From assembly GCA_963812015.1 (NCBI GenBank), contig CAWETI010000002.1, positions 1,472,001 to 1,536,000 on the forward strand: 64,000 nt of DNA, written 5' to 3'. The stretch is from an uncultured delta proteobacterium (GTDB lineage Bacteria > Desulfobacterota > Desulfobaccia > Desulfobaccales > 0-14-0-80-60-11). A program made the position numbers and the translations under genes. The first letter of the stretch is position 1; every line of letters begins with the position of its first letter. Shown here piece by piece: positions 1-64,000 of the stretch. The notes below the pieces were generated by a model, which saw nothing but the letters and a program-made list of their open reading frames with translations, searched no databases and was not told the DNA's origin.

Positions 1-606
1 GATGGTGGTGCCGATCACTCCCACCAGGATGATAATGTAGTTGGCACTGAAGCTGAAGCTGGGGACCAACAGATCAGTGGCCACAAGGCTCCAGTCGGGT
101 TTAGCCATAATCCCGGAAGCGACATAACAGAAGTAAAAAAGGCATGCCACCAAAAAAATCCGCTCCACGAACTTGTATGTTCCGCGCAGTACGAACCACC
201 AGATGAAAAGGGCTCCCAAGGGAACCGAAATATACTTGCTCACCCCGAACAACTCCATACTGGCGGCGACTCCGGCAAATTCGCAGATGACGTTGCCCAG
301 GTTTCCCAACAACAAACCCAACATGGCGAAAAAGGTGATCCGGACGCCGAAGCGCTCCCGGATCAAGTCCGCCAGGCCCTTGCCAGTAACCACACCCATG
401 CGAATGCATATCTCCTGAACCATGATCAGGACTATGGTCATGGGGATGATCGTCCAGAGTAGTTTGTACCCGTAAGAGGCACCCGCAATGGAGTAGGTGG
501 TAATGCCGCCGGCGTCGTTATCCACGTTGGCGGTGATGATGCCGGGACCCAATATAGCAAGGAAAATCCAAAATCTCCGGGATAAATTGGGCATTCTGAG
601 GTTCAT
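1..606 (-). CDS. Nramp-related divalent metal (probably Mg2+, NrmT-like) transporter, 3' end outside window
   Basis: Not in ORF track; hand translation from ATG at 606 gives MNLRMPNLSRRFWIFLAILGPGIITANVDNDAGGITTYSIAGASYGYKLLW, Nramp-like TM1 with DxxG motif; ATG overlaps upstream stop (TAATG). Confidence 0.85.
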   Translation of the reverse strand, partial: MNLRMPNLSRRFWIFLAILGPGIITANVDNDAGGITTYSIAGASYGYKLLWTIIPMTIVLIMVQEICIRMGVVTGKGLADLIRERFGVRITFFAMLGLLLGNLGNVICEFAGVAASMELFGVSKYISVPLGALFIWWFVLRGTYKFVERIFLVACLFYFCYVASGIMAKPDWSLVATDLLVPSFSFSANYIIILVGVIGTTI

Positions 607-1901
607 TATTTCTTGCCTCCCATTGCCGAGCGCTTGCTGACGAAAAAGTTGGCAAAGGTCTCCAGGCTACCGCGGTCGGGAACGAGCATCTCCAGGACGT
701 CGTCCATCGTGATGATGCCCAGCATCTTGAGGTCATCGTCGACCACGGGAATGGCAAGAAGATTGTACTTGTTGACGATCTCGGCGACTTCCCGGTCGGA
801 CTCCTGGGGAGAGACCGACAATATCCGGGTCTGCATCAGATCCTCAAGTTTGGTGTCGGGCTCGGCCATGATGAGTTCCCGCAGGGACAGGGCCCCGATC
901 AGGGTCTCGTCTTCCTTTAACACATAAAGATAATAAATGGTCTCCGCTTCCGCGGCCAGGGTGCGCAATTGGCTGATGGCCTCCGCGGCGGTGCTATTCG
1001 GGGACAGAGCGATGTATTCCGGAGTCATCAGGGCCCCGGCGGTGCCTTCCTCGTAATCCATCAACTCCCGCACTTCCTGGGCTTCTTCCGGCTCCATCAG
1101 GTTCAGGAGTTCGTCGGATTTTTCTTCCGGCAGTTCCGCTAAGAGGTCCGCGGCTTCATCGGGGGGCATCTCTTCCAACAGGTCCGAAGCCTGCTGGCTG
1201 TCCATGTGTTCCAGGATTTCAATCTGGGTATCCAACTCCATTTCGGCGAAGGCCTCGGCCGCCACCTCCACGTCCAGGTCTTCGATAAAGTCGGCCCTTT
1301 TCTTATAATCCAGGTCCTCGATGATCTCCGCCAGGTCGGCCGGGTGGAGTTGATCCAGCTGCTGTTTTTCCTTCCGAAGCATCAGACTGGCGGTCTTATC
1401 TTCCGGATGTTGGATGAATTCCCACCAGACCAGGTGATTTTCCAGCCGGCGAAAGAGAAATTCCACCCCCAACCGTCGGGCCAGACCTCGCAAGCCGATA
1501 TCCACCGCGTTGAGGAGGAGGTGTGGCTGATCCCGGCCCTGGAGCCAGAAGAGCTTGATATCATTGACCCGGACGACCTTGGAGCCCTTCAAGTCAATGA
1601 TCTGCTTGTCCATGAGCCACTTGCCCATGTAGATTTCATCGGGTTGCAGAGGCACCAGGGCGCTCTCATCCAGTTCGTGCAGCAGGCTGATATGGGTGGC
1701 ATCGATGCGGGCCACCTGGTCTACCGGGATGAGTTTCTGGGTGCCCCTGGCGTATTTGATCCCGGTCACCCGGGGGGTGTCGCCTTCCCAACGAATGGCC
1801 AGGTCGCGGAATTTACCCACCTGGCGGCCATGGTGATCATGAATGGGTTTCCCCTGGATTTGGCTGAAAAAAAATTCCCCCATAACCCTGATTTTTTCCA
1901 C
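606..1901 (-). CDS. MgtE intracellular N-domain + CBS-pair protein with N-terminal PRC-barrel-like region, no transmembrane domain
   Basis: LHPADLAEIIEDL, EEMPPDEAADLL, TAGALMTPEY, IYYLYV, GIITMDDV motifs; ends before MgtE TM region; GTG start with AAGGAGG RBS. Confidence 0.85.
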   Translation of the reverse strand: MEKIRVMGEFFFSQIQGKPIHDHHGRQVGKFRDLAIRWEGDTPRVTGIKYARGTQKLIPVDQVARIDATHISLLHELDESALVPLQPDEIYMGKWLMDKQIIDLKGSKVVRVNDIKLFWLQGRDQPHLLLNAVDIGLRGLARRLGVEFLFRRLENHLVWWEFIQHPEDKTASLMLRKEKQQLDQLHPADLAEIIEDLDYKKRADFIEDLDVEVAAEAFAEMELDTQIEILEHMDSQQASDLLEEMPPDEAADLLAELPEEKSDELLNLMEPEEAQEVRELMDYEEGTAGALMTPEYIALSPNSTAAEAISQLRTLAAEAETIYYLYVLKEDETLIGALSLRELIMAEPDTKLEDLMQTRILSVSPQESDREVAEIVNKYNLLAIPVVDDDLKMLGIITMDDVLEMLVPDRGSLETFANFFVSKRSAMGGKK

Positions 1902-1934
1902 GGGATACCCTCCTTGAGGGAAGTATGGCCCAAT

Positions 1935-1967
1935 AAAAAAGGCCTTGCCACGCGGGTGGAAGGCCTC
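1935..1967 (-). terminator. Intrinsic terminator, expression platform of M-box riboswitch
   Basis: Minus strand GAGGCCTTCCACCCGCGTGGCAAGGCC followed by T6, between aptamer and RBS. Confidence 0.8.
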
Positions 1968-1992
1968 GAAAGGACAATAGGCAAACGACCTT

Positions 1993-2150
1993 CCTCACTC
2001 GTGGAGCTTTGGCACTGCATAACGTAGAGTCGATATACTCAGCCACATTAAGTAAAACCTTAAGCCGGCAGTACCTGTTCGGCCCATTGGCGTCTCTCGA
2101 CGTTTCTGGGCAGTGGCCTGTATTTATGCAGGAGCCTCGCCTAACTGAGG
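1993..2150 (-). ncRNA. M-box (ykoK) Mg2+ riboswitch
   Basis: Minus strand reads GTTAGGCGAGGCTCCTG...CTGCCCAGAAACGTCGAGAGACGCCAATGGG..AACAG...TAAGG...TAATGTGGCTG...CAGTGCCAAAGCTCCACGA, matching conserved ykoK segments; upstream of Mg transport genes. Confidence 0.93.
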
Positions 2151-2157
2151 TTAATTT

Positions 2158-2186
2158 ACTTTATGCCAGGGAAAAACATCTGTCAA
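2158..2186 (-). promoter_or_regulatory. Sigma70-type promoter for the M-box leader
   Basis: TTGACA (2186-2181), 17 nt, TAAAGT (2163-2158); start site would fall at the aptamer 5' end. Confidence 0.7.
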
Positions 2187-2355
2187 CCGGGGAATCCCAA
2201 TCTGAAAACCCAAATGATTAAATCACCAAAAAGGAACAATACCCTCATAAAATACCAGACAGATGACTTTAGAGGGCGGCGCGGTTGGCTGTAAGTTGGA
2301 AATCATACCGTTTTTCCTTATACTTAATGATGAGGAAAACTATCCAGGAGTTCTC

Positions 2356-4950
2356 ATGCCCTTGAAAGGCATTTCGTATCGGTTCATGATGGCCCTAGCC
2401 ATGGTGGTGGTTTTGGTCCCCCCCTGGCCGGTCCGGGCCCAGGCGGCGCCACCGGAGAAACTGGAGAAAGGGGCGGCCCAGTCCCAGACCCTGCTCCAGG
2501 GATTTGAGGCCGGCATTACCCACTTACAAGAGGACCTCAAGGGGTGGGAATCCCGGCTGGTGGCCGCCGCCGACAAGGTGGCCCAGACCACCCAAGAGAT
2601 GGACCATCTCCAGGTTGCCGTGGCCTCACTGAAAGCCACCATGGTCCTGCAGAAGCTTCCCCTGCCCCGGGTGCAGGAGCTCCTGGCCGCCTATGCCGGT
2701 CAAGAAAAGGAACTCAGGGGGAAAATCAAGGACCTGAGCCAGGAGATCGACGCGCTCAAGCAAGACCAGCAAACTCAACTCAGCTTGCAAAATGCTTTGA
2801 GGGTGCAGCTCAATATTATTCAGGCCAAAGAACCCGCCGCCCTGCCCCCGGAGCTGGAACCGGCCTTCTTGCATTACCTGGCCCTGGCGGGGGTTAGGGA
2901 CGCCCTGGTGGTCCGGGTGCTGGACCAACTGGAACAACAGCGCCGGCTTCTGCAGCAGGAGCAGGAACTCCTCGTCGGCCTGGAGCCCCCATTGAAGCAA
3001 CTGGAGGACGCCTGGAAGACCGAACTTCTGAAACGTCCGCCGGAAGCGGTGCCCCTCTGGCAACAAGTCCCCCGGGTGTGGCAGAACCTGGCCACCATAC
3101 CGGCACGGGGCTGGGAATGGCTCAACGACCTTATAAAGTCGGGACGCCTGAGCGCTTTTATCTGGCGGCATCTGGCCCCCATCATCGGCCTGCTCGGCTT
3201 CATCGTGCTATTGGCGTGGAGCACCCGGCGGCTCAACGACCTGGTAACCCGGCGCGTTCAGACCTGGACGGCGCGGGCGGAAGATTCCCACCTGCTGTCC
3301 CTTTACATCCTGGGACAGACCTTGGTCGGTAACTTGTTTGGCCTGGGCCTGATTTTCTGGCTGGGCCTGTTTTTCTGGACTTTTAACCTGTTGGCCTCCG
3401 ACCCGGGGCAGTTAATTCTCGCGCTTCTGGTCACGCTCTGGGCCCTGCGCCTGGGCCTCCAAACGGTTCAAAGGTTTTTTGCCGGCCAGGTTGGGGGGGG
3501 CATCCTGACCCTTGCGCCGGACGTCGCCAGGTTTTACCGCCGCTCGTTGAAACTTTTTCTGGTGTATCTCTGTCTGGGCTTTTTCGGTCTCAAAAGCTCC
3601 GGTCTGCTGGATTTTCCCGAATCCAGCCGGCTGTTCCTGGAGCATTTTTTCCTGTTAGGCGTCCTGGTCTGGGGCTGGTGGCTTTTGCGCCGTCCCTACC
3701 TGACCCGGCTCTTGCCGGAGCTGTCGGATCCGATTTGGCTGCACCGGCCTTGGGTGAGCCTGTTCCTGCGGGGACTGGTGCTATCCCTGCTGGCGGTCAT
3801 CATCCTGGCTGACCTCCTGGGATTTCAAAACCTATCCCTGTACCTGACCCGGGCGGCCGCCTGGACTCTGCTCGCCGCGGTGCTCCTGTGGTTCCTGTGG
3901 TTGATGGGGGAGACCATCATCCGTCATCTCCTCCATCCGGAAGCAGGCCGGGCTACCTGTCGCTTCCCGGAAAAGGTCGAGCTGATCGAGAGGGTCTACA
4001 GCTTCAGCCGCTGGGCCTTATCCCTCATCCTGGGGGTGGCCGTGGTCCTGTGGTCCCTCAACTCCTGGGGGATCACCCCCCCACAGGTGGCCTGGGCTTT
4101 TCGCTGGATGACCTGGGGTGCCACCCTGGGACCGGTGAAGTTGACCACCCTAAGCGTCATCGGCGTCATCCTGGCTCTGTATCTGGGGTTCTTCCTGTCC
4201 CGGGTGGTGCGCAGTCTCATGATGATGCGTATTTTCCCCCGCACCGCCCTGGACCCCGGGGTGCAGTACACCATCTCCACCACCGTGCACTACGTCATCC
4301 TGATCTTGGCAGGGTTGGTCGCCTTGAACATTTTGGGATTTCCCCTGACCAACCTGCTCCTGGTGTTAGGTGCCCTGGGCGTGGGGATCGGCTTCGGCCT
4401 CCAGAACATCTTCAATAACTTCCTCAGCGGTCTCATCCTCCTGTTCGAGCGACCCATCAAAGTGGGGGACATGCTGGTGATCGACGGCCAGTGGGGCCTG
4501 GTGAAGGAGATCCGGGTCAGGAGCACTATCTTTGAAACCTTTGACCGGTATGTCATGATAATCCCCAACTCGGAGTTGATCTCCAATAAAGTCCTCAACT
4601 GGACCCATTACGGGGCGGGCATCAACCGCCTCACCTTGAAGGTGGGGATCTCCTACGGTTCAGACGTGCGCCAGGTGACTCGCCTGCTCAGCGAGGTTTG
4701 CCGGGCCAACCCCCGGGTGGTGGCGGCGCCGCCGCCCCAAATCACCTTCCAGGCCTACGGCGACAGTTCCCTGGACTTCACCATCTGGGTGTACCTGAAA
4801 ACCCCCAGCGACCGCAATCGGGCCACTCATGAGCTGAACAGCGCCATCTTTGAGGCCTTTAACGAGCACGGCATCGAAATTCCCTTTCCCCGGCGGGACC
4901 TCCACATCAAAGAATGGCCGGAGGCCTTGGAGAAGAAGGGCGACGGTTAG
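2356..4950 (+). CDS. Large MscS-family mechanosensitive channel (MscK-like)
   Basis: Signal peptide, coiled coil, many TM helices, GALGVGIGFGLQNIFNNFLSGLILLFERPIKVGD signature; start chosen at ATG 2356 after GGAG. Confidence 0.9.
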   Translation: MPLKGISYRFMMALAMVVVLVPPWPVRAQAAPPEKLEKGAAQSQTLLQGFEAGITHLQEDLKGWESRLVAAADKVAQTTQEMDHLQVAVASLKATMVLQKLPLPRVQELLAAYAGQEKELRGKIKDLSQEIDALKQDQQTQLSLQNALRVQLNIIQAKEPAALPPELEPAFLHYLALAGVRDALVVRVLDQLEQQRRLLQQEQELLVGLEPPLKQLEDAWKTELLKRPPEAVPLWQQVPRVWQNLATIPARGWEWLNDLIKSGRLSAFIWRHLAPIIGLLGFIVLLAWSTRRLNDLVTRRVQTWTARAEDSHLLSLYILGQTLVGNLFGLGLIFWLGLFFWTFNLLASDPGQLILALLVTLWALRLGLQTVQRFFAGQVGGGILTLAPDVARFYRRSLKLFLVYLCLGFFGLKSSGLLDFPESSRLFLEHFFLLGVLVWGWWLLRRPYLTRLLPELSDPIWLHRPWVSLFLRGLVLSLLAVIILADLLGFQNLSLYLTRAAAWTLLAAVLLWFLWLMGETIIRHLLHPEAGRATCRFPEKVELIERVYSFSRWALSLILGVAVVLWSLNSWGITPPQVAWAFRWMTWGATLGPVKLTTLSVIGVILALYLGFFLSRVVRSLMMMRIFPRTALDPGVQYTISTTVHYVILILAGLVALNILGFPLTNLLLVLGALGVGIGFGLQNIFNNFLSGLILLFERPIKVGDMLVIDGQWGLVKEIRVRSTIFETFDRYVMIIPNSELISNKVLNWTHYGAGINRLTLKVGISYGSDVRQVTRLLSEVCRANPRVVAAPPPQITFQAYGDSSLDFTIWVYLKTPSDRNRATHELNSAIFEAFNEHGIEIPFPRRDLHIKEWPEALEKKGDG

Positions 4951-5098
4951 GAAGGGCTGCCCGTAGGACTAGGGCTGCCGGATATCGGGAGTTTTTTCAG
5001 GGAAGGGGAGGACGGCTCACGCCTGGGGGGCGACCGCAGAAGGCTCGAGTGCCCCAGGCCGGAGGCCCTTTATTTAAACTGTCGGAGGTGAAACCGGC

Positions 5099-5956
5099 TT
5101 ATTCAACCGTCACGTTTTGGGATTTGGTCTTATAGGATCTGACCTCGATGATCTTGGGCCGGGGGCGGCGGGGGGTGTCCGCAGGTTTCTCCGCCTGGAG
5201 GTCTTCTGACTTGCTTCCCTTCTGGCGCGTTTTGGCGCCTTTCCCGGGGGTGGCAGGGGCAGCCTTGGCGTTGTCTTTGGGGGCGTTTACTGCCTGGCTC
5301 GGTCCCCCATAGGTTCCCATCACGTTGGTGACAAAGACCTGGGTTTCCTGATAGGGCGGAATGGCGCCGTACTTGGCCACGCTTTCCGGCCCGGCGTTAT
5401 AGGCGGCCACGGCCAGGGGCACATTGTGCTGAAAGCGGTCCAGACAGCTCCGCAGGTATCCCACCCCGCCGGCGATGTTCTGTTCCAGGTCAAGGGGGTC
5501 CCTCACTCCCATGAGGGCGGCGGTGCCGGGCATGAGCTGCATCAACCCCTGGGCTCCTTTGGGTGACACGGCGGTGGCATTGAAGCCCGATTCGTGGCGC
5601 ATCACGGCCCGCACCAGCGAGGGGTCAACCCCGTATAATTGAGCATATTTGTGGATCAGGCCCTCCACCCGGGGATCCCTGGGGCTTAAGGGTCCCTTAA
5701 CGGTAGATACGCCCGGCTGCCCACAAACCCGCGGCCAGACCCGGGTTTTGTTATTGAAAATATAGACTTGCACTTCCCGGCCCAAAAGCTCGTAAAGGGT
5801 GTCTTCCGAGCCCTGAGTTTTCTTGGCTGGCTTGGCGTCAGGGTTTTCAATGACCAGGCTGCCGTCCCGGGACAGGATCTTGGCGGCGGCCAGGGCCGAA
5901 CCCGCCAGCGGGGGCAGAGCCAAAATCACGGACAGGATAAATATTACTCTCCGCAT
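5099..5956 (-). CDS. Lytic transglycosylase (SLT domain), exported
   Basis: AVMRHESGF (catalytic Glu), GAQGLMQLMP, AAYNAG, ETQ motifs; signal peptide. Confidence 0.9.
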   Translation of the reverse strand: MRRVIFILSVILALPPLAGSALAAAKILSRDGSLVIENPDAKPAKKTQGSEDTLYELLGREVQVYIFNNKTRVWPRVCGQPGVSTVKGPLSPRDPRVEGLIHKYAQLYGVDPSLVRAVMRHESGFNATAVSPKGAQGLMQLMPGTAALMGVRDPLDLEQNIAGGVGYLRSCLDRFQHNVPLAVAAYNAGPESVAKYGAIPPYQETQVFVTNVMGTYGGPSQAVNAPKDNAKAAPATPGKGAKTRQKGSKSEDLQAEKPADTPRRPRPKIIEVRSYKTKSQNVTVE

Positions 5957-6313
5957 AACTTATATTTTATTCGCTATTTATGGGTTTTTGTCAAGAACGA
6001 ATTGCGCAGGCAGGTAATTTTATCCCAGGCAAAGGTCGCCCTTATTGTCGGATTCAGGTCAATTGTCGTATGAGCAACCCGTCGTGTCTATCGGCAATGC
6101 TGTGGGTGGCCCGGGACCGTCTTCTTGCCCCCCGCTTCGAGACTCCTGCCGCATTATTATTTGCATAAGCTCATAACAACAGGAAGTTCAACTTATCAAT
6201 AATCTTACAAAATAATCTTAATGGCCTCCAGAAAGATTGTTTGTCAGATGAGATAAGGTGAGGTAATATTCAACGAGCACCTTTAGTCAGCCCTCGACCA
6301 TGGATGGTCCGGC

Positions 6314-8746
6314 ATGCTTTCCCCGGTATCGTACGACAGCCAGCAAAAATTAACCCCCGATCCCCAGGGGCCGCACCCGCCGGGCTGCATCCTGGGGGCC
6401 CGACCAGTGGGTCGACCCCTGGTACCCGTGACCCTGGCCCTGATGGCGGGGATTGCCGCCCCGGCCTGGGGCCTGCACCTGCCGTCGATCTGGCTGCTGG
6501 GGGGGGCGCTGGCTCTCTGGGGCGCCTTGGCCCTCCTCTGGTGGCAACGGCGTCCGGCCCGCTTCCTGCCCCTGATCTTTTTCGGGCTCCTGGGAGTGGC
6601 TTTCTCCCAACAGGCCTGGCAGCCGGATTTTCCGGCCTGGCACCTCAATCACCTGCCCGAAAACCAAAATTTGACCCTGTGGGGCCACCTGAGCCGGCCC
6701 AGCAAGCTCGGGGAGGGACAGGTTCAGCTTTTTGTGGAGACCGAGGCCTGGCGGAGTCCCTGGGGCTGGCGCCCGGCGACCGGGAATCTCCTGGTGGTGG
6801 CGCCGGTGCCGGAGCCTCCGCCGGTGGGCACCGGCCTGGTGATCCGGGGGCGCCTCCACCCACCCCGGATGCTGCACAACCCCGGGACGTTCAATCGCCC
6901 CCGCTACCTGGCGGCGGACGGGATTTTCCGGGAGATGCGGCTTCCGGATCAGGATCGCCTCACCCTTCTGGCCTCAAGGGAAGCCTATCCCTGGAGCGAG
7001 AGGCTCCGCGGCGGCATTCGGCAGCGCTTGCGGGAGCTGGACCCGGCCGGCCGGGCCATCTACCTGGCCATGCTCCTGGGGGACCAGGGCGAGATCACCC
7101 AAGAGATGCGCCATAATTTTGCCCGCACCGGCACCAGCCACCTGCTGGTCATCAACGGCCTGCACTTAGGCATGGTGGCCGCGGTCACCTATTTTCTCAG
7201 TTTTTGGCTCCTGCGGCGCTTTCCCTGGCTCCTGGTGCGCCTCAACGTGGTCAAGACCGCCACCCTGCTGTCGGCCATCCCGGTGGTGTTCTATGCCTGG
7301 GTGGCCGGGGGGTCGCCCTCCACCCAGCGGGCCGAGGTCATGGTGCTGGCCTACCTCCTTTTGGTCTTCCTGGGGCGCCCCGGGGAAGTCTGGAGCGCCC
7401 TGGCCCTGGCGGCCCTGGTCATCTTGAGCCTCGCCCCCCTCCGCCTCTTTGCCATCTCCTTCCAGCTCTCTTTTGTATCAGTTGCTGCCTTGGCTTACAT
7501 AATCCCTCGAATGGTTTCCCGGCTGGAGGGAGCTACCGTTTATCTATCCTCGTACTTGAGTACACGCTTGAGGTTATGGGCCTTAGAGTGGTTATTGGTT
7601 TCCATAGTGGCCACTCTGGCCACCTGGCCCTTGGTAGCCGCTTACTTCCAAGTGACATCCCTTTACGGTTTCATGGTTAATTACGTGGTCATTCCCCTGG
7701 TCCTGCTCCTGGCCCTGCCGTTGGGGGAGGCCGCGGTCTTCGCCCAGGCCGTTTCTCTGACTCCGGTGGCCGATGTCCTGCTCTGGGTGGGAAAACTCCC
7801 CCTGTGGCTGGGCTATCAGGTGATCCAGTGGGGGGCCAAGGTTCCCGGCAGCGCCATCATCATGCCCACCCCCACCTGGCTGATGATCGCCGCCTACTAT
7901 GTCATCCTGATCCTGGTGTTGGCGCCCCGGCGCACCTACCTGACCTGGACCGGGGCGGCCCTGGCGGGTTTGGTGTTGGTGACGGGCGCGGCCCTGCCCC
8001 TGGCCACGGTTCCCCAGGCCCTGGAGGTGACCTGCCTGGACACTTTCGGTGGGCTCCAGGGGGTGGTGGTGAGCCCCGAGAACCGGCGCCTGGTGGTCTC
8101 GGCCGCGGCGCCGACCTGGCCGGGAGCACCGGCGCCGGGATGGGGGCCGTTGCCGGGATACTGCCATTGGCGGCAATTCCGGCGCCTTGACCTGGCGATC
8201 GCCTTGAACCTGAGCGAGGCTAACGCCGGGGAACTGTTCACCCTGGACCAGCAGTTCAGCGTGGGGTCATGGTGGTATGGACTTCGGGGGCGGGAGGGGC
8301 CGAATTATTGGGAATTGTGGAATTACCTGGGGGATAGGAAGAGGCTGCCCCGGTCCCTGGAGCAGGGCAGCCCCCCGGCCGCCATGGGCAGTGTGGACTT
8401 GAAGTATGTGAAGCTGGCCGCGGACGCGCCGCCGGCCCTGGAAGTCGCCTATCAAGGCCGCCGGGTCTGGCTCATCCCGCCGGTGGGGGGGCTTACGGCT
8501 GACGATCTCCCAGCCGTGGCCGGCCCCCTGGAGGCGCTGGTTCTCCCCGCCGATCTGGCCGCCCCCGGGGACCGCAAATCCATAATGGACCGCCTGAACC
8601 CCCAGCGGGTGGTCATCTATGGCGACCCCAGCCGGTCCGGCGCGGCCCGGACCCCCTGGCCGGTGCCCTGCCAGTTCACCCGGGAGGGGGCGGTGAGCCT
8701 CTACCTGGCCGCCTCCGGGGTAACCGCCCGTCAGTGGCGGCCGTAA
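6314..8746 (+). CDS. comEC: ComEC/Rec2 DNA uptake competence protein
   Basis: NPGTFN, LLGD, TGTSHLLVINGLHLG, SFQLSF motifs; C-terminal MBL-like domain degenerate; start uncertain. Confidence 0.88.
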   Translation: MLSPVSYDSQQKLTPDPQGPHPPGCILGARPVGRPLVPVTLALMAGIAAPAWGLHLPSIWLLGGALALWGALALLWWQRRPARFLPLIFFGLLGVAFSQQAWQPDFPAWHLNHLPENQNLTLWGHLSRPSKLGEGQVQLFVETEAWRSPWGWRPATGNLLVVAPVPEPPPVGTGLVIRGRLHPPRMLHNPGTFNRPRYLAADGIFREMRLPDQDRLTLLASREAYPWSERLRGGIRQRLRELDPAGRAIYLAMLLGDQGEITQEMRHNFARTGTSHLLVINGLHLGMVAAVTYFLSFWLLRRFPWLLVRLNVVKTATLLSAIPVVFYAWVAGGSPSTQRAEVMVLAYLLLVFLGRPGEVWSALALAALVILSLAPLRLFAISFQLSFVSVAALAYIIPRMVSRLEGATVYLSSYLSTRLRLWALEWLLVSIVATLATWPLVAAYFQVTSLYGFMVNYVVIPLVLLLALPLGEAAVFAQAVSLTPVADVLLWVGKLPLWLGYQVIQWGAKVPGSAIIMPTPTWLMIAAYYVILILVLAPRRTYLTWTGAALAGLVLVTGAALPLATVPQALEVTCLDTFGGLQGVVVSPENRRLVVSAAAPTWPGAPAPGWGPLPGYCHWRQFRRLDLAIALNLSEANAGELFTLDQQFSVGSWWYGLRGREGPNYWELWNYLGDRKRLPRSLEQGSPPAAMGSVDLKYVKLAADAPPALEVAYQGRRVWLIPPVGGLTADDLPAVAGPLEALVLPADLAAPGDRKSIMDRLNPQRVVIYGDPSRSGAARTPWPVPCQFTREGAVSLYLAASGVTARQWRP

Positions 8747-8837
8747 GGTTCATGCCAAGTTAAGATCTCGCAACCAGGTTTTGAGAGGGGGGCCGGGGGA
8801 AGCCCTTACGAAAAAATCCCCCGACCTCAAAGGTTTT

Positions 8838-9002
8838 TCAGCTCTTCCGGGAGGTCTTGGGCATGAAGTGGCTCATTTGTTGCTTCACTTCAACGGAGTT
8901 GCACTTGGGGCAAATGATGCGGCCGGCCTCGTATTCCGTCAGGCTCATGATGCGCATAAATTCTGCCCCACACTTGACACACACATATTCATAGGTCGGC
9001 AT
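8838..9002 (-). CDS. FmdB-family zinc ribbon protein
   Basis: MPTYEYVCVKCG...CPKCNS; AGGAGGAG RBS before ATG 9002. Confidence 0.85.
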   Translation of the reverse strand: MPTYEYVCVKCGAEFMRIMSLTEYEAGRIICPKCNSVEVKQQMSHFMPKTSRKS

Positions 9003-9322
9003 GGCACTCCTCCTGATTCGCAAGATAATAATTCACTAATAATAATAAGAGCTTGTCCGGCTGAAGGCAAGGGCTGTCCCCGGGCGGGGAGAAAAGTTTG
9101 CCCCAGACGGGGGGACGGGTAGGAGGCCGGAAGGTCATTATCGCCTTGATAAATCATTGCCGGACCCCAGCGCCCCTCAATTTTGTGATAAAAACTTGGT
9201 TGCGGAAAGAACGATATCTTCAACGGGGTTTTAACTTCTCCCTGTTTATAGAAGGGGCCTTTCCTACTTCGGACTAACGATCGCTCCTTTTAAAATCTCT
9301 CGCTGATTTTGGCAGTTACCTG

Positions 9323-10180
9323 CTATGGTCTGCCTGCTGGGAGAAGCGGGGTCCCCGGCACCAGGCTTCGGGCCACCAGGAGGTTGTACCATTCATAGCT
9401 CTGGTGCGGTTTCGGGGTCTCCATGATGGCGGCTTCGGCTTTGAGCCAGGGATGGGAAAGCAAGTGCCGCAGGCCCGTGAGGCCGATGGCGCCTTGGCCC
9501 AGGTGCCAGTGGCGGTCCCGTCGGGAATTGCAGGGGAGCCGGGAGTCATTGAGATGGATGAGCTTCACCGCGTCCAGTCCCGGGCCCCGGGCCAGTTCCG
9601 CCAACAGCCGCGCCACCCCCTGAGGACTGCTCAGGTCATACCCGGCGCCGAAGGCGTGGGCCGTATCCAGGCACAATCCCAGGGGTACGCCGCTCAAGGT
9701 GATGATCCGTTCCAGGTGCTGGAAACGCCAGCCCAGTTCCCGGCCCTGCCCAGCAGTATTTTCCAGGAGAATGAGGGGGGGCGGCGGTACCTGGGACACC
9801 GCCAGGGCCAGGGCCCGGGCCACCGGTGCGAAGCCGGCCTCCCCCAGGGGTCCATGGCCGGGGTGCACCACCAGGTAGTCGGCTGCCAGTTCCCGGGCCA
9901 GAACCAGTTCCCGCCACAACCTCTCGGTGGATAAGGCATAGAGGGCTGGGTCAGCGGAGGCCAGGTTAGGCAGGTAGCCGAGATGCACCACCAGAGGCCC
10001 CAGCCCGGCCTGACGCCGGGCCCGGCAAAAATCTCGGACCGCCGCGGGGGCCACCGGGCGCCATTTCCAGCCCCGGGGGTTCTGGATAAAGATTTGGAGG
10101 GCCTGGCAGCCCAAAACCTGGGCCTGCTGGACCGCCCGCCGCAAAGACCCGGCGATGGAGAGATGAAAGCCTAAGCGCAT
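9323..10180 (-). CDS. nfo: Endonuclease IV (AP endonuclease family 2)
   Basis: MRLGFHLSIAG, HLGYLPNLAS, VVHPG, LENTAGQG, CLDTAH, HLNDS, DRH, ETP motifs. Confidence 0.9.
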   Translation of the reverse strand: MRLGFHLSIAGSLRRAVQQAQVLGCQALQIFIQNPRGWKWRPVAPAAVRDFCRARRQAGLGPLVVHLGYLPNLASADPALYALSTERLWRELVLARELAADYLVVHPGHGPLGEAGFAPVARALALAVSQVPPPPLILLENTAGQGRELGWRFQHLERIITLSGVPLGLCLDTAHAFGAGYDLSSPQGVARLLAELARGPGLDAVKLIHLNDSRLPCNSRRDRHWHLGQGAIGLTGLRHLLSHPWLKAEAAIMETPKPHQSYEWYNLLVARSLVPGTPLLPAGRP

Positions 10181-10191
10181 GATTAAAGCAG

Positions 10192-10400
10192 GGCGAAAAG
10201 GCGAAAAGGGAAAAAGGCGCATAGGGAATGAAAATAATGAATGATCATGGGAAGCATCCCTTTATTAACCAGTGAATTTAGAGGGCGAAAATGACGAATA
10301 TGGGGCCTCGATTCAGTCCTGGCAATGATTTCCTGAGGCTGCGACTTTCCCCTTTCGCTTCTTCGCCTTTTCCCCGCTTCGCCCCAAAATCTTTTCAGCC
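10192..10400. repeat. Inverted arrays of 8-nt tandem repeats (GGCGAAAA-type / TTCGCCTT-type) between divergent nfo and lptG-like gene
   Basis: GGCGAAAA GGCGAAAA GGGAAAAA GGCGCATA at 10192-10223; TTCGCTTC TTCGCCTT TTCCCCGC TTCGCCCC at 10354-10385. Confidence 0.75.
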
Positions 10401-10467
10401 AATGCGCCCGGCGGGTCGGTGGGGTGAAGTAAGTGAAAACTACCAAAATTTCTGATATATAAACAGC

Positions 10468-11571
10468 ATGAATTCCCCCGTGCTTCACCGTTCTCACATC
10501 CTGGAAAACTACGTGGGTCGGGAGTTCCTCAAGCTCATGGGGCTGAGCCTGGTGACCTTCGTGTCCCTGTTCATCGTCGTGGATTTCTTTGAAAAGATCG
10601 ACCGTCTGGTCCGGGCCCAACTGGGAGCGGGAGCACTCTTGGAATATCTTATCCTCAAGCTCCCCTTCGCCATCGGCCAGGTTCTCCCCGCCGCAGTCTT
10701 GCTGGGGGTCATGTTGACCTTCGGCCTCATGTCCCGATCTCACGAAACCATGGCCATCCGCACCTCCGGACTGAACATCCTATCCCTGATCCGGCCGACC
10801 ATCATCTGGTCCGGAGGGGTGGTTCTGCTCCTCCTGGCCCTGAATCTCTACCTGATCCCCTGGAGCCAGGGCCAGCTCGACCTGTTCTGGCAGACCCAGG
10901 TGGACAAGAAGCCGCCCCGCGACCTGCACAACATCGAACACTTCTGGTACAAAGGCGACCAAGCCATCTATAACATCGTCATGTTCCGGAAAGATATCCA
11001 GACCCTGGAAGGGGTAAAAATTTATCTCTTTGACCGCCAGTTTCACCTGGTGCAGATCATCGCCGCAGCCCGGGCCCAATGGCAGGGTGACCACTGGCGG
11101 TTCTCCCAGGGCTATGTGCAGTTCTTCGACCCAACCACCGGCGCCGTCACCGGGGAGAAGTTCCAGCAGCGGGACCTGGTGCTCACGGAACACCCCAAGG
11201 ACTTTGCCGACCTGGAAAAAAAAGTTACGGAAATGGATGTGGGTGAGCTCTATCTCTACACGGAACGCCTGGAGCGGGATGGCTATAAATCCACCCCCTA
11301 CCGGGTGGACCTCTACAGCCGCTTTTCCCTGTCGATGACCCCGTTGATCCTGGTAATTCTGGGTCTGGGGTTGGCCCTGCGCCATGAACAGATTCACCTC
11401 ACCTCCATGGTGGCAGTGGGTTTGGGGCTCTTGTTCGGATATTGGCTGTTTTTTGGATTCTGCGCCTCGTTCGGCCAGGCCGGCAGCATTCCTCCGCTGT
11501 TGGCCGTCATCGCCCCTCACCTGGCCTTCGGTGCGTTGGCCGTGGCGCTGCTTCGCCAGGTGACCAGGTAA
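10468..11571 (+). CDS. LptF/LptG family LPS export permease (LptG-like)
   Basis: YVGREF..., LPAAVLLGVMLTFGLMSRSHETMAIRTSG, 3+3 TM layout with periplasmic beta domain. Confidence 0.85.
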   Translation: MNSPVLHRSHILENYVGREFLKLMGLSLVTFVSLFIVVDFFEKIDRLVRAQLGAGALLEYLILKLPFAIGQVLPAAVLLGVMLTFGLMSRSHETMAIRTSGLNILSLIRPTIIWSGGVVLLLLALNLYLIPWSQGQLDLFWQTQVDKKPPRDLHNIEHFWYKGDQAIYNIVMFRKDIQTLEGVKIYLFDRQFHLVQIIAAARAQWQGDHWRFSQGYVQFFDPTTGAVTGEKFQQRDLVLTEHPKDFADLEKKVTEMDVGELYLYTERLERDGYKSTPYRVDLYSRFSLSMTPLILVILGLGLALRHEQIHLTSMVAVGLGLLFGYWLFFGFCASFGQAGSIPPLLAVIAPHLAFGALAVALLRQVTR

Positions 11572-12050
11572 CCTGCCCCTCAGGGTCGCGACCTCCCCAG
11601 GTTTTCATTCCCCGGTCTGCCGCCATTGGTAAAATGCTGACTTTTTCTCCAGCCACGACGAAAAAGGGGATTGAGGCCGGCTGATGGCCGGCGTCACCGA
11701 CTAGGACTAAAAGCCGTGTTATTTAAACCGGATAAACCATTGGGCGGCTGAATCCCCGAGGGATCCCGCCGTCATCTCTGGTGACGGGGTGGGATACTTT
11801 TGAGAAATGTAAGGATAGACCAAGGTTTTTTTAACATTTTTATTGTCATCCTCCGGGATTTTGTGCTATCAAGGGGAAACTGTAACCTCGGGTGTATACG
11901 GGCTTTGGGATTAAATCGAGAGCCGTTCGCCGGGGGACAAAAACAACTTAAAGGGGGGATGGGCGTCGGGGTACCCATTTTCCGAAATTTTGGGCGCATC
12001 GTTAATGGTCAGGTAGTTAACCGTCAACCAGGAGGAAGGGAGAGAGAGTT

Positions 12051-12323
12051 ATGACCAAAGCAGAATTGATTGCGCAAGTGGCTGGAGAGGCTCAGGTAAG
12101 GAAGGTGGACGCGGAAAAGGCCATCAACAGCTTGATCAGGATTGTTTCAGCGGCTCTTAAGAGCCAGGGCCGTTTGGCTTTGGCCGGCTTCGGCACCTTT
12201 ATGGTAACGGAGCGCAAAGCCCGGGAAGGCCGGAATCCCCAGACCGGCAGCCCCATCAAGATTCCCGCCACCAAGGTGGTAAAATTTAAACCTGGGAAAC
12301 AGCTGAAAGATTCCGTTAAGTAG
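12051..12323 (+). CDS. hup: HU family DNA-binding protein
   Basis: MTKAELIA...GFGTF...RKAREGRNPQTG...KFKPGK. Confidence 0.95.
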   Translation: MTKAELIAQVAGEAQVRKVDAEKAINSLIRIVSAALKSQGRLALAGFGTFMVTERKAREGRNPQTGSPIKIPATKVVKFKPGKQLKDSVK

Positions 12324-12741
12324 GGCGCCAGGGCCAGGATCGTTCCGACTGTATACCCAGGGGTAACTCTCTGGGGCAGGCAGCGGATCAAGACCGCGGG
12401 ATCTCAGCCGGCTCCCCCCGGTGGAACCCGGAAAGGTTGGAACGGCCTGGAGGCGAAACCTACTCCAAAGATCAAGGCAACAGCGGCAGTTCCGGCGAGA
12501 TGATACGCTTGGTCGGCTTGAGGCCGCGTTTGCTCTTGAGGTTTTTTCGGGGGCACAAACCCCATACGGGCAGGATGCGTGACATCCAAGGAGCGGATTG
12601 GTCACCGCCGAATTCAGTTAAGAACTAGTTATGTATCCGGGTATCTAAGCGTACTGGGCCATGTTCCGGCCCGGAACGCACGTTGACCCATTCATCACCC
12701 CCACAACCCCATCACCGATCGGATTGGATTTAGAGTTGACG

Positions 12742-12773
12742 AGAGGGCGGGAAAATACCGGTTCCCGCCCTCT
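12742..12773 (-). terminator. Stem-loop just downstream of selA
   Basis: AGAGGGCGGGAA / TTCCCGCCCTCT 12-bp stem; no clear U tract. Confidence 0.5.
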
Positions 12774-12775
12774 TA

Positions 12776-14194
12776 CTATGTGAGGTCCGCCATCGCCTCC
12801 GAAAGGGCGGCCATTAGGGCCTCCTGATCCCCGGGCAGCATGGTGCGCAGGTCCAGCAGCACCACCCCGTGTTCTACCCGGGCGATGACCGGGGTACTGG
12901 CCTGGCGCAGCCGGACTTCCAGGTCCTGGGGGGCCAGGGGGGGGGCGGTGAGGGCCAGGGCCCGACTGGCCAGGGGGGCCTGGGGCAGGGACCCGCCGCC
13001 GGCCCGGGCTTCGCTGCTCACCACGTTTACTTTCAGACGGGACCCGAAGCGGCGCCGCAGTCGCCGGGCCAGGCTTCGGGCCTGGCGGTCCAACTCCGCC
13101 ACCGGCCGGGTCAGCATCCGAAGGGTCGGGATCTCCGCCAGGGCCCGGGGCTCCTCCAGATAGAGGCGCAGGGTGGCCTCCAGGGCCGCCAGGGTCATCT
13201 TGTCGGGACGCAGGGCCCGGGTCATCGGGTTGTTGCGTAAGGCCCCCACGACTTCCCGGTTCCCCAGGATCAAACCGGCCTGGGGCCCGCCCAGGAGCTT
13301 GTCGCCGGAAAACAACACCAGGTCGGCGCCGGCCTTCAGGGTTTCCTGGACCGTGGGCTCCTTTTCCAGGCCGTACCGGCTCAAATCCACCAGGCAACCG
13401 CTCCCCAGGTCTTCCACCACCATCAGCTCGTACTGCCGGCCCAGGGTTACCATTTCCGCCAAGGTCACTTCGTGGGTGAAGCCCATGATGCGGAAATTGC
13501 TAGGGTGGACCTTGAGGAGGACGGCGGTCTCGGAGGTGATGGCCTTCTCGAAATCCTTGAGATAGGTCTTGTTGGTGGTGCCGACCTCCCGGAGGATGGC
13601 GCCGCTGGCCGCCATGATCTCCGGCATGCGGAAAGAGCCGCCGATTTCCACCAGTTGGCCCCGGGAGATGATCACTTCTTTGCCCGGGGCCAGGGTGTTG
13701 AGGGCCAGAAGCACCGCGGCGGCGTTGTTGTTGACCACCAGGACCCCCGGGGCACCGGTGAGTTCTTGCAGCACCCCTTCCAGATGATCCTGGCGGGACC
13801 CCCGGGCCCCTTGGGCCAGGTCGTATTCCAGGGTGTTGTAGTGGCTGGCCACCTCCAGCAACTGCGCCAGGCAGGCCTCACTTAGGGGCGAGCGTCCCAA
13901 ATTGGTGTGGATGACCACCCCGGTGGCGTTGACCACCCGGCGCAGCGACGGTTTGGCCGCGGCCGCCAGGGCCTCATGGAGGTCCCGGAGCAGGGCCGCC
14001 TCGTCCAGTTGGGGGGGCAGAGCCTCCGGGAGCGTGGCGTTGATGGTCCGGCGCTGGGCCTCCAGGACCCGGCGCACCACCGATGCGGCCAGGGACCGGG
14101 GCAGGGGCCCCACCGCCGAGGCCAGTTCAGGGTGGCGCAGCAATTCGTCCACTTGGGGCAGCTGGCGCAAGAGGTTAACCCGGGTGTGCTCCAT
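12776..14194 (-). CDS. selA: L-seryl-tRNA(Sec) selenium transferase
   Basis: NATGVVIHTNLGRSPL, VVNNNAAAV, SRGQLVEIGGSFR, EDLGSG, FSGDKLLGGPQAG; start at ATG 14194 after AAAGGAG. Confidence 0.96.
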   Translation of the reverse strand: MEHTRVNLLRQLPQVDELLRHPELASAVGPLPRSLAASVVRRVLEAQRRTINATLPEALPPQLDEAALLRDLHEALAAAAKPSLRRVVNATGVVIHTNLGRSPLSEACLAQLLEVASHYNTLEYDLAQGARGSRQDHLEGVLQELTGAPGVLVVNNNAAAVLLALNTLAPGKEVIISRGQLVEIGGSFRMPEIMAASGAILREVGTTNKTYLKDFEKAITSETAVLLKVHPSNFRIMGFTHEVTLAEMVTLGRQYELMVVEDLGSGCLVDLSRYGLEKEPTVQETLKAGADLVLFSGDKLLGGPQAGLILGNREVVGALRNNPMTRALRPDKMTLAALEATLRLYLEEPRALAEIPTLRMLTRPVAELDRQARSLARRLRRRFGSRLKVNVVSSEARAGGGSLPQAPLASRALALTAPPLAPQDLEVRLRQASTPVIARVEHGVVLLDLRTMLPGDQEALMAALSEAMADLT

Positions 14195-14232
14195 GAGACG
14201 CTCCTTTGCACTTCTTTGTATCTTTGTAAGCG

Positions 14233-14261
14233 AATATGCCACCCTGACACGGGTCTGTCAA
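14233..14261 (-). promoter_or_regulatory. Putative sigma70 promoter of selA
   Basis: TTGACA, 17 nt, CATATT preceded by TGG. Confidence 0.55.
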
Positions 14262-14473
14262 ATGAAAGGACGCCGGCGCACCGGAACCGGGCGGGACTTG
14301 TGCCGGGCCCGGGCCGCTTGAAACCGTCGGCGATTCAGGGGCAAACCCTTTGATATCCGCATGAAATCGGCAAAGAAGCGCGGGTGCAGCGGCACAACCA
14401 GGAAAGCAGGCTGGCCCATTCCTGAGGGCGCGGTCGATCTCCGGGCGGAAGGGTGGTTACCGGCGGAACAACC

Positions 14474-14620
14474 CACCGGCTGGAAGCCGGTGCCGTCAGA
14501 ACTTTTCACCCTAGCGCTCCTCCCGGGGTAGCAGAAAATTTGCGGTTAGGCCGGGGAGAGGCGGGCACGGAGGCCCGACCCACCCTTACCGGGCCGGCAC
14601 AGGCGAGACGCCTGTGCCAC
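14474..14620 (-). repeat. Two REP-like palindromes
   Basis: CACCGGCTGGAAGCCGGTGCC (14474-14494) and GGCACAGGCGAGACGCCTGTGCCAC (14596-14620); both recur at 20285-20349. Confidence 0.7.
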
Positions 14621-14678
14621 TAAAGGAAGGAGGGTAGCAGAGGAGGGGGAGGGGGCCAGAACAGGAAGAAAACATGAC

Positions 14679-14746
14679 GGGGAAAAAGGGGAAAAGATTT
14701 GGGGGGAAAAGGGAAAAAGGCGAAAGGGCGAAAAGGGGGAAAAGGG
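14679..14746. repeat. 8-nt tandem repeat array (GGCGAAAA/GGGAAAAA type)
   Basis: Reverse complement resembles 10346-10400, including the internal CAAATCTTTTC segment. Confidence 0.7.
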
Positions 14747-14769
14747 TAGACCAAGGATTGAGCTGACCG

Positions 14770-14803
14770 CCATCAAATCGAGATCAGATTAACTCTGATC
14801 TCG
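14770..14803. repeat. 29-bp dispersed repeat with internal palindrome (copy 1)
   Basis: CCATCAAATCGAGATCAGATTAACTCTGA; 27/29 identical to 59606-59634; CGAGATCAGA-N5-TCTGATCTCG hairpin. Confidence 0.8.
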
Positions 14804-15174
14804 TGGACAAAAATTTACCATGCCGGCAGGGGCGGCAATGAAGCTATGATAAGGATATCAATGACTTCTTATGGGTGGTTGAACTGCGTAATATATAGCA
14901 GTGAGCGATACTTTAACACCCTCATGCTTTTGCAACCTCGGGCCTACCATTTTCAGGGATCGGATATCTGGATGACCTGCTCCCCAAAATTTTCAGGTTC
15001 CATCAGATGCCTCGTCTCATTAGCAATCAGCCCCCGACCAGATAAAAGCGACCCGGGAACCTGGGCACTTTCCGTAGTATTCTGGTGCGAAAATCAGGTA
15101 TTTCCTCTCCCATTAATCAGAAAGTTCCCGGATTTCTTTTATTGCCTCAGGGTATTAAATAATAGGCAAATAAT

Positions 15175-15253
15175 ACAGAAAAAGCCAAACCCGTCGTGAG
15201 GCGGGGACGGAAAGCCACGGGTCTCAATTAAACGAGAAAGCCGGGTTGCCTGG
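15175..15253 (+). ncRNA. Cyclic di-GMP-I (GEMM-I) riboswitch
   Basis: GCCAAACCCGTCGTGAGGCGGGGACGGAAAGCCACGGGTCTC...GAGAAAGCCGGGTTGCC matches GEMM-I architecture (AAAC, GNRA loop, GGGACGGAAAGCC, AGCCGGGTTGCC). Confidence 0.92.
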
Positions 15254-15281
15254 GACTTCCACAGGTGATCCGGCTTTTTTT
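15239..15281 (+). terminator. Terminator overlapping riboswitch 3' strand
   Basis: AGCCGGGTTGCCTG...CAGGTGATCCGGCT followed by T run. Confidence 0.8.
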
Positions 15282-15306
15282 ATGCCTAAAGAGAAGGAGT
15301 AACATA

Positions 15307-15630
15307 ATGAAAACCTTAGTTAGATTGCTTATGACGAAAGCTTCAATCTGCGGGGGGGCGGCGGTCGCAATCCTGATCCTGTTGGGTGCCGCCGCTTATG
15401 CGGATGAGGCTGCACCGACTGGTAACGCCCCGGATGGGTACATATTTACCCTTAACCGAAAGACAGCGGAGACCTTCTACGAGATGAAAGAACAGAGGGT
15501 TAAAGCAGTCCAGTCGCAAAAAGACAAGGAAGAAGAAAAACTCAGTGAACAAAAAAAGATGGCGAAAGTCGATAAAATTCAGCGTAAGACCGGACGCACG
15601 GCTACTTCTTGGCAGCTCATGAACCGGTAG
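15307..15630 (+). CDS. Small exported hypothetical protein (riboswitch-controlled)
   Basis: AAGGAG RBS, hydrophobic signal peptide ending AAAYA, charged helical C-terminus. Confidence 0.7.
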   Translation: MKTLVRLLMTKASICGGAAVAILILLGAAAYADEAAPTGNAPDGYIFTLNRKTAETFYEMKEQRVKAVQSQKDKEEEKLSEQKKMAKVDKIQRKTGRTATSWQLMNR

Positions 15631-15671
15631 TTTATCTGGTCATCGGAGCGGATAATTAAGGAGGGCATAAC

Positions 15672-15959
15672 ATGGCTATTAATGACGTTAATTTAGACGC
15701 GCAGCCGCTCAGCACCCATGAATTACACTCGCCAGCCGTGACACGAACTGCCCTTGAGACGAATCATGGGGCAAACCATCTAAGCCAATTCCCAAGGAAA
15801 TGCAAGAAACAAACTTCGGACGAAGAATTGGAGGAGGCGCGGAGACTCGGTTGTTACAGGGTGTTACCTTCAGTTTTAGGGCCGCATGAGAAGGTGAGAA
15901 CGTTGGATGAACTGCTCAAGGATATCGATGAGGAGGTGCGACAGGCATTGATAATATAG
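15672..15959 (+). CDS. Hypothetical protein
   Basis: AAGGAGG RBS; no recognisable family. Confidence 0.55.
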   Translation: MAINDVNLDAQPLSTHELHSPAVTRTALETNHGANHLSQFPRKCKKQTSDEELEEARRLGCYRVLPSVLGPHEKVRTLDELLKDIDEEVRQALII

Positions 15960-16034
15960 GACAAGATCGGGAGAACGAAGATTTAGACTCTTTTCCCTGA
16001 GCACCACTAGGATATTTGCGGGGAGGGTGAGAAA

Positions 16035-16229
16035 ATGAACGAAAATGGGAAGTGGAATGTTGTTGCCGTGTATATGGAAAGCCCACTATATTTCACCATG
16101 CCGCTGCGTAAGAGGTTGGAATTGGTTAACCGACAGCTCTTCTACAATAATACCCGTGAAGATTTGTTATATTGGGTTAAAACAGGTTGTTTCAATCCAT
16201 CATTAAGGGCAGGGCATGGGGTAAGATAG
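16035..16229 (+). CDS. Small hypothetical protein
   Basis: GGAGG RBS; 64 aa; no recognisable family. Confidence 0.55.
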   Translation: MNENGKWNVVAVYMESPLYFTMPLRKRLELVNRQLFYNNTREDLLYWVKTGCFNPSLRAGHGVR

Positions 16230-16524
16230 TCTCGAGAAATACTCTTCCTTCGTTATCGGCCCCAGGAATATCCCCCCTACCTGGGGCTAATTTTTCCATG
16301 GTTAAAGCCGTATAAGAAGCAAATTGATAAATGAGAAGAACTTGCCACTATCAACAAATTCTTAGAAAATCCAAATAATTGAAGGTATGATCGGCATAAC
16401 GAAAGGGGTTTCTGGTGGGGGGCAAGCAGAGCGTCATGGCAGACAGCCGGGAAGACGGCATAGGGCATAGGCAGACGTGAAGGGGCCGGGGGCGGCGGTT
16501 GGATCTGATCTGAGGTCCGGCAGG

Positions 16525-17577
16525 TTATTTTATCAGGTTGGCGATTTCGCTATCCGACAGGTCGTAGATGCCGCAGCCGACCACCAGGTCCTCTCCATCA
16601 ACCTTGCACAATTTTACAAAGGAAACCTTGTGAGATGACTTTGACTCTCCCGGCTTGGGCCACCAATAATCCACCCACCCCGATCCCTTTTGTTGGGCGA
16701 CCTGGTTGAACTCGGCGAATATCGGTTTGCCATGGCTGTCCTTCCAGCCCAGTTGATCCTTGCCTTCCAAGTCGGCCTTGACGGGATGCATCAGCATCAC
16801 CCCTTTCAGGTCATTTATCCAGATATAGGTGCCGGAAAAGACGAATTCACTCTTTTTGCCTTTGAACTTCGGGAAAGCCGCCTTGCCTTCTTTTTCCAGC
16901 AGGGCGCAGGCCTGATTGACCTTATTGATGACCATGTCGCTGGTGGCTCGGGTGAAGTCGGTCTTGACGATGGCCGCCTCGGTCTCTTGGGCCAGTTCCT
17001 TGGGCGTCTCTTGGGACATAATCAGCTTATCAACCTGGTCGTCCGGCAGATCGTAAACGCCACTACCCACGACCATATCCTGTCCATCAACCTTGCACAA
17101 TTTGACATAGGAAATTTTGCGGGATGGACTGGGCTCTCCCGGCTTGGGCCACCAATAATCCACCCAGCCGGCGCCCTTTTCTTTGGCCATCTTGTTAAAT
17201 TCAACGAATAGCCGTTTGTCATGGTTGTCTTTCACATTGATGATCTCCATCCCTTCCATCTGGGGGATGGCGGGATGCATGCGCATTACCCCTTTCAAGT
17301 CATTGACCCAGATATAGGTGCCGCAGAAAATAAACTCACTGTCTTTGCCTTTGAATTTCGGGAATGCTGCCGTCCCTTCCTTTTCCAGCAGGGCGCAGGC
17401 CTTATCGACCTGGGCCTTAATCAAGGCGAAAGTGGGTTTGTTCTTGGCGCTGGCCGCACATGCCGCCACCGTCTCTTTTTGCAGTTCCTCCGGAGTTTTC
17501 TGGGCCTGGGCCCCTAGAGGTTGAAGGATGAGCAGCGCGAAACAACAGCCTATCGCTAGTCTGCCGATAGGTTTCAT
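16525..17577 (-). CDS. Stand-alone periplasmic protein with two tandem sCache_2 domains
   Basis: Signal peptide; two repeats of GTYIW.NDLKGVM.MHP...GWVDYWWPKPGE...K.S.VKLC...VVG.G.Y. Confidence 0.88.
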   Translation of the reverse strand: MKPIGRLAIGCCFALLILQPLGAQAQKTPEELQKETVAACAASAKNKPTFALIKAQVDKACALLEKEGTAAFPKFKGKDSEFIFCGTYIWVNDLKGVMRMHPAIPQMEGMEIINVKDNHDKRLFVEFNKMAKEKGAGWVDYWWPKPGEPSPSRKISYVKLCKVDGQDMVVGSGVYDLPDDQVDKLIMSQETPKELAQETEAAIVKTDFTRATSDMVINKVNQACALLEKEGKAAFPKFKGKKSEFVFSGTYIWINDLKGVMLMHPVKADLEGKDQLGWKDSHGKPIFAEFNQVAQQKGSGWVDYWWPKPGESKSSHKVSFVKLCKVDGEDLVVGCGIYDLSDSEIANLIK

Positions 17578-19832
17578 GACAGATTTTCCTCACGCCTTGG
17601 CAAGGACACGACGCGTTGCGCCCGGGATGCTTCTCGTAACTTCAAGTTAATCAGGATCATGGCAATCTGCTCGACCACGGTTGAGAGAAGCTGTTGAGTA
17701 ATTTCCTTGGGTCGTTCGGCCAGGGTTTCGGGGAGCGCGCCATTTTGCCGGCTCTGGCGGAGGTGGAATACGCCCAAGGTCTCTCCCTGAGCCACAATAG
17801 GCCAGCATTGGTAACTGGACGGCAAGTCCGGCGGTAAATGCTGGCAGAGGAGGTGGGCGCCGGTGTCTTCCACCGAATAAGGTCGGCTGCGCCGCAGGGC
17901 CCAACAATCATCCCGGTCGAACACTTGCTCCTGGGGCGGAGACTCTCCCCAGACACCGGCAACTTCAAATTTGTCATTGAAGTCCGAAGATACATATATC
18001 CCACCGGACAAGTCAGGAAATAAGCGTTGCATATATTTGCCGATAACCGGGACGGAGTCTTGGAATTTTTTGCAGCCTTGGAGGAGATCTCCCATTTCAC
18101 TCAAGAGGCTAATATTATTCGCCAACATCTGGTATTTCAGCTCACCCCGGCGCAGTTCCTCTTGAACGAGCTGATGCGAGATGAATTCGCCGCCGTGGGA
18201 CGGATCCGAAGCGGCGATACGGGCAACTTTGTAGGATGTTGCATCCCAGGATACATAAAAGCCGACCAGGGCGAGAACGAAAGCGAGCATGGCGCCGACA
18301 CCCATCAGCCGATAAAAAGGAAGGGCCTGAATGGAGCCGAAATGGAACAGCGTCCACCCTTCCATTAATATAGGCTGAGTGTAGGCCATCATGGTCTGCC
18401 CGGCAAACTGATAATCTTTGCCATCCACCGGCATCTGCATCAGGATGGGAGGGAAAGGGCCAGGGCCGAATTGTCCGGAAGCCTTCACTTCCTTGACGGT
18501 CGATTCATCCATCGGCCACAAGCTATGGAGGACATCGGCGGGCTGATTGGACAAAACGATAATGCCATGGGAGTCTGCCAGAAACGTAAGGGAGTCGGGG
18601 TCAAAGGCGTTTTTTAACTCGCCGGATGTCCGGATTATCCGTTTGATTACCGCCACCCCGATAATAACACCCCGCTCATTTCGAACCGGGCAACTGGTAT
18701 AATACCCTAAATCCTTGGAGGTTACCCCCAAGGCAAAATAACGACCTTGCAACCCTAGAGACGCTTGCTTAAAATAAGGTCGGAAGCCATAGTTTTTTCC
18801 AACAAAACTATCTGGTTGGCTCCGATTAGAGGAGGCAATGGTTATCCCTTTGAGATCCATGATATAGCAAACACCGTAACCCTCTTCCGTTTGACTGTAA
18901 CGGTCAAGTAGCTCACTAGCCCTGGCGATGAGGGATAAATCGTTGCTGTTAGTCAGGGCGTTAAAGACTCTCGTTGATCCGGCCATCAGCTGGACAAGAC
19001 GATCGGCTTTTTCCATTTCATTGTCGATTATTTCTTTGAGACGTTGGACGGTCCTTTGGTTCTTAGCCAATAGATTGCTGGAAGCCTTATTGCCAAAATA
19101 GTTGATCCCCGAGCTCCCCACTATTCCAACTACAGCGATACAAATCAATCCGATAGTGGCCCCAGAGGTTACTTGGCGATATATCTTTTGAGCCCGGCTG
19201 TCCATCTCACGAATCTTAGCACTCTGGCAGAGGTGCCAGAGGCAGGCGGCTAGACCGATGCCCAGGAGGGTCCGAATTAATTGGATGGGAACTCCCGCGG
19301 CCGCGATAAAAGACGCGGAATTATCAACAAAGCAGGAAGCCAGGGCAAAGAGGACCATGATGACGCCAATCACCGTTAAGGTTTCTTGCCCCTTGGAAGA
19401 CGTTGGCGTCGTGTTAAATATGGTCCAGGCAGCCCACAGACCCCCCACCAGACTCAAACTAAAAATCACATCATCAAGGCCGGCGGCGCCGGTCAGTTTT
19501 CCCACCAGAAGGAGGCCCGCCAAAGGAGGATAAATCCACCACCATGGAACCGGGCGTTCGGCAGTAATACTACCGAGTCGGGCAAATTCTATGAGGAATA
19601 TTAAGGATAAGAACAGCAGGGCGGAGCTCACCTGAAGGTGCCCCTGCATCATCTGGTGGAGCATGGGTAAACTCAGTAATTCGTAAATCCCCCGACAGCA
19701 GGCAAACAGCCCGAACCAGGTCCACGGCAGGAGCCGATTGGTCCGCCGATTTAGGATGGGGGTCAGCCCCCCCACCAATAAGAACGCCAGACCACAAATT
19801 AAATAAAGAAGATCCAGTTGAGTTTCGAACAC
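17574..19832 (-). CDS. Multi-TM membrane sensor with dCache and GAF-like domains, no output domain
   Basis: N-terminal TM block, SFVGKNYGFRPYF (DctB-like dCache), CWALRR GAF motif, ends shortly after INLKLRE. Confidence 0.8.
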   Translation of the reverse strand: MFETQLDLLYLICGLAFLLVGGLTPILNRRTNRLLPWTWFGLFACCRGIYELLSLPMLHQMMQGHLQVSSALLFLSLIFLIEFARLGSITAERPVPWWWIYPPLAGLLLVGKLTGAAGLDDVIFSLSLVGGLWAAWTIFNTTPTSSKGQETLTVIGVIMVLFALASCFVDNSASFIAAAGVPIQLIRTLLGIGLAACLWHLCQSAKIREMDSRAQKIYRQVTSGATIGLICIAVVGIVGSSGINYFGNKASSNLLAKNQRTVQRLKEIIDNEMEKADRLVQLMAGSTRVFNALTNSNDLSLIARASELLDRYSQTEEGYGVCYIMDLKGITIASSNRSQPDSFVGKNYGFRPYFKQASLGLQGRYFALGVTSKDLGYYTSCPVRNERGVIIGVAVIKRIIRTSGELKNAFDPDSLTFLADSHGIIVLSNQPADVLHSLWPMDESTVKEVKASGQFGPGPFPPILMQMPVDGKDYQFAGQTMMAYTQPILMEGWTLFHFGSIQALPFYRLMGVGAMLAFVLALVGFYVSWDATSYKVARIAASDPSHGGEFISHQLVQEELRRGELKYQMLANNISLLSEMGDLLQGCKKFQDSVPVIGKYMQRLFPDLSGGIYVSSDFNDKFEVAGVWGESPPQEQVFDRDDCWALRRSRPYSVEDTGAHLLCQHLPPDLPSSYQCWPIVAQGETLGVFHLRQSRQNGALPETLAERPKEITQQLLSTVVEQIAMILINLKLREASRAQRVVSLPRREENLS

Positions 19833-20284
19833 GTATTTGACCTCCCGGGCTAAGTTGGTACCGATACTGATAACTTTAAAGCGATAAATAATGGATTTTT
19901 AACGAGATTATAAGTAGGGAAACCCTAATTTATCGGTTCTAGAAACCCCAATATCCGAAGAAATTTCTACTGATGGTTAGACAGCGTCTTGAGATAAAAT
20001 TAGTTCAGGGCTAACAGTGACCTTCCTTTTATGGCGCCTGCCCCTGAAGGCTTCTTTTGCTGGCGCGGGTTTTTAACCTGGGCCAACTAATGATAATTAT
20101 TCAGCAATAGATGGGTATACTTCCCGGCTAGTCATCCGTCGCTGAGGAAAAATATCAAACCCCAGGTCCAGCCGCGAGATAAGAAAAATTCGGCGTGGCG
20201 GAGCATGGGGGAATCCCAGCCTCACCCCGGACAGATGCGGACGTGGGCTTTCGGCCAGGGGCGGCGGTTATGCATTTATGAACC

Positions 20285-20349
20285 CAGGCGAGACGCCTAA
20301 GCCACCGTTCCCCAATAAAGAGGAAACCCCGGCTGGAAGCCGGTGCCAC
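20285..20349 (-). repeat. Two REP-like palindromes (same types as 14474-14620)
   Basis: CAGGCGAGACGCCTAAGCCAC and CCGGCTGGAAGCCGGTGCCAC. Confidence 0.7.
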
Positions 20350-20356
20350 GGGGGAC

Positions 20357-20496
20357 TTGACCGAAGGGTTTTTTATCGTATAATAAACGATTCCCCTGGG
20401 CCGCGGTAAGAGTTACGGACGGCCAGGCAGCCGGCGGGACCCCGGGGTGAGTTTTTCAGAAAAAACATTGACAATCTTTCCATGGCCTCATACACT
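20357..20496 (+). promoter_or_regulatory. Tandem sigma70 promoters for tRNA-tuf operon
   Basis: TTGACC-16-TATAAT (20357-20384) and TTGACA-17-TACACT (20468-20496). Confidence 0.7.
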
Positions 20497-20545
20497 TATA
20501 AAGTTAAAATTTGGGCAGTTCTGGCCTGGGAATATGGGGCACGAG

Positions 20546-20620
20546 GCTGGCGTAGCTCAATGGTAGAGCGCCTGATTTGTAATCAGGGGGTTGCGGGTTC
20601 GAGTCCCATCGCCAGCTCCA
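20546..20620 (+). tRNA. tRNA-Thr(TGT)
   Basis: Cloverleaf, anticodon loop TTTGTAA, GTTCGA T-loop, encoded CCA. Confidence 0.97.
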
Positions 20621-20642
20621 GGGGGGCATATTTTTTCAGTCT

Positions 20643-20727
20643 GGAGAGGTACCCGAGTGGCCAAAGGGGACGGGCTGTAAACCCGTTGGCGTAGCCTACG
20701 GAGGTTCGAATCCTCCCCTCTCCACCA
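20643..20727 (+). tRNA. tRNA-Tyr(GTA)
   Basis: Long variable arm, CTGTAAA loop, CCA. Confidence 0.97.
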
Positions 20728-20742
20728 TCATAGCCTCAGGAG

Positions 20743-20818
20743 GCGGGAATAGCTCAATGGCCAGAGCGTCAGCCTTCCAAGCTGAGGGTTGCGGGTTCGA
20801 GTCCCGTTTCCCGCTCCA
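20743..20818 (+). tRNA. tRNA-Gly(TCC)
   Basis: CTTCCAA loop, CCA. Confidence 0.97.
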
Positions 20819-20823
20819 CTTGA

Positions 20824-20900
20824 GCCCACGTAGCTCAGTTGGTAGAGCACATCCTTGGTAAGGATGAGGTTCACCGGTTCGATCCCGGTCGTGGGCTCCA
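20824..20900 (+). tRNA. tRNA-Thr(GGT)
   Basis: TTGGTAA loop, CCA. Confidence 0.97.
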
Positions 20901-20989
20901 TTTACCTTAAGGAAATAGCGTTGCCGCCGGTTCAGGCGGTGAGATAAAGCCGGAAGTCCCCCGCTCCCCGGGGCCGAGTTTTTGGTACT

Positions 20990-21025
20990 TTTTGCAAGTT
21001 TTGCAAGTTTTGTAAGTTTTATAAG
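20990..21025. repeat. 9-nt tandem repeat x4
   Basis: TTTTGCAAG TTTTGCAAG TTTTGTAAG TTTTATAAG. Confidence 0.8.
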
Positions 21026-21053
21026 TGGGCTAATCAAGTTTCGGAGATGTGAC

Positions 21054-22247
21054 ATGGCCAAAAAGAAATTTGAGCGGAAGAAGCCGCACGTGAATGTAGG
21101 GACGATTGGTCATATCGATCATGGCAAGACGACCTTGACCGCGGCCATCACCAAGCATTTGGCCAAGAAGGGATGGGCGTCGTACATTCCCTTTGACCAG
21201 ATCGACAAGGCGCCGGAAGAAAAAGAGCGGGGCATCACCATCGCCCTGGCCCACGTGGAGTACGAGACCGCCAACCGGCACTATGCCCACGTGGACTGCC
21301 CGGGTCACGCCGACTACATCAAGAACATGATCACCGGGGCGGCCCAGATGGACGGGGCGATTCTGGTGGTGGGGGCGGATGACGGCCCCATGCCCCAGAC
21401 CCGGGAGCACATCTTGTTGGCCCGTCAGGTGGGCGTGCCCTTCATCGTGGTCTTCTTGAACAAAGTCGACCTGGTGGACGACCCGGAACTCATCGAGCTG
21501 GTGGAGCTGGAGCTGCGAGAGCTTCTGTCCAAGTACGAATTTCCCGGGGACGACATTCCCATCATCAAGGGCAGCGCCCTGAAGGCGTTGGAGTCCGAGG
21601 ATATCAACTCGCCGGAGGTCAAACCCATCTTCGAGCTGATGGAGGCTTTGGATACTTACATTCCGGAGCCGGTGCGGGACGTGGACAAGCCGTTCCTGAT
21701 GCCCATCGAGGACGTGTTCACCATCAGCGGCCGGGGCACGGTGGTCACCGGCCGGTGTGAGCGGGGCCAGATCAAGGTGGGCGAGGAAGTGGAGATCGTC
21801 GGTTTCGCCCCCACCCAGAAGACGGTGTGCACCGGGGTGGAGATGTTCCGGAAGACGCTGGATTACGGTCAGGCCGGGGACAACGTCGGTCTGCTGCTCC
21901 GGGGCATCAAGAAGGACGAAGTGGAGCGGGGCCAGGTGGTGGCCAAGCCGGGGTCGATCACGCCCCACACGCGGTTCAAGGCCGAGGTGTACGTACTGAA
22001 CAAGGAGGAGGGCGGGCGGCACACGCCGTTCTTCACCGGATACCGGCCGCAATTTTATCTGAGGACCACGGACGTCACCGGGGTGGCCACGCTGCCCGAG
22101 GGAGTGGAGATGGTGATGCCCGGGGACAACGTGTCCATGGAGGTGACGTTGATCACCCCCGTGGCCCTGGAAAAAGAACTCCGTTTCGCCATCCGGGAAG
22201 GCGGCCGCACCGTGGGCGCCGGCGTGGTGAGCGAAATCATAGAATAG
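21054..22247 (+). CDS. tuf: Elongation factor Tu (copy 1)
   Basis: [21 protein letters not shown]; start at ATG 21054. Confidence 0.99.
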
Positions 22248-22322
22248 TTTGTAAGAGATATCGTCAGCGCCGGGGGCGAGGAAGCTCGTTATACGGCGAC
22301 ATGAGAAATCCTGGAATAAATT

Positions 22323-22472
22323 ATGAGAGATATCGTTACCTTAGCCTGTACGGAGTGCAAGCGTCGGAACTACACGACCACCAAGAACAAGCGGCGGACG
22401 CCGGATCGGCTTGCCTTTCAAAAGTTTTGTTCTTTCTGTCGGACCCATACCCTGCATCGAGAGAGCAAGTAG
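22323..22472 (+). CDS. rpmG: 50S ribosomal protein L33
   Basis: Not in ORF track; [49 protein letters not shown]. Confidence 0.97.
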
Positions 22473-22480
22473 GGAGAGAC

Positions 22481-22557
22481 AGGCCAGTAGCTCCAACGGT
22501 TAGAGCGCCGGTCTCCAAAACCGGATGTTGGGGGTTCGAATCCCTCCTGGCCTGCCA
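22481..22557 (+). tRNA. tRNA-Trp(CCA)
   Basis: CTCCAAA loop; canonical position between rpmG and secE. Confidence 0.97.
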
Positions 22558-22752
22558 GATAGGGTGTGAGACATGGGACCAAGGGGTCGGTAGGTGAGTA
22601 TCCACCATCTAACCGCACATAGATTCTCTCCTTGAATTCCCTTAACGGAGGTGCTCCAGGGTTAAAGCGGACCAGCCTGGATCAGTCCTGGGCCTGTGGC
22701 CCGGCGGCGGGGTGGCGGGCTCATTCGTGTAAGGGGAGCAAGTGAAACCGGT

Positions 22753-23073
22753 ATGAAAAAGATTAAGACCAAACCCAAAACGACCCTGAAAGAAGCCGGT
22801 GGCGACTCTCCCCGGGGACAGGTGGCAAAGATCAGGGCGGGCAAAGCGCGTCCCGGGTGGTTCACCAAGGTGCCGCCGGTGAAGCAGTATTGGGCCCAGA
22901 CCAAGGACTTTCTGGTGGAAGCGGTCCAGGAGCTGAAGAAAACCACCTGGCCGAATCGCAAGGAGACTTTGGGAACCACGGGGGTGGTCCTCATCCTGGT
23001 GTTCATCCTGGCGGGGTATTTGGGGTTGGTGGATTTCCTCCTGTCCCATTTCGTCCAGTATTTTATTCACTGA
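22753..23073 (+). CDS. secE: Preprotein translocase SecE
   Basis: ELKKTTWP motif + single C-terminal TM; start uncertain. Confidence 0.92.
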   Translation: MKKIKTKPKTTLKEAGGDSPRGQVAKIRAGKARPGWFTKVPPVKQYWAQTKDFLVEAVQELKKTTWPNRKETLGTTGVVLILVFILAGYLGLVDFLLSHFVQYFIH

Positions 23074-23090
23074 GGCAAAAAGGCCAGACC

Positions 23091-23621
23091 GTGTCCAAAA
23101 AGTGGTACATCATCCATACCTATTCGGGCTTTGAGCAGAAAGTCAAGGACGCCATAATGGAGCGGGCCCGTTCCCGGGGTCTGGAAGACCTGGTGGAACA
23201 GGTGCTGGTCCCCACGGAGACGGTGGAAGAGATGGTCAAAGGGGAGCGGAAGCTCTCCTCCCGGAAATTTTACCCAGGGTATATCCTGGTGCACATGGAG
23301 ATGACCGACGAATCCTGGCACCTGGTGAAAGACACCCCCAAGGTGACGGGCTTTATCGGCAGCAAAGAAGAGCCGGTGCCCATCCCCGAGGAAGATGCCC
23401 AGAAGATCATCGCCCAGATGCAGGAAGGGGTGCTCAGGCCCAAGCCCAAGATCAAGTTCGAGACCGGGGACAAGGTCCAGGTGACCGACGGGCCGTTTAC
23501 CAATTTCACCGGGGTGGTGGACGAGGTGCGGCCGGATCGGGGCCGGGTGCGGGTGATGATCAGCGTGTTCGGGCGGCCGACGCCGGTGGAGCTGGAGTTT
23601 ACGCAGTTAGAAAAGATATAA
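23091..23621 (+). CDS. nusG: Transcription factor NusG
   Basis: KWYIIHTYSGFE, FYPGY, KOW; GTG start. Confidence 0.97.
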   Translation: MSKKWYIIHTYSGFEQKVKDAIMERARSRGLEDLVEQVLVPTETVEEMVKGERKLSSRKFYPGYILVHMEMTDESWHLVKDTPKVTGFIGSKEEPVPIPEEDAQKIIAQMQEGVLRPKPKIKFETGDKVQVTDGPFTNFTGVVDEVRPDRGRVRVMISVFGRPTPVELEFTQLEKI

Positions 23622-23623
23622 AT

Positions 23624-23690
23624 GCCTTGCCTTGGCGTCTTGGCCTTTCGGGTGATTTTTCTCGCAAAGGCGCAAAGGCGCAAAGGCGCG
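23624..23690. repeat. Inverted 8-mer tandem-repeat hairpin (CGCAAAGG family)
   Basis: CTTGGCGT CTTGGCCT ... CGCAAAGG x3. Confidence 0.8.
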
Positions 23691-23704
23691 GGGAGTTGAG
23701 ATAA

Positions 23705-24130
23705 ATGGCCAAGAAAGTAATCGCCCAGATCAAATTGCAGATTCCGGCGGGGCAAGCCAACCCGTCGCCGCCCATCGGTCCGGCCTTGGGGCAGCACGGG
23801 GTCAATATCATGGAATTCTGCAAAACTTATAATGCCCGCACCGCCGGTCAGGAAGGGACCATCATCCCGGTGTTGATCACCGTGTTTGCCGATCGCTCCT
23901 TCACGTTTGTGACCAAGACGCCGCCGGCGTCGGTCCTGATCAAGCAGATGGCCCAGGTGGCCAAGGGCGCCAAGGAGCCCAGCCGGGAAAAGGTGGGGCA
24001 GATCACCCGGGCCCAGTTGGAGGACATCGCCCGGCAGAAGATGCCGGATCTGAACACCACCAACCTGGAAATGGCCATGCATAGCATCGCCGGGACCGCC
24101 CGGAGCATGGGCATCGAGATTGTTGAGTAG
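23705..24130 (+). CDS. rplK: 50S ribosomal protein L11
   Basis: [17 protein letters not shown]. Confidence 0.98.
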
Positions 24131-24200
24131 CAGGGGTCAGGGCTCAGGGACCAGGGGCCAGAACCAAAGCTGACCCCTGATCCCTCACCCCTAACCTCTG
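24131..24200. repeat. Inverted 7-mer tandem-repeat hairpin (CAGGGGT / CTGACCC)
   Basis: CAGGGGT CAGGGCT CAGGGAC CAGGGGC CAG ... CTGACCC CTGATCC CTCACCC CTAACCT CTG. Confidence 0.85.
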
Positions 24201-24223
24201 TATTAAAAGGGAGAGTGATACCG

Positions 24224-24934
24224 ATGGCCAAACATGGCAAGCGATATCGGGAGGCCGCCGCGAAGGTGGACCGCAATCAACGCTATCCCTTCCAGGACGC
24301 CGTCAACCTTGCATTGGAGGTATCCTCCAGCAAGTTTGACGAAACCGCGGAGATTGCGGTGGCCCTGGGAGTGAACCCCCGCCACGCCGACCAGATGGTT
24401 CGGGGGGCGGTGGTTCTGCCCAATGGGCTGGGTAAAACCGTGCGGGTCCTGGTGTTCGCCAAGGGAGAGAAGGAAAAAGAAGCCTTAGATGCCGGCGCCG
24501 ATTATGTGGGGGCCGAAGACCTGATAGAACGCATCAAGGGAGGCTGGCTGGATTTCGACAAGGCCGTGGCCACCCCGGACCTCATGGGCACGGTGGGAAA
24601 GATCGGCAAAATATTAGGTCCCCGGGGGCTGATGCCCAACGTCAAGGTGGGGACCGTCACCTTTGAGGTGGCCAAGGCAGTAAGTGAACTCAAAGGCGGC
24701 AAGGTGGAGTTTCGGGTGGACCGGGCCGGAGTGGTGCATGCCCCCATGGGCAAGGCCTCCTTCGGGGCGGAAAAGCTCCTGCAAAACCTGGCGGCCTTCA
24801 TGGATACCCTGCTCCGGCTGAAGCCCACCACCAGCAAAGGCACATACCTGAAGGGCATCCATCTGAGCACGACGATGGGTCCGGGAATTCCCGTAGACAC
24901 CAGCGACGTTAAGAACCTGGTTCGCCTGCTGTAA
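24224..24934 (+). CDS. rplA: 50S ribosomal protein L1
   Basis: [22 protein letters not shown]. Confidence 0.98.
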
Positions 24935-24946
24935 AGGAGGAGTGGG

Positions 24947-25627
24947 GTGCGTAAGCAAGAAAAAGCCGAAATCGTCCAGGCAATCCAGGAGAAGGTGTCG
25001 AAGTCGCAAATCGGCATCCTGACGGATTTCAAAGGCCTGAAGGTAGAGGATATGACCCGCCTCCGGCGGCAGCTTCAGGAGACCGCCGGTGAGCTCACCG
25101 TGGTGAAGAACACCCTGCTCCGGCGCGCCGCGGCGGGTGATTCTGCCATCAGCCCCCTGATGCCGCACTTCACCGGCCCCAATGCCCTGACCCTGGGGTA
25201 CGAAGACCCGGTGGCGGTGACCAAGGTGCTCATCAAGTTTGCCCAGGATAAACCGATGCTTTCGATCAAGGCGGGGGCCCTGGGGGGCCAGGCCTTGTCG
25301 TTCAAGGACCTGGAAGCACTGAGCAAGCTACCGGCCCGGGAAGTGCTGCTGGGCCAACTGCTGGGCGTGCTGCAGGGCGTGCCCACGGCCCTGGTGACCG
25401 TTTTGGCCGGGGTGATCCGCAACCTGCTCAACGTGCTGGTGGCGTTGAAAGACCAGAAAGCCGAGTCGGAGCAGGCGGCCCCCGAAGCCGCGGCGGCCCC
25501 GGCGGAAACGGCAGGTTCCGAGGCTGAGGCCGCGGCCCCGGCCGAAGCTGAGGCCCCCGAGGCCGAAACCGCGCCGGCCGAGCCCGAGGCGGCGGCCCCG
25601 GCGGATAAGCCGGAAAGCGGCGAGTAA
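24947..25627 (+). CDS. rplJ: 50S ribosomal protein L10 with Ala/Glu/Pro-rich C-terminal tail
   Basis: [14 protein letters not shown]; position between rplA and rplL. Confidence 0.96.
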
Positions 25628-25722
25628 GGGCGTTACCTAAAGAGAAGGCTACGGCGAAACACGCAGCCGAAATCATAGCAACATCTGGGACACTATTTGC
25701 TTGAGGACAAGGAGGAACAGAG

Positions 25723-26106
25723 ATGAGCATTTCACGTGCTGAGGTAGTCGACTACCTGGCCAATATGACGGTGCTGGAGCTTTCCACGCTCATCAAGGAG
25801 CTGGAAGAAAAGTTTGGGGTGTCGGCGGCGGCCCCGGTGGCGATGGTCGCGGCGGGCGGCGTAGCGGCGGAGGCGGCTCCGGCGGCGGAAGAGCAAACCG
25901 AGTTCGACGTGGTCCTGACGGTCTGCGGTCCTAACAAGATCCAGGTGATCAAGGAAGTCCGGGCCGTGACCAGTCTTGGCCTCAAAGAGGCCAAGGAAGC
26001 GGTGGAGAATGTGCCCACCACTTTGAAAGAAGCCATTTCCAAGGCAGAAGCTGAAGAAGTCAAGAAGAAGTTGGAAGCTCAGGGAGCTACCGTCGAAATT
26101 AAGTAG
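25723..26106 (+). CDS. rplL: 50S ribosomal protein L7/L12
   Basis: [18 protein letters not shown]. Confidence 0.98.
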
Positions 26107-26140
26107 TCCCTGAACTTCGGCCATCCTTCAAGGAGTATCC

Positions 26141-29100
26141 ATGGCCAAAGCATTATCGCCTTTACGGGTGTATCGAAAGAACTTCGGCAAGATCGAGCGG
26201 GTGATGGACATTTCTAATCTCATTGAGATGCAGAAAGAGTCCTATCACCGCTTCTTGCAAAAAGACGTGGAACCTGAGGCGCGCTCGGATTACGGCCTCC
26301 AGGGAGTGTTCAAGAGCGTCTTTCCCATTCGGGATTTCAGCGGGGTCTGCTCCCTGGAATTCGTCGAGTACGGTTTGGGTGACCCCAAATACGACGTGGA
26401 CGAATGTCAGCAGCGGGGCATGACCTTTGAAGTGCCCATGAAGATACGGGTGCGCCTGGTGGTCCACGATCTGGGTCCGGACTCCAAAGTCCAGACCATC
26501 CGGGACATCAAGGAGCAGGAGATCTATTTCGGCACCCTGCCTTTAATGACCGAGCACGGCACCTTCATCGTCAATGGCACGGAGCGGGTGGTGGTGAGTC
26601 AGTTGCACCGTTCCCCCGGTCTGTTCATTGACCATGATCGGGCCAAGATTCACTCTAGCGGTAAAATCATCTACTCCGCCCGGTTGATTCCGCTCCGGGG
26701 CTCCTGGATCGATTTCGAGTTCGATCCCAAGGATATCCTCTACGTGCGCATCGACCGGCGGCGCAAGTTTCCCGCCACCATTCTCCTGAAGGCGTTGGGC
26801 TACTCGACGGAAGAGCTTCTTAACTTCTTTTATAAGACCCAGCGGGTGCATCTGGAAGGCGAGACCTTCCAGCAGGCCTTCGTCCCGGAGCTGCTGGTGG
26901 ACAAAACCACGACCACCGACATCCCCGATCCCAAGAGCGGGGATGTCCTGATCAAGAAGGGCAAACGGCTGACCCCGGCGTTGATTCAAAAAATGAAGCG
27001 GGCCGGGGTGGAGTCCATCAGCGGGAGCGCCAGCGACCTGGTGGGCCGGGTGGTGGCCCATGACATCCTGGACCCGGAGAGCGGCGAAGTTCTGGCCCAG
27101 TGCAACGAGATGCTGGCCCAGGATAAGATCGAGCAGTTGCAGGCCCGGGGCATCAAGGAGATCGACCTGCTGTTCATCGACGGGGTCAATACCAGCCCCT
27201 GTCTCAGGAACACCCTGGTGGCGGACAAGACCGGGACCATCAAAGAAGCCGTCCTGGAGATTTACCGCCGCTTGCGGCCCAGCAATCGACCCAACGACGA
27301 AGTGGCCACCAGTTTCTTCCAGAATCTCTTTTTTAATCCGGAATATTACGATCTGTCGCCGGTGGGCCGGCTGAAGTTGGACCTGAAACTCAGGCCTGAA
27401 GAAGAGCGTTTGCCTCTGACCAAGACCACCCTGGACAAAGAGGACATTCTCCTGGCGGTGCGGGAGCTCATCACCCAGAAGGACCGGGAAGGACCCGTGG
27501 ACGACATCGACCACCTGGGCAACCGCCGGGTCCGGGCCGTGGGCGAGCTGCTGGAGAACCAGTTCCGGGTGGGCCTGGTGAGGATGGAGCGGGCCATTAA
27601 GGAACGCATGGCCATCCAGGACCTGGACACCCTGATGCCCCACGACCTGGTGAACGCCAAGCCGGTTCAGGCGGTCATCAAGGAGTTTTTCGGCACCTCC
27701 CAGCTCTCCCAGTTCATGGATCAGACCAACCCCTTGAGCGAAATCACCCACAAGCGGCGTCTGTCCGCCCTGGGACCAGGGGGTCTGACCCGGGAACGGG
27801 CCGGGTTCGAGGTGCGGGACGTACATCCCACCCACTACGGCCGCATCTGTCCGATTGAGACCCCGGAAGGTCCCAACATCGGGCTCATCGTGTCGCTCTC
27901 CACCTTCGCCCGAGTCAATGAGTTGGGGTTCATCGAGACCCCCTACCGGGTGGTGGAAAAGGTGGAAAAGGGCGCCAAGGTGGGAACCCGGGTCACCAAG
28001 AAGATCCGGTATCTGAGCGCCCTGCAAGAAAGCGATAAGGTCATCGCCCAGGCCAACGCCCCCCTGGACGAGAAAGGCCGGTTTCTGACGGAGATGATCG
28101 AGGCCCGGAAAAGCGGCGAATACATTACCGCCAACCCCGCCCAGGTGGACTATATGGACGTGTCCCCCAACCAACTGGTGAGCGTGGCGGCCTCCCTCAT
28201 TCCCTTTCTGGAACACGACGACGCCAACCGGGCCCTGATGGGTTCCAACATGCAGCGCCAGGCGGTACCCCTCTTAACCAGCAGTTCGCCCTTGGTGGGG
28301 ACGGGCATGGAAGGCGTGGTGGCCCGGGATTCCGGGGTCACGATGGTGGCCCGGCGCCGGGGTTTTGTGGAGGACGTTGATTCCACCCGGATCGTCATCC
28401 GGGCGTCGGAGCCCGGCAAGGGGGGCAACGGCTCCCCGGTGGACATCTACAAACTGACGAAATTTCAGCGGACCAATCAGAATACCTGTTTCAACCAGCG
28501 TCCCATCGTGATCCCGGGGGACCTGGTGGAGAAGGGCCAGATCATCGCTGACGGTCCGGCCACCTCCATGGGTGAACTGGCCCTGGGCAAGAACGTCATG
28601 GTGGCCTTCATGCCCTGGGGCGGCTACAATTTTGAAGACTCCATTCTGGTGAGCGAGCGCTTGATCAAAGACGACGTCTTCACCTCGATCCACATCGAAG
28701 AGTTCGAAGTGATGGCCCGGGACACCAAGCTGGGCAAAGAAGATATCACCCGGGATATCCCCAATGTGGGGGAAGACGCGCTGGGCAACCTGGATGAAAG
28801 CGGCATTATCCAGCTGGGTTCGGAAGTGCGCCCCGGTGACATCCTGGTGGGCAAGATCACCCCGAAGGGGGAGACGCAGCTCACCCCGGAAGAGAAGCTG
28901 CTCCGGGCTATTTTCGGCGAGAAGGCCGGGGACGTGAAAGACACGTCGCTCAGGGTCCCCCCGGGGATCGAAGGCGTGGTGATCGACGCCCGGGTCTTTT
29001 CCCGGAAGGGCGTGGAAAAGGATGACCGCAGCCGCTCCATCGAAGATGAGGCGGTGGCCAAGCTGCAGAAGGACCAGGCCGACGAGATCGCCATCATCAC

Positions 29101-30298
29101 CCAGACCTTCCGCCAGAAGCTGAAAGACTTGGTGGTGGGCCAGAAGGTAGCCGACAACCTGGACGACGAGCGCACCGGCAACACCTTCATGCATGCGGGC
29201 GAGGCGGTGCCCCCGGAACTGGTGAACAAGCACGCCCTGGAATTCTGGCGCCACGTGTCCTTCCAGGAACCCGGCATCGAAGACCAGGTGGACCAGACCT
29301 TGGATCGCTACCATGACCAGATCCAGTTGGTGACCATGGTATTTGACGCCAAGCTGGGCCGGCTCCGGAAAGTGGACGAGCTGCCCCCCGGGGTAATCAA
29401 AAAGGTCAAGGTGTTCGTGGCCATGAAGCGGAAGCTGGCCGTGGGCGACAAGATGGCCGGCCGCCACGGCAACAAAGGGGTGGTATCCCGGATTATGCCG
29501 GAAGAAGACATGCCTTATTTTGCCGATGGCACGCCGGTGGACATCGTCCTCAACCCCCTGGGGGTCCCCTCCCGCATGAACGTGGGCCAGGTGTTGGAGA
29601 CCCACATGGGTTGGGCTTCCCATGCCCTGGGGAAAAGCATCGGCGAGATGATCGATAAATTCTACAGCCTGGATTCCATCCAGACCCGGCTGAAGCGGAT
29701 CCTCAATCCCGATGCCACCCTGGGCAAAGAGATCGATTCCCTGGATTACGACGAACTCCGGGAAATCTGGGCAAAACATTACCAGGACGGCATTCACATG
29801 GCTTCGCCGGTCTTTGACGGGGTAACGGAAGATGAGGTCGAGGCCTATCTGGCGGAGGCAGGGCTGCCCACCGGCGGCCAGGCGCGCCTGAGGGACGGCC
29901 GCTCCGGGGAGGAGTTTGACCGGGACGTGACCGTCGGGGTGATGTATATGATGAAACTCCATCACCTGGTGGCCGACAAGATCCATGCCCGGTCCATCGG
30001 CCCCTACTCCCTGGTGACCCAGCAGCCTCTGGGCGGCAAGGCCCAGTTCGGCGGCCAGCGTCTGGGGGAAATGGAAGTCTGGGCCCTGGAAGCCTATGGC
30101 GCAGCCTATACCCTGCAGGAATTCCTGACGGTAAAATCGGACGACGTGGCCGGCCGCACCCGCATGTACGAAAAGATCTTCAAAGGCGAATACGATTTGG
30201 AGGCGGGGCTGCCGGAATCCTTTAACGTCCTGGTGCGGGAGCTCAAGAGCCTGGCTCTTAATGTGGAGCTTCTGAAAAAGGACAAGGACAAGTCCTGA
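26141..30298 (+). CDS. rpoB: RNA polymerase beta subunit
   Basis: [38 protein letters not shown]. Confidence 0.99.
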
Positions 30299-30311
30299 GG
30301 AATAGCCTTAT

Positions 30312-34538
<4,227 letters not shown>

Positions 34539-34542
34539 TAGG

Positions 34543-34572
34543 TTGACAACTAGACGCTCATTGGAATAAAAT
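34543..34572 (+). promoter_or_regulatory. Putative internal promoter for str operon
   Basis: TTGACA, 18 nt, TAAAAT. Confidence 0.6.
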
Positions 34573-34621
34573 AATCAATTTGAGTAGCCTTTTATTCAGA
34601 GCAGTCGGAACCGGAGCATGT

Positions 34622-34993
34622 ATGCCTACAATCAACCAGTTGGTTCGCAAGGGCCGGGAGCTGCAGAAGAAGCGGACCGCGTCTCCAGCCCTGCAAAGCT
34701 GTCCCCAAAAACGGGGTGTGTGTGTCAGGGTCTATACCACCACGCCTAAAAAACCCAACTCGGCCTTGCGCAAGGTGGCCCGGGTGCGGCTCACCAACGG
34801 CATCGAGGTGACCACTTACATCCCCGGGGTCGGCCACAACCTCCAGGAGCACTCAGTAGTGCTCATCCGGGGGGGCCGGGTAAAAGACTTGCCCGGGGTG
34901 CGCTACCATGTGGTCCGGGGCACCCTGGATGCGTCAGGGGTTCAGGATCGCCGGCAAGGACGGTCCAAGTACGGGGCCAAGCGGCCTAAATAA
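34622..34993 (+). CDS. rpsL: 30S ribosomal protein S12
   Basis: [23 protein letters not shown]. Confidence 0.99.
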
Positions 34994-34996
34994 AGA

Positions 34997-35129
34997 CAGT
35001 TTTCGGTTTCCGGTTTTCGGTAAAAGCACAAGACACGACAGAAAACAGAAACCGAAAGATATATTGAGAGATCGGGATTGGCGGACGGTTTTTATCTCAG
35101 AAAACCGGAAACCGAAAACCGAAAACCGA
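34997..35129. repeat. Inverted 7-mer tandem-repeat hairpin (CGGTTTT / CCGAAAA)
   Basis: CAGTTTT CGGTTTC CGGTTTT CGGT ... CAGAAAA CCGGAAA CCGAAAA CCGAAAA CCGA. Confidence 0.85.
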
Positions 35130-35137
35130 GGTAGAAA

Positions 35138-35608
35138 ATGCCCAGAAAAGGCGGAGTGGTCAAGCGGCCTGTTCCTCAAGACCTGAAATACAACGACGTC
35201 ATGGTGAGCCGGTTCATCAACGGCTTGATGGAGCGGGGCAAGAAGAGCACGGCCCAACGCATCCTGTATAACGCCATGGAACTCGTGGGTCAGCGGGGCA
35301 ACGATGACCCCCTGAAGCTGTTCCATCAGGCGGTGGAAAACGTGAAGCCTTTGATCGAGGTGAAATCCCGTCGGGTAGGCGGCGCCACCTATCAGGTCCC
35401 CGTGGAAGTGCGGGCCGACCGCCGGGTTTCCCTGGCCATCCGCTGGCTGATCAATTACTCCAAGGCCAGGAACGAAAAGTCCATGGAGGCCAAGCTGGCC
35501 GCGGAGCTGCTGGACGCGGCCAACAACCGGGGCACCTCCATTAAGAAACGTGAAGACACGCATAAGATGGCTGAAGCCAACAAGGCCTTCGCCCACTATA
35601 GATGGTAA
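35138..35608 (+). CDS. rpsG: 30S ribosomal protein S7
   Basis: [23 protein letters not shown]. Confidence 0.99.
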
Positions 35609-35614
35609 ACTAAT

Positions 35615-37693
<2,079 letters not shown>

Positions 37694-37720
37694 TCCTGAT
37701 TAAATTAGGAGGAAGTCCTA

Positions 37721-38914
37721 ATGGCCAAAAAGAAATTTGAGCGGAAGAAGCCGCACGTGAATGTAGGGACGATTGGTCATATCGATCATGGCAAGACGAC
37801 CTTGACCGCGGCCATCACCAAGCATTTGGCCAAGAAGGGATGGGCGTCGTACATTCCCTTTGACCAGATCGACAAGGCGCCGGAAGAAAAAGAGCGGGGC
37901 ATCACCATCGCCCTGGCCCACGTGGAGTACGAGACCGCCAACCGGCACTATGCCCACGTGGACTGCCCGGGTCACGCCGACTACATCAAGAACATGATCA
38001 CCGGGGCGGCCCAGATGGACGGGGCGATTCTGGTGGTGGGGGCGGATGACGGCCCCATGCCCCAGACCCGGGAGCACATCTTGTTGGCCCGTCAGGTGGG
38101 CGTGCCCTTCATCGTGGTCTTCTTGAACAAAGTCGACCTGGTGGACGACCCGGAACTCATCGAGCTGGTGGAGCTGGAGCTGCGAGAGCTTCTGTCCAAG
38201 TACGAATTTCCCGGGGACGACATTCCCATCATCAAGGGCAGCGCCCTGAAGGCGTTGGAGTCCGAGGATATCAACTCGCCGGAGGTCAAACCCATCTTCG
38301 AGCTGATGGAGGCTTTGGATACTTACATTCCGGAGCCGGTGCGGGACGTGGACAAGCCGTTCCTGATGCCCATCGAGGACGTGTTCACCATCAGCGGCCG
38401 GGGCACGGTGGTCACCGGCCGGTGTGAGCGGGGCCAGATCAAGGTGGGCGAGGAAGTGGAGATCGTCGGTTTCGCCCCCACCCAGAAGACGGTGTGCACC
38501 GGGGTGGAGATGTTCCGGAAGACGCTGGATTACGGTCAGGCCGGGGACAACGTCGGTCTGCTGCTCCGGGGCATCAAGAAGGACGAAGTGGAGCGGGGCC
38601 AGGTGGTGGCCAAGCCGGGGTCGATCACGCCCCACACGCGGTTCAAGGCCGAGGTGTACGTACTGAACAAGGAGGAGGGCGGGCGGCACACGCCGTTCTT
38701 CACCGGATACCGGCCGCAATTTTATCTGAGGACCACGGACGTCACCGGGGTGGCCACGCTGCCCGAGGGAGTGGAGATGGTGATGCCCGGGGACAACGTG
38801 TCCATGGAGGTGACGTTGATCACCCCCGTGGCCCTGGAAAAAGAACTCCGTTTCGCCATCCGGGAAGGCGGCCGCACCGTGGGCGCCGGCGTGGTGAGCG
38901 AAATCATAGAATAG
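37721..38914 (+). CDS. tuf: Elongation factor Tu (copy 2)
   Basis: Same protein as 21054-22247. Confidence 0.99.
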
Positions 38915-38998
38915 TTTGTAAGGGGCATCGATACCGATGGCGGGCAGGAACGCCCGTCCTAGGGAGAGCCTGAGACATCCTGGAATAAGGATAACTAC

Positions 38999-39307
38999 AT
39001 GATTACGCCCAAGATTCGCATTCGGTTGCGATCTTACGACTACAAGCTGCTGGACAAATCGGTGCTGGAGATCGTTGAAACGGCCCGGAGCACCGGCGCC
39101 CGGGTGGCGGGACCCATTCCGCTGCCCACGGAGATCAACAAATACACCGTGCTGCGGTCCCCGCATATCGACAAGAAGTCCCGGGAGCAGTTCGAAGTCC
39201 GCACCTACAAGCGGCTGATGGATATCCTGGAGCCGACCCAGCAGACCATGGATGCCATCAGCAAGCTTGACCTGGCAGCCGGGGTGGACGTAGAAATTAA
39301 AGTTTAA
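38999..39307 (+). CDS. rpsJ: 30S ribosomal protein S10
   Basis: [21 protein letters not shown]. Confidence 0.99.
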
Positions 39308-39309
39308 GA

Positions 39310-39390
39310 CAGGGGTCAGGGATTAGGGGTCAGGGGAGAGCAGGATTTTTAGCCTCACACTGACAACTGACTACTGGCTACTGACTACTG
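39310..39390. repeat. Inverted 7-mer tandem-repeat element (CAGGGGT / CTGACTA)
   Basis: CAGGGGT CAGGGAT TAGGGGT CAGGGGA ... CTGACAA CTGACTA CTGGCTA CTGACTA CTG. Confidence 0.85.
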
Positions 39391-39400
39391 GAGAGATACA

Positions 39401-40027
39401 ATGCCTGGGGGCTTAATCGGCAAAAAATTGGGCATGACTCGGATCTTCGATAACGAAGGCCTGGCGATGCCCGTCACGGTCATCGAAGCCGGCCCTTGTT
39501 TTGTGGTGCAGAAAAAGACCGCGCCGAAAGACGGCTACGAGGCCGTGCAAGTGGGTTTTGACCGGCGGGCCTTGACCAAGTGCACCAAGCCGGAAAAAGG
39601 CCACTTCGAAAAGCACGGCGCCAAGAGCGGCTTCAAATATCTCCGGGAATTCCGGGTGGATGAGGCCGGAGGCTTCGAAGAGGGCCAGGAGATCACCGTG
39701 GAGCAGTTTGAGATCGGCGACCGGGTGGATGTCATCGGCACCAGCAAGGGCAAAGGGTTTGCCGGCACCATCAAGCGGTGGAATTTTCACCGGGGTCCCA
39801 TGGGCCATGGTTCCATGTCCCACCGGGCGCCCGGGTCCATCGGCGCCAGCGCCTATCCCTCCCGGGTGGTCAGAGGCAAGAAGATGCCGGGCCAGATGGG
39901 GAATGCCCGGGTGACCATGAAGAATTTGGAAGTAGTGGATGTGCGCCCCGAAGAGAACCTCCTGGTGGTGAAAGGGGCCATCCCCGGACCCTGCCAGGGC
40001 CTGGTGCTCATCCAGAAGGCCGGGTGA
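39401..40027 (+). CDS. rplC: 50S ribosomal protein L3
   Basis: [23 protein letters not shown]. Confidence 0.99.
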
Positions 40028-40031
40028 CGGT

Positions 40032-40655
40032 ATGGCGACGGTGGATATCTATAATATTCTGAAAGAAAAAGTCGGGGAACTCGACCTCAAAGACGAGATC
40101 TTTGGGGTGGAGGTGAAGGGGCACCTGCTCCATGAAGTGGTGACCTGGCAGCTGGCCTGCCGCCGGTCCGGCACCGCGTGCACCAAGACCCGGGGCGAAA
40201 TCCGGGGCGGCGGGCGCAAACCCTGGAAGCAGAAGGGCACCGGCCGGGCCCGGGCCGGCAGCAGCCGGTCTCCCATCTGGCGGGGCGGCGGCACCACCTT
40301 CGGCCCCAGACCCCGGAGCTACGCCTATGCGCTGCCCAAACAGGTGCGGCGCCTGGCCCTGAAGATGGCGCTGTCCAGCAAGGTGGCCAACGGCCAGCTG
40401 GTGATACTGGACGCCTATCCCCACACCACGCCCAAGACCAAAGACTTTATGCAGGTCCTTAAGACCTTTGACCTCAACAAGGCCCTGTTCATTACTTCGG
40501 AAGCCAACCAGGCCCTGGAACTCTCGGCCCGGAATGTGCCGGGGGTCCAGGTGATGCTCACGATGGGATTGAACGTGTACGACATCCTCAAATACGAGCA
40601 CCTGGTGTTGTTTTCCCCGGCGTTGGATCAGATCGAAGCGAGGCTGGCCAAATGA
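40032..40655 (+). CDS. rplD: 50S ribosomal protein L4
   Basis: KPWKQKGTGRARAG. Confidence 0.99.
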   Translation: MATVDIYNILKEKVGELDLKDEIFGVEVKGHLLHEVVTWQLACRRSGTACTKTRGEIRGGGRKPWKQKGTGRARAGSSRSPIWRGGGTTFGPRPRSYAYALPKQVRRLALKMALSSKVANGQLVILDAYPHTTPKTKDFMQVLKTFDLNKALFITSEANQALELSARNVPGVQVMLTMGLNVYDILKYEHLVLFSPALDQIEARLAK

Positions 40656-40942
40656 AGGCTTATCATTATTTGATCAAAGGGCCGATCATCACGGAAAAGA
40701 CCCACACCCAGAAGGAGGCGGCCAACAAACTGACCTTCCGGGTGAATGTCAAGGCCAACAAGATCGAGATCAGGAAGGCTATTGAAACTATCTTCAAGGT
40801 CAAAGTCCTGGGGGTGAACACCATCCACGTCAAGGGGAAGGAAAAGCGCGTGGGCAAGACCGGTGGCATGCGCCCCGACTGGAAAAAGGCGGTGGTCACC
40901 TTGGCTCCCGGAGAGAAGATCGCCGGTTTCGACGCGCTGTAA
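40652..40942 (+). CDS. rplW: 50S ribosomal protein L23
   Basis: PIITEK, WKKAVVTL. Confidence 0.98.
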   Translation: MKAYHYLIKGPIITEKTHTQKEAANKLTFRVNVKANKIEIRKAIETIFKVKVLGVNTIHVKGKEKRVGKTGGMRPDWKKAVVTLAPGEKIAGFDAL

Positions 40943-40943
40943 T

Positions 40944-40995
40944 CTGGCGTCTTGGCGTGGGGAATGAGTCTCACGCACAGGCGCAAAGGCGCACA
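40944..40995. repeat. Inverted 8-mer repeat hairpin (CGCAAAGG family)
   Basis: CTGGCGT CTTGGCGTG ... TCACGCACAGG CGCAAAGG CGCAC. Confidence 0.75.
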
Positions 40996-41010
40996 TAAGG
41001 AAGAACGCAG

Positions 41011-41838
41011 ATGGCATTGATTTCCCGAAAGCCTACCTCCCCAGGGCGGCGGTTCCAGACGGCGACGGATTTTGCCGAGATCACTCGGAGCGAGCCGGAG
41101 AAGAGCCTGGTCCAGGCCCTGAAAAAGTCGGGGGGGCGGAATTGTTACGGCCGGGTCACCGCCCGGCACCGGGGTGGGGGCCACAAGCGGCAATATCGCC
41201 TCATCGATTTCAAGCGCAACAAGCTTGAGGTTCCGGCCAAGGTGGCCACCATCGAGTACGACCCCAACCGCACCACGCGGATTGCGCTGCTCCACTATGT
41301 GGACGGGGAGAAGCGCTACATCCTGGCGCCCCAGGAGCTTAGGGTGGGGGACATGGTGGTCTCGAGTCAGGAGGCGGATATCAAGCCGGGCAACGCCCTG
41401 CCCCTGAAGAACATCCCCACCGGCACCCTGGTGCACAACGTCGAGTTGAAGCCGGGGAAGGGCGGGCAGATGGCCCGGGCGGCGGGCTCTGCGGCCCAGT
41501 TGATGGCCAAGGAAGGGAAGCAGGCCCACCTGAAGCTGCCGTCGGGGGAAGTGCGGATGGTGCCGTTGGACTGCCGGGCCACCATCGGCCAGCTCAGCAA
41601 CGTGGAGCAGGAGAACGTCTCCCTGGGCAAGGCCGGGCGGAAGCGCTGGCAGGGAAAGCGGCCCCACGTCCGGGGCGTAGCCATGAACCCGGTGGATCAC
41701 CCCATGGGCGGCGGCGAAGGCAAGTCGTCGGGCGGCCGGCATCCATGTACCCCCTGGGGGGTGCCCACCAAGGGATACAAGACCAGAAAGCCCAAAGCCA
41801 GCGACCGGGATATCGTTAAACGCCGGTCTAAGAAGTAG
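41011..41838 (+). CDS. rplB: 50S ribosomal protein L2
   Basis: [17 protein letters not shown]. Confidence 0.99.
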
Positions 41839-41849
41839 AGGGGAGAATC

Positions 41850-42134
41850 GTGGCCCGTTCATTAAAAAAGGGACCCTATGTGCAGGACAGCCTCCAGGCC
41901 AAGGTATTGCAGGCCCGGGAAACCCAGGATCGTCGGGTGATCAAGACCTGGTCGCGGCGTTCCACTATCACTCCGGAATTTATCGGAATAACCCTGGCGG
42001 TCCATAACGGCAAGAAGTTTATTCCGGTCTACGTCACCGAAAACATGGTGGGGCACAAGTTAGGAGAGTTTTCCCCCACCCGGCACTTCGGGGGCCATGC
42101 CGGCGACCGCAAAACCAAAATGGGTAAGAAGTAG
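41850..42134 (+). CDS. rpsS: 30S ribosomal protein S19
   Basis: [16 protein letters not shown]. Confidence 0.99.
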
Positions 42135-42136
42135 CC

Positions 42137-42478
42137 ATGGAAATCAAGGCGAGCGCCAAATATCTGCGCATCTCGCCCACCAAGCTGCGGCTGGTGGCCC
42201 GGATCCTCCCCGGTAAGAAGGTGGAAGATGCCCTGGCCATGCTCCAGTACATGCCCCAAAAGGGGGCGCGGTTGGTGCGCAAGGTGGTCATGTCCGCGGT
42301 GGCCAATGCCGAGCAACGGCCCCAAATAGACGTGGATACCCTGGTAATCAAAGGCGTCCAGGTGGATGGGGGTCCCAGCCTCAGGCGATTCCAAGCCCGG
42401 GCCATGGGGCGGGTCAACCGCATCCTCAAGCGGAGCAGCCATATCACCGTAGTCCTGAAAGAGGGACTCGGGAAATGA
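42137..42478 (+). CDS. rplV: 50S ribosomal protein L22
   Basis: [19 protein letters not shown]. Confidence 0.98.
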
Positions 42479-42500
42479 AGAGTTTATAAGGAGGCATGGA

Positions 42501-43154
42501 TTGGGCCAGAAAGTACACCCCATCGGTTTCCGTTTAGGAAGCTTTCGCAAATGGGATTCCGTTTGGTTCGCCCGGAAGGATTTTGCAGCGCTGGTTCTGG
42601 AAGACCGCAGGATTCGGGAGTTCATCAAGGCTGACAAGGAACTCAAGGGATCGGGGATTGCCGGACTGGATATCAAGCGGGCGGCCAATAAGCTGACCAT
42701 TAAGATCCATACCTCCCGGCCGGGCATGGTCATCGGCCAGAAGGGTAAGAAAATCGACGACCTGCGCCGCCGGCTGGAGAAGCTGGTGGGACGGGAACTC
42801 GTCATCGACGTGCAGGAAGTGCGCAAACCGGAGATCAACGCCCAGCTGGTGGCGGAAAACATCGCCCAGCAGCTGGAACGCCGGGTGTCGTTCCGCCGGG
42901 CCATGAAGAAGTCGGTGGGCCAGGCCCTGAAGTTCGGGGCCAAGGGCATCAAGATCCGCTGCAAGGGCCGGCTGGCCGGGGCGGAAATTGCCCGGCAGGA
43001 GACGTACCGGGAAGGGCGGGTGCCACTGCACACCCTGCGGGCCCTTATTGATTACGGGTTCGCCGAGGCCAAGACCACCTATGGGCTGATCGGGGTAAAG
43101 ACCTGGATCTTCCACGGCGAGGTCCTGGGGTCCCAAGAAGGGATGAGCTTATAG
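42501..43154 (+). CDS. rpsC: 30S ribosomal protein S3
   Basis: [25 protein letters not shown] start. Confidence 0.99.
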
Positions 43155-43164
43155 CAGACTAACT

Positions 43165-43229
43165 TTGTCACCCTGAGCATGGACCCCCGGCCGGAATGAT
43201 CTGAGGCTGCAGGGGGCTCAGCCTGACAA
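43165..43229. repeat. Palindromic insertion with GTCA.CCTGAGC termini
   Basis: TTGTCACCCTGAGC ... GCTCAGCCTGACAA; termini like 62593-62662. Confidence 0.65.
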
Positions 43230-43243
43230 CATGGGAATAAGAC

Positions 43244-43675
43244 ATGCTTAGTCCAAAACGGGTAAAACATCGGAAAGTAATGCGGGGCCGCCGCAGGGGC
43301 AAGGCCACCCGGGGCAATTACGTGGCCTTCGGGGATTATGGCCTCATGGCCGAGGAATGCGGCTGGATTACGGCCCAGCAAATCGAGGCGGCCCGGATCG
43401 CCATCACCCGGCACGTCAAGCGGGGCGGCAAGATCTGGATCCGGGTTTTTCCGGATAAGCCCTTCACCAAGAAGCCGGCGGAAACCCGCATGGGGAAAGG
43501 GAAGGGCGGTCCGGAGGGTTGGGTGGCGGTGGTGCGGCCCGGTCTAATTCTCTATGAGATGGCCGGGGTGGACCGGGAAGTCGCCAAAGAAGCCATGCGT
43601 CTGGCCTCCCACAAGCTCTCCATCCCCACCAAGTTTGTGGAACGGGAGCACATGGCGGCGGAGGCGACGACATGA
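43244..43675 (+). CDS. rplP: 50S ribosomal protein L16
   Basis: [12 protein letters not shown]. Confidence 0.99.
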
Positions 43676-43866
43676 AGGCTGCGGATTTACGGGACCTGAC
43701 CCGGGAAGAACTCCTGGCCAAGTTGAAGGAGGTTTCGGAAGAACTCTTCAACTTGAATTTTCAACATAGCCGACAGCAACTGGACAATACCGCTCGATTG
43801 GGGCAGGCCAGGAAGGATATGGCCCGGGTCCAGACGGTACTGCGGGGAAAGGCCGGGCAAGAATAG
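43672..43866 (+). CDS. rpmC: 50S ribosomal protein L29
   Basis: ELFNLNFQ...RKDMARVQT; operon position. Confidence 0.95.
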
Positions 43867-43886
43867 CTCGGGAGGGTTAGGCAGGT

Positions 43887-44147
43887 ATGGAAAAGCAGCG
43901 CGGTGTGCGCAAGACCAGGATTGGTTTGGTGGTCAGCGACAAAATGGAAAAGACCGTGGTGGTGGAAGTGAAACGCCTGGTGGCCCACCCCCTCTATCAT
44001 AAGATTATCCGGCGCCGGGCCCGGATCAAGGCCCATGACCCCAACAATACCTGCCGGGTGGGCGACAAGGTACTCCTGGAGGAGACCCGTCCCCTGAGCC
44101 GGGATAAACATTGGCGGATCAAGGAAGTCCTGGAGAAGGCCCAGTAA
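43887..44147 (+). CDS. rpsQ: 30S ribosomal protein S17
   Basis: [19 protein letters not shown]. Confidence 0.98.
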
Positions 44148-44171
44148 GCCCAAGGGCGTGAGGATAGAATC

Positions 44172-44540
44172 ATGATCCAGGTTCAGACACAAATGACGGT
44201 GGCGGACAACTCCGGCGCCAAGAAGGTATCCTGTATCCGGGTCCTGGGAGGCACCAGGCGGCGGTATGCCGGGGTGGGGGATATCGTCATCGTGGCGGTT
44301 AAGGAGGCCCTGCCTCACTCCAAGGTGAAAAAGGGCGACGTGATGCGGGCCGTGGTGGTACGCACCGTCAAGGAGACCCGGCGCCCCGATGGCTCGCACA
44401 TCCGGTTTGACGATAACTCGGCGGTGCTCATCAACCCCCAGGGCGATCCCATCGGCACCCGGATATTCGGGCCGGTGGCCAGGGAACTTCGGGCCAAGAA
44501 ATTTATGAAGATCATCTCATTGGCCCCGGAGGTGCTCTAA
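44172..44540 (+). CDS. rplN: 50S ribosomal protein L14
   Basis: [20 protein letters not shown]. Confidence 0.99.
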
Positions 44541-44893
44541 TGGGAAAGTACAAGAAGGCCCTCGCAGAGCCCGTGAGGATCCGGTTGAAGAAGAACGATC
44601 TGGTGGAGGTCACCACCGGCAAAGAGCAAGGTAAAACCGGCAAGATCCTGAAGGTGTTCCGGGAAAAGAATCAGGTGCTGATCGAAAAGGTCAACATGAT
44701 CAAGCGGCACACCCGGCCTAGTCCCACCACGGGGCAGGGGGGGATCGTGGAAAAAGAAGCGCCGGTTTACGTCGCCAAGGTGAAGCTCATTTGCCCCAAG
44801 TGCGCCACCGGCACCCGTTTTAAGATGGCCCAGACCGGGGAAGGCAAGAAGACCCGGGTATGTTTAAAATGCAAGGAAATGATTGATGGCTGA
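44540..44893 (+). CDS. rplX: 50S ribosomal protein L24
   Basis: [20 protein letters not shown]. Confidence 0.97.
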
Positions 44894-45584
44894 CAAGGGA
44901 TCTGGAAAAGACAAAGCCAAAGGCCCCGGCAAATTGGCCGACAAAGCCGCAAGCAAAGCCGCGGATAAGAAAGCGGCCAAGGCGGCTGGCCAGCCGATGG
45001 AAAAATCGGCTGAGAAGTCGGCGGCCCCGGCGGGCTTCAAAGGGACGCCGCGTCTGCGGGATTATTATCGGACCGAGTGTGTGCCCCGCATGATGCAGGA
45101 ATTCAAGTATAAGAGCCCCATGCAGGTGCCCCGACTGCTGAAGGTGGTGGTCAATATCGGGCTGGGGGAGGCCATCCAGAACATCAAGCTGTTGGAGTCG
45201 GCCTCGGTGGAACTGGGGACCATCACCGGCCAAAAGGCGGTGGTGACCCGGGCCAAGAAGTCCATCGCCGCCTTTAAGCTGAGGGAAGGCATGCCCATCG
45301 GCTGCATGGTCACCCTGCGCCGGGACCGGATGTACTACTTCTTCGACAAGCTGGTGAACGTGGTGCTGGCCCGGGTGCGAGACTTCCGGGGAGTGAGCGA
45401 GCGGGCTTTTGACGGCCGGGGCAATTACACCCTGGGTCTCAAAGAGCAGATTATCTTCCCGGAGATCGACTACGACAAGATCGACAAGATCAAAGGGATG
45501 AACATCACCGTCGTCACCAGCGCTCCCACCGATGAAGAAGGGAGATTCTTGTTGAAGCTGATGGGCTTACCTTTCAAGAAATAA
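44886..45584 (+). CDS. rplE: 50S ribosomal protein L5 with Lys/Ala-rich N-terminal extension
   Basis: [22 protein letters not shown]; exact start uncertain. Confidence 0.97.
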
Positions 45585-45589
45585 CAGGG

Positions 45590-45615
45590 GTAGGGCGGGG
45601 TGACCCCGGCCCTAC
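45590..45615. repeat. REP-like palindrome
   Basis: GTAGGGCGGGGTGACCCCGGCCCTAC. Confidence 0.65.
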
Positions 45616-45625
45616 GGAGATCAGG

Positions 45626-45811
45626 ATGGCCAAGAAATCATTGATAGCCAAGGCAAAGCGCCAACCGAAGTATCCGGTGCAGAACTATAACCGCTGTCCA
45701 CTGTGCGGTCGTCCCCGGGCGTTTCTCAGACGGTTCGGCATCTGCCGCATCTGTTTCCGCTCCATGGCCCTCAGGGGAGAGATCCCCGGGGTAACCAAAT
45801 CCAGCTGGTAG
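45626..45811 (+). CDS. rpsN: 30S ribosomal protein S14 (short zinc-binding type)
   Basis: RCPLCGRP...CRICFR...KSSW. Confidence 0.98.
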
Positions 45812-45819
45812 GACAAACT

Positions 45820-46217
45820 ATGTGCATGACAGACCCCATCGCCGATATGCTGACCCGGATTCGCAATGCCGGGGGGCGCGTTTCGACAAGGTTGACATTC
45901 CTGCTTCCCGCATGAAGATCAACCTAGCGCGCATCCTCAAGGAAGAAGGGTTCATTAAAAACTATAAGGTCATTAAAGATAATCGCCAAGGCATCCTGCG
46001 AGTCTATCTCAGGTACAGCGACCGTCAGCAACCGCTCATCCAGGGCTTGAAACGGGTTAGTAAACCCGGGCGCCGGGTCTATACCGGCCATGCCGAGCTT
46101 CCCAAAGTCCAGGGGGGCCTGGGGGTGGCGGTTATTTCCACCTCCCAGGGGGTCATCACCGACCGCCAGGCCCGGAAGCTGAGCGTGGGCGGCGAGGTCT
46201 TGTGCGAGATCTGGTAA
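45820..46217 (+). CDS. rpsH: 30S ribosomal protein S8, frameshifted in this sequence at G run 45871-45876
   Basis: [19 protein letters not shown] in one frame, [11 protein letters not shown]...SKPGRRVY...GGEVLCEIW in another; one extra G restores a single ORF. Confidence 0.95.
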
Positions 46218-46227
46218 AGGTAACTAT

Positions 46228-46767
46228 ATGAGCCGCATCGGAAAACAACCGGTGCCTTTGCCCAAAGGGGTAAAGGTAAAGTTGGAAGAGGGAAAGTTGG
46301 TGGTTACCGGCCCCCGGGGGACCCTGAGCCAGGTCATGCCGCCTCGGGTCAACCTCAACATCTCGGACAAAGAGATCAGGGTGGAACCCCAGGATGACAG
46401 CCGGATCACCCGGTCCTACTGGGGCCTGGCCCGCACCCTGGTGGCCAACATGGTCATCGGGTCGACGGACGGATTCACCAAGGTCCTGGAACTGGTGGGC
46501 ACCGGCTACAAGGTGGAAGCCAAGGGCGATATCCTGGTGTTCAACCTGGGATACTCGAACCCGGTGGAGTTTCCCCTCCCCAAAGGGATCACGGCCAAGG
46601 TGGAAAAGGCCAACCGCATCGAAATCACCGGGGCCAACAAGGAAGTGTTGGGACAGACGGTGGCGGTGATTCACAGGCTGCGGCCACCCGACCCGTATAA
46701 GGGCAAGGGGATCAAGTTTGCCGGCGAAGTGATACGGCGCAAGGTGGGCAAGGCCGGCGGCCGTTAA
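46228..46767 (+). CDS. rplF: 50S ribosomal protein L6
   Basis: [18 protein letters not shown]. Confidence 0.99.
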
Positions 46768-46781
46768 AGGAGACAGGTGGC

Positions 46782-47138
46782 ATGAACCCCAAGGAAGCGG
46801 CGCGGCTCAAGCGCAAACAGCGGATCAAGAAGAAAATCGGGGGCGGGGAGCGTTTGCGTCTCTCGGTCTTCCGGAGCTGCAAGCATATGTACGCGCAGAT
46901 CATCGACGACGGTAAAGGCCAGACCCTGGTGGCGGCCTCCACCTTGAGCGGAGAGCTGAAGGATCAGCTGGGCGGCTTGAAGAAAACCGACGCGGCCAAG
47001 GCCGTGGGCAAGCTGCTGGCGGGCAAGGCCAAGGCTCAGGGCATTGAAAAAGTAGTCTTCGACCGTAACGGGTTTCTCTACCATGGCCGGGTGAAAGCCG
47101 TGGCGGACAGTTGCCGGGAAAACGGCCTGGAATTTTAG
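46782..47138 (+). CDS. rplR: 50S ribosomal protein L18
   Basis: [21 protein letters not shown]. Confidence 0.99.
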
Positions 47139-47147
47139 GAGGTAAGC

Positions 47148-47645
47148 TTGTTCGAGTCAGAGGCAGCGGAGCAGTTAACCGATAAGGTGGTGAGCATCAG
47201 TCGTGTCGCCAAGGTCGTCAAAGGCGGGCGCCGCTTTCGTTTCAGCGCCATTGTGGTGGTAGGTGACGGAGCCGGGCGCGTCGGCGCCGGTCTGGGCAAG
47301 GCCCATGAAGTGCCGGAAGCCATCCGCAAGGCAGTGGAGCAGGCCAAGAAGAACATGATCACGGTCCCCATCCTCAACAGCACCATCCCATACCAGGTGG
47401 TGGGGGAATTCGGGGCCGGCCGGGTGCTCTTAAAGCCGGCTTCGGAAGGCACCGGGGTCATCGCCGGCGGTCCGGTGCGGGCGGTGGTGGAAGTGGCGGG
47501 CATCAAAAACGTCCTCACCAAGTGTTTGGGTTCCCACAACCCCCACAATGCGGTGAAAGCCACCATGGTGGCCTTGCAGATGCTGGCGTCCCCTGAGGAC
47601 GTGGCGGCCCGGCGGAACCGGCCTCTGGCGGAGATACTGGGGTAA
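47148..47645 (+). CDS. rpsE: 30S ribosomal protein S5
   Basis: [23 protein letters not shown] start. Confidence 0.99.
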
Positions 47646-47647
47646 AA

Positions 47648-47713
47648 CTTTGCGTCGTTGCGTCTTGGCGCCTTAGCGTGAAATAACTCACGCAAAGTCG
47701 CAAAGGCGCAAGG
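47648..47713. repeat. Inverted 8-mer repeat hairpin (CGCAAAGG family)
   Basis: CTTTGCGT CGTTGCGT CTTGGCGC CTTAGCGT GA ... TCA CGCAAAGT CGCAAAGG CGCAAGG. Confidence 0.85.
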
Positions 47714-47727
47714 ATAGAGGAATAGCT

Positions 47728-47916
47728 ATGTTTCTCGAGATAACCTTAAAGAAAAGTCCCATCGGCCGGCCGCCGAAGCACCGTCTAACCCTGAAGACCC
47801 TGGGGTTGACCCGCTTGCAGAAAACGGTGCGGCACCGGGAAACCCCTGCGATTTTGGGGATGGTGCACCAAGTGGGGCACCTCCTCGAAGTGCGGCAGGT
47901 TCCCGAAGGAGAATAG
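47728..47916 (+). CDS. rpmD: 50S ribosomal protein L30
   Basis: [18 protein letters not shown]. Confidence 0.97.
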
Positions 47917-47919
47917 CAG

Positions 47920-48360
47920 ATGCGCCTATCTGAATTACAACCCAGTCCGGGGTCCAAGCATAAGAAGAAACGGGTCGGCCGCGGTCCTGGTTCGGGTTGG
48001 GGCAAAACTGCGGGCCGAGGCTTCAAAGGGCAGAATTCCCGGGCCGGCGGCGGCACCAGGCCGGGGTTTGAAGGCGGCCAAATGCCTTTGGTCCGGCGGA
48101 TCCCCAAGCGGGGTTTCACCAATATCTTCCGGCAAACCTGGACCATCGTCAACCTGCGGGACCTGAAGCGGTTCCCGGCGGAGGCGGTGGTGGATAAGGA
48201 CGCCTTAAAGGAAGCGGGCCTGGTGAAAAGCCAAGTGAAGCGGATCAAGCTCTTGGGCCAGGGGGAAGTGACCGTGCCCCTGGTGGTCAAGGTGCAGGCG
48301 GTGAGTTCCCAGGCCCGGAGCCGGATCGAAGCTGCCGGAGGGCGAGTGGAGGTCATCTAG
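47920..48360 (+). CDS. rplO: 50S ribosomal protein L15
   Basis: [22 protein letters not shown]. Confidence 0.99.
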
Positions 48361-49668
48361 GTGTCGGCGTTTTCCAGTATTGCCAAGATCCCAGAGTTGA
48401 AGCGCCGCATCCTGTTTACCTTGCTGATGCTGGCGGTGTATCGCCTGGGCTGCCAGATCCCCACCCCGGGGATCGATGCCGACGCCCTGATGAAGTTTTT
48501 TGCGGCCCAACGGGGCACCATCTTCGGCTTGTTCGACATGTTCTCCGGCGGCGCCCTGGAGCGCCTGAGCGTTTTTGCCCTGGGGATCATGCCGTACATC
48601 AGCGCCGCCATCATCATCGAACTCCTTAAGGTGGTGATCCCGGGTCTGGAGAAGCTCTATAAAGAAGGGGAGTCGGGGCAGAAGAAGATCAAGCAGTACA
48701 CCCGGTACGGCACCGTGGTCATCGCGGCCGTCCAGGGGATCGGCATCGCCGTGGGCCTGGAGAGCATGACCACCGGCGCCGCCCACCAGACGGTGGTCCT
48801 GCATCCAGGCTGGGCCTTCCGCCTGATGACCGTGCTCACCCTGACCTCGGGCACCGCGTTCATCATGTGGCTGGGGGAAATGATTACCGAGCGGGGCATC
48901 GGCAACGGCATCTCGCTGATCATCTTTGCCGGGATCGTGGCCCGGATGCCTTCGGCCCTCATCAAGACCTTGGAGTTGATCAAGACGGGTGAAATCATGC
49001 CCGTCCTGATGGTCCTGCTGATGGTGGCGATGGTGGTGGTGGTGGGTTTCATCGTGTTTGTGGAGCGGGCCCAGCGGCGCATCCAGGTACAATACGCCCG
49101 GCGGGTGGTGGGGCGCAAAATGTACGGCGGCCAGAGCACCCACCTGCCCCTGAAGGTGAACACCTCCGGGGTTATTCCCCCCATCTTCGCCTCGTCGCTC
49201 CTGATGTTTCCGGCCACGATTGCGAGCTTCGTCCACAATGACTGGGTCAAATGGGCGGCGGACGCCATGTCACCGGGGGGCGGGATTCACGACTTTATTT
49301 ATGTAGGCCTCATCTTCTTTTTCTGCTATTTCTACACCGCGGTGACCTTTAACCCGGTGGACGTGGCGGATAATTTGAAAAAGTGGGGCGGCTATGTTCC
49401 GGGCCTGCGGCCGGGGAAGCCCACCTCAGAATATATTGACCGGATCCTGACGCGTATCACCCTGGGAGGTGCGGTTTACGTGTCGGCAGTGTGCGTGCTG
49501 CCCTCCATTCTGATCCGGAAGTTCAATGTCCCCTTTTACTTCGGGGGTACGGCCCTGTTAATCGTGGTGGGGGTGGCCATGGATACCATGAGCCAGATCG
49601 AATCGCATCTATTGACCCGCCACTACGAAGGTTTCATGAAAAAACGCATGAGCCGAGTACGGCGTTGA
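48361..49668 (+). CDS. secY: Preprotein translocase SecY
   Basis: [31 protein letters not shown]. Confidence 0.99.
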
Positions 49669-49687
49669 CCTAAATAAGGAGGAAGTT

Positions 49688-50365
49688 ATGAATCTGATCC
49701 TGTTGGGCGGCCCAGGGGCGGGCAAAGGTACGCAAGCCAAGAAACTTATCGAGAAATTTCAGATCCCTCAGATTTCCACCGGCGACATCCTCCGGGCGGC
49801 GGTGAAAGAAGGGACGGAAATGGGCCGCAAGGCCAAAGAATACATGGATTCCGGGAAACTGGTCCCCGATGAAGTGGTCATCGGCATCATCAAAGATCGC
49901 CTGGCGCAGGCGGACTGCAAGAAAGGGTTCATCCTGGACGGCTTTCCCCGGACGGTGCCCCAGGCCGAAGCTTTGGACAAGGTGCTGACCGACCTGGGCA
50001 CCAAGATCGACCACGTGGTCAGCATCGACGTGGACGAAGAAGCATTGGTGGTTCGCCTTACCGGGCGGCGGACCTGCAAAAACGCGGCCTGCGGCCAGAT
50101 GTTCCACATCAAGTTCACTCCCGCCAAGAAGGAAGGGGTATGCGACAAGTGCGGCGCCGAGCTCTATCAGCGGGACGACGACAACGAAGCTACGGTGCGC
50201 AACCGCCTGGCCACTTACAACCAGGCCACCGCGCCGCTCATCGGTTACTACAGCGCTAAACATCTGGTGCGGCCGATTAAAGGGGTGGGGGGCATCGACG
50301 ACATCTTTAAACAGATCGTGAACATCGTCTCGGGAGCCGGCTGCAGCTGTGGCTGCAAGCACTAA
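49688..50365 (+). CDS. adk: Adenylate kinase (zinc-lid type)
   Basis: GGPGAGKGT, DGFPR, lid Cys pairs, QRDDD. Confidence 0.99.
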   Translation: MNLILLGGPGAGKGTQAKKLIEKFQIPQISTGDILRAAVKEGTEMGRKAKEYMDSGKLVPDEVVIGIIKDRLAQADCKKGFILDGFPRTVPQAEALDKVLTDLGTKIDHVVSIDVDEEALVVRLTGRRTCKNAACGQMFHIKFTPAKKEGVCDKCGAELYQRDDDNEATVRNRLATYNQATAPLIGYYSAKHLVRPIKGVGGIDDIFKQIVNIVSGAGCSCGCKH

Positions 50366-50370
50366 AGTTT

Positions 50371-50433
50371 TTCGGCGTTCTTTGCGTCTTGGCAGGACGC
50401 CGCACGCAAAGGCGCCAAGACGCAGAGGCGCAA
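50371..50433. repeat. Inverted 8-mer repeat hairpin (CGCAAAGG family)
   Basis: TTCGGCGT T CTTTGCGT CTTGGC ... CA CGCAAAGG CGCCAAGA CGCAGAGG CGCAA. Confidence 0.8.
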
Positions 50434-50440
50434 CGGTTCT

Positions 50441-51187
50441 ATGATTCTGTTAAAATCCCTCCAGGAAATCGCCAAGATGGAGGTGGCCAACCGCATCGTG
50501 GCCGAAATCCTGGAGGGGCTTAAAGAAAAGGTCCAGCCGGGGATCGAGACCCGGGAGCTGAATGAGGCGGCGGAGGAGATGTGCCGCCAGCGCCGGGTCC
50601 AGCCGGCCTTTAAGGGCTATCGCGGCTATCCCGGGTCCGTGTGTGTGTCGGTGAACGAAGAGGTAGTGCACGGGATCCCCGGGCCTCGCCGTCTTAAGGC
50701 GGGGGACCTGGTAAGCCTGGATTTCGGGGTGAAGTACGACGGCTACTATGGGGATGCGGCCATTACGGTGCCGGTGGGGGAAGTGGACCCCAAGGCCTTG
50801 GCCCTCATGGAAGCCACGGAGAAATCCCTGTACGCCGGCATCGCCATGGTCAAGGCGGGCAACCATTTGTCCGACATCTCCCACGCGGTGCAGAGCGTGG
50901 TGGAGGGGGCCGGATTTGGGGTTATCCGGGAGTTTGTGGGACACGGCATCGGCCGGTCGCTCCATGAAGACCCGCAGATCCCTAATTTTGGGCCGCCGGG
51001 GCGGGGGCCGACCTTGCAGGTCGGTATGACCCTGGCCATTGAGCCCATGACCGCCCTGGGTTCCTGGCAGGTGCGGGTGTTAAAGGATGGTTGGACCGCG
51101 GTCACCCAGGATGGGTCTTACGCGGCGCATTTTGAACATAGCGTGGCGTTGACGGAGACCGGCGTCTTGATTTTGAGCCGACTCTAA
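50441..51187 (+). CDS. map: Methionine aminopeptidase type I
   Basis: SVNEEVVHGIP, GHGIG...HE, IEPM, AHFEH. Confidence 0.98.
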   Translation: MILLKSLQEIAKMEVANRIVAEILEGLKEKVQPGIETRELNEAAEEMCRQRRVQPAFKGYRGYPGSVCVSVNEEVVHGIPGPRRLKAGDLVSLDFGVKYDGYYGDAAITVPVGEVDPKALALMEATEKSLYAGIAMVKAGNHLSDISHAVQSVVEGAGFGVIREFVGHGIGRSLHEDPQIPNFGPPGRGPTLQVGMTLAIEPMTALGSWQVRVLKDGWTAVTQDGSYAAHFEHSVALTETGVLILSRL

Positions 51188-51232
51188 TTTATATTCTATT
51201 AACCATTTGAAATAACTATAAAGACACGGTAG

Positions 51233-51451
51233 ATGCCAAAAGAAGATGCCATCGAAGTCGAAGGGACGGTTGTCGAGCCTCTCCCCAATGCCATGTTTCG
51301 GGTAGAACTGCCCAACGGGCATAAGGTACTGGCTCATATTTCCGGGAAGATGAGGATGCACTACATCAAGATTCTCCCGGGAGACAAGGTTATTATGGAA
51401 TTATCGCCCTATGACCTAAGTCGAGGGCGGATCGTTTACCGGGTCAGATAG
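51233..51451 (+). CDS. infA: Translation initiation factor IF-1
   Basis: [19 protein letters not shown]. Confidence 0.99.
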
Positions 51452-51461
51452 GACAAAACTT

Positions 51462-51575
51462 ATGAAAGTCAGGGCCTCAGTGAAACGGATGTGCGCCAAG
51501 TGTAAGATTATTCGCCGTAAACGCGTAGTGCGGGTGATCTGCGAAAATCCCAAGCATAAGCAGCGTCAAGGCTAA
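51462..51575 (+). CDS. rpmJ: 50S ribosomal protein L36
   Basis: Not in ORF track; [37 protein letters not shown]. Confidence 0.98.
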
Positions 51576-51590
51576 AGGGGAGGGAAGGCA

Positions 51591-51965
51591 TTGGCCAGAA
51601 TCGCCGGGATCGATTTACCCCGAAACAAGAGAATCGAGATTGCCCTCACGTATATATTCGGCATCGGGCGCACCAGCGCGGGGCGGGTACTCCAGGAAGC
51701 GAAGGTGGACCCCAGCACCAAGACGTCCGAGTTGACCGAGGCCGAAGTCACCAGCATCCGCCAGGTGATCGACCATACCTGCAAAGTGGAAGGTGACCTG
51801 CGGCGGGAAATCTCCATGGATATTAAGCGCCTGATGGATCTGGGTTGCTACCGGGGCCTGCGGCACCGTAGAAGCCTGCCGGTCCGGGGGCAGCGGACCC
51901 ATACGAACGCCCGCACCCGGAAAGGCCCGCGGCGCAGCGTCGTGGGCAAACGGAAGAAAGTTTAA
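51591..51965 (+). CDS. rpsM: 30S ribosomal protein S13
   Basis: [17 protein letters not shown]. Confidence 0.99.
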
Positions 51966-51974
51966 GGAGGGGCG

Positions 51975-52367
51975 ATGGCCAGAGCGCAGTCACGCACCAA
52001 GAAGAAAAAGGAAAAGAAGAATATCCCTGTGGGGGTGGCTCACATCAAGGCCACGTTCAACAATACCCTGGTGACCATCACCGATCCGGCGGGCAATGTC
52101 GTGTCGTGGTCGTCGGCGGGGGTCCAGGGATTCAAGGGATCACGGAAGGGCACGCCCTTCGCGGCCCAGTTGGCAGGCCAGGATGCCGCCAAAAAGGCCA
52201 TGGAACACGGCATGCGCAACGTGGACGTCTTTGTCAAAGGGCCGGGCGCGGGCCGGGAAGCGGCCCTGAGGGCCTTGCAGTCAGCCGGCCTGAGCGTCAA
52301 CTTGATCCGGGATGTCAGCCCAATTCCCCACAATGGCTGCCGCCCCCCCAAACGTCGTCGGGTTTAA
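51975..52367 (+). CDS. rpsK: 30S ribosomal protein S11
   Basis: [13 protein letters not shown]. Confidence 0.99.
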
Positions 52368-52385
52368 ATGGAGAGGTGATCGATA

Positions 52386-53012
52386 GTGGCTAGATATGTG
52401 GGACCAGTTTGCCGGCTTTGCCGCCGGGAGGGGATGCAGCTCTACCTCAAGGGGGATCGCTGTTACACGGATAAATGCGCCATTGAGCGGCGTCATTATC
52501 CGCCGGGACAGCACGGCCAGCGCCGGAGCAAACTTTCCGACTACGGCGCCCAGCTCCGGGAGAAGCAAAAGGTTAAGCGCATTTACGGCGTGTTGGAGAA
52601 ACAATTCAGCAGTTATTTTGAGAAGGCCGAAGGGCAGAAAGGTGTTACCGGCACCAACCTGTTGGTTTTCCTGGAACGGCGTCTGGATAACATAGTTTAC
52701 CGTTTGGGGTTTGCCAACTCACGGACCCAGGCCCGGCAATTGGTGCGCCATAACTATATTATGGTCAACGGCGGCAAGGTAAATCTCCCTTCCTTTCTAG
52801 TGAAGACGGGGGATGTGATCCAGGTGACGGAGAAGGGTCGCAGCCTGCCACTGATCCGCGATGCCATGGAGGCGGTGGCCCGGCGGGGATGTCCCCCCTG
52901 GCTGGAGTTCAACAAGGATGAGGCTCAAGGGAAGGTGGTAATGTTCCCCACCCGGGAAGATATCACCATGCCGATCCAAGAACATCTCATCGTGGAGCTT
53001 TATTCCAAATAG
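52386..53012 (+). CDS. rpsD: 30S ribosomal protein S4
   Basis: PGQHG, LERRLDN, VELYSK. Confidence 0.99.
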
Positions 53013-53146
53013 CATCATGACCCTTTATGTTCCCAAACTCCCCCCGGCAGCCGGAAGGTCCTTGGGGGGAGATGGATTTTTCGTAAGGCCGGGCAAGTGC
53101 GGCTGGAATCCCGGGACATAAAAGCCTAGTAGTTTTCTGAGGAGCC

Positions 53147-54160
53147 ATGATCCACAAAAACTGGACCGATATCATTAAGCCCAAACGGCTGGAAGTTGAT
53201 AGTGAGACCCACAACCGCCTTTATGGCAAGTTCGCCTGCGAGCCTCTGGAGCGCGGCTTCGGCACCACCTTGGGGAACGCCCTGAGGCGGGTTTTGCTTT
53301 CTTCCCTGCGGGGATCGGCCATCACTGCGGTCCGCATCAAGGATGTCTATCACGAATTTTCCGCCATCCCCGGGGTATTGGAAGACGTCACCGAGATCCT
53401 GCTCAATTTAAAGCAGGTGCGTTTGAAGATACTTGCCGATGGGGTCAGGATGTTGCAACTGGAGGCCCGCGGCCAGGGGGAGATCAAAGCCGGAGACATC
53501 CAGACGGATGGCATGGTAGAAATTCTCAACCCCGAGCATCACATCGCCACGCTGACGTCGGACGGCGAATTGGTGATGGAGATGACGGTCAAGACCGGCA
53601 AGGGCTTTGTGCCCGGCGAGGCCAATAAAGAAGAGGATCAACCCATCGGCTATATCCCCCTGGACGCCAGCTTTGCTCCCGTTCGCAAGGTCAACTACGT
53701 GGTGACCCAGGCCCGGGTGGGACAACGGACCGACTATGACAAGCTGACGCTGGAGGTCTGGACCGACGGCAGCATCACCCCGGAAAACGCCATCGCCTAC
53801 GCCGCCAAGATTCTTAAAGAACATTTGACCATGTTCATTAACTTCGAAGAGGAACCCCTGGGGCAGGAAGAGAAGTCCACGGAAGAACCGCCTGCCTTTA
53901 ACGAGAACCTCTACCGCAGTGTCAATGAACTGGAACTGTCGGTGCGGGCCGCCAACTGCTTGAGGAACGCCAATATCCGTTATATCGGCGAGTTGGTTCA
54001 GAAAACCGAGCAGGAGATGCTGAAGACCAAGAATTTCGGCCGCAAATCTCTCAACGAGATCAAAGAGATTCTCATGGAGATGGGGCTGCACCTGGGGATG
54101 AAACTGGAAAGCTTCGTTCCCCCCGATCAGATGCCGGAAAGGAAGGAAGAGGTCGCATGA
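53147..54160 (+). CDS. rpoA: RNA polymerase alpha subunit
   Basis: [25 protein letters not shown]. Confidence 0.99.
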
Positions 54161-54558
54161 GACACTTAAAGGCTGGTCGGCGCCTGTCCCGGACCACGGA
54201 GCATCGCCTCGCCATGCTTCGGAATTTGGTGACCGCGCTGTTGGAAAAGGAGCGGATAGAAACCACCCGGGCCAAGGCCAAGGAGGCCCGCCAATGGGCC
54301 GAGAAGATCATCACCCTGGCCAAACGGGGCGATTTGCACGCCCGGCGCCTGACCCTTGCGGTAGTGCGCTCCAAGAAGGTGGTGGCCAAACTCTTTACGG
54401 AATTGCGGGAGCGTTACCAGGACCGGCCCGGGGGTTATACCCGGATCATCCCCCTGGGGATCAGGTTGGGTGACGGGGCTGCCATGTCCATCCTGGAACT
54501 GGTGGATCGTCCCGAAACCCTCCCCAAGGCCAAGAAAAAGAAGGCCGCTGAAGGCTAA
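54157..54558 (+). CDS. rplQ: 50S ribosomal protein L17
   Basis: MRH...[15 protein letters not shown]. Confidence 0.99.
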
Positions 54559-54570
54559 CCGTTTTCTCCT

Positions 54571-54616
54571 CGCCGGGGGCAGAGGCCTGAAGGCTTCTGT
54601 CCCCGGCGCATTTTTT
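54571..54616 (+). terminator. Intrinsic terminator ending the ribosomal cluster
   Basis: CGCCGGGGGCAGAGGCC-TGAA-GGCTTCTGTCCCCGGCG then CATTTTTT. Confidence 0.75.
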
Positions 54617-54807
54617 CCGGGCCTACCCTCCGGGGCGGGCCGCTCACGGGGCACCCCCCCGGGGTTCCGCCGGGATTGCTGCGGCACCGCCGGGCCGCCC
54701 TGGCCTGGGGCGGCCTCCGTCACTCATTATTCTTCTTCAATAACCCATTAATTTTGTTAAACATCCACTACGAGGCCGGGGTGAGCTGAAAAAAAGGAAA
54801 AAAAGGT

Positions 54808-54912
54808 TTGACATCGGAGTTTTCTTATATTAAGTTGCAGCCAATTGAATAGGTATTTTTACCTAAATTGCCATAGGTAGAATAACTGTTTCACCCTCAG
54901 TAAAATTACCTA
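54808..54912 (+). promoter_or_regulatory. Putative promoter followed by three related palindromic operator-like boxes
   Basis: TTGACA-17-TAAGTT; TAGGTA-N4-TACCTA at 54850 and variants at 54874 and 54897. Confidence 0.55.
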
Positions 54913-55021
54913 GACCATAAAGGGATGCTCTTTAGCAGGATGAGCATTTCCGGCCAAGAGACCGGAGCTAAAAAAGCTTTTAGTTCCCATCAGGATTGTC
55001 CCATAACAAAGGAGGTTCTGG

Positions 55022-55855
55022 ATGGTGAATCGAGTATTTTGGAGTGCGCTTGTCACCCTGGCGTTAACCTTTTCACCCAATCTGGCTCATTCAGTTCCCA
55101 CCAAGAGTCTCAAAAAGAAGTCATCCAAACCCGAGTCGCGGGTGACTAAAAAGAGCAAGTCCAGCAGCCACAAATCTCAAGTATGTCGCAGCAGCTCTTC
55201 CTCGCGGGAGTCCCAGCAGGAGTCCCGGGAAGTGGTAGAGTCCTCCATGGTTCCCAGTTCCAGCCGGAGTAGAGTGTCGGAAACCCAGCCACTGATGAAG
55301 GTTACCCCCCAGCGGGACGGCAAGTTTTTGCTGGAGCCGCTGACCGCCCCCAAAAAGACCATTACCACGCCGCTGTCGCAGCCGCCCAGGCAGGAGGACA
55401 AAAACGATCGGGTGTCTTCGACCTCCCGTGGCTATAATACGTTTGAACCCTGGGATTTCTCTCAGCTGGTCTTATCCAAGGCTCAGGCCTATCGTCACGC
55501 CCCCTACGCCCGGGGCGCGTCCCTGGAGAACGGCTCGGCTACGGATTGCTCCGGGTTTGTCCAGTTCATCTACCATGGGTTTAAAATCGACCTACCCCGC
55601 TCCAGCGCCGAGCAGTCCCAGGTGGGGAAGGTGGTGACCCAGCAGATGGATTTCTCCAAGCTGCTGCCCGGGGACCTGCTGTTCTTCCGCCGGGGAGGTG
55701 GCGTGGGGCATGCGGGGATCTACCTGGGTGAGGGCAAGATGATCCATGCCTCCAACCATCGGAACGGCGTTACCATCACGGACCTGCGGCAGCCCTACTA
55801 CGAAGGTACGTTTGTGGTGGCAAAACGGGTTTTTGAGGTGAAGTACCCCAATTAA
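55022..55855 (+). CDS. Exported NlpC/P60 (C40) peptidase
   Basis: DCSGFV, LPR, PGDLLFF, HAGIY, IHAS; Ser/Lys-rich linker; AAGGAGG RBS. Confidence 0.93.
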   Translation: MVNRVFWSALVTLALTFSPNLAHSVPTKSLKKKSSKPESRVTKKSKSSSHKSQVCRSSSSSRESQQESREVVESSMVPSSSRSRVSETQPLMKVTPQRDGKFLLEPLTAPKKTITTPLSQPPRQEDKNDRVSSTSRGYNTFEPWDFSQLVLSKAQAYRHAPYARGASLENGSATDCSGFVQFIYHGFKIDLPRSSAEQSQVGKVVTQQMDFSKLLPGDLLFFRRGGGVGHAGIYLGEGKMIHASNHRNGVTITDLRQPYYEGTFVVAKRVFEVKYPN

Positions 55856-56100
55856 TGTATCTTCTGCCGGGGCTTTTTCCCTGCCCGCGGTTCCGCACCG
55901 ACAATTTTACTAGACGCTGGCCCAGGCCGGTCTGCCAGGCCCCACAGGTTTTGGGGCAGGGGCAGGACCGGGTTCCCTGGGCCAGAAGTACTTTTCGGGG
56001 TGTTTTCCCAGGGGGGAAGCCCGTCTCTCCATGATGGTCGTGCTTAACCTGAGGAGATGGCTTACTGAGTATGGATCTCTAGCCTGCCAAGAGCAATCCC

Positions 56101-57141
56101 TTGATTTATCAGTTTAATTCGGATAAATATAAAGAAGCGCGGCAGGGGCTGGCCGGGAACACCATGCGGTTTGGGGGGGGGATGGAGGACGGCGGCTCAC
56201 TTGACGATTGGGAAGGGCGCTTAATAGAGCGCTACCCCATGCTTCGGTATTTTACGCCGCGCTCCTTTGGGGTGGAAATCGAGTTCTTTGGGCTGAAATA
56301 CAGCGTTTCCGCCGGTGACCGGGAGGTCATTCCCCCCTACAAGATCAAGAACCGTTCCGCCGAGGGGATCTTATTGCCTCAGGTATTTCAGCGGCGGGGC
56401 ATTGTATTGAACGAATCTTCTCCCAACGAGTCCCCCTACGAAGCCTGGTCCTTTGTGCTGGACGACTCCATCAAGGGGGCCGGGGGCGGTGAACTGGTCA
56501 GTCCCATTCTCTCGGGGGTGAAGGGGCTGGTCCAAATCTATCGGATTTTCAGGCTTCTCGAAGAGTTTCCTGAAATCCAGGCGAATGAAACCTGCGGTTT
56601 CCACGTCCATCACGGCGTAGACCCGGAGAAGTTCGGCAATCGCGAACTTTTCCAGTTGCTGCGGATTGTGGCCATATTTGAAAATTACATCTATCAGTTG
56701 CTGCCGGAAGTCCGGCGCCAGGCCGAGACCTGCCGGCCCCTGGAAATTGATCTTTACGAGTGGTTTCGTCGCAATGGCTCAAAGCGACAGGTACCCCTGG
56801 TGAAGAATCTTTGGTATTCCCCCGAGAATCGGGATGACGCCAAAATGTCGCAGCAGCGCCGGCTCCATCCCACCCGCTACCATGGCCTCAACCTACATTC
56901 CTATTGGTATCGGGGCACCGTGGAATTTCGCTACTATCCTTCCGTCCTCAACCAGCCGCAAGAGTTGATGCAGTGGATTATTTTTACCCAGTTTCTGGTG
57001 GAGTGGGGCGCAGGCCGGCGGCCGCAACTGGATTACGTCGCCAAACCCAATAAGTGGCTCAATACCTTATATAAGATTTATCTGGGGGCCGGGATGATGG
57101 ACCACATCCGGTTTCCAAAGACCGGGAGGCAAGAAGATTAA
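56101..57141 (+). CDS. Putative amidoligase (COOH-NH2 ligase, Amidoligase_2-like)
   Basis: FGVEIEF, DDSI, ELVSPIL, CGFHVH, RYHGLNL, TVEFR; true start possibly 56164 or 56182. Confidence 0.85.
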   Translation: MIYQFNSDKYKEARQGLAGNTMRFGGGMEDGGSLDDWEGRLIERYPMLRYFTPRSFGVEIEFFGLKYSVSAGDREVIPPYKIKNRSAEGILLPQVFQRRGIVLNESSPNESPYEAWSFVLDDSIKGAGGGELVSPILSGVKGLVQIYRIFRLLEEFPEIQANETCGFHVHHGVDPEKFGNRELFQLLRIVAIFENYIYQLLPEVRRQAETCRPLEIDLYEWFRRNGSKRQVPLVKNLWYSPENRDDAKMSQQRRLHPTRYHGLNLHSYWYRGTVEFRYYPSVLNQPQELMQWIIFTQFLVEWGAGRRPQLDYVAKPNKWLNTLYKIYLGAGMMDHIRFPKTGRQED

Positions 57142-57144
57142 CCT

Positions 57145-57501
57145 ATGACCACCTCTGGACTGCAAACCCATGATTTTTTGATGCGATTAGAGAAGGCGGG
57201 GAATAGTCTGCCGCCGTTGTTGCTGGAATTGGCGGGAGTGATGCGGCGGATGATCGAGACCATCGAGCGGCCCCAACTGGAGGACATCACGGGCTTACAG
57301 GCGGATTTGCGCCAGTTGATCGGCGACCCGCAGCATCTTCGGGATATCTGCGGCACTGAAGGCCGGCTCTGCTCCCAATGCCCGTTCGGGGCGTACCTGC
57401 CTTCCGGCTTTCCCCATGCTTCCGAGCAGCAGGCCCTGTGCCTTCCCTGGATCGTGATCGTTCATCCCCAGCCCACCACCGCCCCTGCTGCAAGTCAATG
57501 A
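57145..57501 (+). CDS. Hypothetical protein with Cys cluster
   Basis: 3 nt after amidoligase stop; C-x6-C-x2-C...C. Confidence 0.6.
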   Translation: MTTSGLQTHDFLMRLEKAGNSLPPLLLELAGVMRRMIETIERPQLEDITGLQADLRQLIGDPQHLRDICGTEGRLCSQCPFGAYLPSGFPHASEQQALCLPWIVIVHPQPTTAPAASQ

Positions 57502-57560
57502 AGTAATCCCCGGCCGGAAAAGTTCAAAGTTCAAAGTTCAGCGTTAATGAAGGGTTGATT

Positions 57561-57935
57561 TTAAACCGGCAAGACTGCTTGGACTCCCAGGAAGGCAGAA
57601 AGATTCTGAATGGTTGGCGAGTCCGGGTCCTGGGGGAGATCCCACAGCACGATGAGCATGGCCCCCATGACGCCCTGCCCCCAGGAGCAGCTGCATTTAA
57701 TAGTGGGTTCCAGGCGAGGCGCTCCCAGGATTTCCGTGAGGCGGGCGATGAATTCCCGTCCCTGGGTGGAGGCCGGCACGTTCAAGGAGACCTGGTCGCG
57801 GTAGAGGGTGAGAGAGAATTCCACCTCGTCATCCACCTCGGGATGATCAATCCGACGGGCGCGTCCTTCCACCATGGCCACCTTGCGGCGCTGTTCCTGG
57901 GTATCGATGGCTATATGCCAATCCTGAGGCACCAT
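57561..57935 (-). CDS. Hypothetical protein, paralog of 59102-59500
   Basis: GAGGTG RBS; aligns by eye with upstream ORF. Confidence 0.75.
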   Translation of the reverse strand: MVPQDWHIAIDTQEQRRKVAMVEGRARRIDHPEVDDEVEFSLTLYRDQVSLNVPASTQGREFIARLTEILGAPRLEPTIKCSCSWGQGVMGAMLIVLWDLPQDPDSPTIQNLSAFLGVQAVLPV

Positions 57936-57936
57936 A

Positions 57937-58116
57937 TCACCTCGGTTCGATGGGACATTGACCGGAACCCCACGGGTTGCGCCGGTATACAGGCCGGAGA
58001 TGGTTGCCCCCTAAGGTGTGCAAGGCAACCGCACTCACGTAAATGACGAGAAACGCCAGGGAGAACCACAGGCCGAGGTGGCGGCGCCCCTGGGGAATGC
58101 CGGTGATTCAGGTCAC
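57937..58116 (-). pseudogene. Cryptic 59-codon membrane ORF with in-frame TGA at codon 3
   Basis: GTG ACC TGA then ITGIPQGRRHLGLWFSLAFLVIYVSAVALHTLGG...; GC3-rich codons; exactly fills the intergenic gap. Confidence 0.4.
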
Positions 58117-59105
58117 ATCAGCTCTTTTAACTTGGCGGCAAAGCCCGGGAGTTGGATGGCTTCGTCCACCCTTCCTAACCCCAGGAGGGCAAAGCCTTTG
58201 CCCAGCACCGCTTCTTCCAGGTCCGGGGCCACCTTTAGAATTTTGTTAAAAACCTCCAGGGCCTCATCGTAGTGCTGGAGCTCCGTCAGGGTAGTGCCTT
58301 TATAGACCAGGGCCTCCATGTTGGCAGGGTCCAGCATCAAGGTCATATTGTAGCATTCCAGGGCTTTTTCAGGGCGGCCGGCTTCAGTAAGCATCCGGGC
58401 GGCGTCCAGGTACGGCTGGCGGGGGTCTTCTTCCTGCTCCTTCCGGGTTTCGATATAGGCGTTGAGCACGTGGTCGCTACCGTCGGAGAAGGCCGGCATA
58501 CCGTGGCCCGGGAGGAGAAAATCCACCGGGTAGGGCACCAGGCGGGCCAGGGAGGCAATTTGTTGATCCAGACTGCCCAACTGCTTATCCGCGCCCGCCA
58601 GGACGTTTTCGGTGGGGCTGCTGGGAAACACGGTATCACCGGAAAAGAGGATGCGGTTGTGGTGCTCGTAGAGGCAGATATCACCCTTGGTGTGGCCGGG
58701 AGTAGGGATGACCTCCAGGAGGTAGGGCCCCACCGGGATGCGCTCGCCGCCTCGCAACATCACCACCTGGTCGATGCGGCCGGATTTTTCCATGATCTGC
58801 ATGAAGGGGACGTTGCGAAAATTGATATACGGCAGGGTGTCCATGTGGCCGTAGACCTTGGGTTTGGCCCAGTCGAAGAGCTCGCCCATCCCCCCCACGT
58901 GATCGAAGTGGCAGTGGGTGATGAACAGATGTTCCAGGCGGGAGATATCGAACTCCTGGCTTAACTCATGGAGCATGCCGTAAAAGTTGCCGGCGTCGAT
59001 GAGGGCTCGGCCTTCATCCAGGACATAGACATTGCAGCTCATGCCGGCTTCTTCCACCCACCAGATACCTTCAAGCCTTGGGTCGTATTCACCCAGATGG
59101 ATCAT
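58113..59105 (-). CDS. MBL-fold metallo-hydrolase with C-terminal TPR repeats
   Basis: THCHFDH, TPGHT, FSGD, PGHG; TPR-like ALECYN..L.LDP; ATG 59105 after AGGAGG. Confidence 0.9.
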   Translation of the reverse strand: MIHLGEYDPRLEGIWWVEEAGMSCNVYVLDEGRALIDAGNFYGMLHELSQEFDISRLEHLFITHCHFDHVGGMGELFDWAKPKVYGHMDTLPYINFRNVPFMQIMEKSGRIDQVVMLRGGERIPVGPYLLEVIPTPGHTKGDICLYEHHNRILFSGDTVFPSSPTENVLAGADKQLGSLDQQIASLARLVPYPVDFLLPGHGMPAFSDGSDHVLNAYIETRKEQEEDPRQPYLDAARMLTEAGRPEKALECYNMTLMLDPANMEALVYKGTTLTELQHYDEALEVFNKILKVAPDLEEAVLGKGFALLGLGRVDEAIQLPGFAAKLKELM

Positions 59106-59500
59106 TGCGCCTCCTGACCAGGTTGTTTGTCCGGGGCCGCACCGGTAAGGGATTGGCCCATAATTTCCTCCAAGCGCCGGAGCATGGCCTGGCGCTCGTC
59201 GGCCGGGAACCGCCATTCCACCAGCAATAAGGCGCCTTCCTCCTCATCCTGACGGCCGCCCACCTGGGTCCGGGGGGGCTCCACCGGCTGGCCCAGGAGG
59301 GTGAACAGGTGGTCCAGCAGGCGCTCGCCGTCGAAATCCCGACTCACTTCCAGGGAGAGATGATCCCGGCCCATCACGGCATAAAAGAAAAGTTCATCGT
59401 GATAAGGCCGCTCATAGGGCGGGGAGACGTGCCCTTCCAGAATAAGTCGGCGAGGGCGGGCATCCCGTTGCAGGATACGAAATTTCCAGTCTCCAGCCAC
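59102..59500 (-). CDS. Hypothetical protein, paralog of 57561-57935
   Basis: GTG at 59500 after AAGGA; stop overlaps MBL start (ATGA). Confidence 0.75.
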   Translation of the reverse strand: MAGDWKFRILQRDARPRRLILEGHVSPPYERPYHDELFFYAVMGRDHLSLEVSRDFDGERLLDHLFTLLGQPVEPPRTQVGGRQDEEEGALLLVEWRFPADERQAMLRRLEEIMGQSLTGAAPDKQPGQEAQ

Positions 59501-59605
59501 AGTTGCGGTCCTTGACAAGGTTGTGGGGATTTTACCTGGTTTAGGGTGGGATGTCAAACCGGGCGGGGTCGAGGTGGGCTGGTCCCTAAGGCTCCGTAGT
59601 CGTTA

Positions 59606-59634
59606 CCATCAAATCGAAATCAGATTAAATCTGA
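59606..59634. repeat. 29-bp dispersed repeat (copy 2)
   Basis: CCATCAAATCGAAATCAGATTAAATCTGA; 27/29 identical to 14770-14798. Confidence 0.8.
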
Positions 59635-59648
59635 CAGGGAGTTGGGAG

Positions 59649-59693
59649 CAGGGCCGCTTTTCCCCGGCATAGTTCCCGGGAAAAGCGGCCCTG
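59649..59693. terminator. 16-bp perfect stem-loop downstream of the 833-aa gene
   Basis: CAGGGCCGCTTTTCCC / GGGAAAAGCGGCCCTG. Confidence 0.6.
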
Positions 59694-59748
59694 GTGGGGA
59701 GTGCGAGTTATTGCTGAATTTTTGCTGGAAGCAGGTTTCTCTGATTAT

Positions 59749-62250
59749 TTAACGTCGCCGTCCCCCTCCACCCCGTTGGCCGCCGCCGCCGCCTCCTCTC
59801 GGAGCGCCGCCACCACCCCCGCCGCCGCTAATCCTGGCCCCTCCCCCGCCGGATGGCTGGCTGGGGCGTGCCACAGGGGCTGACTGGGCCCGCTGGAAAT
59901 TCTGGCTACGGGTCTGGCCGCGTTCTCGGGCCTGGAATTCCCGGTTCATGCGGGTGGAATCGAAGCCGGGCTGCCTAGCCTGGGAGGGTCGGGTGGCCGT
60001 ACGGACCGGGGCCTGAGGTTTGCTCCACTGGTTGCCCTGCCGGGTTTGCCAGTTGCCTTGGGAGTCCCGGCGGTGCACATTACCTTGTTTATCAGCGAAA
60101 ACGTTATTCCTGCCGGGCGCGGGGAGCACCTTGGGTTGGGCCGGTCGAGGCACGCCTGCAGGTCTGGTAGCCTGAGCTGGGCGGGGTCTGGACACCCCCA
60201 GTTTGACGGCCTGCGCCGGAAGAGTAGTAGATTTGCCAGGCCGGGAGGCCAGGAGATTCTGATTCCCGGGGCGGGTATAGAGGTTAGGGCGGCGGCTGGG
60301 CAGCGTGGTAGGACTCCCAGGTCCTACTCCTGATCTGCCAGGCCGTGCCGGACCCTCTCCGGGTTTCCACCCCGGCCGTTCGCCAGGTCCCCATCCCGGC
60401 CTTTGCCCAGGCTGGTAACTAGGCCAACGGTTGCCAGGATTCCAAGGCCGGTTATAGATATTATTATGAACGATATTGATATTATTAGCATAATACCCTC
60501 CGGAGCCCCACCAGCCGCCTCCATACCAGCCACCGTGCCACCACCCGCTGGTAGCGACTCCCGTGACATATCCCAGTCCGAAGCCCACGAGACCAGGACC
60601 GAGCCAGTCCCAGGGAGTGTAATAAGAGGGCTGGTAGTCCCAGCTGGCGTCATAAGGATCGTAGGTGGCGGCGTAGCCGTAGGTCGACTGGTAGGGGATA
60701 TAGGCATCGGCCGCGGCATAAGAGGGGTAGTCGTAGCCCGTGCCGTAGACTACGGTGCCGTTGTCCACGTATGAGCCGGTATACCCAGGAGTGTAGCCCA
60801 CGGTCACCGTATCGTCTGTGGAGCCATAGACCTTGACATACTTGGCGTTATAGTGAGGGTTGCTGGCAGGGAGGTTGTTGACTTCTTGCGGAGGACTTGC
60901 ACATACCTGCCAGGGGCCGTTGGGGGAGTCGGCTTCATACCAGACCCCCTGGTCCACGGCGTAGTACTTGGCGCCCTCTTGAAAGACCGCAGTTCCCGTG
61001 TTTGTTGCGTATTCCAGGGTCGTGCCGGGGATTTTTTCAAACGTGGGGTTCCCGACATACTTGACTTCCATGGCGGCCTTTTTTTTATCGATTACCGCAG
61101 TCTGCGGAATAGAATTATCCAGTACCGCTTCTCTGGCCAGTTGGGTGCCGGCCACGCTCGCCAACACGAACCCCTTGGCTGAACCCGGGGGAATTTTGGC
61201 AAAGTCCGGCGGCAGCTTATCTGAAGCCAGATAACTCCAGGGCCCGTCCTTAAGGGACTTGGACCCAAACCATCGGCCGGAGAGGAGAGTGTAGTATTCC
61301 TGGGAACCCATATCCATGAAGATATTGTTCTCGGTGTTGCTTACGAAAAGCAGATTGGTGTCCGGGATGGGGGTGTATTGCGGCTCTCCTTCGGTAACCA
61401 GCAGTTCTGCCGGAACCGTGCTGACGACGATCTCCGGCATCTCACCGCCTTCTTTTTTCACTTCTTTCTTGGGCATCTCCCGGTCGTCTTTATTGGTGAC
61501 TACCTTTTTCCCCTCCAGCTGGGCGGTCAAAGTCTTCAGGGCCTGGGGGAGACTCTCCACATCTTTCCAGGGTCCCACGACGTTGGCGGCCGAGAGCCAG
61601 GTGTCACCGCCTTTCAGGTAATAGACCTTTGCAGCCGGGTCGTAAAATATGAAGAAGGGCGTGTTCACCATCTGCATGAGCTTGGAGTCGGGAATGGGGA
61701 GAAGCTTGGGGTCACCATCCACCATCACCAGGACCACGGGATGGGTTGTGAAGATGATCTTGGGGGGGGCGTTCTGTAAACCTTGGTCTGCGGCCCTCTC
61801 TTTCTCCACCACCGCCAGGGCGGCCAACAGCCGGTCGAGGGAAATGGTGACTTTCCAATCCTTCATCTCTTCGTTCAAGAACTTCTTCCCCTCCTCCAAT
61901 TTCTCCGGCTTGGCGTTCGGAAACCTGAGGTCCGTCACCTTAATGTCATCAATGGTGGACATACGGGTATCCCGCTCGGTCATGACCCGGCCTTCGAGCC
62001 AGACCGCGCCGAAGACCGGCTGCTTCCAGCCCTTCTTTTGAAAGGATATGGCGGCATAGGTCGTCAGTTTATCGCCTTTGAAATCCTCCAGTTGGGGTTG
62101 GTACATGACCAGGGTGCCCTTGGGGTGTTCGAAACGCCTGGGCCATTTGTCCTGTTCCGACCAGCTTTTCCCTGGGAAAACCAGGATCACGCCAAGCGCC
62201 ATCACCACCAAAACCCATACGCAAGCTGAAACCTCCCGCTTCTTCATCAT
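59749..62250 (-). CDS. Large exported hypothetical protein with Tyr/Trp/Gly-rich region and Pro/Arg/Gly-rich low-complexity tail
   Basis: Signal peptide, repeated W..S....GPW motifs, long ORF with AAGGAG RBS. Confidence 0.8.
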   Translation of the reverse strand: MMKKREVSACVWVLVVMALGVILVFPGKSWSEQDKWPRRFEHPKGTLVMYQPQLEDFKGDKLTTYAAISFQKKGWKQPVFGAVWLEGRVMTERDTRMSTIDDIKVTDLRFPNAKPEKLEEGKKFLNEEMKDWKVTISLDRLLAALAVVEKERAADQGLQNAPPKIIFTTHPVVLVMVDGDPKLLPIPDSKLMQMVNTPFFIFYDPAAKVYYLKGGDTWLSAANVVGPWKDVESLPQALKTLTAQLEGKKVVTNKDDREMPKKEVKKEGGEMPEIVVSTVPAELLVTEGEPQYTPIPDTNLLFVSNTENNIFMDMGSQEYYTLLSGRWFGSKSLKDGPWSYLASDKLPPDFAKIPPGSAKGFVLASVAGTQLAREAVLDNSIPQTAVIDKKKAAMEVKYVGNPTFEKIPGTTLEYATNTGTAVFQEGAKYYAVDQGVWYEADSPNGPWQVCASPPQEVNNLPASNPHYNAKYVKVYGSTDDTVTVGYTPGYTGSYVDNGTVVYGTGYDYPSYAAADAYIPYQSTYGYAATYDPYDASWDYQPSYYTPWDWLGPGLVGFGLGYVTGVATSGWWHGGWYGGGWWGSGGYYANNINIVHNNIYNRPWNPGNRWPSYQPGQRPGWGPGERPGWKPGEGPARPGRSGVGPGSPTTLPSRRPNLYTRPGNQNLLASRPGKSTTLPAQAVKLGVSRPRPAQATRPAGVPRPAQPKVLPAPGRNNVFADKQGNVHRRDSQGNWQTRQGNQWSKPQAPVRTATRPSQARQPGFDSTRMNREFQARERGQTRSQNFQRAQSAPVARPSQPSGGGGARISGGGGGGGAPRGGGGGGQRGGGGRRR

Positions 62251-62565
62251 GCTCTCCTTGTTGCCCTGAAAACTCCAGGAAAGTCCACTGATTCGTCGGT
62301 TACCTTTGAATCTACCAGATTTTTTTTAGTTTACAAAAGATTCCTGATTACCCTTTCTTGATATTATCCCTCACGGGCTCAAGACCCGCCTAAAACAAGA
62401 GCAACGAAAGGCGCCAGGAGTTGACAACTTGCCATATCCGTAAAGTATAAAGAGAATAACCTAGGTGCGGGTATGAGCCGCATAACGAAAGGGGGGTTTT
62501 AGGAGGGACTTCTGGAACTGGGGGATAGGAGGTCTCCGAAAACTCTGGCAGGAGTCTCGAACTCA

Positions 62566-62683
62566 TTGCAGAACCTCTTTTGGCGCCAGTTGGTCATTCT
62601 GAGCAAAGCGAGGAATCTAGTCTTTCCAATAACCTAGACTCTGCGCGGGCGTTCAGGGTGACACAAAAAACCGGTTTTGGAAT
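62566..62683. repeat. Palindromic MITE-like element
   Basis: GTCATTCTGAGC...TCTAG/CTAGA...GTTCAGGGTGAC nested in ATTGCAGAACC / GGTTTTGGAAT. Confidence 0.6.
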
Positions 62684-62848
62684 AGCTTCTTATCCGTCCC
62701 CGGCCCTCGCCCGATTCAGCTCCGGGACCTACCGGGGTTGTTTGGTCAGCCGCATCAACATTGATGACGGTCGTTGGGTGGTTGGCGGTTGATCCTGAGA
62801 GCAACCTGCTTGAACAAAAGCATCAGACTTTATCCGACAGCTACTGCT

Positions 62849-64000
62849 TCACCACAGTTTGATGCCGAAAAAATTCCGCATATTTTGGAGCAGCCAATGG
62901 GTGGTGGTTTCCTCTTCCCCATCGCCGGTCTGGGCGCTGGTGGCCGCTTCAATCTTCCGGAGTCGAATTTTCCGGGCGGCCATCACGGCGCTGATTTTTT
63001 CCAAAAGTTCCGGACTTTCCTGAAAAATAGGGATGAGAATTTCTTTGCTGATTTCATAACAGATCAGCTCGGTTTCCGCTTGGGCGGAGGCTGCCCGGGG
63101 CTCTCCGGTTAATAAGGCCATTTCCCCAAAGAACCCGCCGGGCTGAATATGCGCTACCCATATATTCGTTCCTGCCGCGTCCTTGACCAGGATATTGACC
63201 AGGCCCTCCTCGACGATAAAGAGCGAGGAGCCTGCCTCATCCTGAGTTACGATGAATTCCTGGGCGCTATACTTTTTTCTCTCCATGCCCTCGGCTATCC
63301 TGGTCAGGTAGTTCTCACCCATGATTTTAAAAAACTCGATACCTCTAATCAGCTCGAGTTTTACCAGCTCTTCCTCTCGCCTGCCGTTATTTTCCGGCAC
63401 CAGGCGCTGGTCTATCCGGTTGTAGGATAAGTCGATGCCGGCAACGTGCAGATGCTTTAAGACGTTTTCGTGCACGACTTTCGTGACCTGAACGTTTTCC
63501 GCATAATCGCTCACCCAAAACCAGAGACACCAGAGCACCCCGCGGGGGTCAAACTTCCGGAGGATTACTTGGGGCTCCGGTTCCTGCATAATTCCCGGCG
63601 TACTCAGAAGCGCGGCCATCAGGATGCGTTTGGCCCTTTCCGTGGCAATGGTGTCGCTCAAAGTGACCTGGACTTCCGCCCGGTAATGCCGCTCGGGGAT
63701 ACTGTAATTGATGAACTTGGTCCTGGCCATCTCGCTGTTGGGAATAACGATGATTTCGTCTGCCTTGGTATGCAGGCGAGTGGCTCGCCAGTTAATTTCC
63801 ACCACCCGGCCGATCATGGAACCGCCAGGGCGGGAGCGCATCTCAACTTCCATCCAATCGCCGATATTGTAGGCCCGCTCCACGCTCAGGGCCACGCCGG
63901 AGAACACATCGGATATCATGCGGGTGATGGCTAAGCCGATGACGGCAGCCAAAACACTGGAGCCGGCGATGAGGCCGGAAAGGGGGGCATGCAAGACAAA
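62849..64000 (-). CDS. MscS-family channel with C-terminal cNMP-binding domain, 5' end outside window
   Basis: IGDW, INWRAT, IPNS; GFFGEMALLTGEPRAASAQA; frame open to window edge. Confidence 0.9.
   Translation of the reverse strand, partial: FVLHAPLSGLIAGSSVLAAVIGLAITRMISDVFSGVALSVERAYNIGDWMEVEMRSRPGGSMIGRVVEINWRATRLHTKADEIIVIPNSEMARTKFINYSIPERHYRAEVQVTLSDTIATERAKRILMAALLSTPGIMQEPEPQVILRKFDPRGVLWCLWFWVSDYAENVQVTKVVHENVLKHLHVAGIDLSYNRIDQRLVPENNGRREEELVKLELIRGIEFFKIMGENYLTRIAEGMERKKYSAQEFIVTQDEAGSSLFIVEEGLVNILVKDAAGTNIWVAHIQPGGFFGEMALLTGEPRAASAQAETELICYEISKEILIPIFQESPELLEKISAVMAARKIRLRKIEAATSAQTGDGEEETTTHWLLQNMRNFFGIKLW

Follow-up and report, generated by a model that had tools for sequence, protein, structure and literature searches.

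Hairpins built of inverted short-tandem-repeat arrays at gene junctions of a ribosomal superoperon in an uncultured delta proteobacterium

The window analyzed here is a 64-kb stretch of DNA from an uncultured sulfate-reducer relative (a delta proteobacterium), and it contains a ribosomal superoperon. From nusG to infA, 36 consecutive genes are separated by 35 junctions: 25 are 45 nt or shorter, in agreement with the initial annotation, which called most other junctions very short, and 10 are at least 60 nt long. Seven of these 10 hold a hairpin with the same layout, a tandem array of 7- to 8-nt units, then a loop, then the reverse-complement array; sequence and folding agree on all seven, as first described. 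The junctions, J1 to J7, lie between nusG and rplK, rplK and rplA, rpsL and rpsG, rpsJ and rplC, rplW and rplB, rpsE and rpmD, and adk and map; the genes were identified by NCBIfam search, and their start codons are consistent with the NCBIfam family models. The spacer between arrays is 6 to about 87 nt in the window junctions and in L001, the closest relative available. TRF reported 15 rows with a period of 7 or 8 in the 64 kb, 9 of them inside J1 to J7; the 5' arms of J1, J5, J6, and J7 are too degenerate for its detection.

The hairpins, all on the forward strand, belong to three unit families, whose units had been named correctly: CGCAAAGG at J1, J5, J6, and J7, CAGGGGT at J2 and J4, and GTTTTCG/CGAAAAC at J3. 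J1 (23623..23694, in junction 23622-23704) has a degenerate 5' arm of CCTTGGCG-type units and a 3' arm of three perfect CGCAAAGG copies (23663-23689; TRF period 8, 3.4 copies), and it folds at -35.6 kcal/mol (z -2.85). The shortest copy of this family is J5 (40944..40988, in junction 40943-41010; TRF array 40974-40993; -24.1 kcal/mol, z -3.16), assigned by alignment of the four copies and an nhmmer E value of 1.5e-13. In J6 (47648..47720, in junction 47646-47727; TRF array 47691-47711; -37.0 kcal/mol, z -5.31), CUUU at the stem base pairs with GAGG of the rpmD ribosome-binding site. J7 (50375..50431, in junction 50366-50440; -34.3 kcal/mol, z -3.42), identified from sequence and folding as a CGCAAAGG/CGCCAAGA copy, has motif matches at 50405 and 50421, and its 3' arm contains the GAGG preceding the map start. 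The four copies align, with GCGTCTTGGC and TCACGCA among the flanking motifs they have in common. With at most one mismatch, CGCAAAGGCGC matches the window 10 times against 2.0 expected, and all 10 matches fall in these four elements.

The 5' arm of J2 (24131..24200, in junction 24131-24214) consists of four CAGGGNN units and its 3' arm of four CTGAYCC-type units; the TRF arrays (24131-24149 and 24170-24200, period 7) form an inverted pair with one mismatch, and the fold reaches -41.5 kcal/mol (z -3.56). J4 (39310..39383, in junction 39308-39400; TRF arrays 39310-39336 and 39359-39390; -29.0 kcal/mol, z -3.13) has four CAGGGGT-type units in a 5' arm that aligns as almost the same as that of J2. 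Reverse-complement arms, as originally claimed, are present at all seven junctions, but the 3' arm of J4, 4.6 copies of a CTGACTA-type unit, complements its 5' arm only in part. By a G4 regex, the J2 5' arm doubles as a four-G-tract motif (24133-24157), and J4 has another (39312-39336); the window holds 10 such motifs. J3 (34999..35119, in junction 34994-35137) is composite: three GTTTTCG units are followed by a short internal complement (two ACAGAAA units), an inner hairpin, and four GAAAACC units. Its TRF arrays (34999-35021 and 35100-35129) form an inverted pair with no mismatches, and it folds at -41.4 kcal/mol (z -4.16).

All seven elements fold, with stems of 16 to 28 pairs, energies of -24 to -41.5 kcal/mol, and z scores of -2.85 to -5.31; none or one of 200 dinucleotide shuffles was equally stable. 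An objective rule (an MFE stem of at least 12 bp plus lag-p self-identity of the arms) recovered 4/7 in its strict and 6/7 in its relaxed form, J5 missing narrowly. The stems start 0 to 9 nt past the stop codon and end 7 to 22 nt upstream of the start codon. The placement is non-polar, between stop codon and ribosome-binding site, as had been proposed: in J2, J3, J4, and J5 the Shine-Dalgarno-like stretch lies just beyond the 3' arm, whereas in J1, J6, and J7 the arm includes it wholly or partly. None of the seven has a U-tail, and none of 41 terminator-like sites falls within their junctions; the same search recovers the real terminator after rplQ. They have no match in Rfam, and the only strong promoter-like site lies before rpsL, outside the elements. 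The sense RNA is 6 to 11 kcal/mol more stable than the antisense in five elements (J1, J4, J5, J6, and J7) because of G-U pairs; the J2 antisense folds better (-54.3 versus -41.5 kcal/mol), and in J3 the two strands come out equal.

The ribosomal 32 kb contains all seven elements and the remaining 32 kb none. In this non-ribosomal half, a scan of 22 regions (5,675 bp) turned up neither a copy nor any clear inverted array; three regions were flagged, one as a direct array and two as marginal. Neither the rest of the window nor 1.35 Mb of loci yields a copy of the CGCAAAGG family beyond its four ribosomal junctions. By eye, the elements show neither a target-site duplication nor a conserved terminus, and, in keeping with the initial annotation, the window encodes no mobilizing enzyme and no four-helix-bundle, GxxExxY, transposase, or RAYT gene. 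Direct, non-hairpin arrays of similar period occur on the promoter side of genes at 10192-10228, 14680-14746, and 20977-21026.

Because L001 (L4 87% identical) is the only close relative spanning more than one junction, the divergence rates come from a single pairwise comparison. Four junctions are comparable, all of them long and occupied in L001, and three hold diverged homologues. J6 is 77% identical (62/81) to its orthologue (L001 9031-9112), J5 68% identical with a 48-nt indel, and J7 59% identical; with four-fold-site identity at 73% (799/1095), these elements have diverged, with indels, at about the synonymous rate. Of the 28 pairs of J6, 21 persist in L001 and 7 are disrupted, with no compensatory change, and the adk-map region of L001 has lost the fold (z 0.01). 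At rpsJ-rplC the two sequences are unrelated (47%): L001 carries a TTTTCGG/CAGAAAA element there, of the family found in the window at another junction, J3. The alignment of the window J3 with L001 461-614 runs the length of the element, and the non-array interior outscores 1980 of 2000 shuffles. Aligning the junctions of relatives, as had been suggested, thus returned diverged, decayed, and swapped hairpins in L001, but no gene-filled allele among 13 Desulfobacterota-type loci, whose longest junction is at most 210 nt.

Inverted arrays with units of their own occur in three Desulfobacterota-type loci, L006, L021, and L037. Under the objective rule, 3 of 81 junctions qualify in such loci, against 0 of 429 from other phyla; likewise, TRF finds inverted pairs at three junctions in 151 kb of Desulfobacterota-type sequence and one dubious pair in 1,196 kb from other phyla. 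L037 has two hairpin elements, about 84% identical, at rplE-rpsN and rplF-rplR, with no compensatory change in 32 pairs. At rplW-rplB, L002 has a different, non-tandem structure (z -0.93). The junctions rpsJ-rplC, rplW-rplB, rpsC-rplP, and rpsE-rpmD are also long in several other Desulfobacterota-type loci.

Several known kinds of repeat invite comparison. Cyanobacterial STRR, which are heptamer arrays in intergenic regions, had been offered as an analogue, and aptly so. REP/BIME elements of enterobacteria and pseudomonads are short imperfect palindromes that lie in transcribed gaps between genes, often within operons; they are multicopy, have no terminator tail, and stabilize mRNA in some operons. 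REPs number hundreds per genome and are associated with RAYT transposases, and their arms, unlike those in the window, have no tandem sub-repeats. Rehm et al. (2015, PMC4692102) cite work on REPs as insertion-sequence targets.

The initial annotation called the system poorly described; the architecture itself is already in print for Geobacter metallireducens and Xanthomonas. In G. metallireducens, Aklujkar et al. (2009, PMC2700814) listed paired "putative global regulator (IHF/HU) binding sites" in classes 1 to 3 (24, 21, and 8 pairs), which are opposite-strand pairs of 3 to 5 tandem octa- or heptanucleotides at variable spacing, with units including GTTGCTYN and MTYCTGA. As in the window, several unit families share one genome, of the same phylum-level group, and the sites are intergenic, one of them within an operon (proB-proA). 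By eye, CTACTGA, the J4 unit, agrees with MTYCTGA at 6/7 positions; TTCTGAC of L021 and CTGACTCCTG of L006 resemble class 3, and TCTCCGCG of L037 resembles class 2 (PMC2700814). On the other hand, CGCAAAGG is absent from the classes published there, no site there adjoins ribosomal protein genes, judging by the 0 occurrences of "ribosomal protein" in Table S4, and class 1 has long unrelated spacers, whereas the window has mostly tight hairpins with 6- to 10-nt loops. Rehm et al. (PMC4692102) described inverted GGGAATC heptamer pairs in Xanthomonas and GGGGA(C/T)T repeats in Nostoc, with 70 to 75 occurrences per genome in convergent, stem-loop-capable pairs. Like the window elements, these are transcribed and favor co-directional gene gaps, at most 50 bp past the stop codon; related species keep the repeat type and vary its length, as here, and the reported four-unit preference is paralleled by the J2 and J4 5' arms. 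They differ in phylum and unit, the window families being mostly not G-rich, and a concentration in ribosomal operons is not reported in that study. Direct TAACTGA heptamers of marine Beggiatoaceae, cyanobacteria, and Bacteroidetes (MacGregor 2015, PMC4679880) are likewise intergenic near start codons, also inside ribosomal protein operons, where they precede rplC, rpsD, and fusA; the CTGATAA units at L006 rpsC-rplP are a rotation of this heptamer. However, the Guaymas genome has 169 direct sets and 1 inverted, the inverted pair being the window's trait, and TAACTGA arrays, unlike those in the window, often stand in for the Shine-Dalgarno sequence (PMC4679880).

J1 to J7 are best read as the same kind of object as the G. 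metallireducens paired sites and the Xanthomonas GGGAATC arrays. The explanation we favor, to which we give about an even chance, is that they are copies of lineage-specific short-tandem-repeat hairpin families, small REP-like repeats dispersed between genes. All seven are stem-loops of the transcribed strand, free of U-tails; several copies of one family occupy different junctions of one superoperon, and the orthologous copies in L001 have drifted at about the synonymous rate, one decaying and one being replaced by another family. Whole elements may have been copied to new junctions by transposition in trans or by recombination, and arrays may change through unit slippage; the 3' arm of J4 is uniformly one variant unit. 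In essential, coupled operons, only inserts that fold on themselves would survive: these would cause no termination, would expose no long unstructured RNA to Rho, and would hold the stop codon near the next ribosome-binding site, their 5' arm probably being melted in each round by terminating ribosomes. Self-folding without termination could thus explain why such hairpins are tolerated. Any benefit, whether from blocking 3' exonucleases, offering an RNase III site, or aiding translational coupling, would be secondary. The confinement of copies to ribosomal junctions argues against a generally dispersed repeat, which would be expected elsewhere too. The missing target-site duplication and conserved terminus, judged by eye, and the absence of a mobilizing enzyme from the window also count against this explanation.

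That confinement, seven elements against none in the two halves of the window, speaks instead for a tentative but serious alternative, to which we give about half the weight of the favored explanation: J1 to J7 are selected RNA elements, kept for their action on the polycistronic mRNA. The initial annotation had likewise offered mRNA stability or processing elements as its second option. They might be barriers to 3'-5' exonucleases, or RNase III or RNase E sites cutting the transcript into stable units; they might also couple translation, the terminating ribosome melting the 5' arm and freeing the next ribosome-binding site. Stems of 16 to 28 pairs are long enough for RNase III. The exact position of every copy 0 to 9 nt past the stop codon agrees with such roles, as do the stems of J1, J6, and J7, which enclose the ribosome-binding site or have it at their base, and the length of the same junctions in several Desulfobacterota-type loci. 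The sense-strand G-U excess in five of seven elements also fits selected RNA, and selection could equally explain the retention of four long, occupied junctions in L001, three of them homologous. However, there are no compensatory changes in the 28 pairs of J6 or the 32 of the L037 paralogues, junction identity is close to four-fold-site identity, L001 has no adk-map hairpin, and L002 has its own non-tandem structure at rplW-rplB. Moreover, the ribosome-binding site is free in J2 to J5, a single specific recognition is hard to square with three unrelated units in the same operon, and selection leaves the tandem-unit build of the hairpins without explanation.

We consider it improbable that the arrays are the ends of gene-carrying mobile elements enclosing small genes, present here in an empty or non-autonomous form. 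Elsewhere, the inverted arrays would enclose four-helix-bundle (Avd-like) or GxxExxY genes; for this link, drawn in the initial annotation, we found no publication, and the window has neither gene. The mobile footprint proposed there agrees with the multicopy families, with their exchange at rpsJ-rplC in L001, and with a spacer as variable as cargo of variable size would make it; in G. metallireducens, insertion sequences lie at a fixed distance from class 1 pairs (PMC2700814, supplement S7). Yet no junction in the 13 Desulfobacterota-type loci exceeds 210 nt, and hence no allele is gene-filled. Junctions unchanged in relatives, without filled alleles or dispersed copies, had been named as evidence against mobility: they are not unchanged in L001, but gene-filled alleles and further CGCAAAGG copies are absent from the loci and window searched.

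Slightly less probable still is a role at the DNA level, in which each unit would bind a regulatory or DNA-bending protein and the array pair would organize the local DNA, the IHF/HU interpretation given by Aklujkar et al. to the G. metallireducens pairs (PMC2700814). A conserved core with one or two variable positions (CAGGGNN, CGCNAAGR) recalls GTTGCTYN and MTYCTGA, and the promoter-side direct arrays in the window have a similar period. However, J1 to J7 are intra-operonic, away from promoters and from the only strong promoter-like site, before rpsL; a separate protein would be required for each of the three unrelated units; a sense/antisense asymmetry through G-U pairs is meaningless for duplex DNA; and the published assignment was itself offered as a hypothesis. 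Least probable of all is a putative switch in which the G-tracts of the 5' arm compete with the hairpin by forming a G-quadruplex, in RNA or on the non-template strand of the DNA. It would apply to two of the seven elements at most, and the C-rich arm of J2 is fully complementary, its hairpin reaching -41.5 kcal/mol. In its favor, J2 and J4 hold two of the only 10 such motifs in the window and agree with the preference reported for GGGNATC repeats (PMC4692102), and the 3' arm of J4 has lost most of its C residues, leaving the G-tracts weakly paired.

The forward strand carries four tRNAs, tuf, rpmG, tRNA-Trp, secE, nusG, rplKAJL, and rpoBC, followed by rpsLG, fusA, a second tuf, the S10, spc, and alpha operons with adk and map, and rplQ. 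There are 35 junctions between nusG and infA, 25 of at most 45 nt and 10 of at least 60 nt, and seven of the ten long ones hold inverted arrays: nusG-rplK (J1), rplK-rplA (J2), rpsL-rpsG (J3), rpsJ-rplC (J4), rplW-rplB (J5), rpsE-rpmD (J6), and adk-map (J7). Each consists of two to five degenerate units of 7 or 8 nt, a loop, and complementary units; the spacers between the arrays are 6-87 nt. Of the 15 rows that TRF reported for the 64 kb at period 7-8, nine are in J1-J7, and rows of period 7 or 8 are present in J1-J6. At all seven junctions, one arm or both have a lag-p self-identity of 0.58-0.85, and in J2, J3, and J4 the TRF consensus sequences are paired with 0-2 mismatches. Every element folds as a single dominant stem-loop of 16-28 pairs, with energies of -24.1 to -41.5 kcal/mol and z (folding energy relative to dinucleotide shuffles) of -2.85 to -5.31, at most one of 200 shuffles folding equally well. 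From the stop codon to the start of the stem there are 0-9 nt, and from the end of the stem to the next start codon 7-22 nt. The other three long junctions are rplJ-rplL, which is unstructured (z -0.35), and tuf-rpsJ and rpsC-rplP, which form ordinary hairpins (z -2.65 and -1.72). The initial annotation of inverted 7-8-nt tandem arrays is borne out at all seven places, and the statement that most other junctions are very short agrees with the count.

The constant architecture with a differing unit, also described at first, resolves into three families: CGCAAAGG in J1, J5, J6, and J7 (four copies in the window), CAGGGGT in J2 and J4 (two copies), and GTTTTCG in J3 (one copy). All of these copies are in ribosomal junctions, with the whole 64 kb covered. 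Allowing one mismatch at most, CGCAAAGGCGC is found at 10 places in the window, against 2.0 expected, and all 10 are in J1, J5, J6, and J7. An nhmmer profile of the CGCAAAGG family, run against the window and 80 loci, found only its seven input copies (best other match, E 3.1), and blastn-short with each junction found nothing beyond arm-level matches inside its own family. The 5' arms of J2 and J4 are near-identical; the 3' arm of J4 has one variant unit throughout, CTGACTA instead of CTGAYCC, which looks like turnover of the whole array rather than point decay.

An objective rule required 12 or more pairs in the MFE stem and, at lag 6-9, a self-identity of 0.65 or higher in one arm and 0.4 or higher in the other. 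Six of the 14 window junctions submitted (those of at least 40 nt) pass, and J5 fails narrowly. The rule selected 3 of 81 junctions in 13 Desulfobacterota-type loci versus 0 of 429 in 67 other loci, the 13 being grouped from record title and rank among the matches, with four of them (L002, L005, L010, and L037, under generic "Proteobacteria/Pseudomonadota" titles) included by judgement. A second detector, which accepts a pair only if TRF calls an array in each arm and the consensus sequences are complementary, reported three window junctions and three junctions in the 151,249 bp of the 13 loci; in the 1,196,403 bp of the other loci it reported one dubious pair (period 6, two mismatches). Twenty-two of the window's non-ribosomal intergenic regions, 5,675 bp scanned on both strands, yielded no inverted array under the objective rule; the three places flagged were one direct array and two marginal ones without visible repeats. 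The direct array at 20977-21026, 4.6 copies of the 9-nt unit TTTTGCAAG between tRNA-Thr and the first tuf and immediately upstream of the tuf ribosome-binding site, was flagged because its unit contains the palindrome TTGCAA; it folds no better than shuffles (z +1.29) and was rejected as a hairpin element. Further direct, non-inverted arrays of 7-9-nt units are found outside the ribosomal operons at 10192-10228, 14680-14746, and 57519-57540. A GGCGAAAA direct array is in the nfo/lptG divergent region, and a GGGGAAAA-type direct array is upstream of a small-ORF cluster. The array at 57519-57540 (three AAAGTTC units in a 53-nt junction of two co-directional unknown genes) is unstructured (z +1.99) and was rejected as a structured element.

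The nearest relative found in public data, L001, is a metagenome-assembled Thermodesulfobacteriota genome with an L4 protein 87% identical; a 2.6-kb contig (L002) is as close, and the next matches are at most 58% identical. L001 covers four of the seven junctions, and its four-fold degenerate sites are 73% identical to those of the window (799/1095, counted without rplX, rpsE, and adk, which have indels). Its rpsE-rpmD junction has the same length as J6, 82 nt, and is 77% identical. The rplW-rplB junction contains an element of the same family as J5, 48 nt longer and 68% identical over the aligned part, and L002 has a more diverged, non-tandem version there. At adk-map only a remnant is left, and folding is lost (z 0.01). 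At rpsJ-rplC, a 154-nt TTTTCGG/CAGAAAA element stands in place of the CAGGGGT element; its alignment with the rpsL-rpsG element of the window (J3) runs from end to end, and the score of its non-array interior beats 1980 of 2000 shuffles. The alignment of the same junctions in relatives, proposed with the initial annotation, shows that they are not unchanged: elements have drifted, lengthened, been lost, or been swapped. This comparison indicates that position is kept, that the sequences diverge about as fast as synonymous sites, and that families are able to change places.

A separate observation concerns rpsC-rplP of L001 (4417-4626), which is 210 nt long versus 89 nt in the window and contains a GGTTCTG direct array, two CCCAAG...CTTGGGAACGA hairpin copies, and G/C-run hairpins (-87.9 kcal/mol in total); it looks as if several small elements had been inserted in nested fashion. 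Desulfobacterota-type genomes that are more distant have versions with units of their own: L006 at rpsC-rplP (GTTATCG/CTGATAA), with a further version at rpsE-rpmD; L021 at rplE-rpsN (eight copies of ACCAGATA versus TTCTGAC units); and L037 at rplB-rpsS (CGCAGAGA/TCTCCGCG, z -6.29) and, as two hairpins about 84% identical to each other, at rplE-rpsN and rplF-rplR. We also observed three CAGAAGA units with a partial complement downstream after rpsH in L021 (7974-8060), and direct CATTCAG/CGTTCAG-type units at rplF-rplR in L019 (16543-16634). A YCTGA or CAGAA core is common to many heptamers of these genomes and of the literature.

Similar repeats have been described in other bacteria. In the portions of the Geobacter metallireducens paper that deal with repeats (Aklujkar et al. 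2009, PMC2700814), the sites are paired across the two strands, each consists of three to five tandem octa- or heptanucleotide repeats, and they fall into three classes of 24, 21, and 8 pairs; one pair is between proB and proA, insertion sequences lie at a constant distance from class 1 sites, binding by IHF/HU is proposed by the authors as a hypothesis, and the corresponding part of Table S4 lists no paired site beside a ribosomal protein gene. The relevant text on G. bemidjiensis (PMC2996986) states that 12% of intergenic regions contain multicopy sequences, among them palindromes and direct repeats of 6-42 nt. Xanthomonas genomes, in the corresponding sections of Rehm et al. 2015 (PMC4692102), have 70-75 convergent GGGAATC array pairs each, which are between co-directional genes and near stop codons, are transcribed, differ in length among species, and prefer four units. 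Direct TAACTGA heptamers, some within ribosomal operons, are described in passages of MacGregor 2015 (PMC4679880). A literature search on heptameric inverted repeats in operons gave nothing further.

J1-J7 share with the inverted pairs of Geobacter and Xanthomonas a tandem 7-8-nt array and a nearby complementary array, but their units match none of the class consensus sequences given in those portions (GTTGCTYN, TCTCCGTS[Y], MTYCTGA, and GGGAATC); the nearest by eye is the 3'-arm unit of J4, which agrees with MTYCTGA, as quoted there, at six of seven positions. They are of the same kind as those inverted arrays but belong to other families, adding new ones to a type of repeat that is already known but so far unexplained. 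They also resemble REP/BIME elements in being short imperfect palindromes in transcribed intergenic DNA with no terminator tail. REP/BIME elements are present in hundreds of copies in a genome, which also encodes their cognate RAYT transposase.

The best fit to these data is that J1-J7 are small dispersed hairpin repeats. Such repeats would be copied from junction to junction and would change through slippage, indels, and drift. An insert that folds on itself and has no tail would be non-polar, which may be why they persist in essential operons. The Rho argument for the non-polarity of self-folding inserts, the ribosome footprint argument, and the stem length needed by RNase III form the background here. 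In J1, J4, J5, J6, and J7 the sense RNA is 6-11 kcal/mol more stable than the antisense RNA because of G-U pairs; in J2 the antisense RNA is the more stable, and J3 is a tie. With seven elements, the difference points to pairing in the transcript as the property that is tolerated or kept; a transcription-linked C-to-T bias could add to the difference between strands.

A serious rival is a selected role of the junction hairpins in mRNA processing, stability, or coupling. On the one hand, all seven copies are in that half of the window that carries the ribosomal genes, and in the relative L001 these junctions are likewise occupied. On the other hand, 21 of the 28 pairs of J6 are kept in L001 and seven are broken, with no compensatory pair, and none was found between the paralogous hairpins of L037, where a G-C to A-U change seen by eye was dropped, the pair being absent from the MFE structure. 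Stem versus non-stem conservation in J6 was rejected as a sign of selection: this contrast is biased because the structure was predicted on the sequence of the window itself.

At least three groups of bacteria are known to have inverted short-tandem-repeat arrays, and the window is a compact natural test bed for them: a 30-kb string of essential co-transcribed operons with seven copies of three families. The close relative adds a second state of these junctions, in which elements have drifted, grown longer, been lost, or been swapped. If the small hairpin repeats are tolerated passengers, then self-folding inserts without a U-tail are what an essential, translationally coupled operon can bear, a rule that could help in designing operons; under selection, they would instead be a lineage-wide means of segmenting or stabilising ribosomal-protein mRNA.

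It is unlikely that J1-J7 are foldback-like, non-autonomous mobile hairpins whose inverted ends would consist of 7-8-nt units bound by a transposase or nuclease, with master copies carrying enzyme or cargo elsewhere in Desulfobacterota. They would then be the bacterial counterpart of eukaryotic foldback elements, would target the gap between stop codon and ribosome-binding site in very highly transcribed operons, where they could spread non-polarly, and families might replace each other at one junction over species-divergence time. A MITE (miniature inverted-repeat transposable element) has terminal inverted repeats flanked by a target-site duplication; in J1-J7 the inverted arrays are present, and no target-site duplication was seen by eye in the flanks, where tandem units blur the boundaries. 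Transposase, RAYT, four-helix-bundle, and GxxExxY genes are absent among the 50 + 18 window ORFs scanned, in agreement with the initial view that the window has no cognate enzyme. Arrays may flank four-helix-bundle and GxxExxY genes in other genomes; literature searches for arrays linked to such genes found no paper. The early suggestions of gene-filled alleles and of a tie to these two gene families found no support here: in the 13 Desulfobacterota-type loci no junction exceeds 210 nt, and hence no allele holds a gene, and neither gene family is in the window, so that with spacers of 6-87 nt the elements do not have the form of four-helix-bundle or GxxExxY carriers. A known ribosomal-protein leader or autoregulatory RNA was rejected, as Rfam covariance models gave no match at gathering score in the whole window, and relaxing the cutoff to E up to 1 for 22500-54800 added only two chance miRNA-model matches, on J2. 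Intrinsic (Rho-independent) terminators were rejected because the hairpins have no U run: none of the 41 terminator-like sites (18 + 23) is in J1-J7, and the same scan detects the strong terminator 3' of rplQ (54571-54608).

Several other features of the window were observed. The best sigma-70-like promoter match in the ribosomal region (34543-34572; TTGACA, 18 nt, TAAAAT; 11/12) is in the short rpoC-rpsL gap and not in any repeat element. The two tuf copies (21054-22247 and 37721-38914) are followed after the stop codon by stretches (22248-22323, before rpmG, and 38915-38998, before rpsJ) with a common start, TTTGTAAG, and a common end, ATCCTGGAATAA; thus, the similarity of the copies seems to extend beyond the coding region. 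The rplJ product is a long L10 of 226 aa, of which a 168-position family model covers residues 4-171, and TRF detected 12-nt and 9-nt tandem repeats in the 3' part of the gene (25343-25555), which suggests a C-terminal extension made of repeats. On the reverse strand, an M-box magnesium riboswitch (1988-2155) is upstream of an MgtE-like transporter gene (606-1901), and on the forward strand a c-di-GMP-I-GGC riboswitch (15175-15254) precedes small ORFs of unknown kind (15265-15959).
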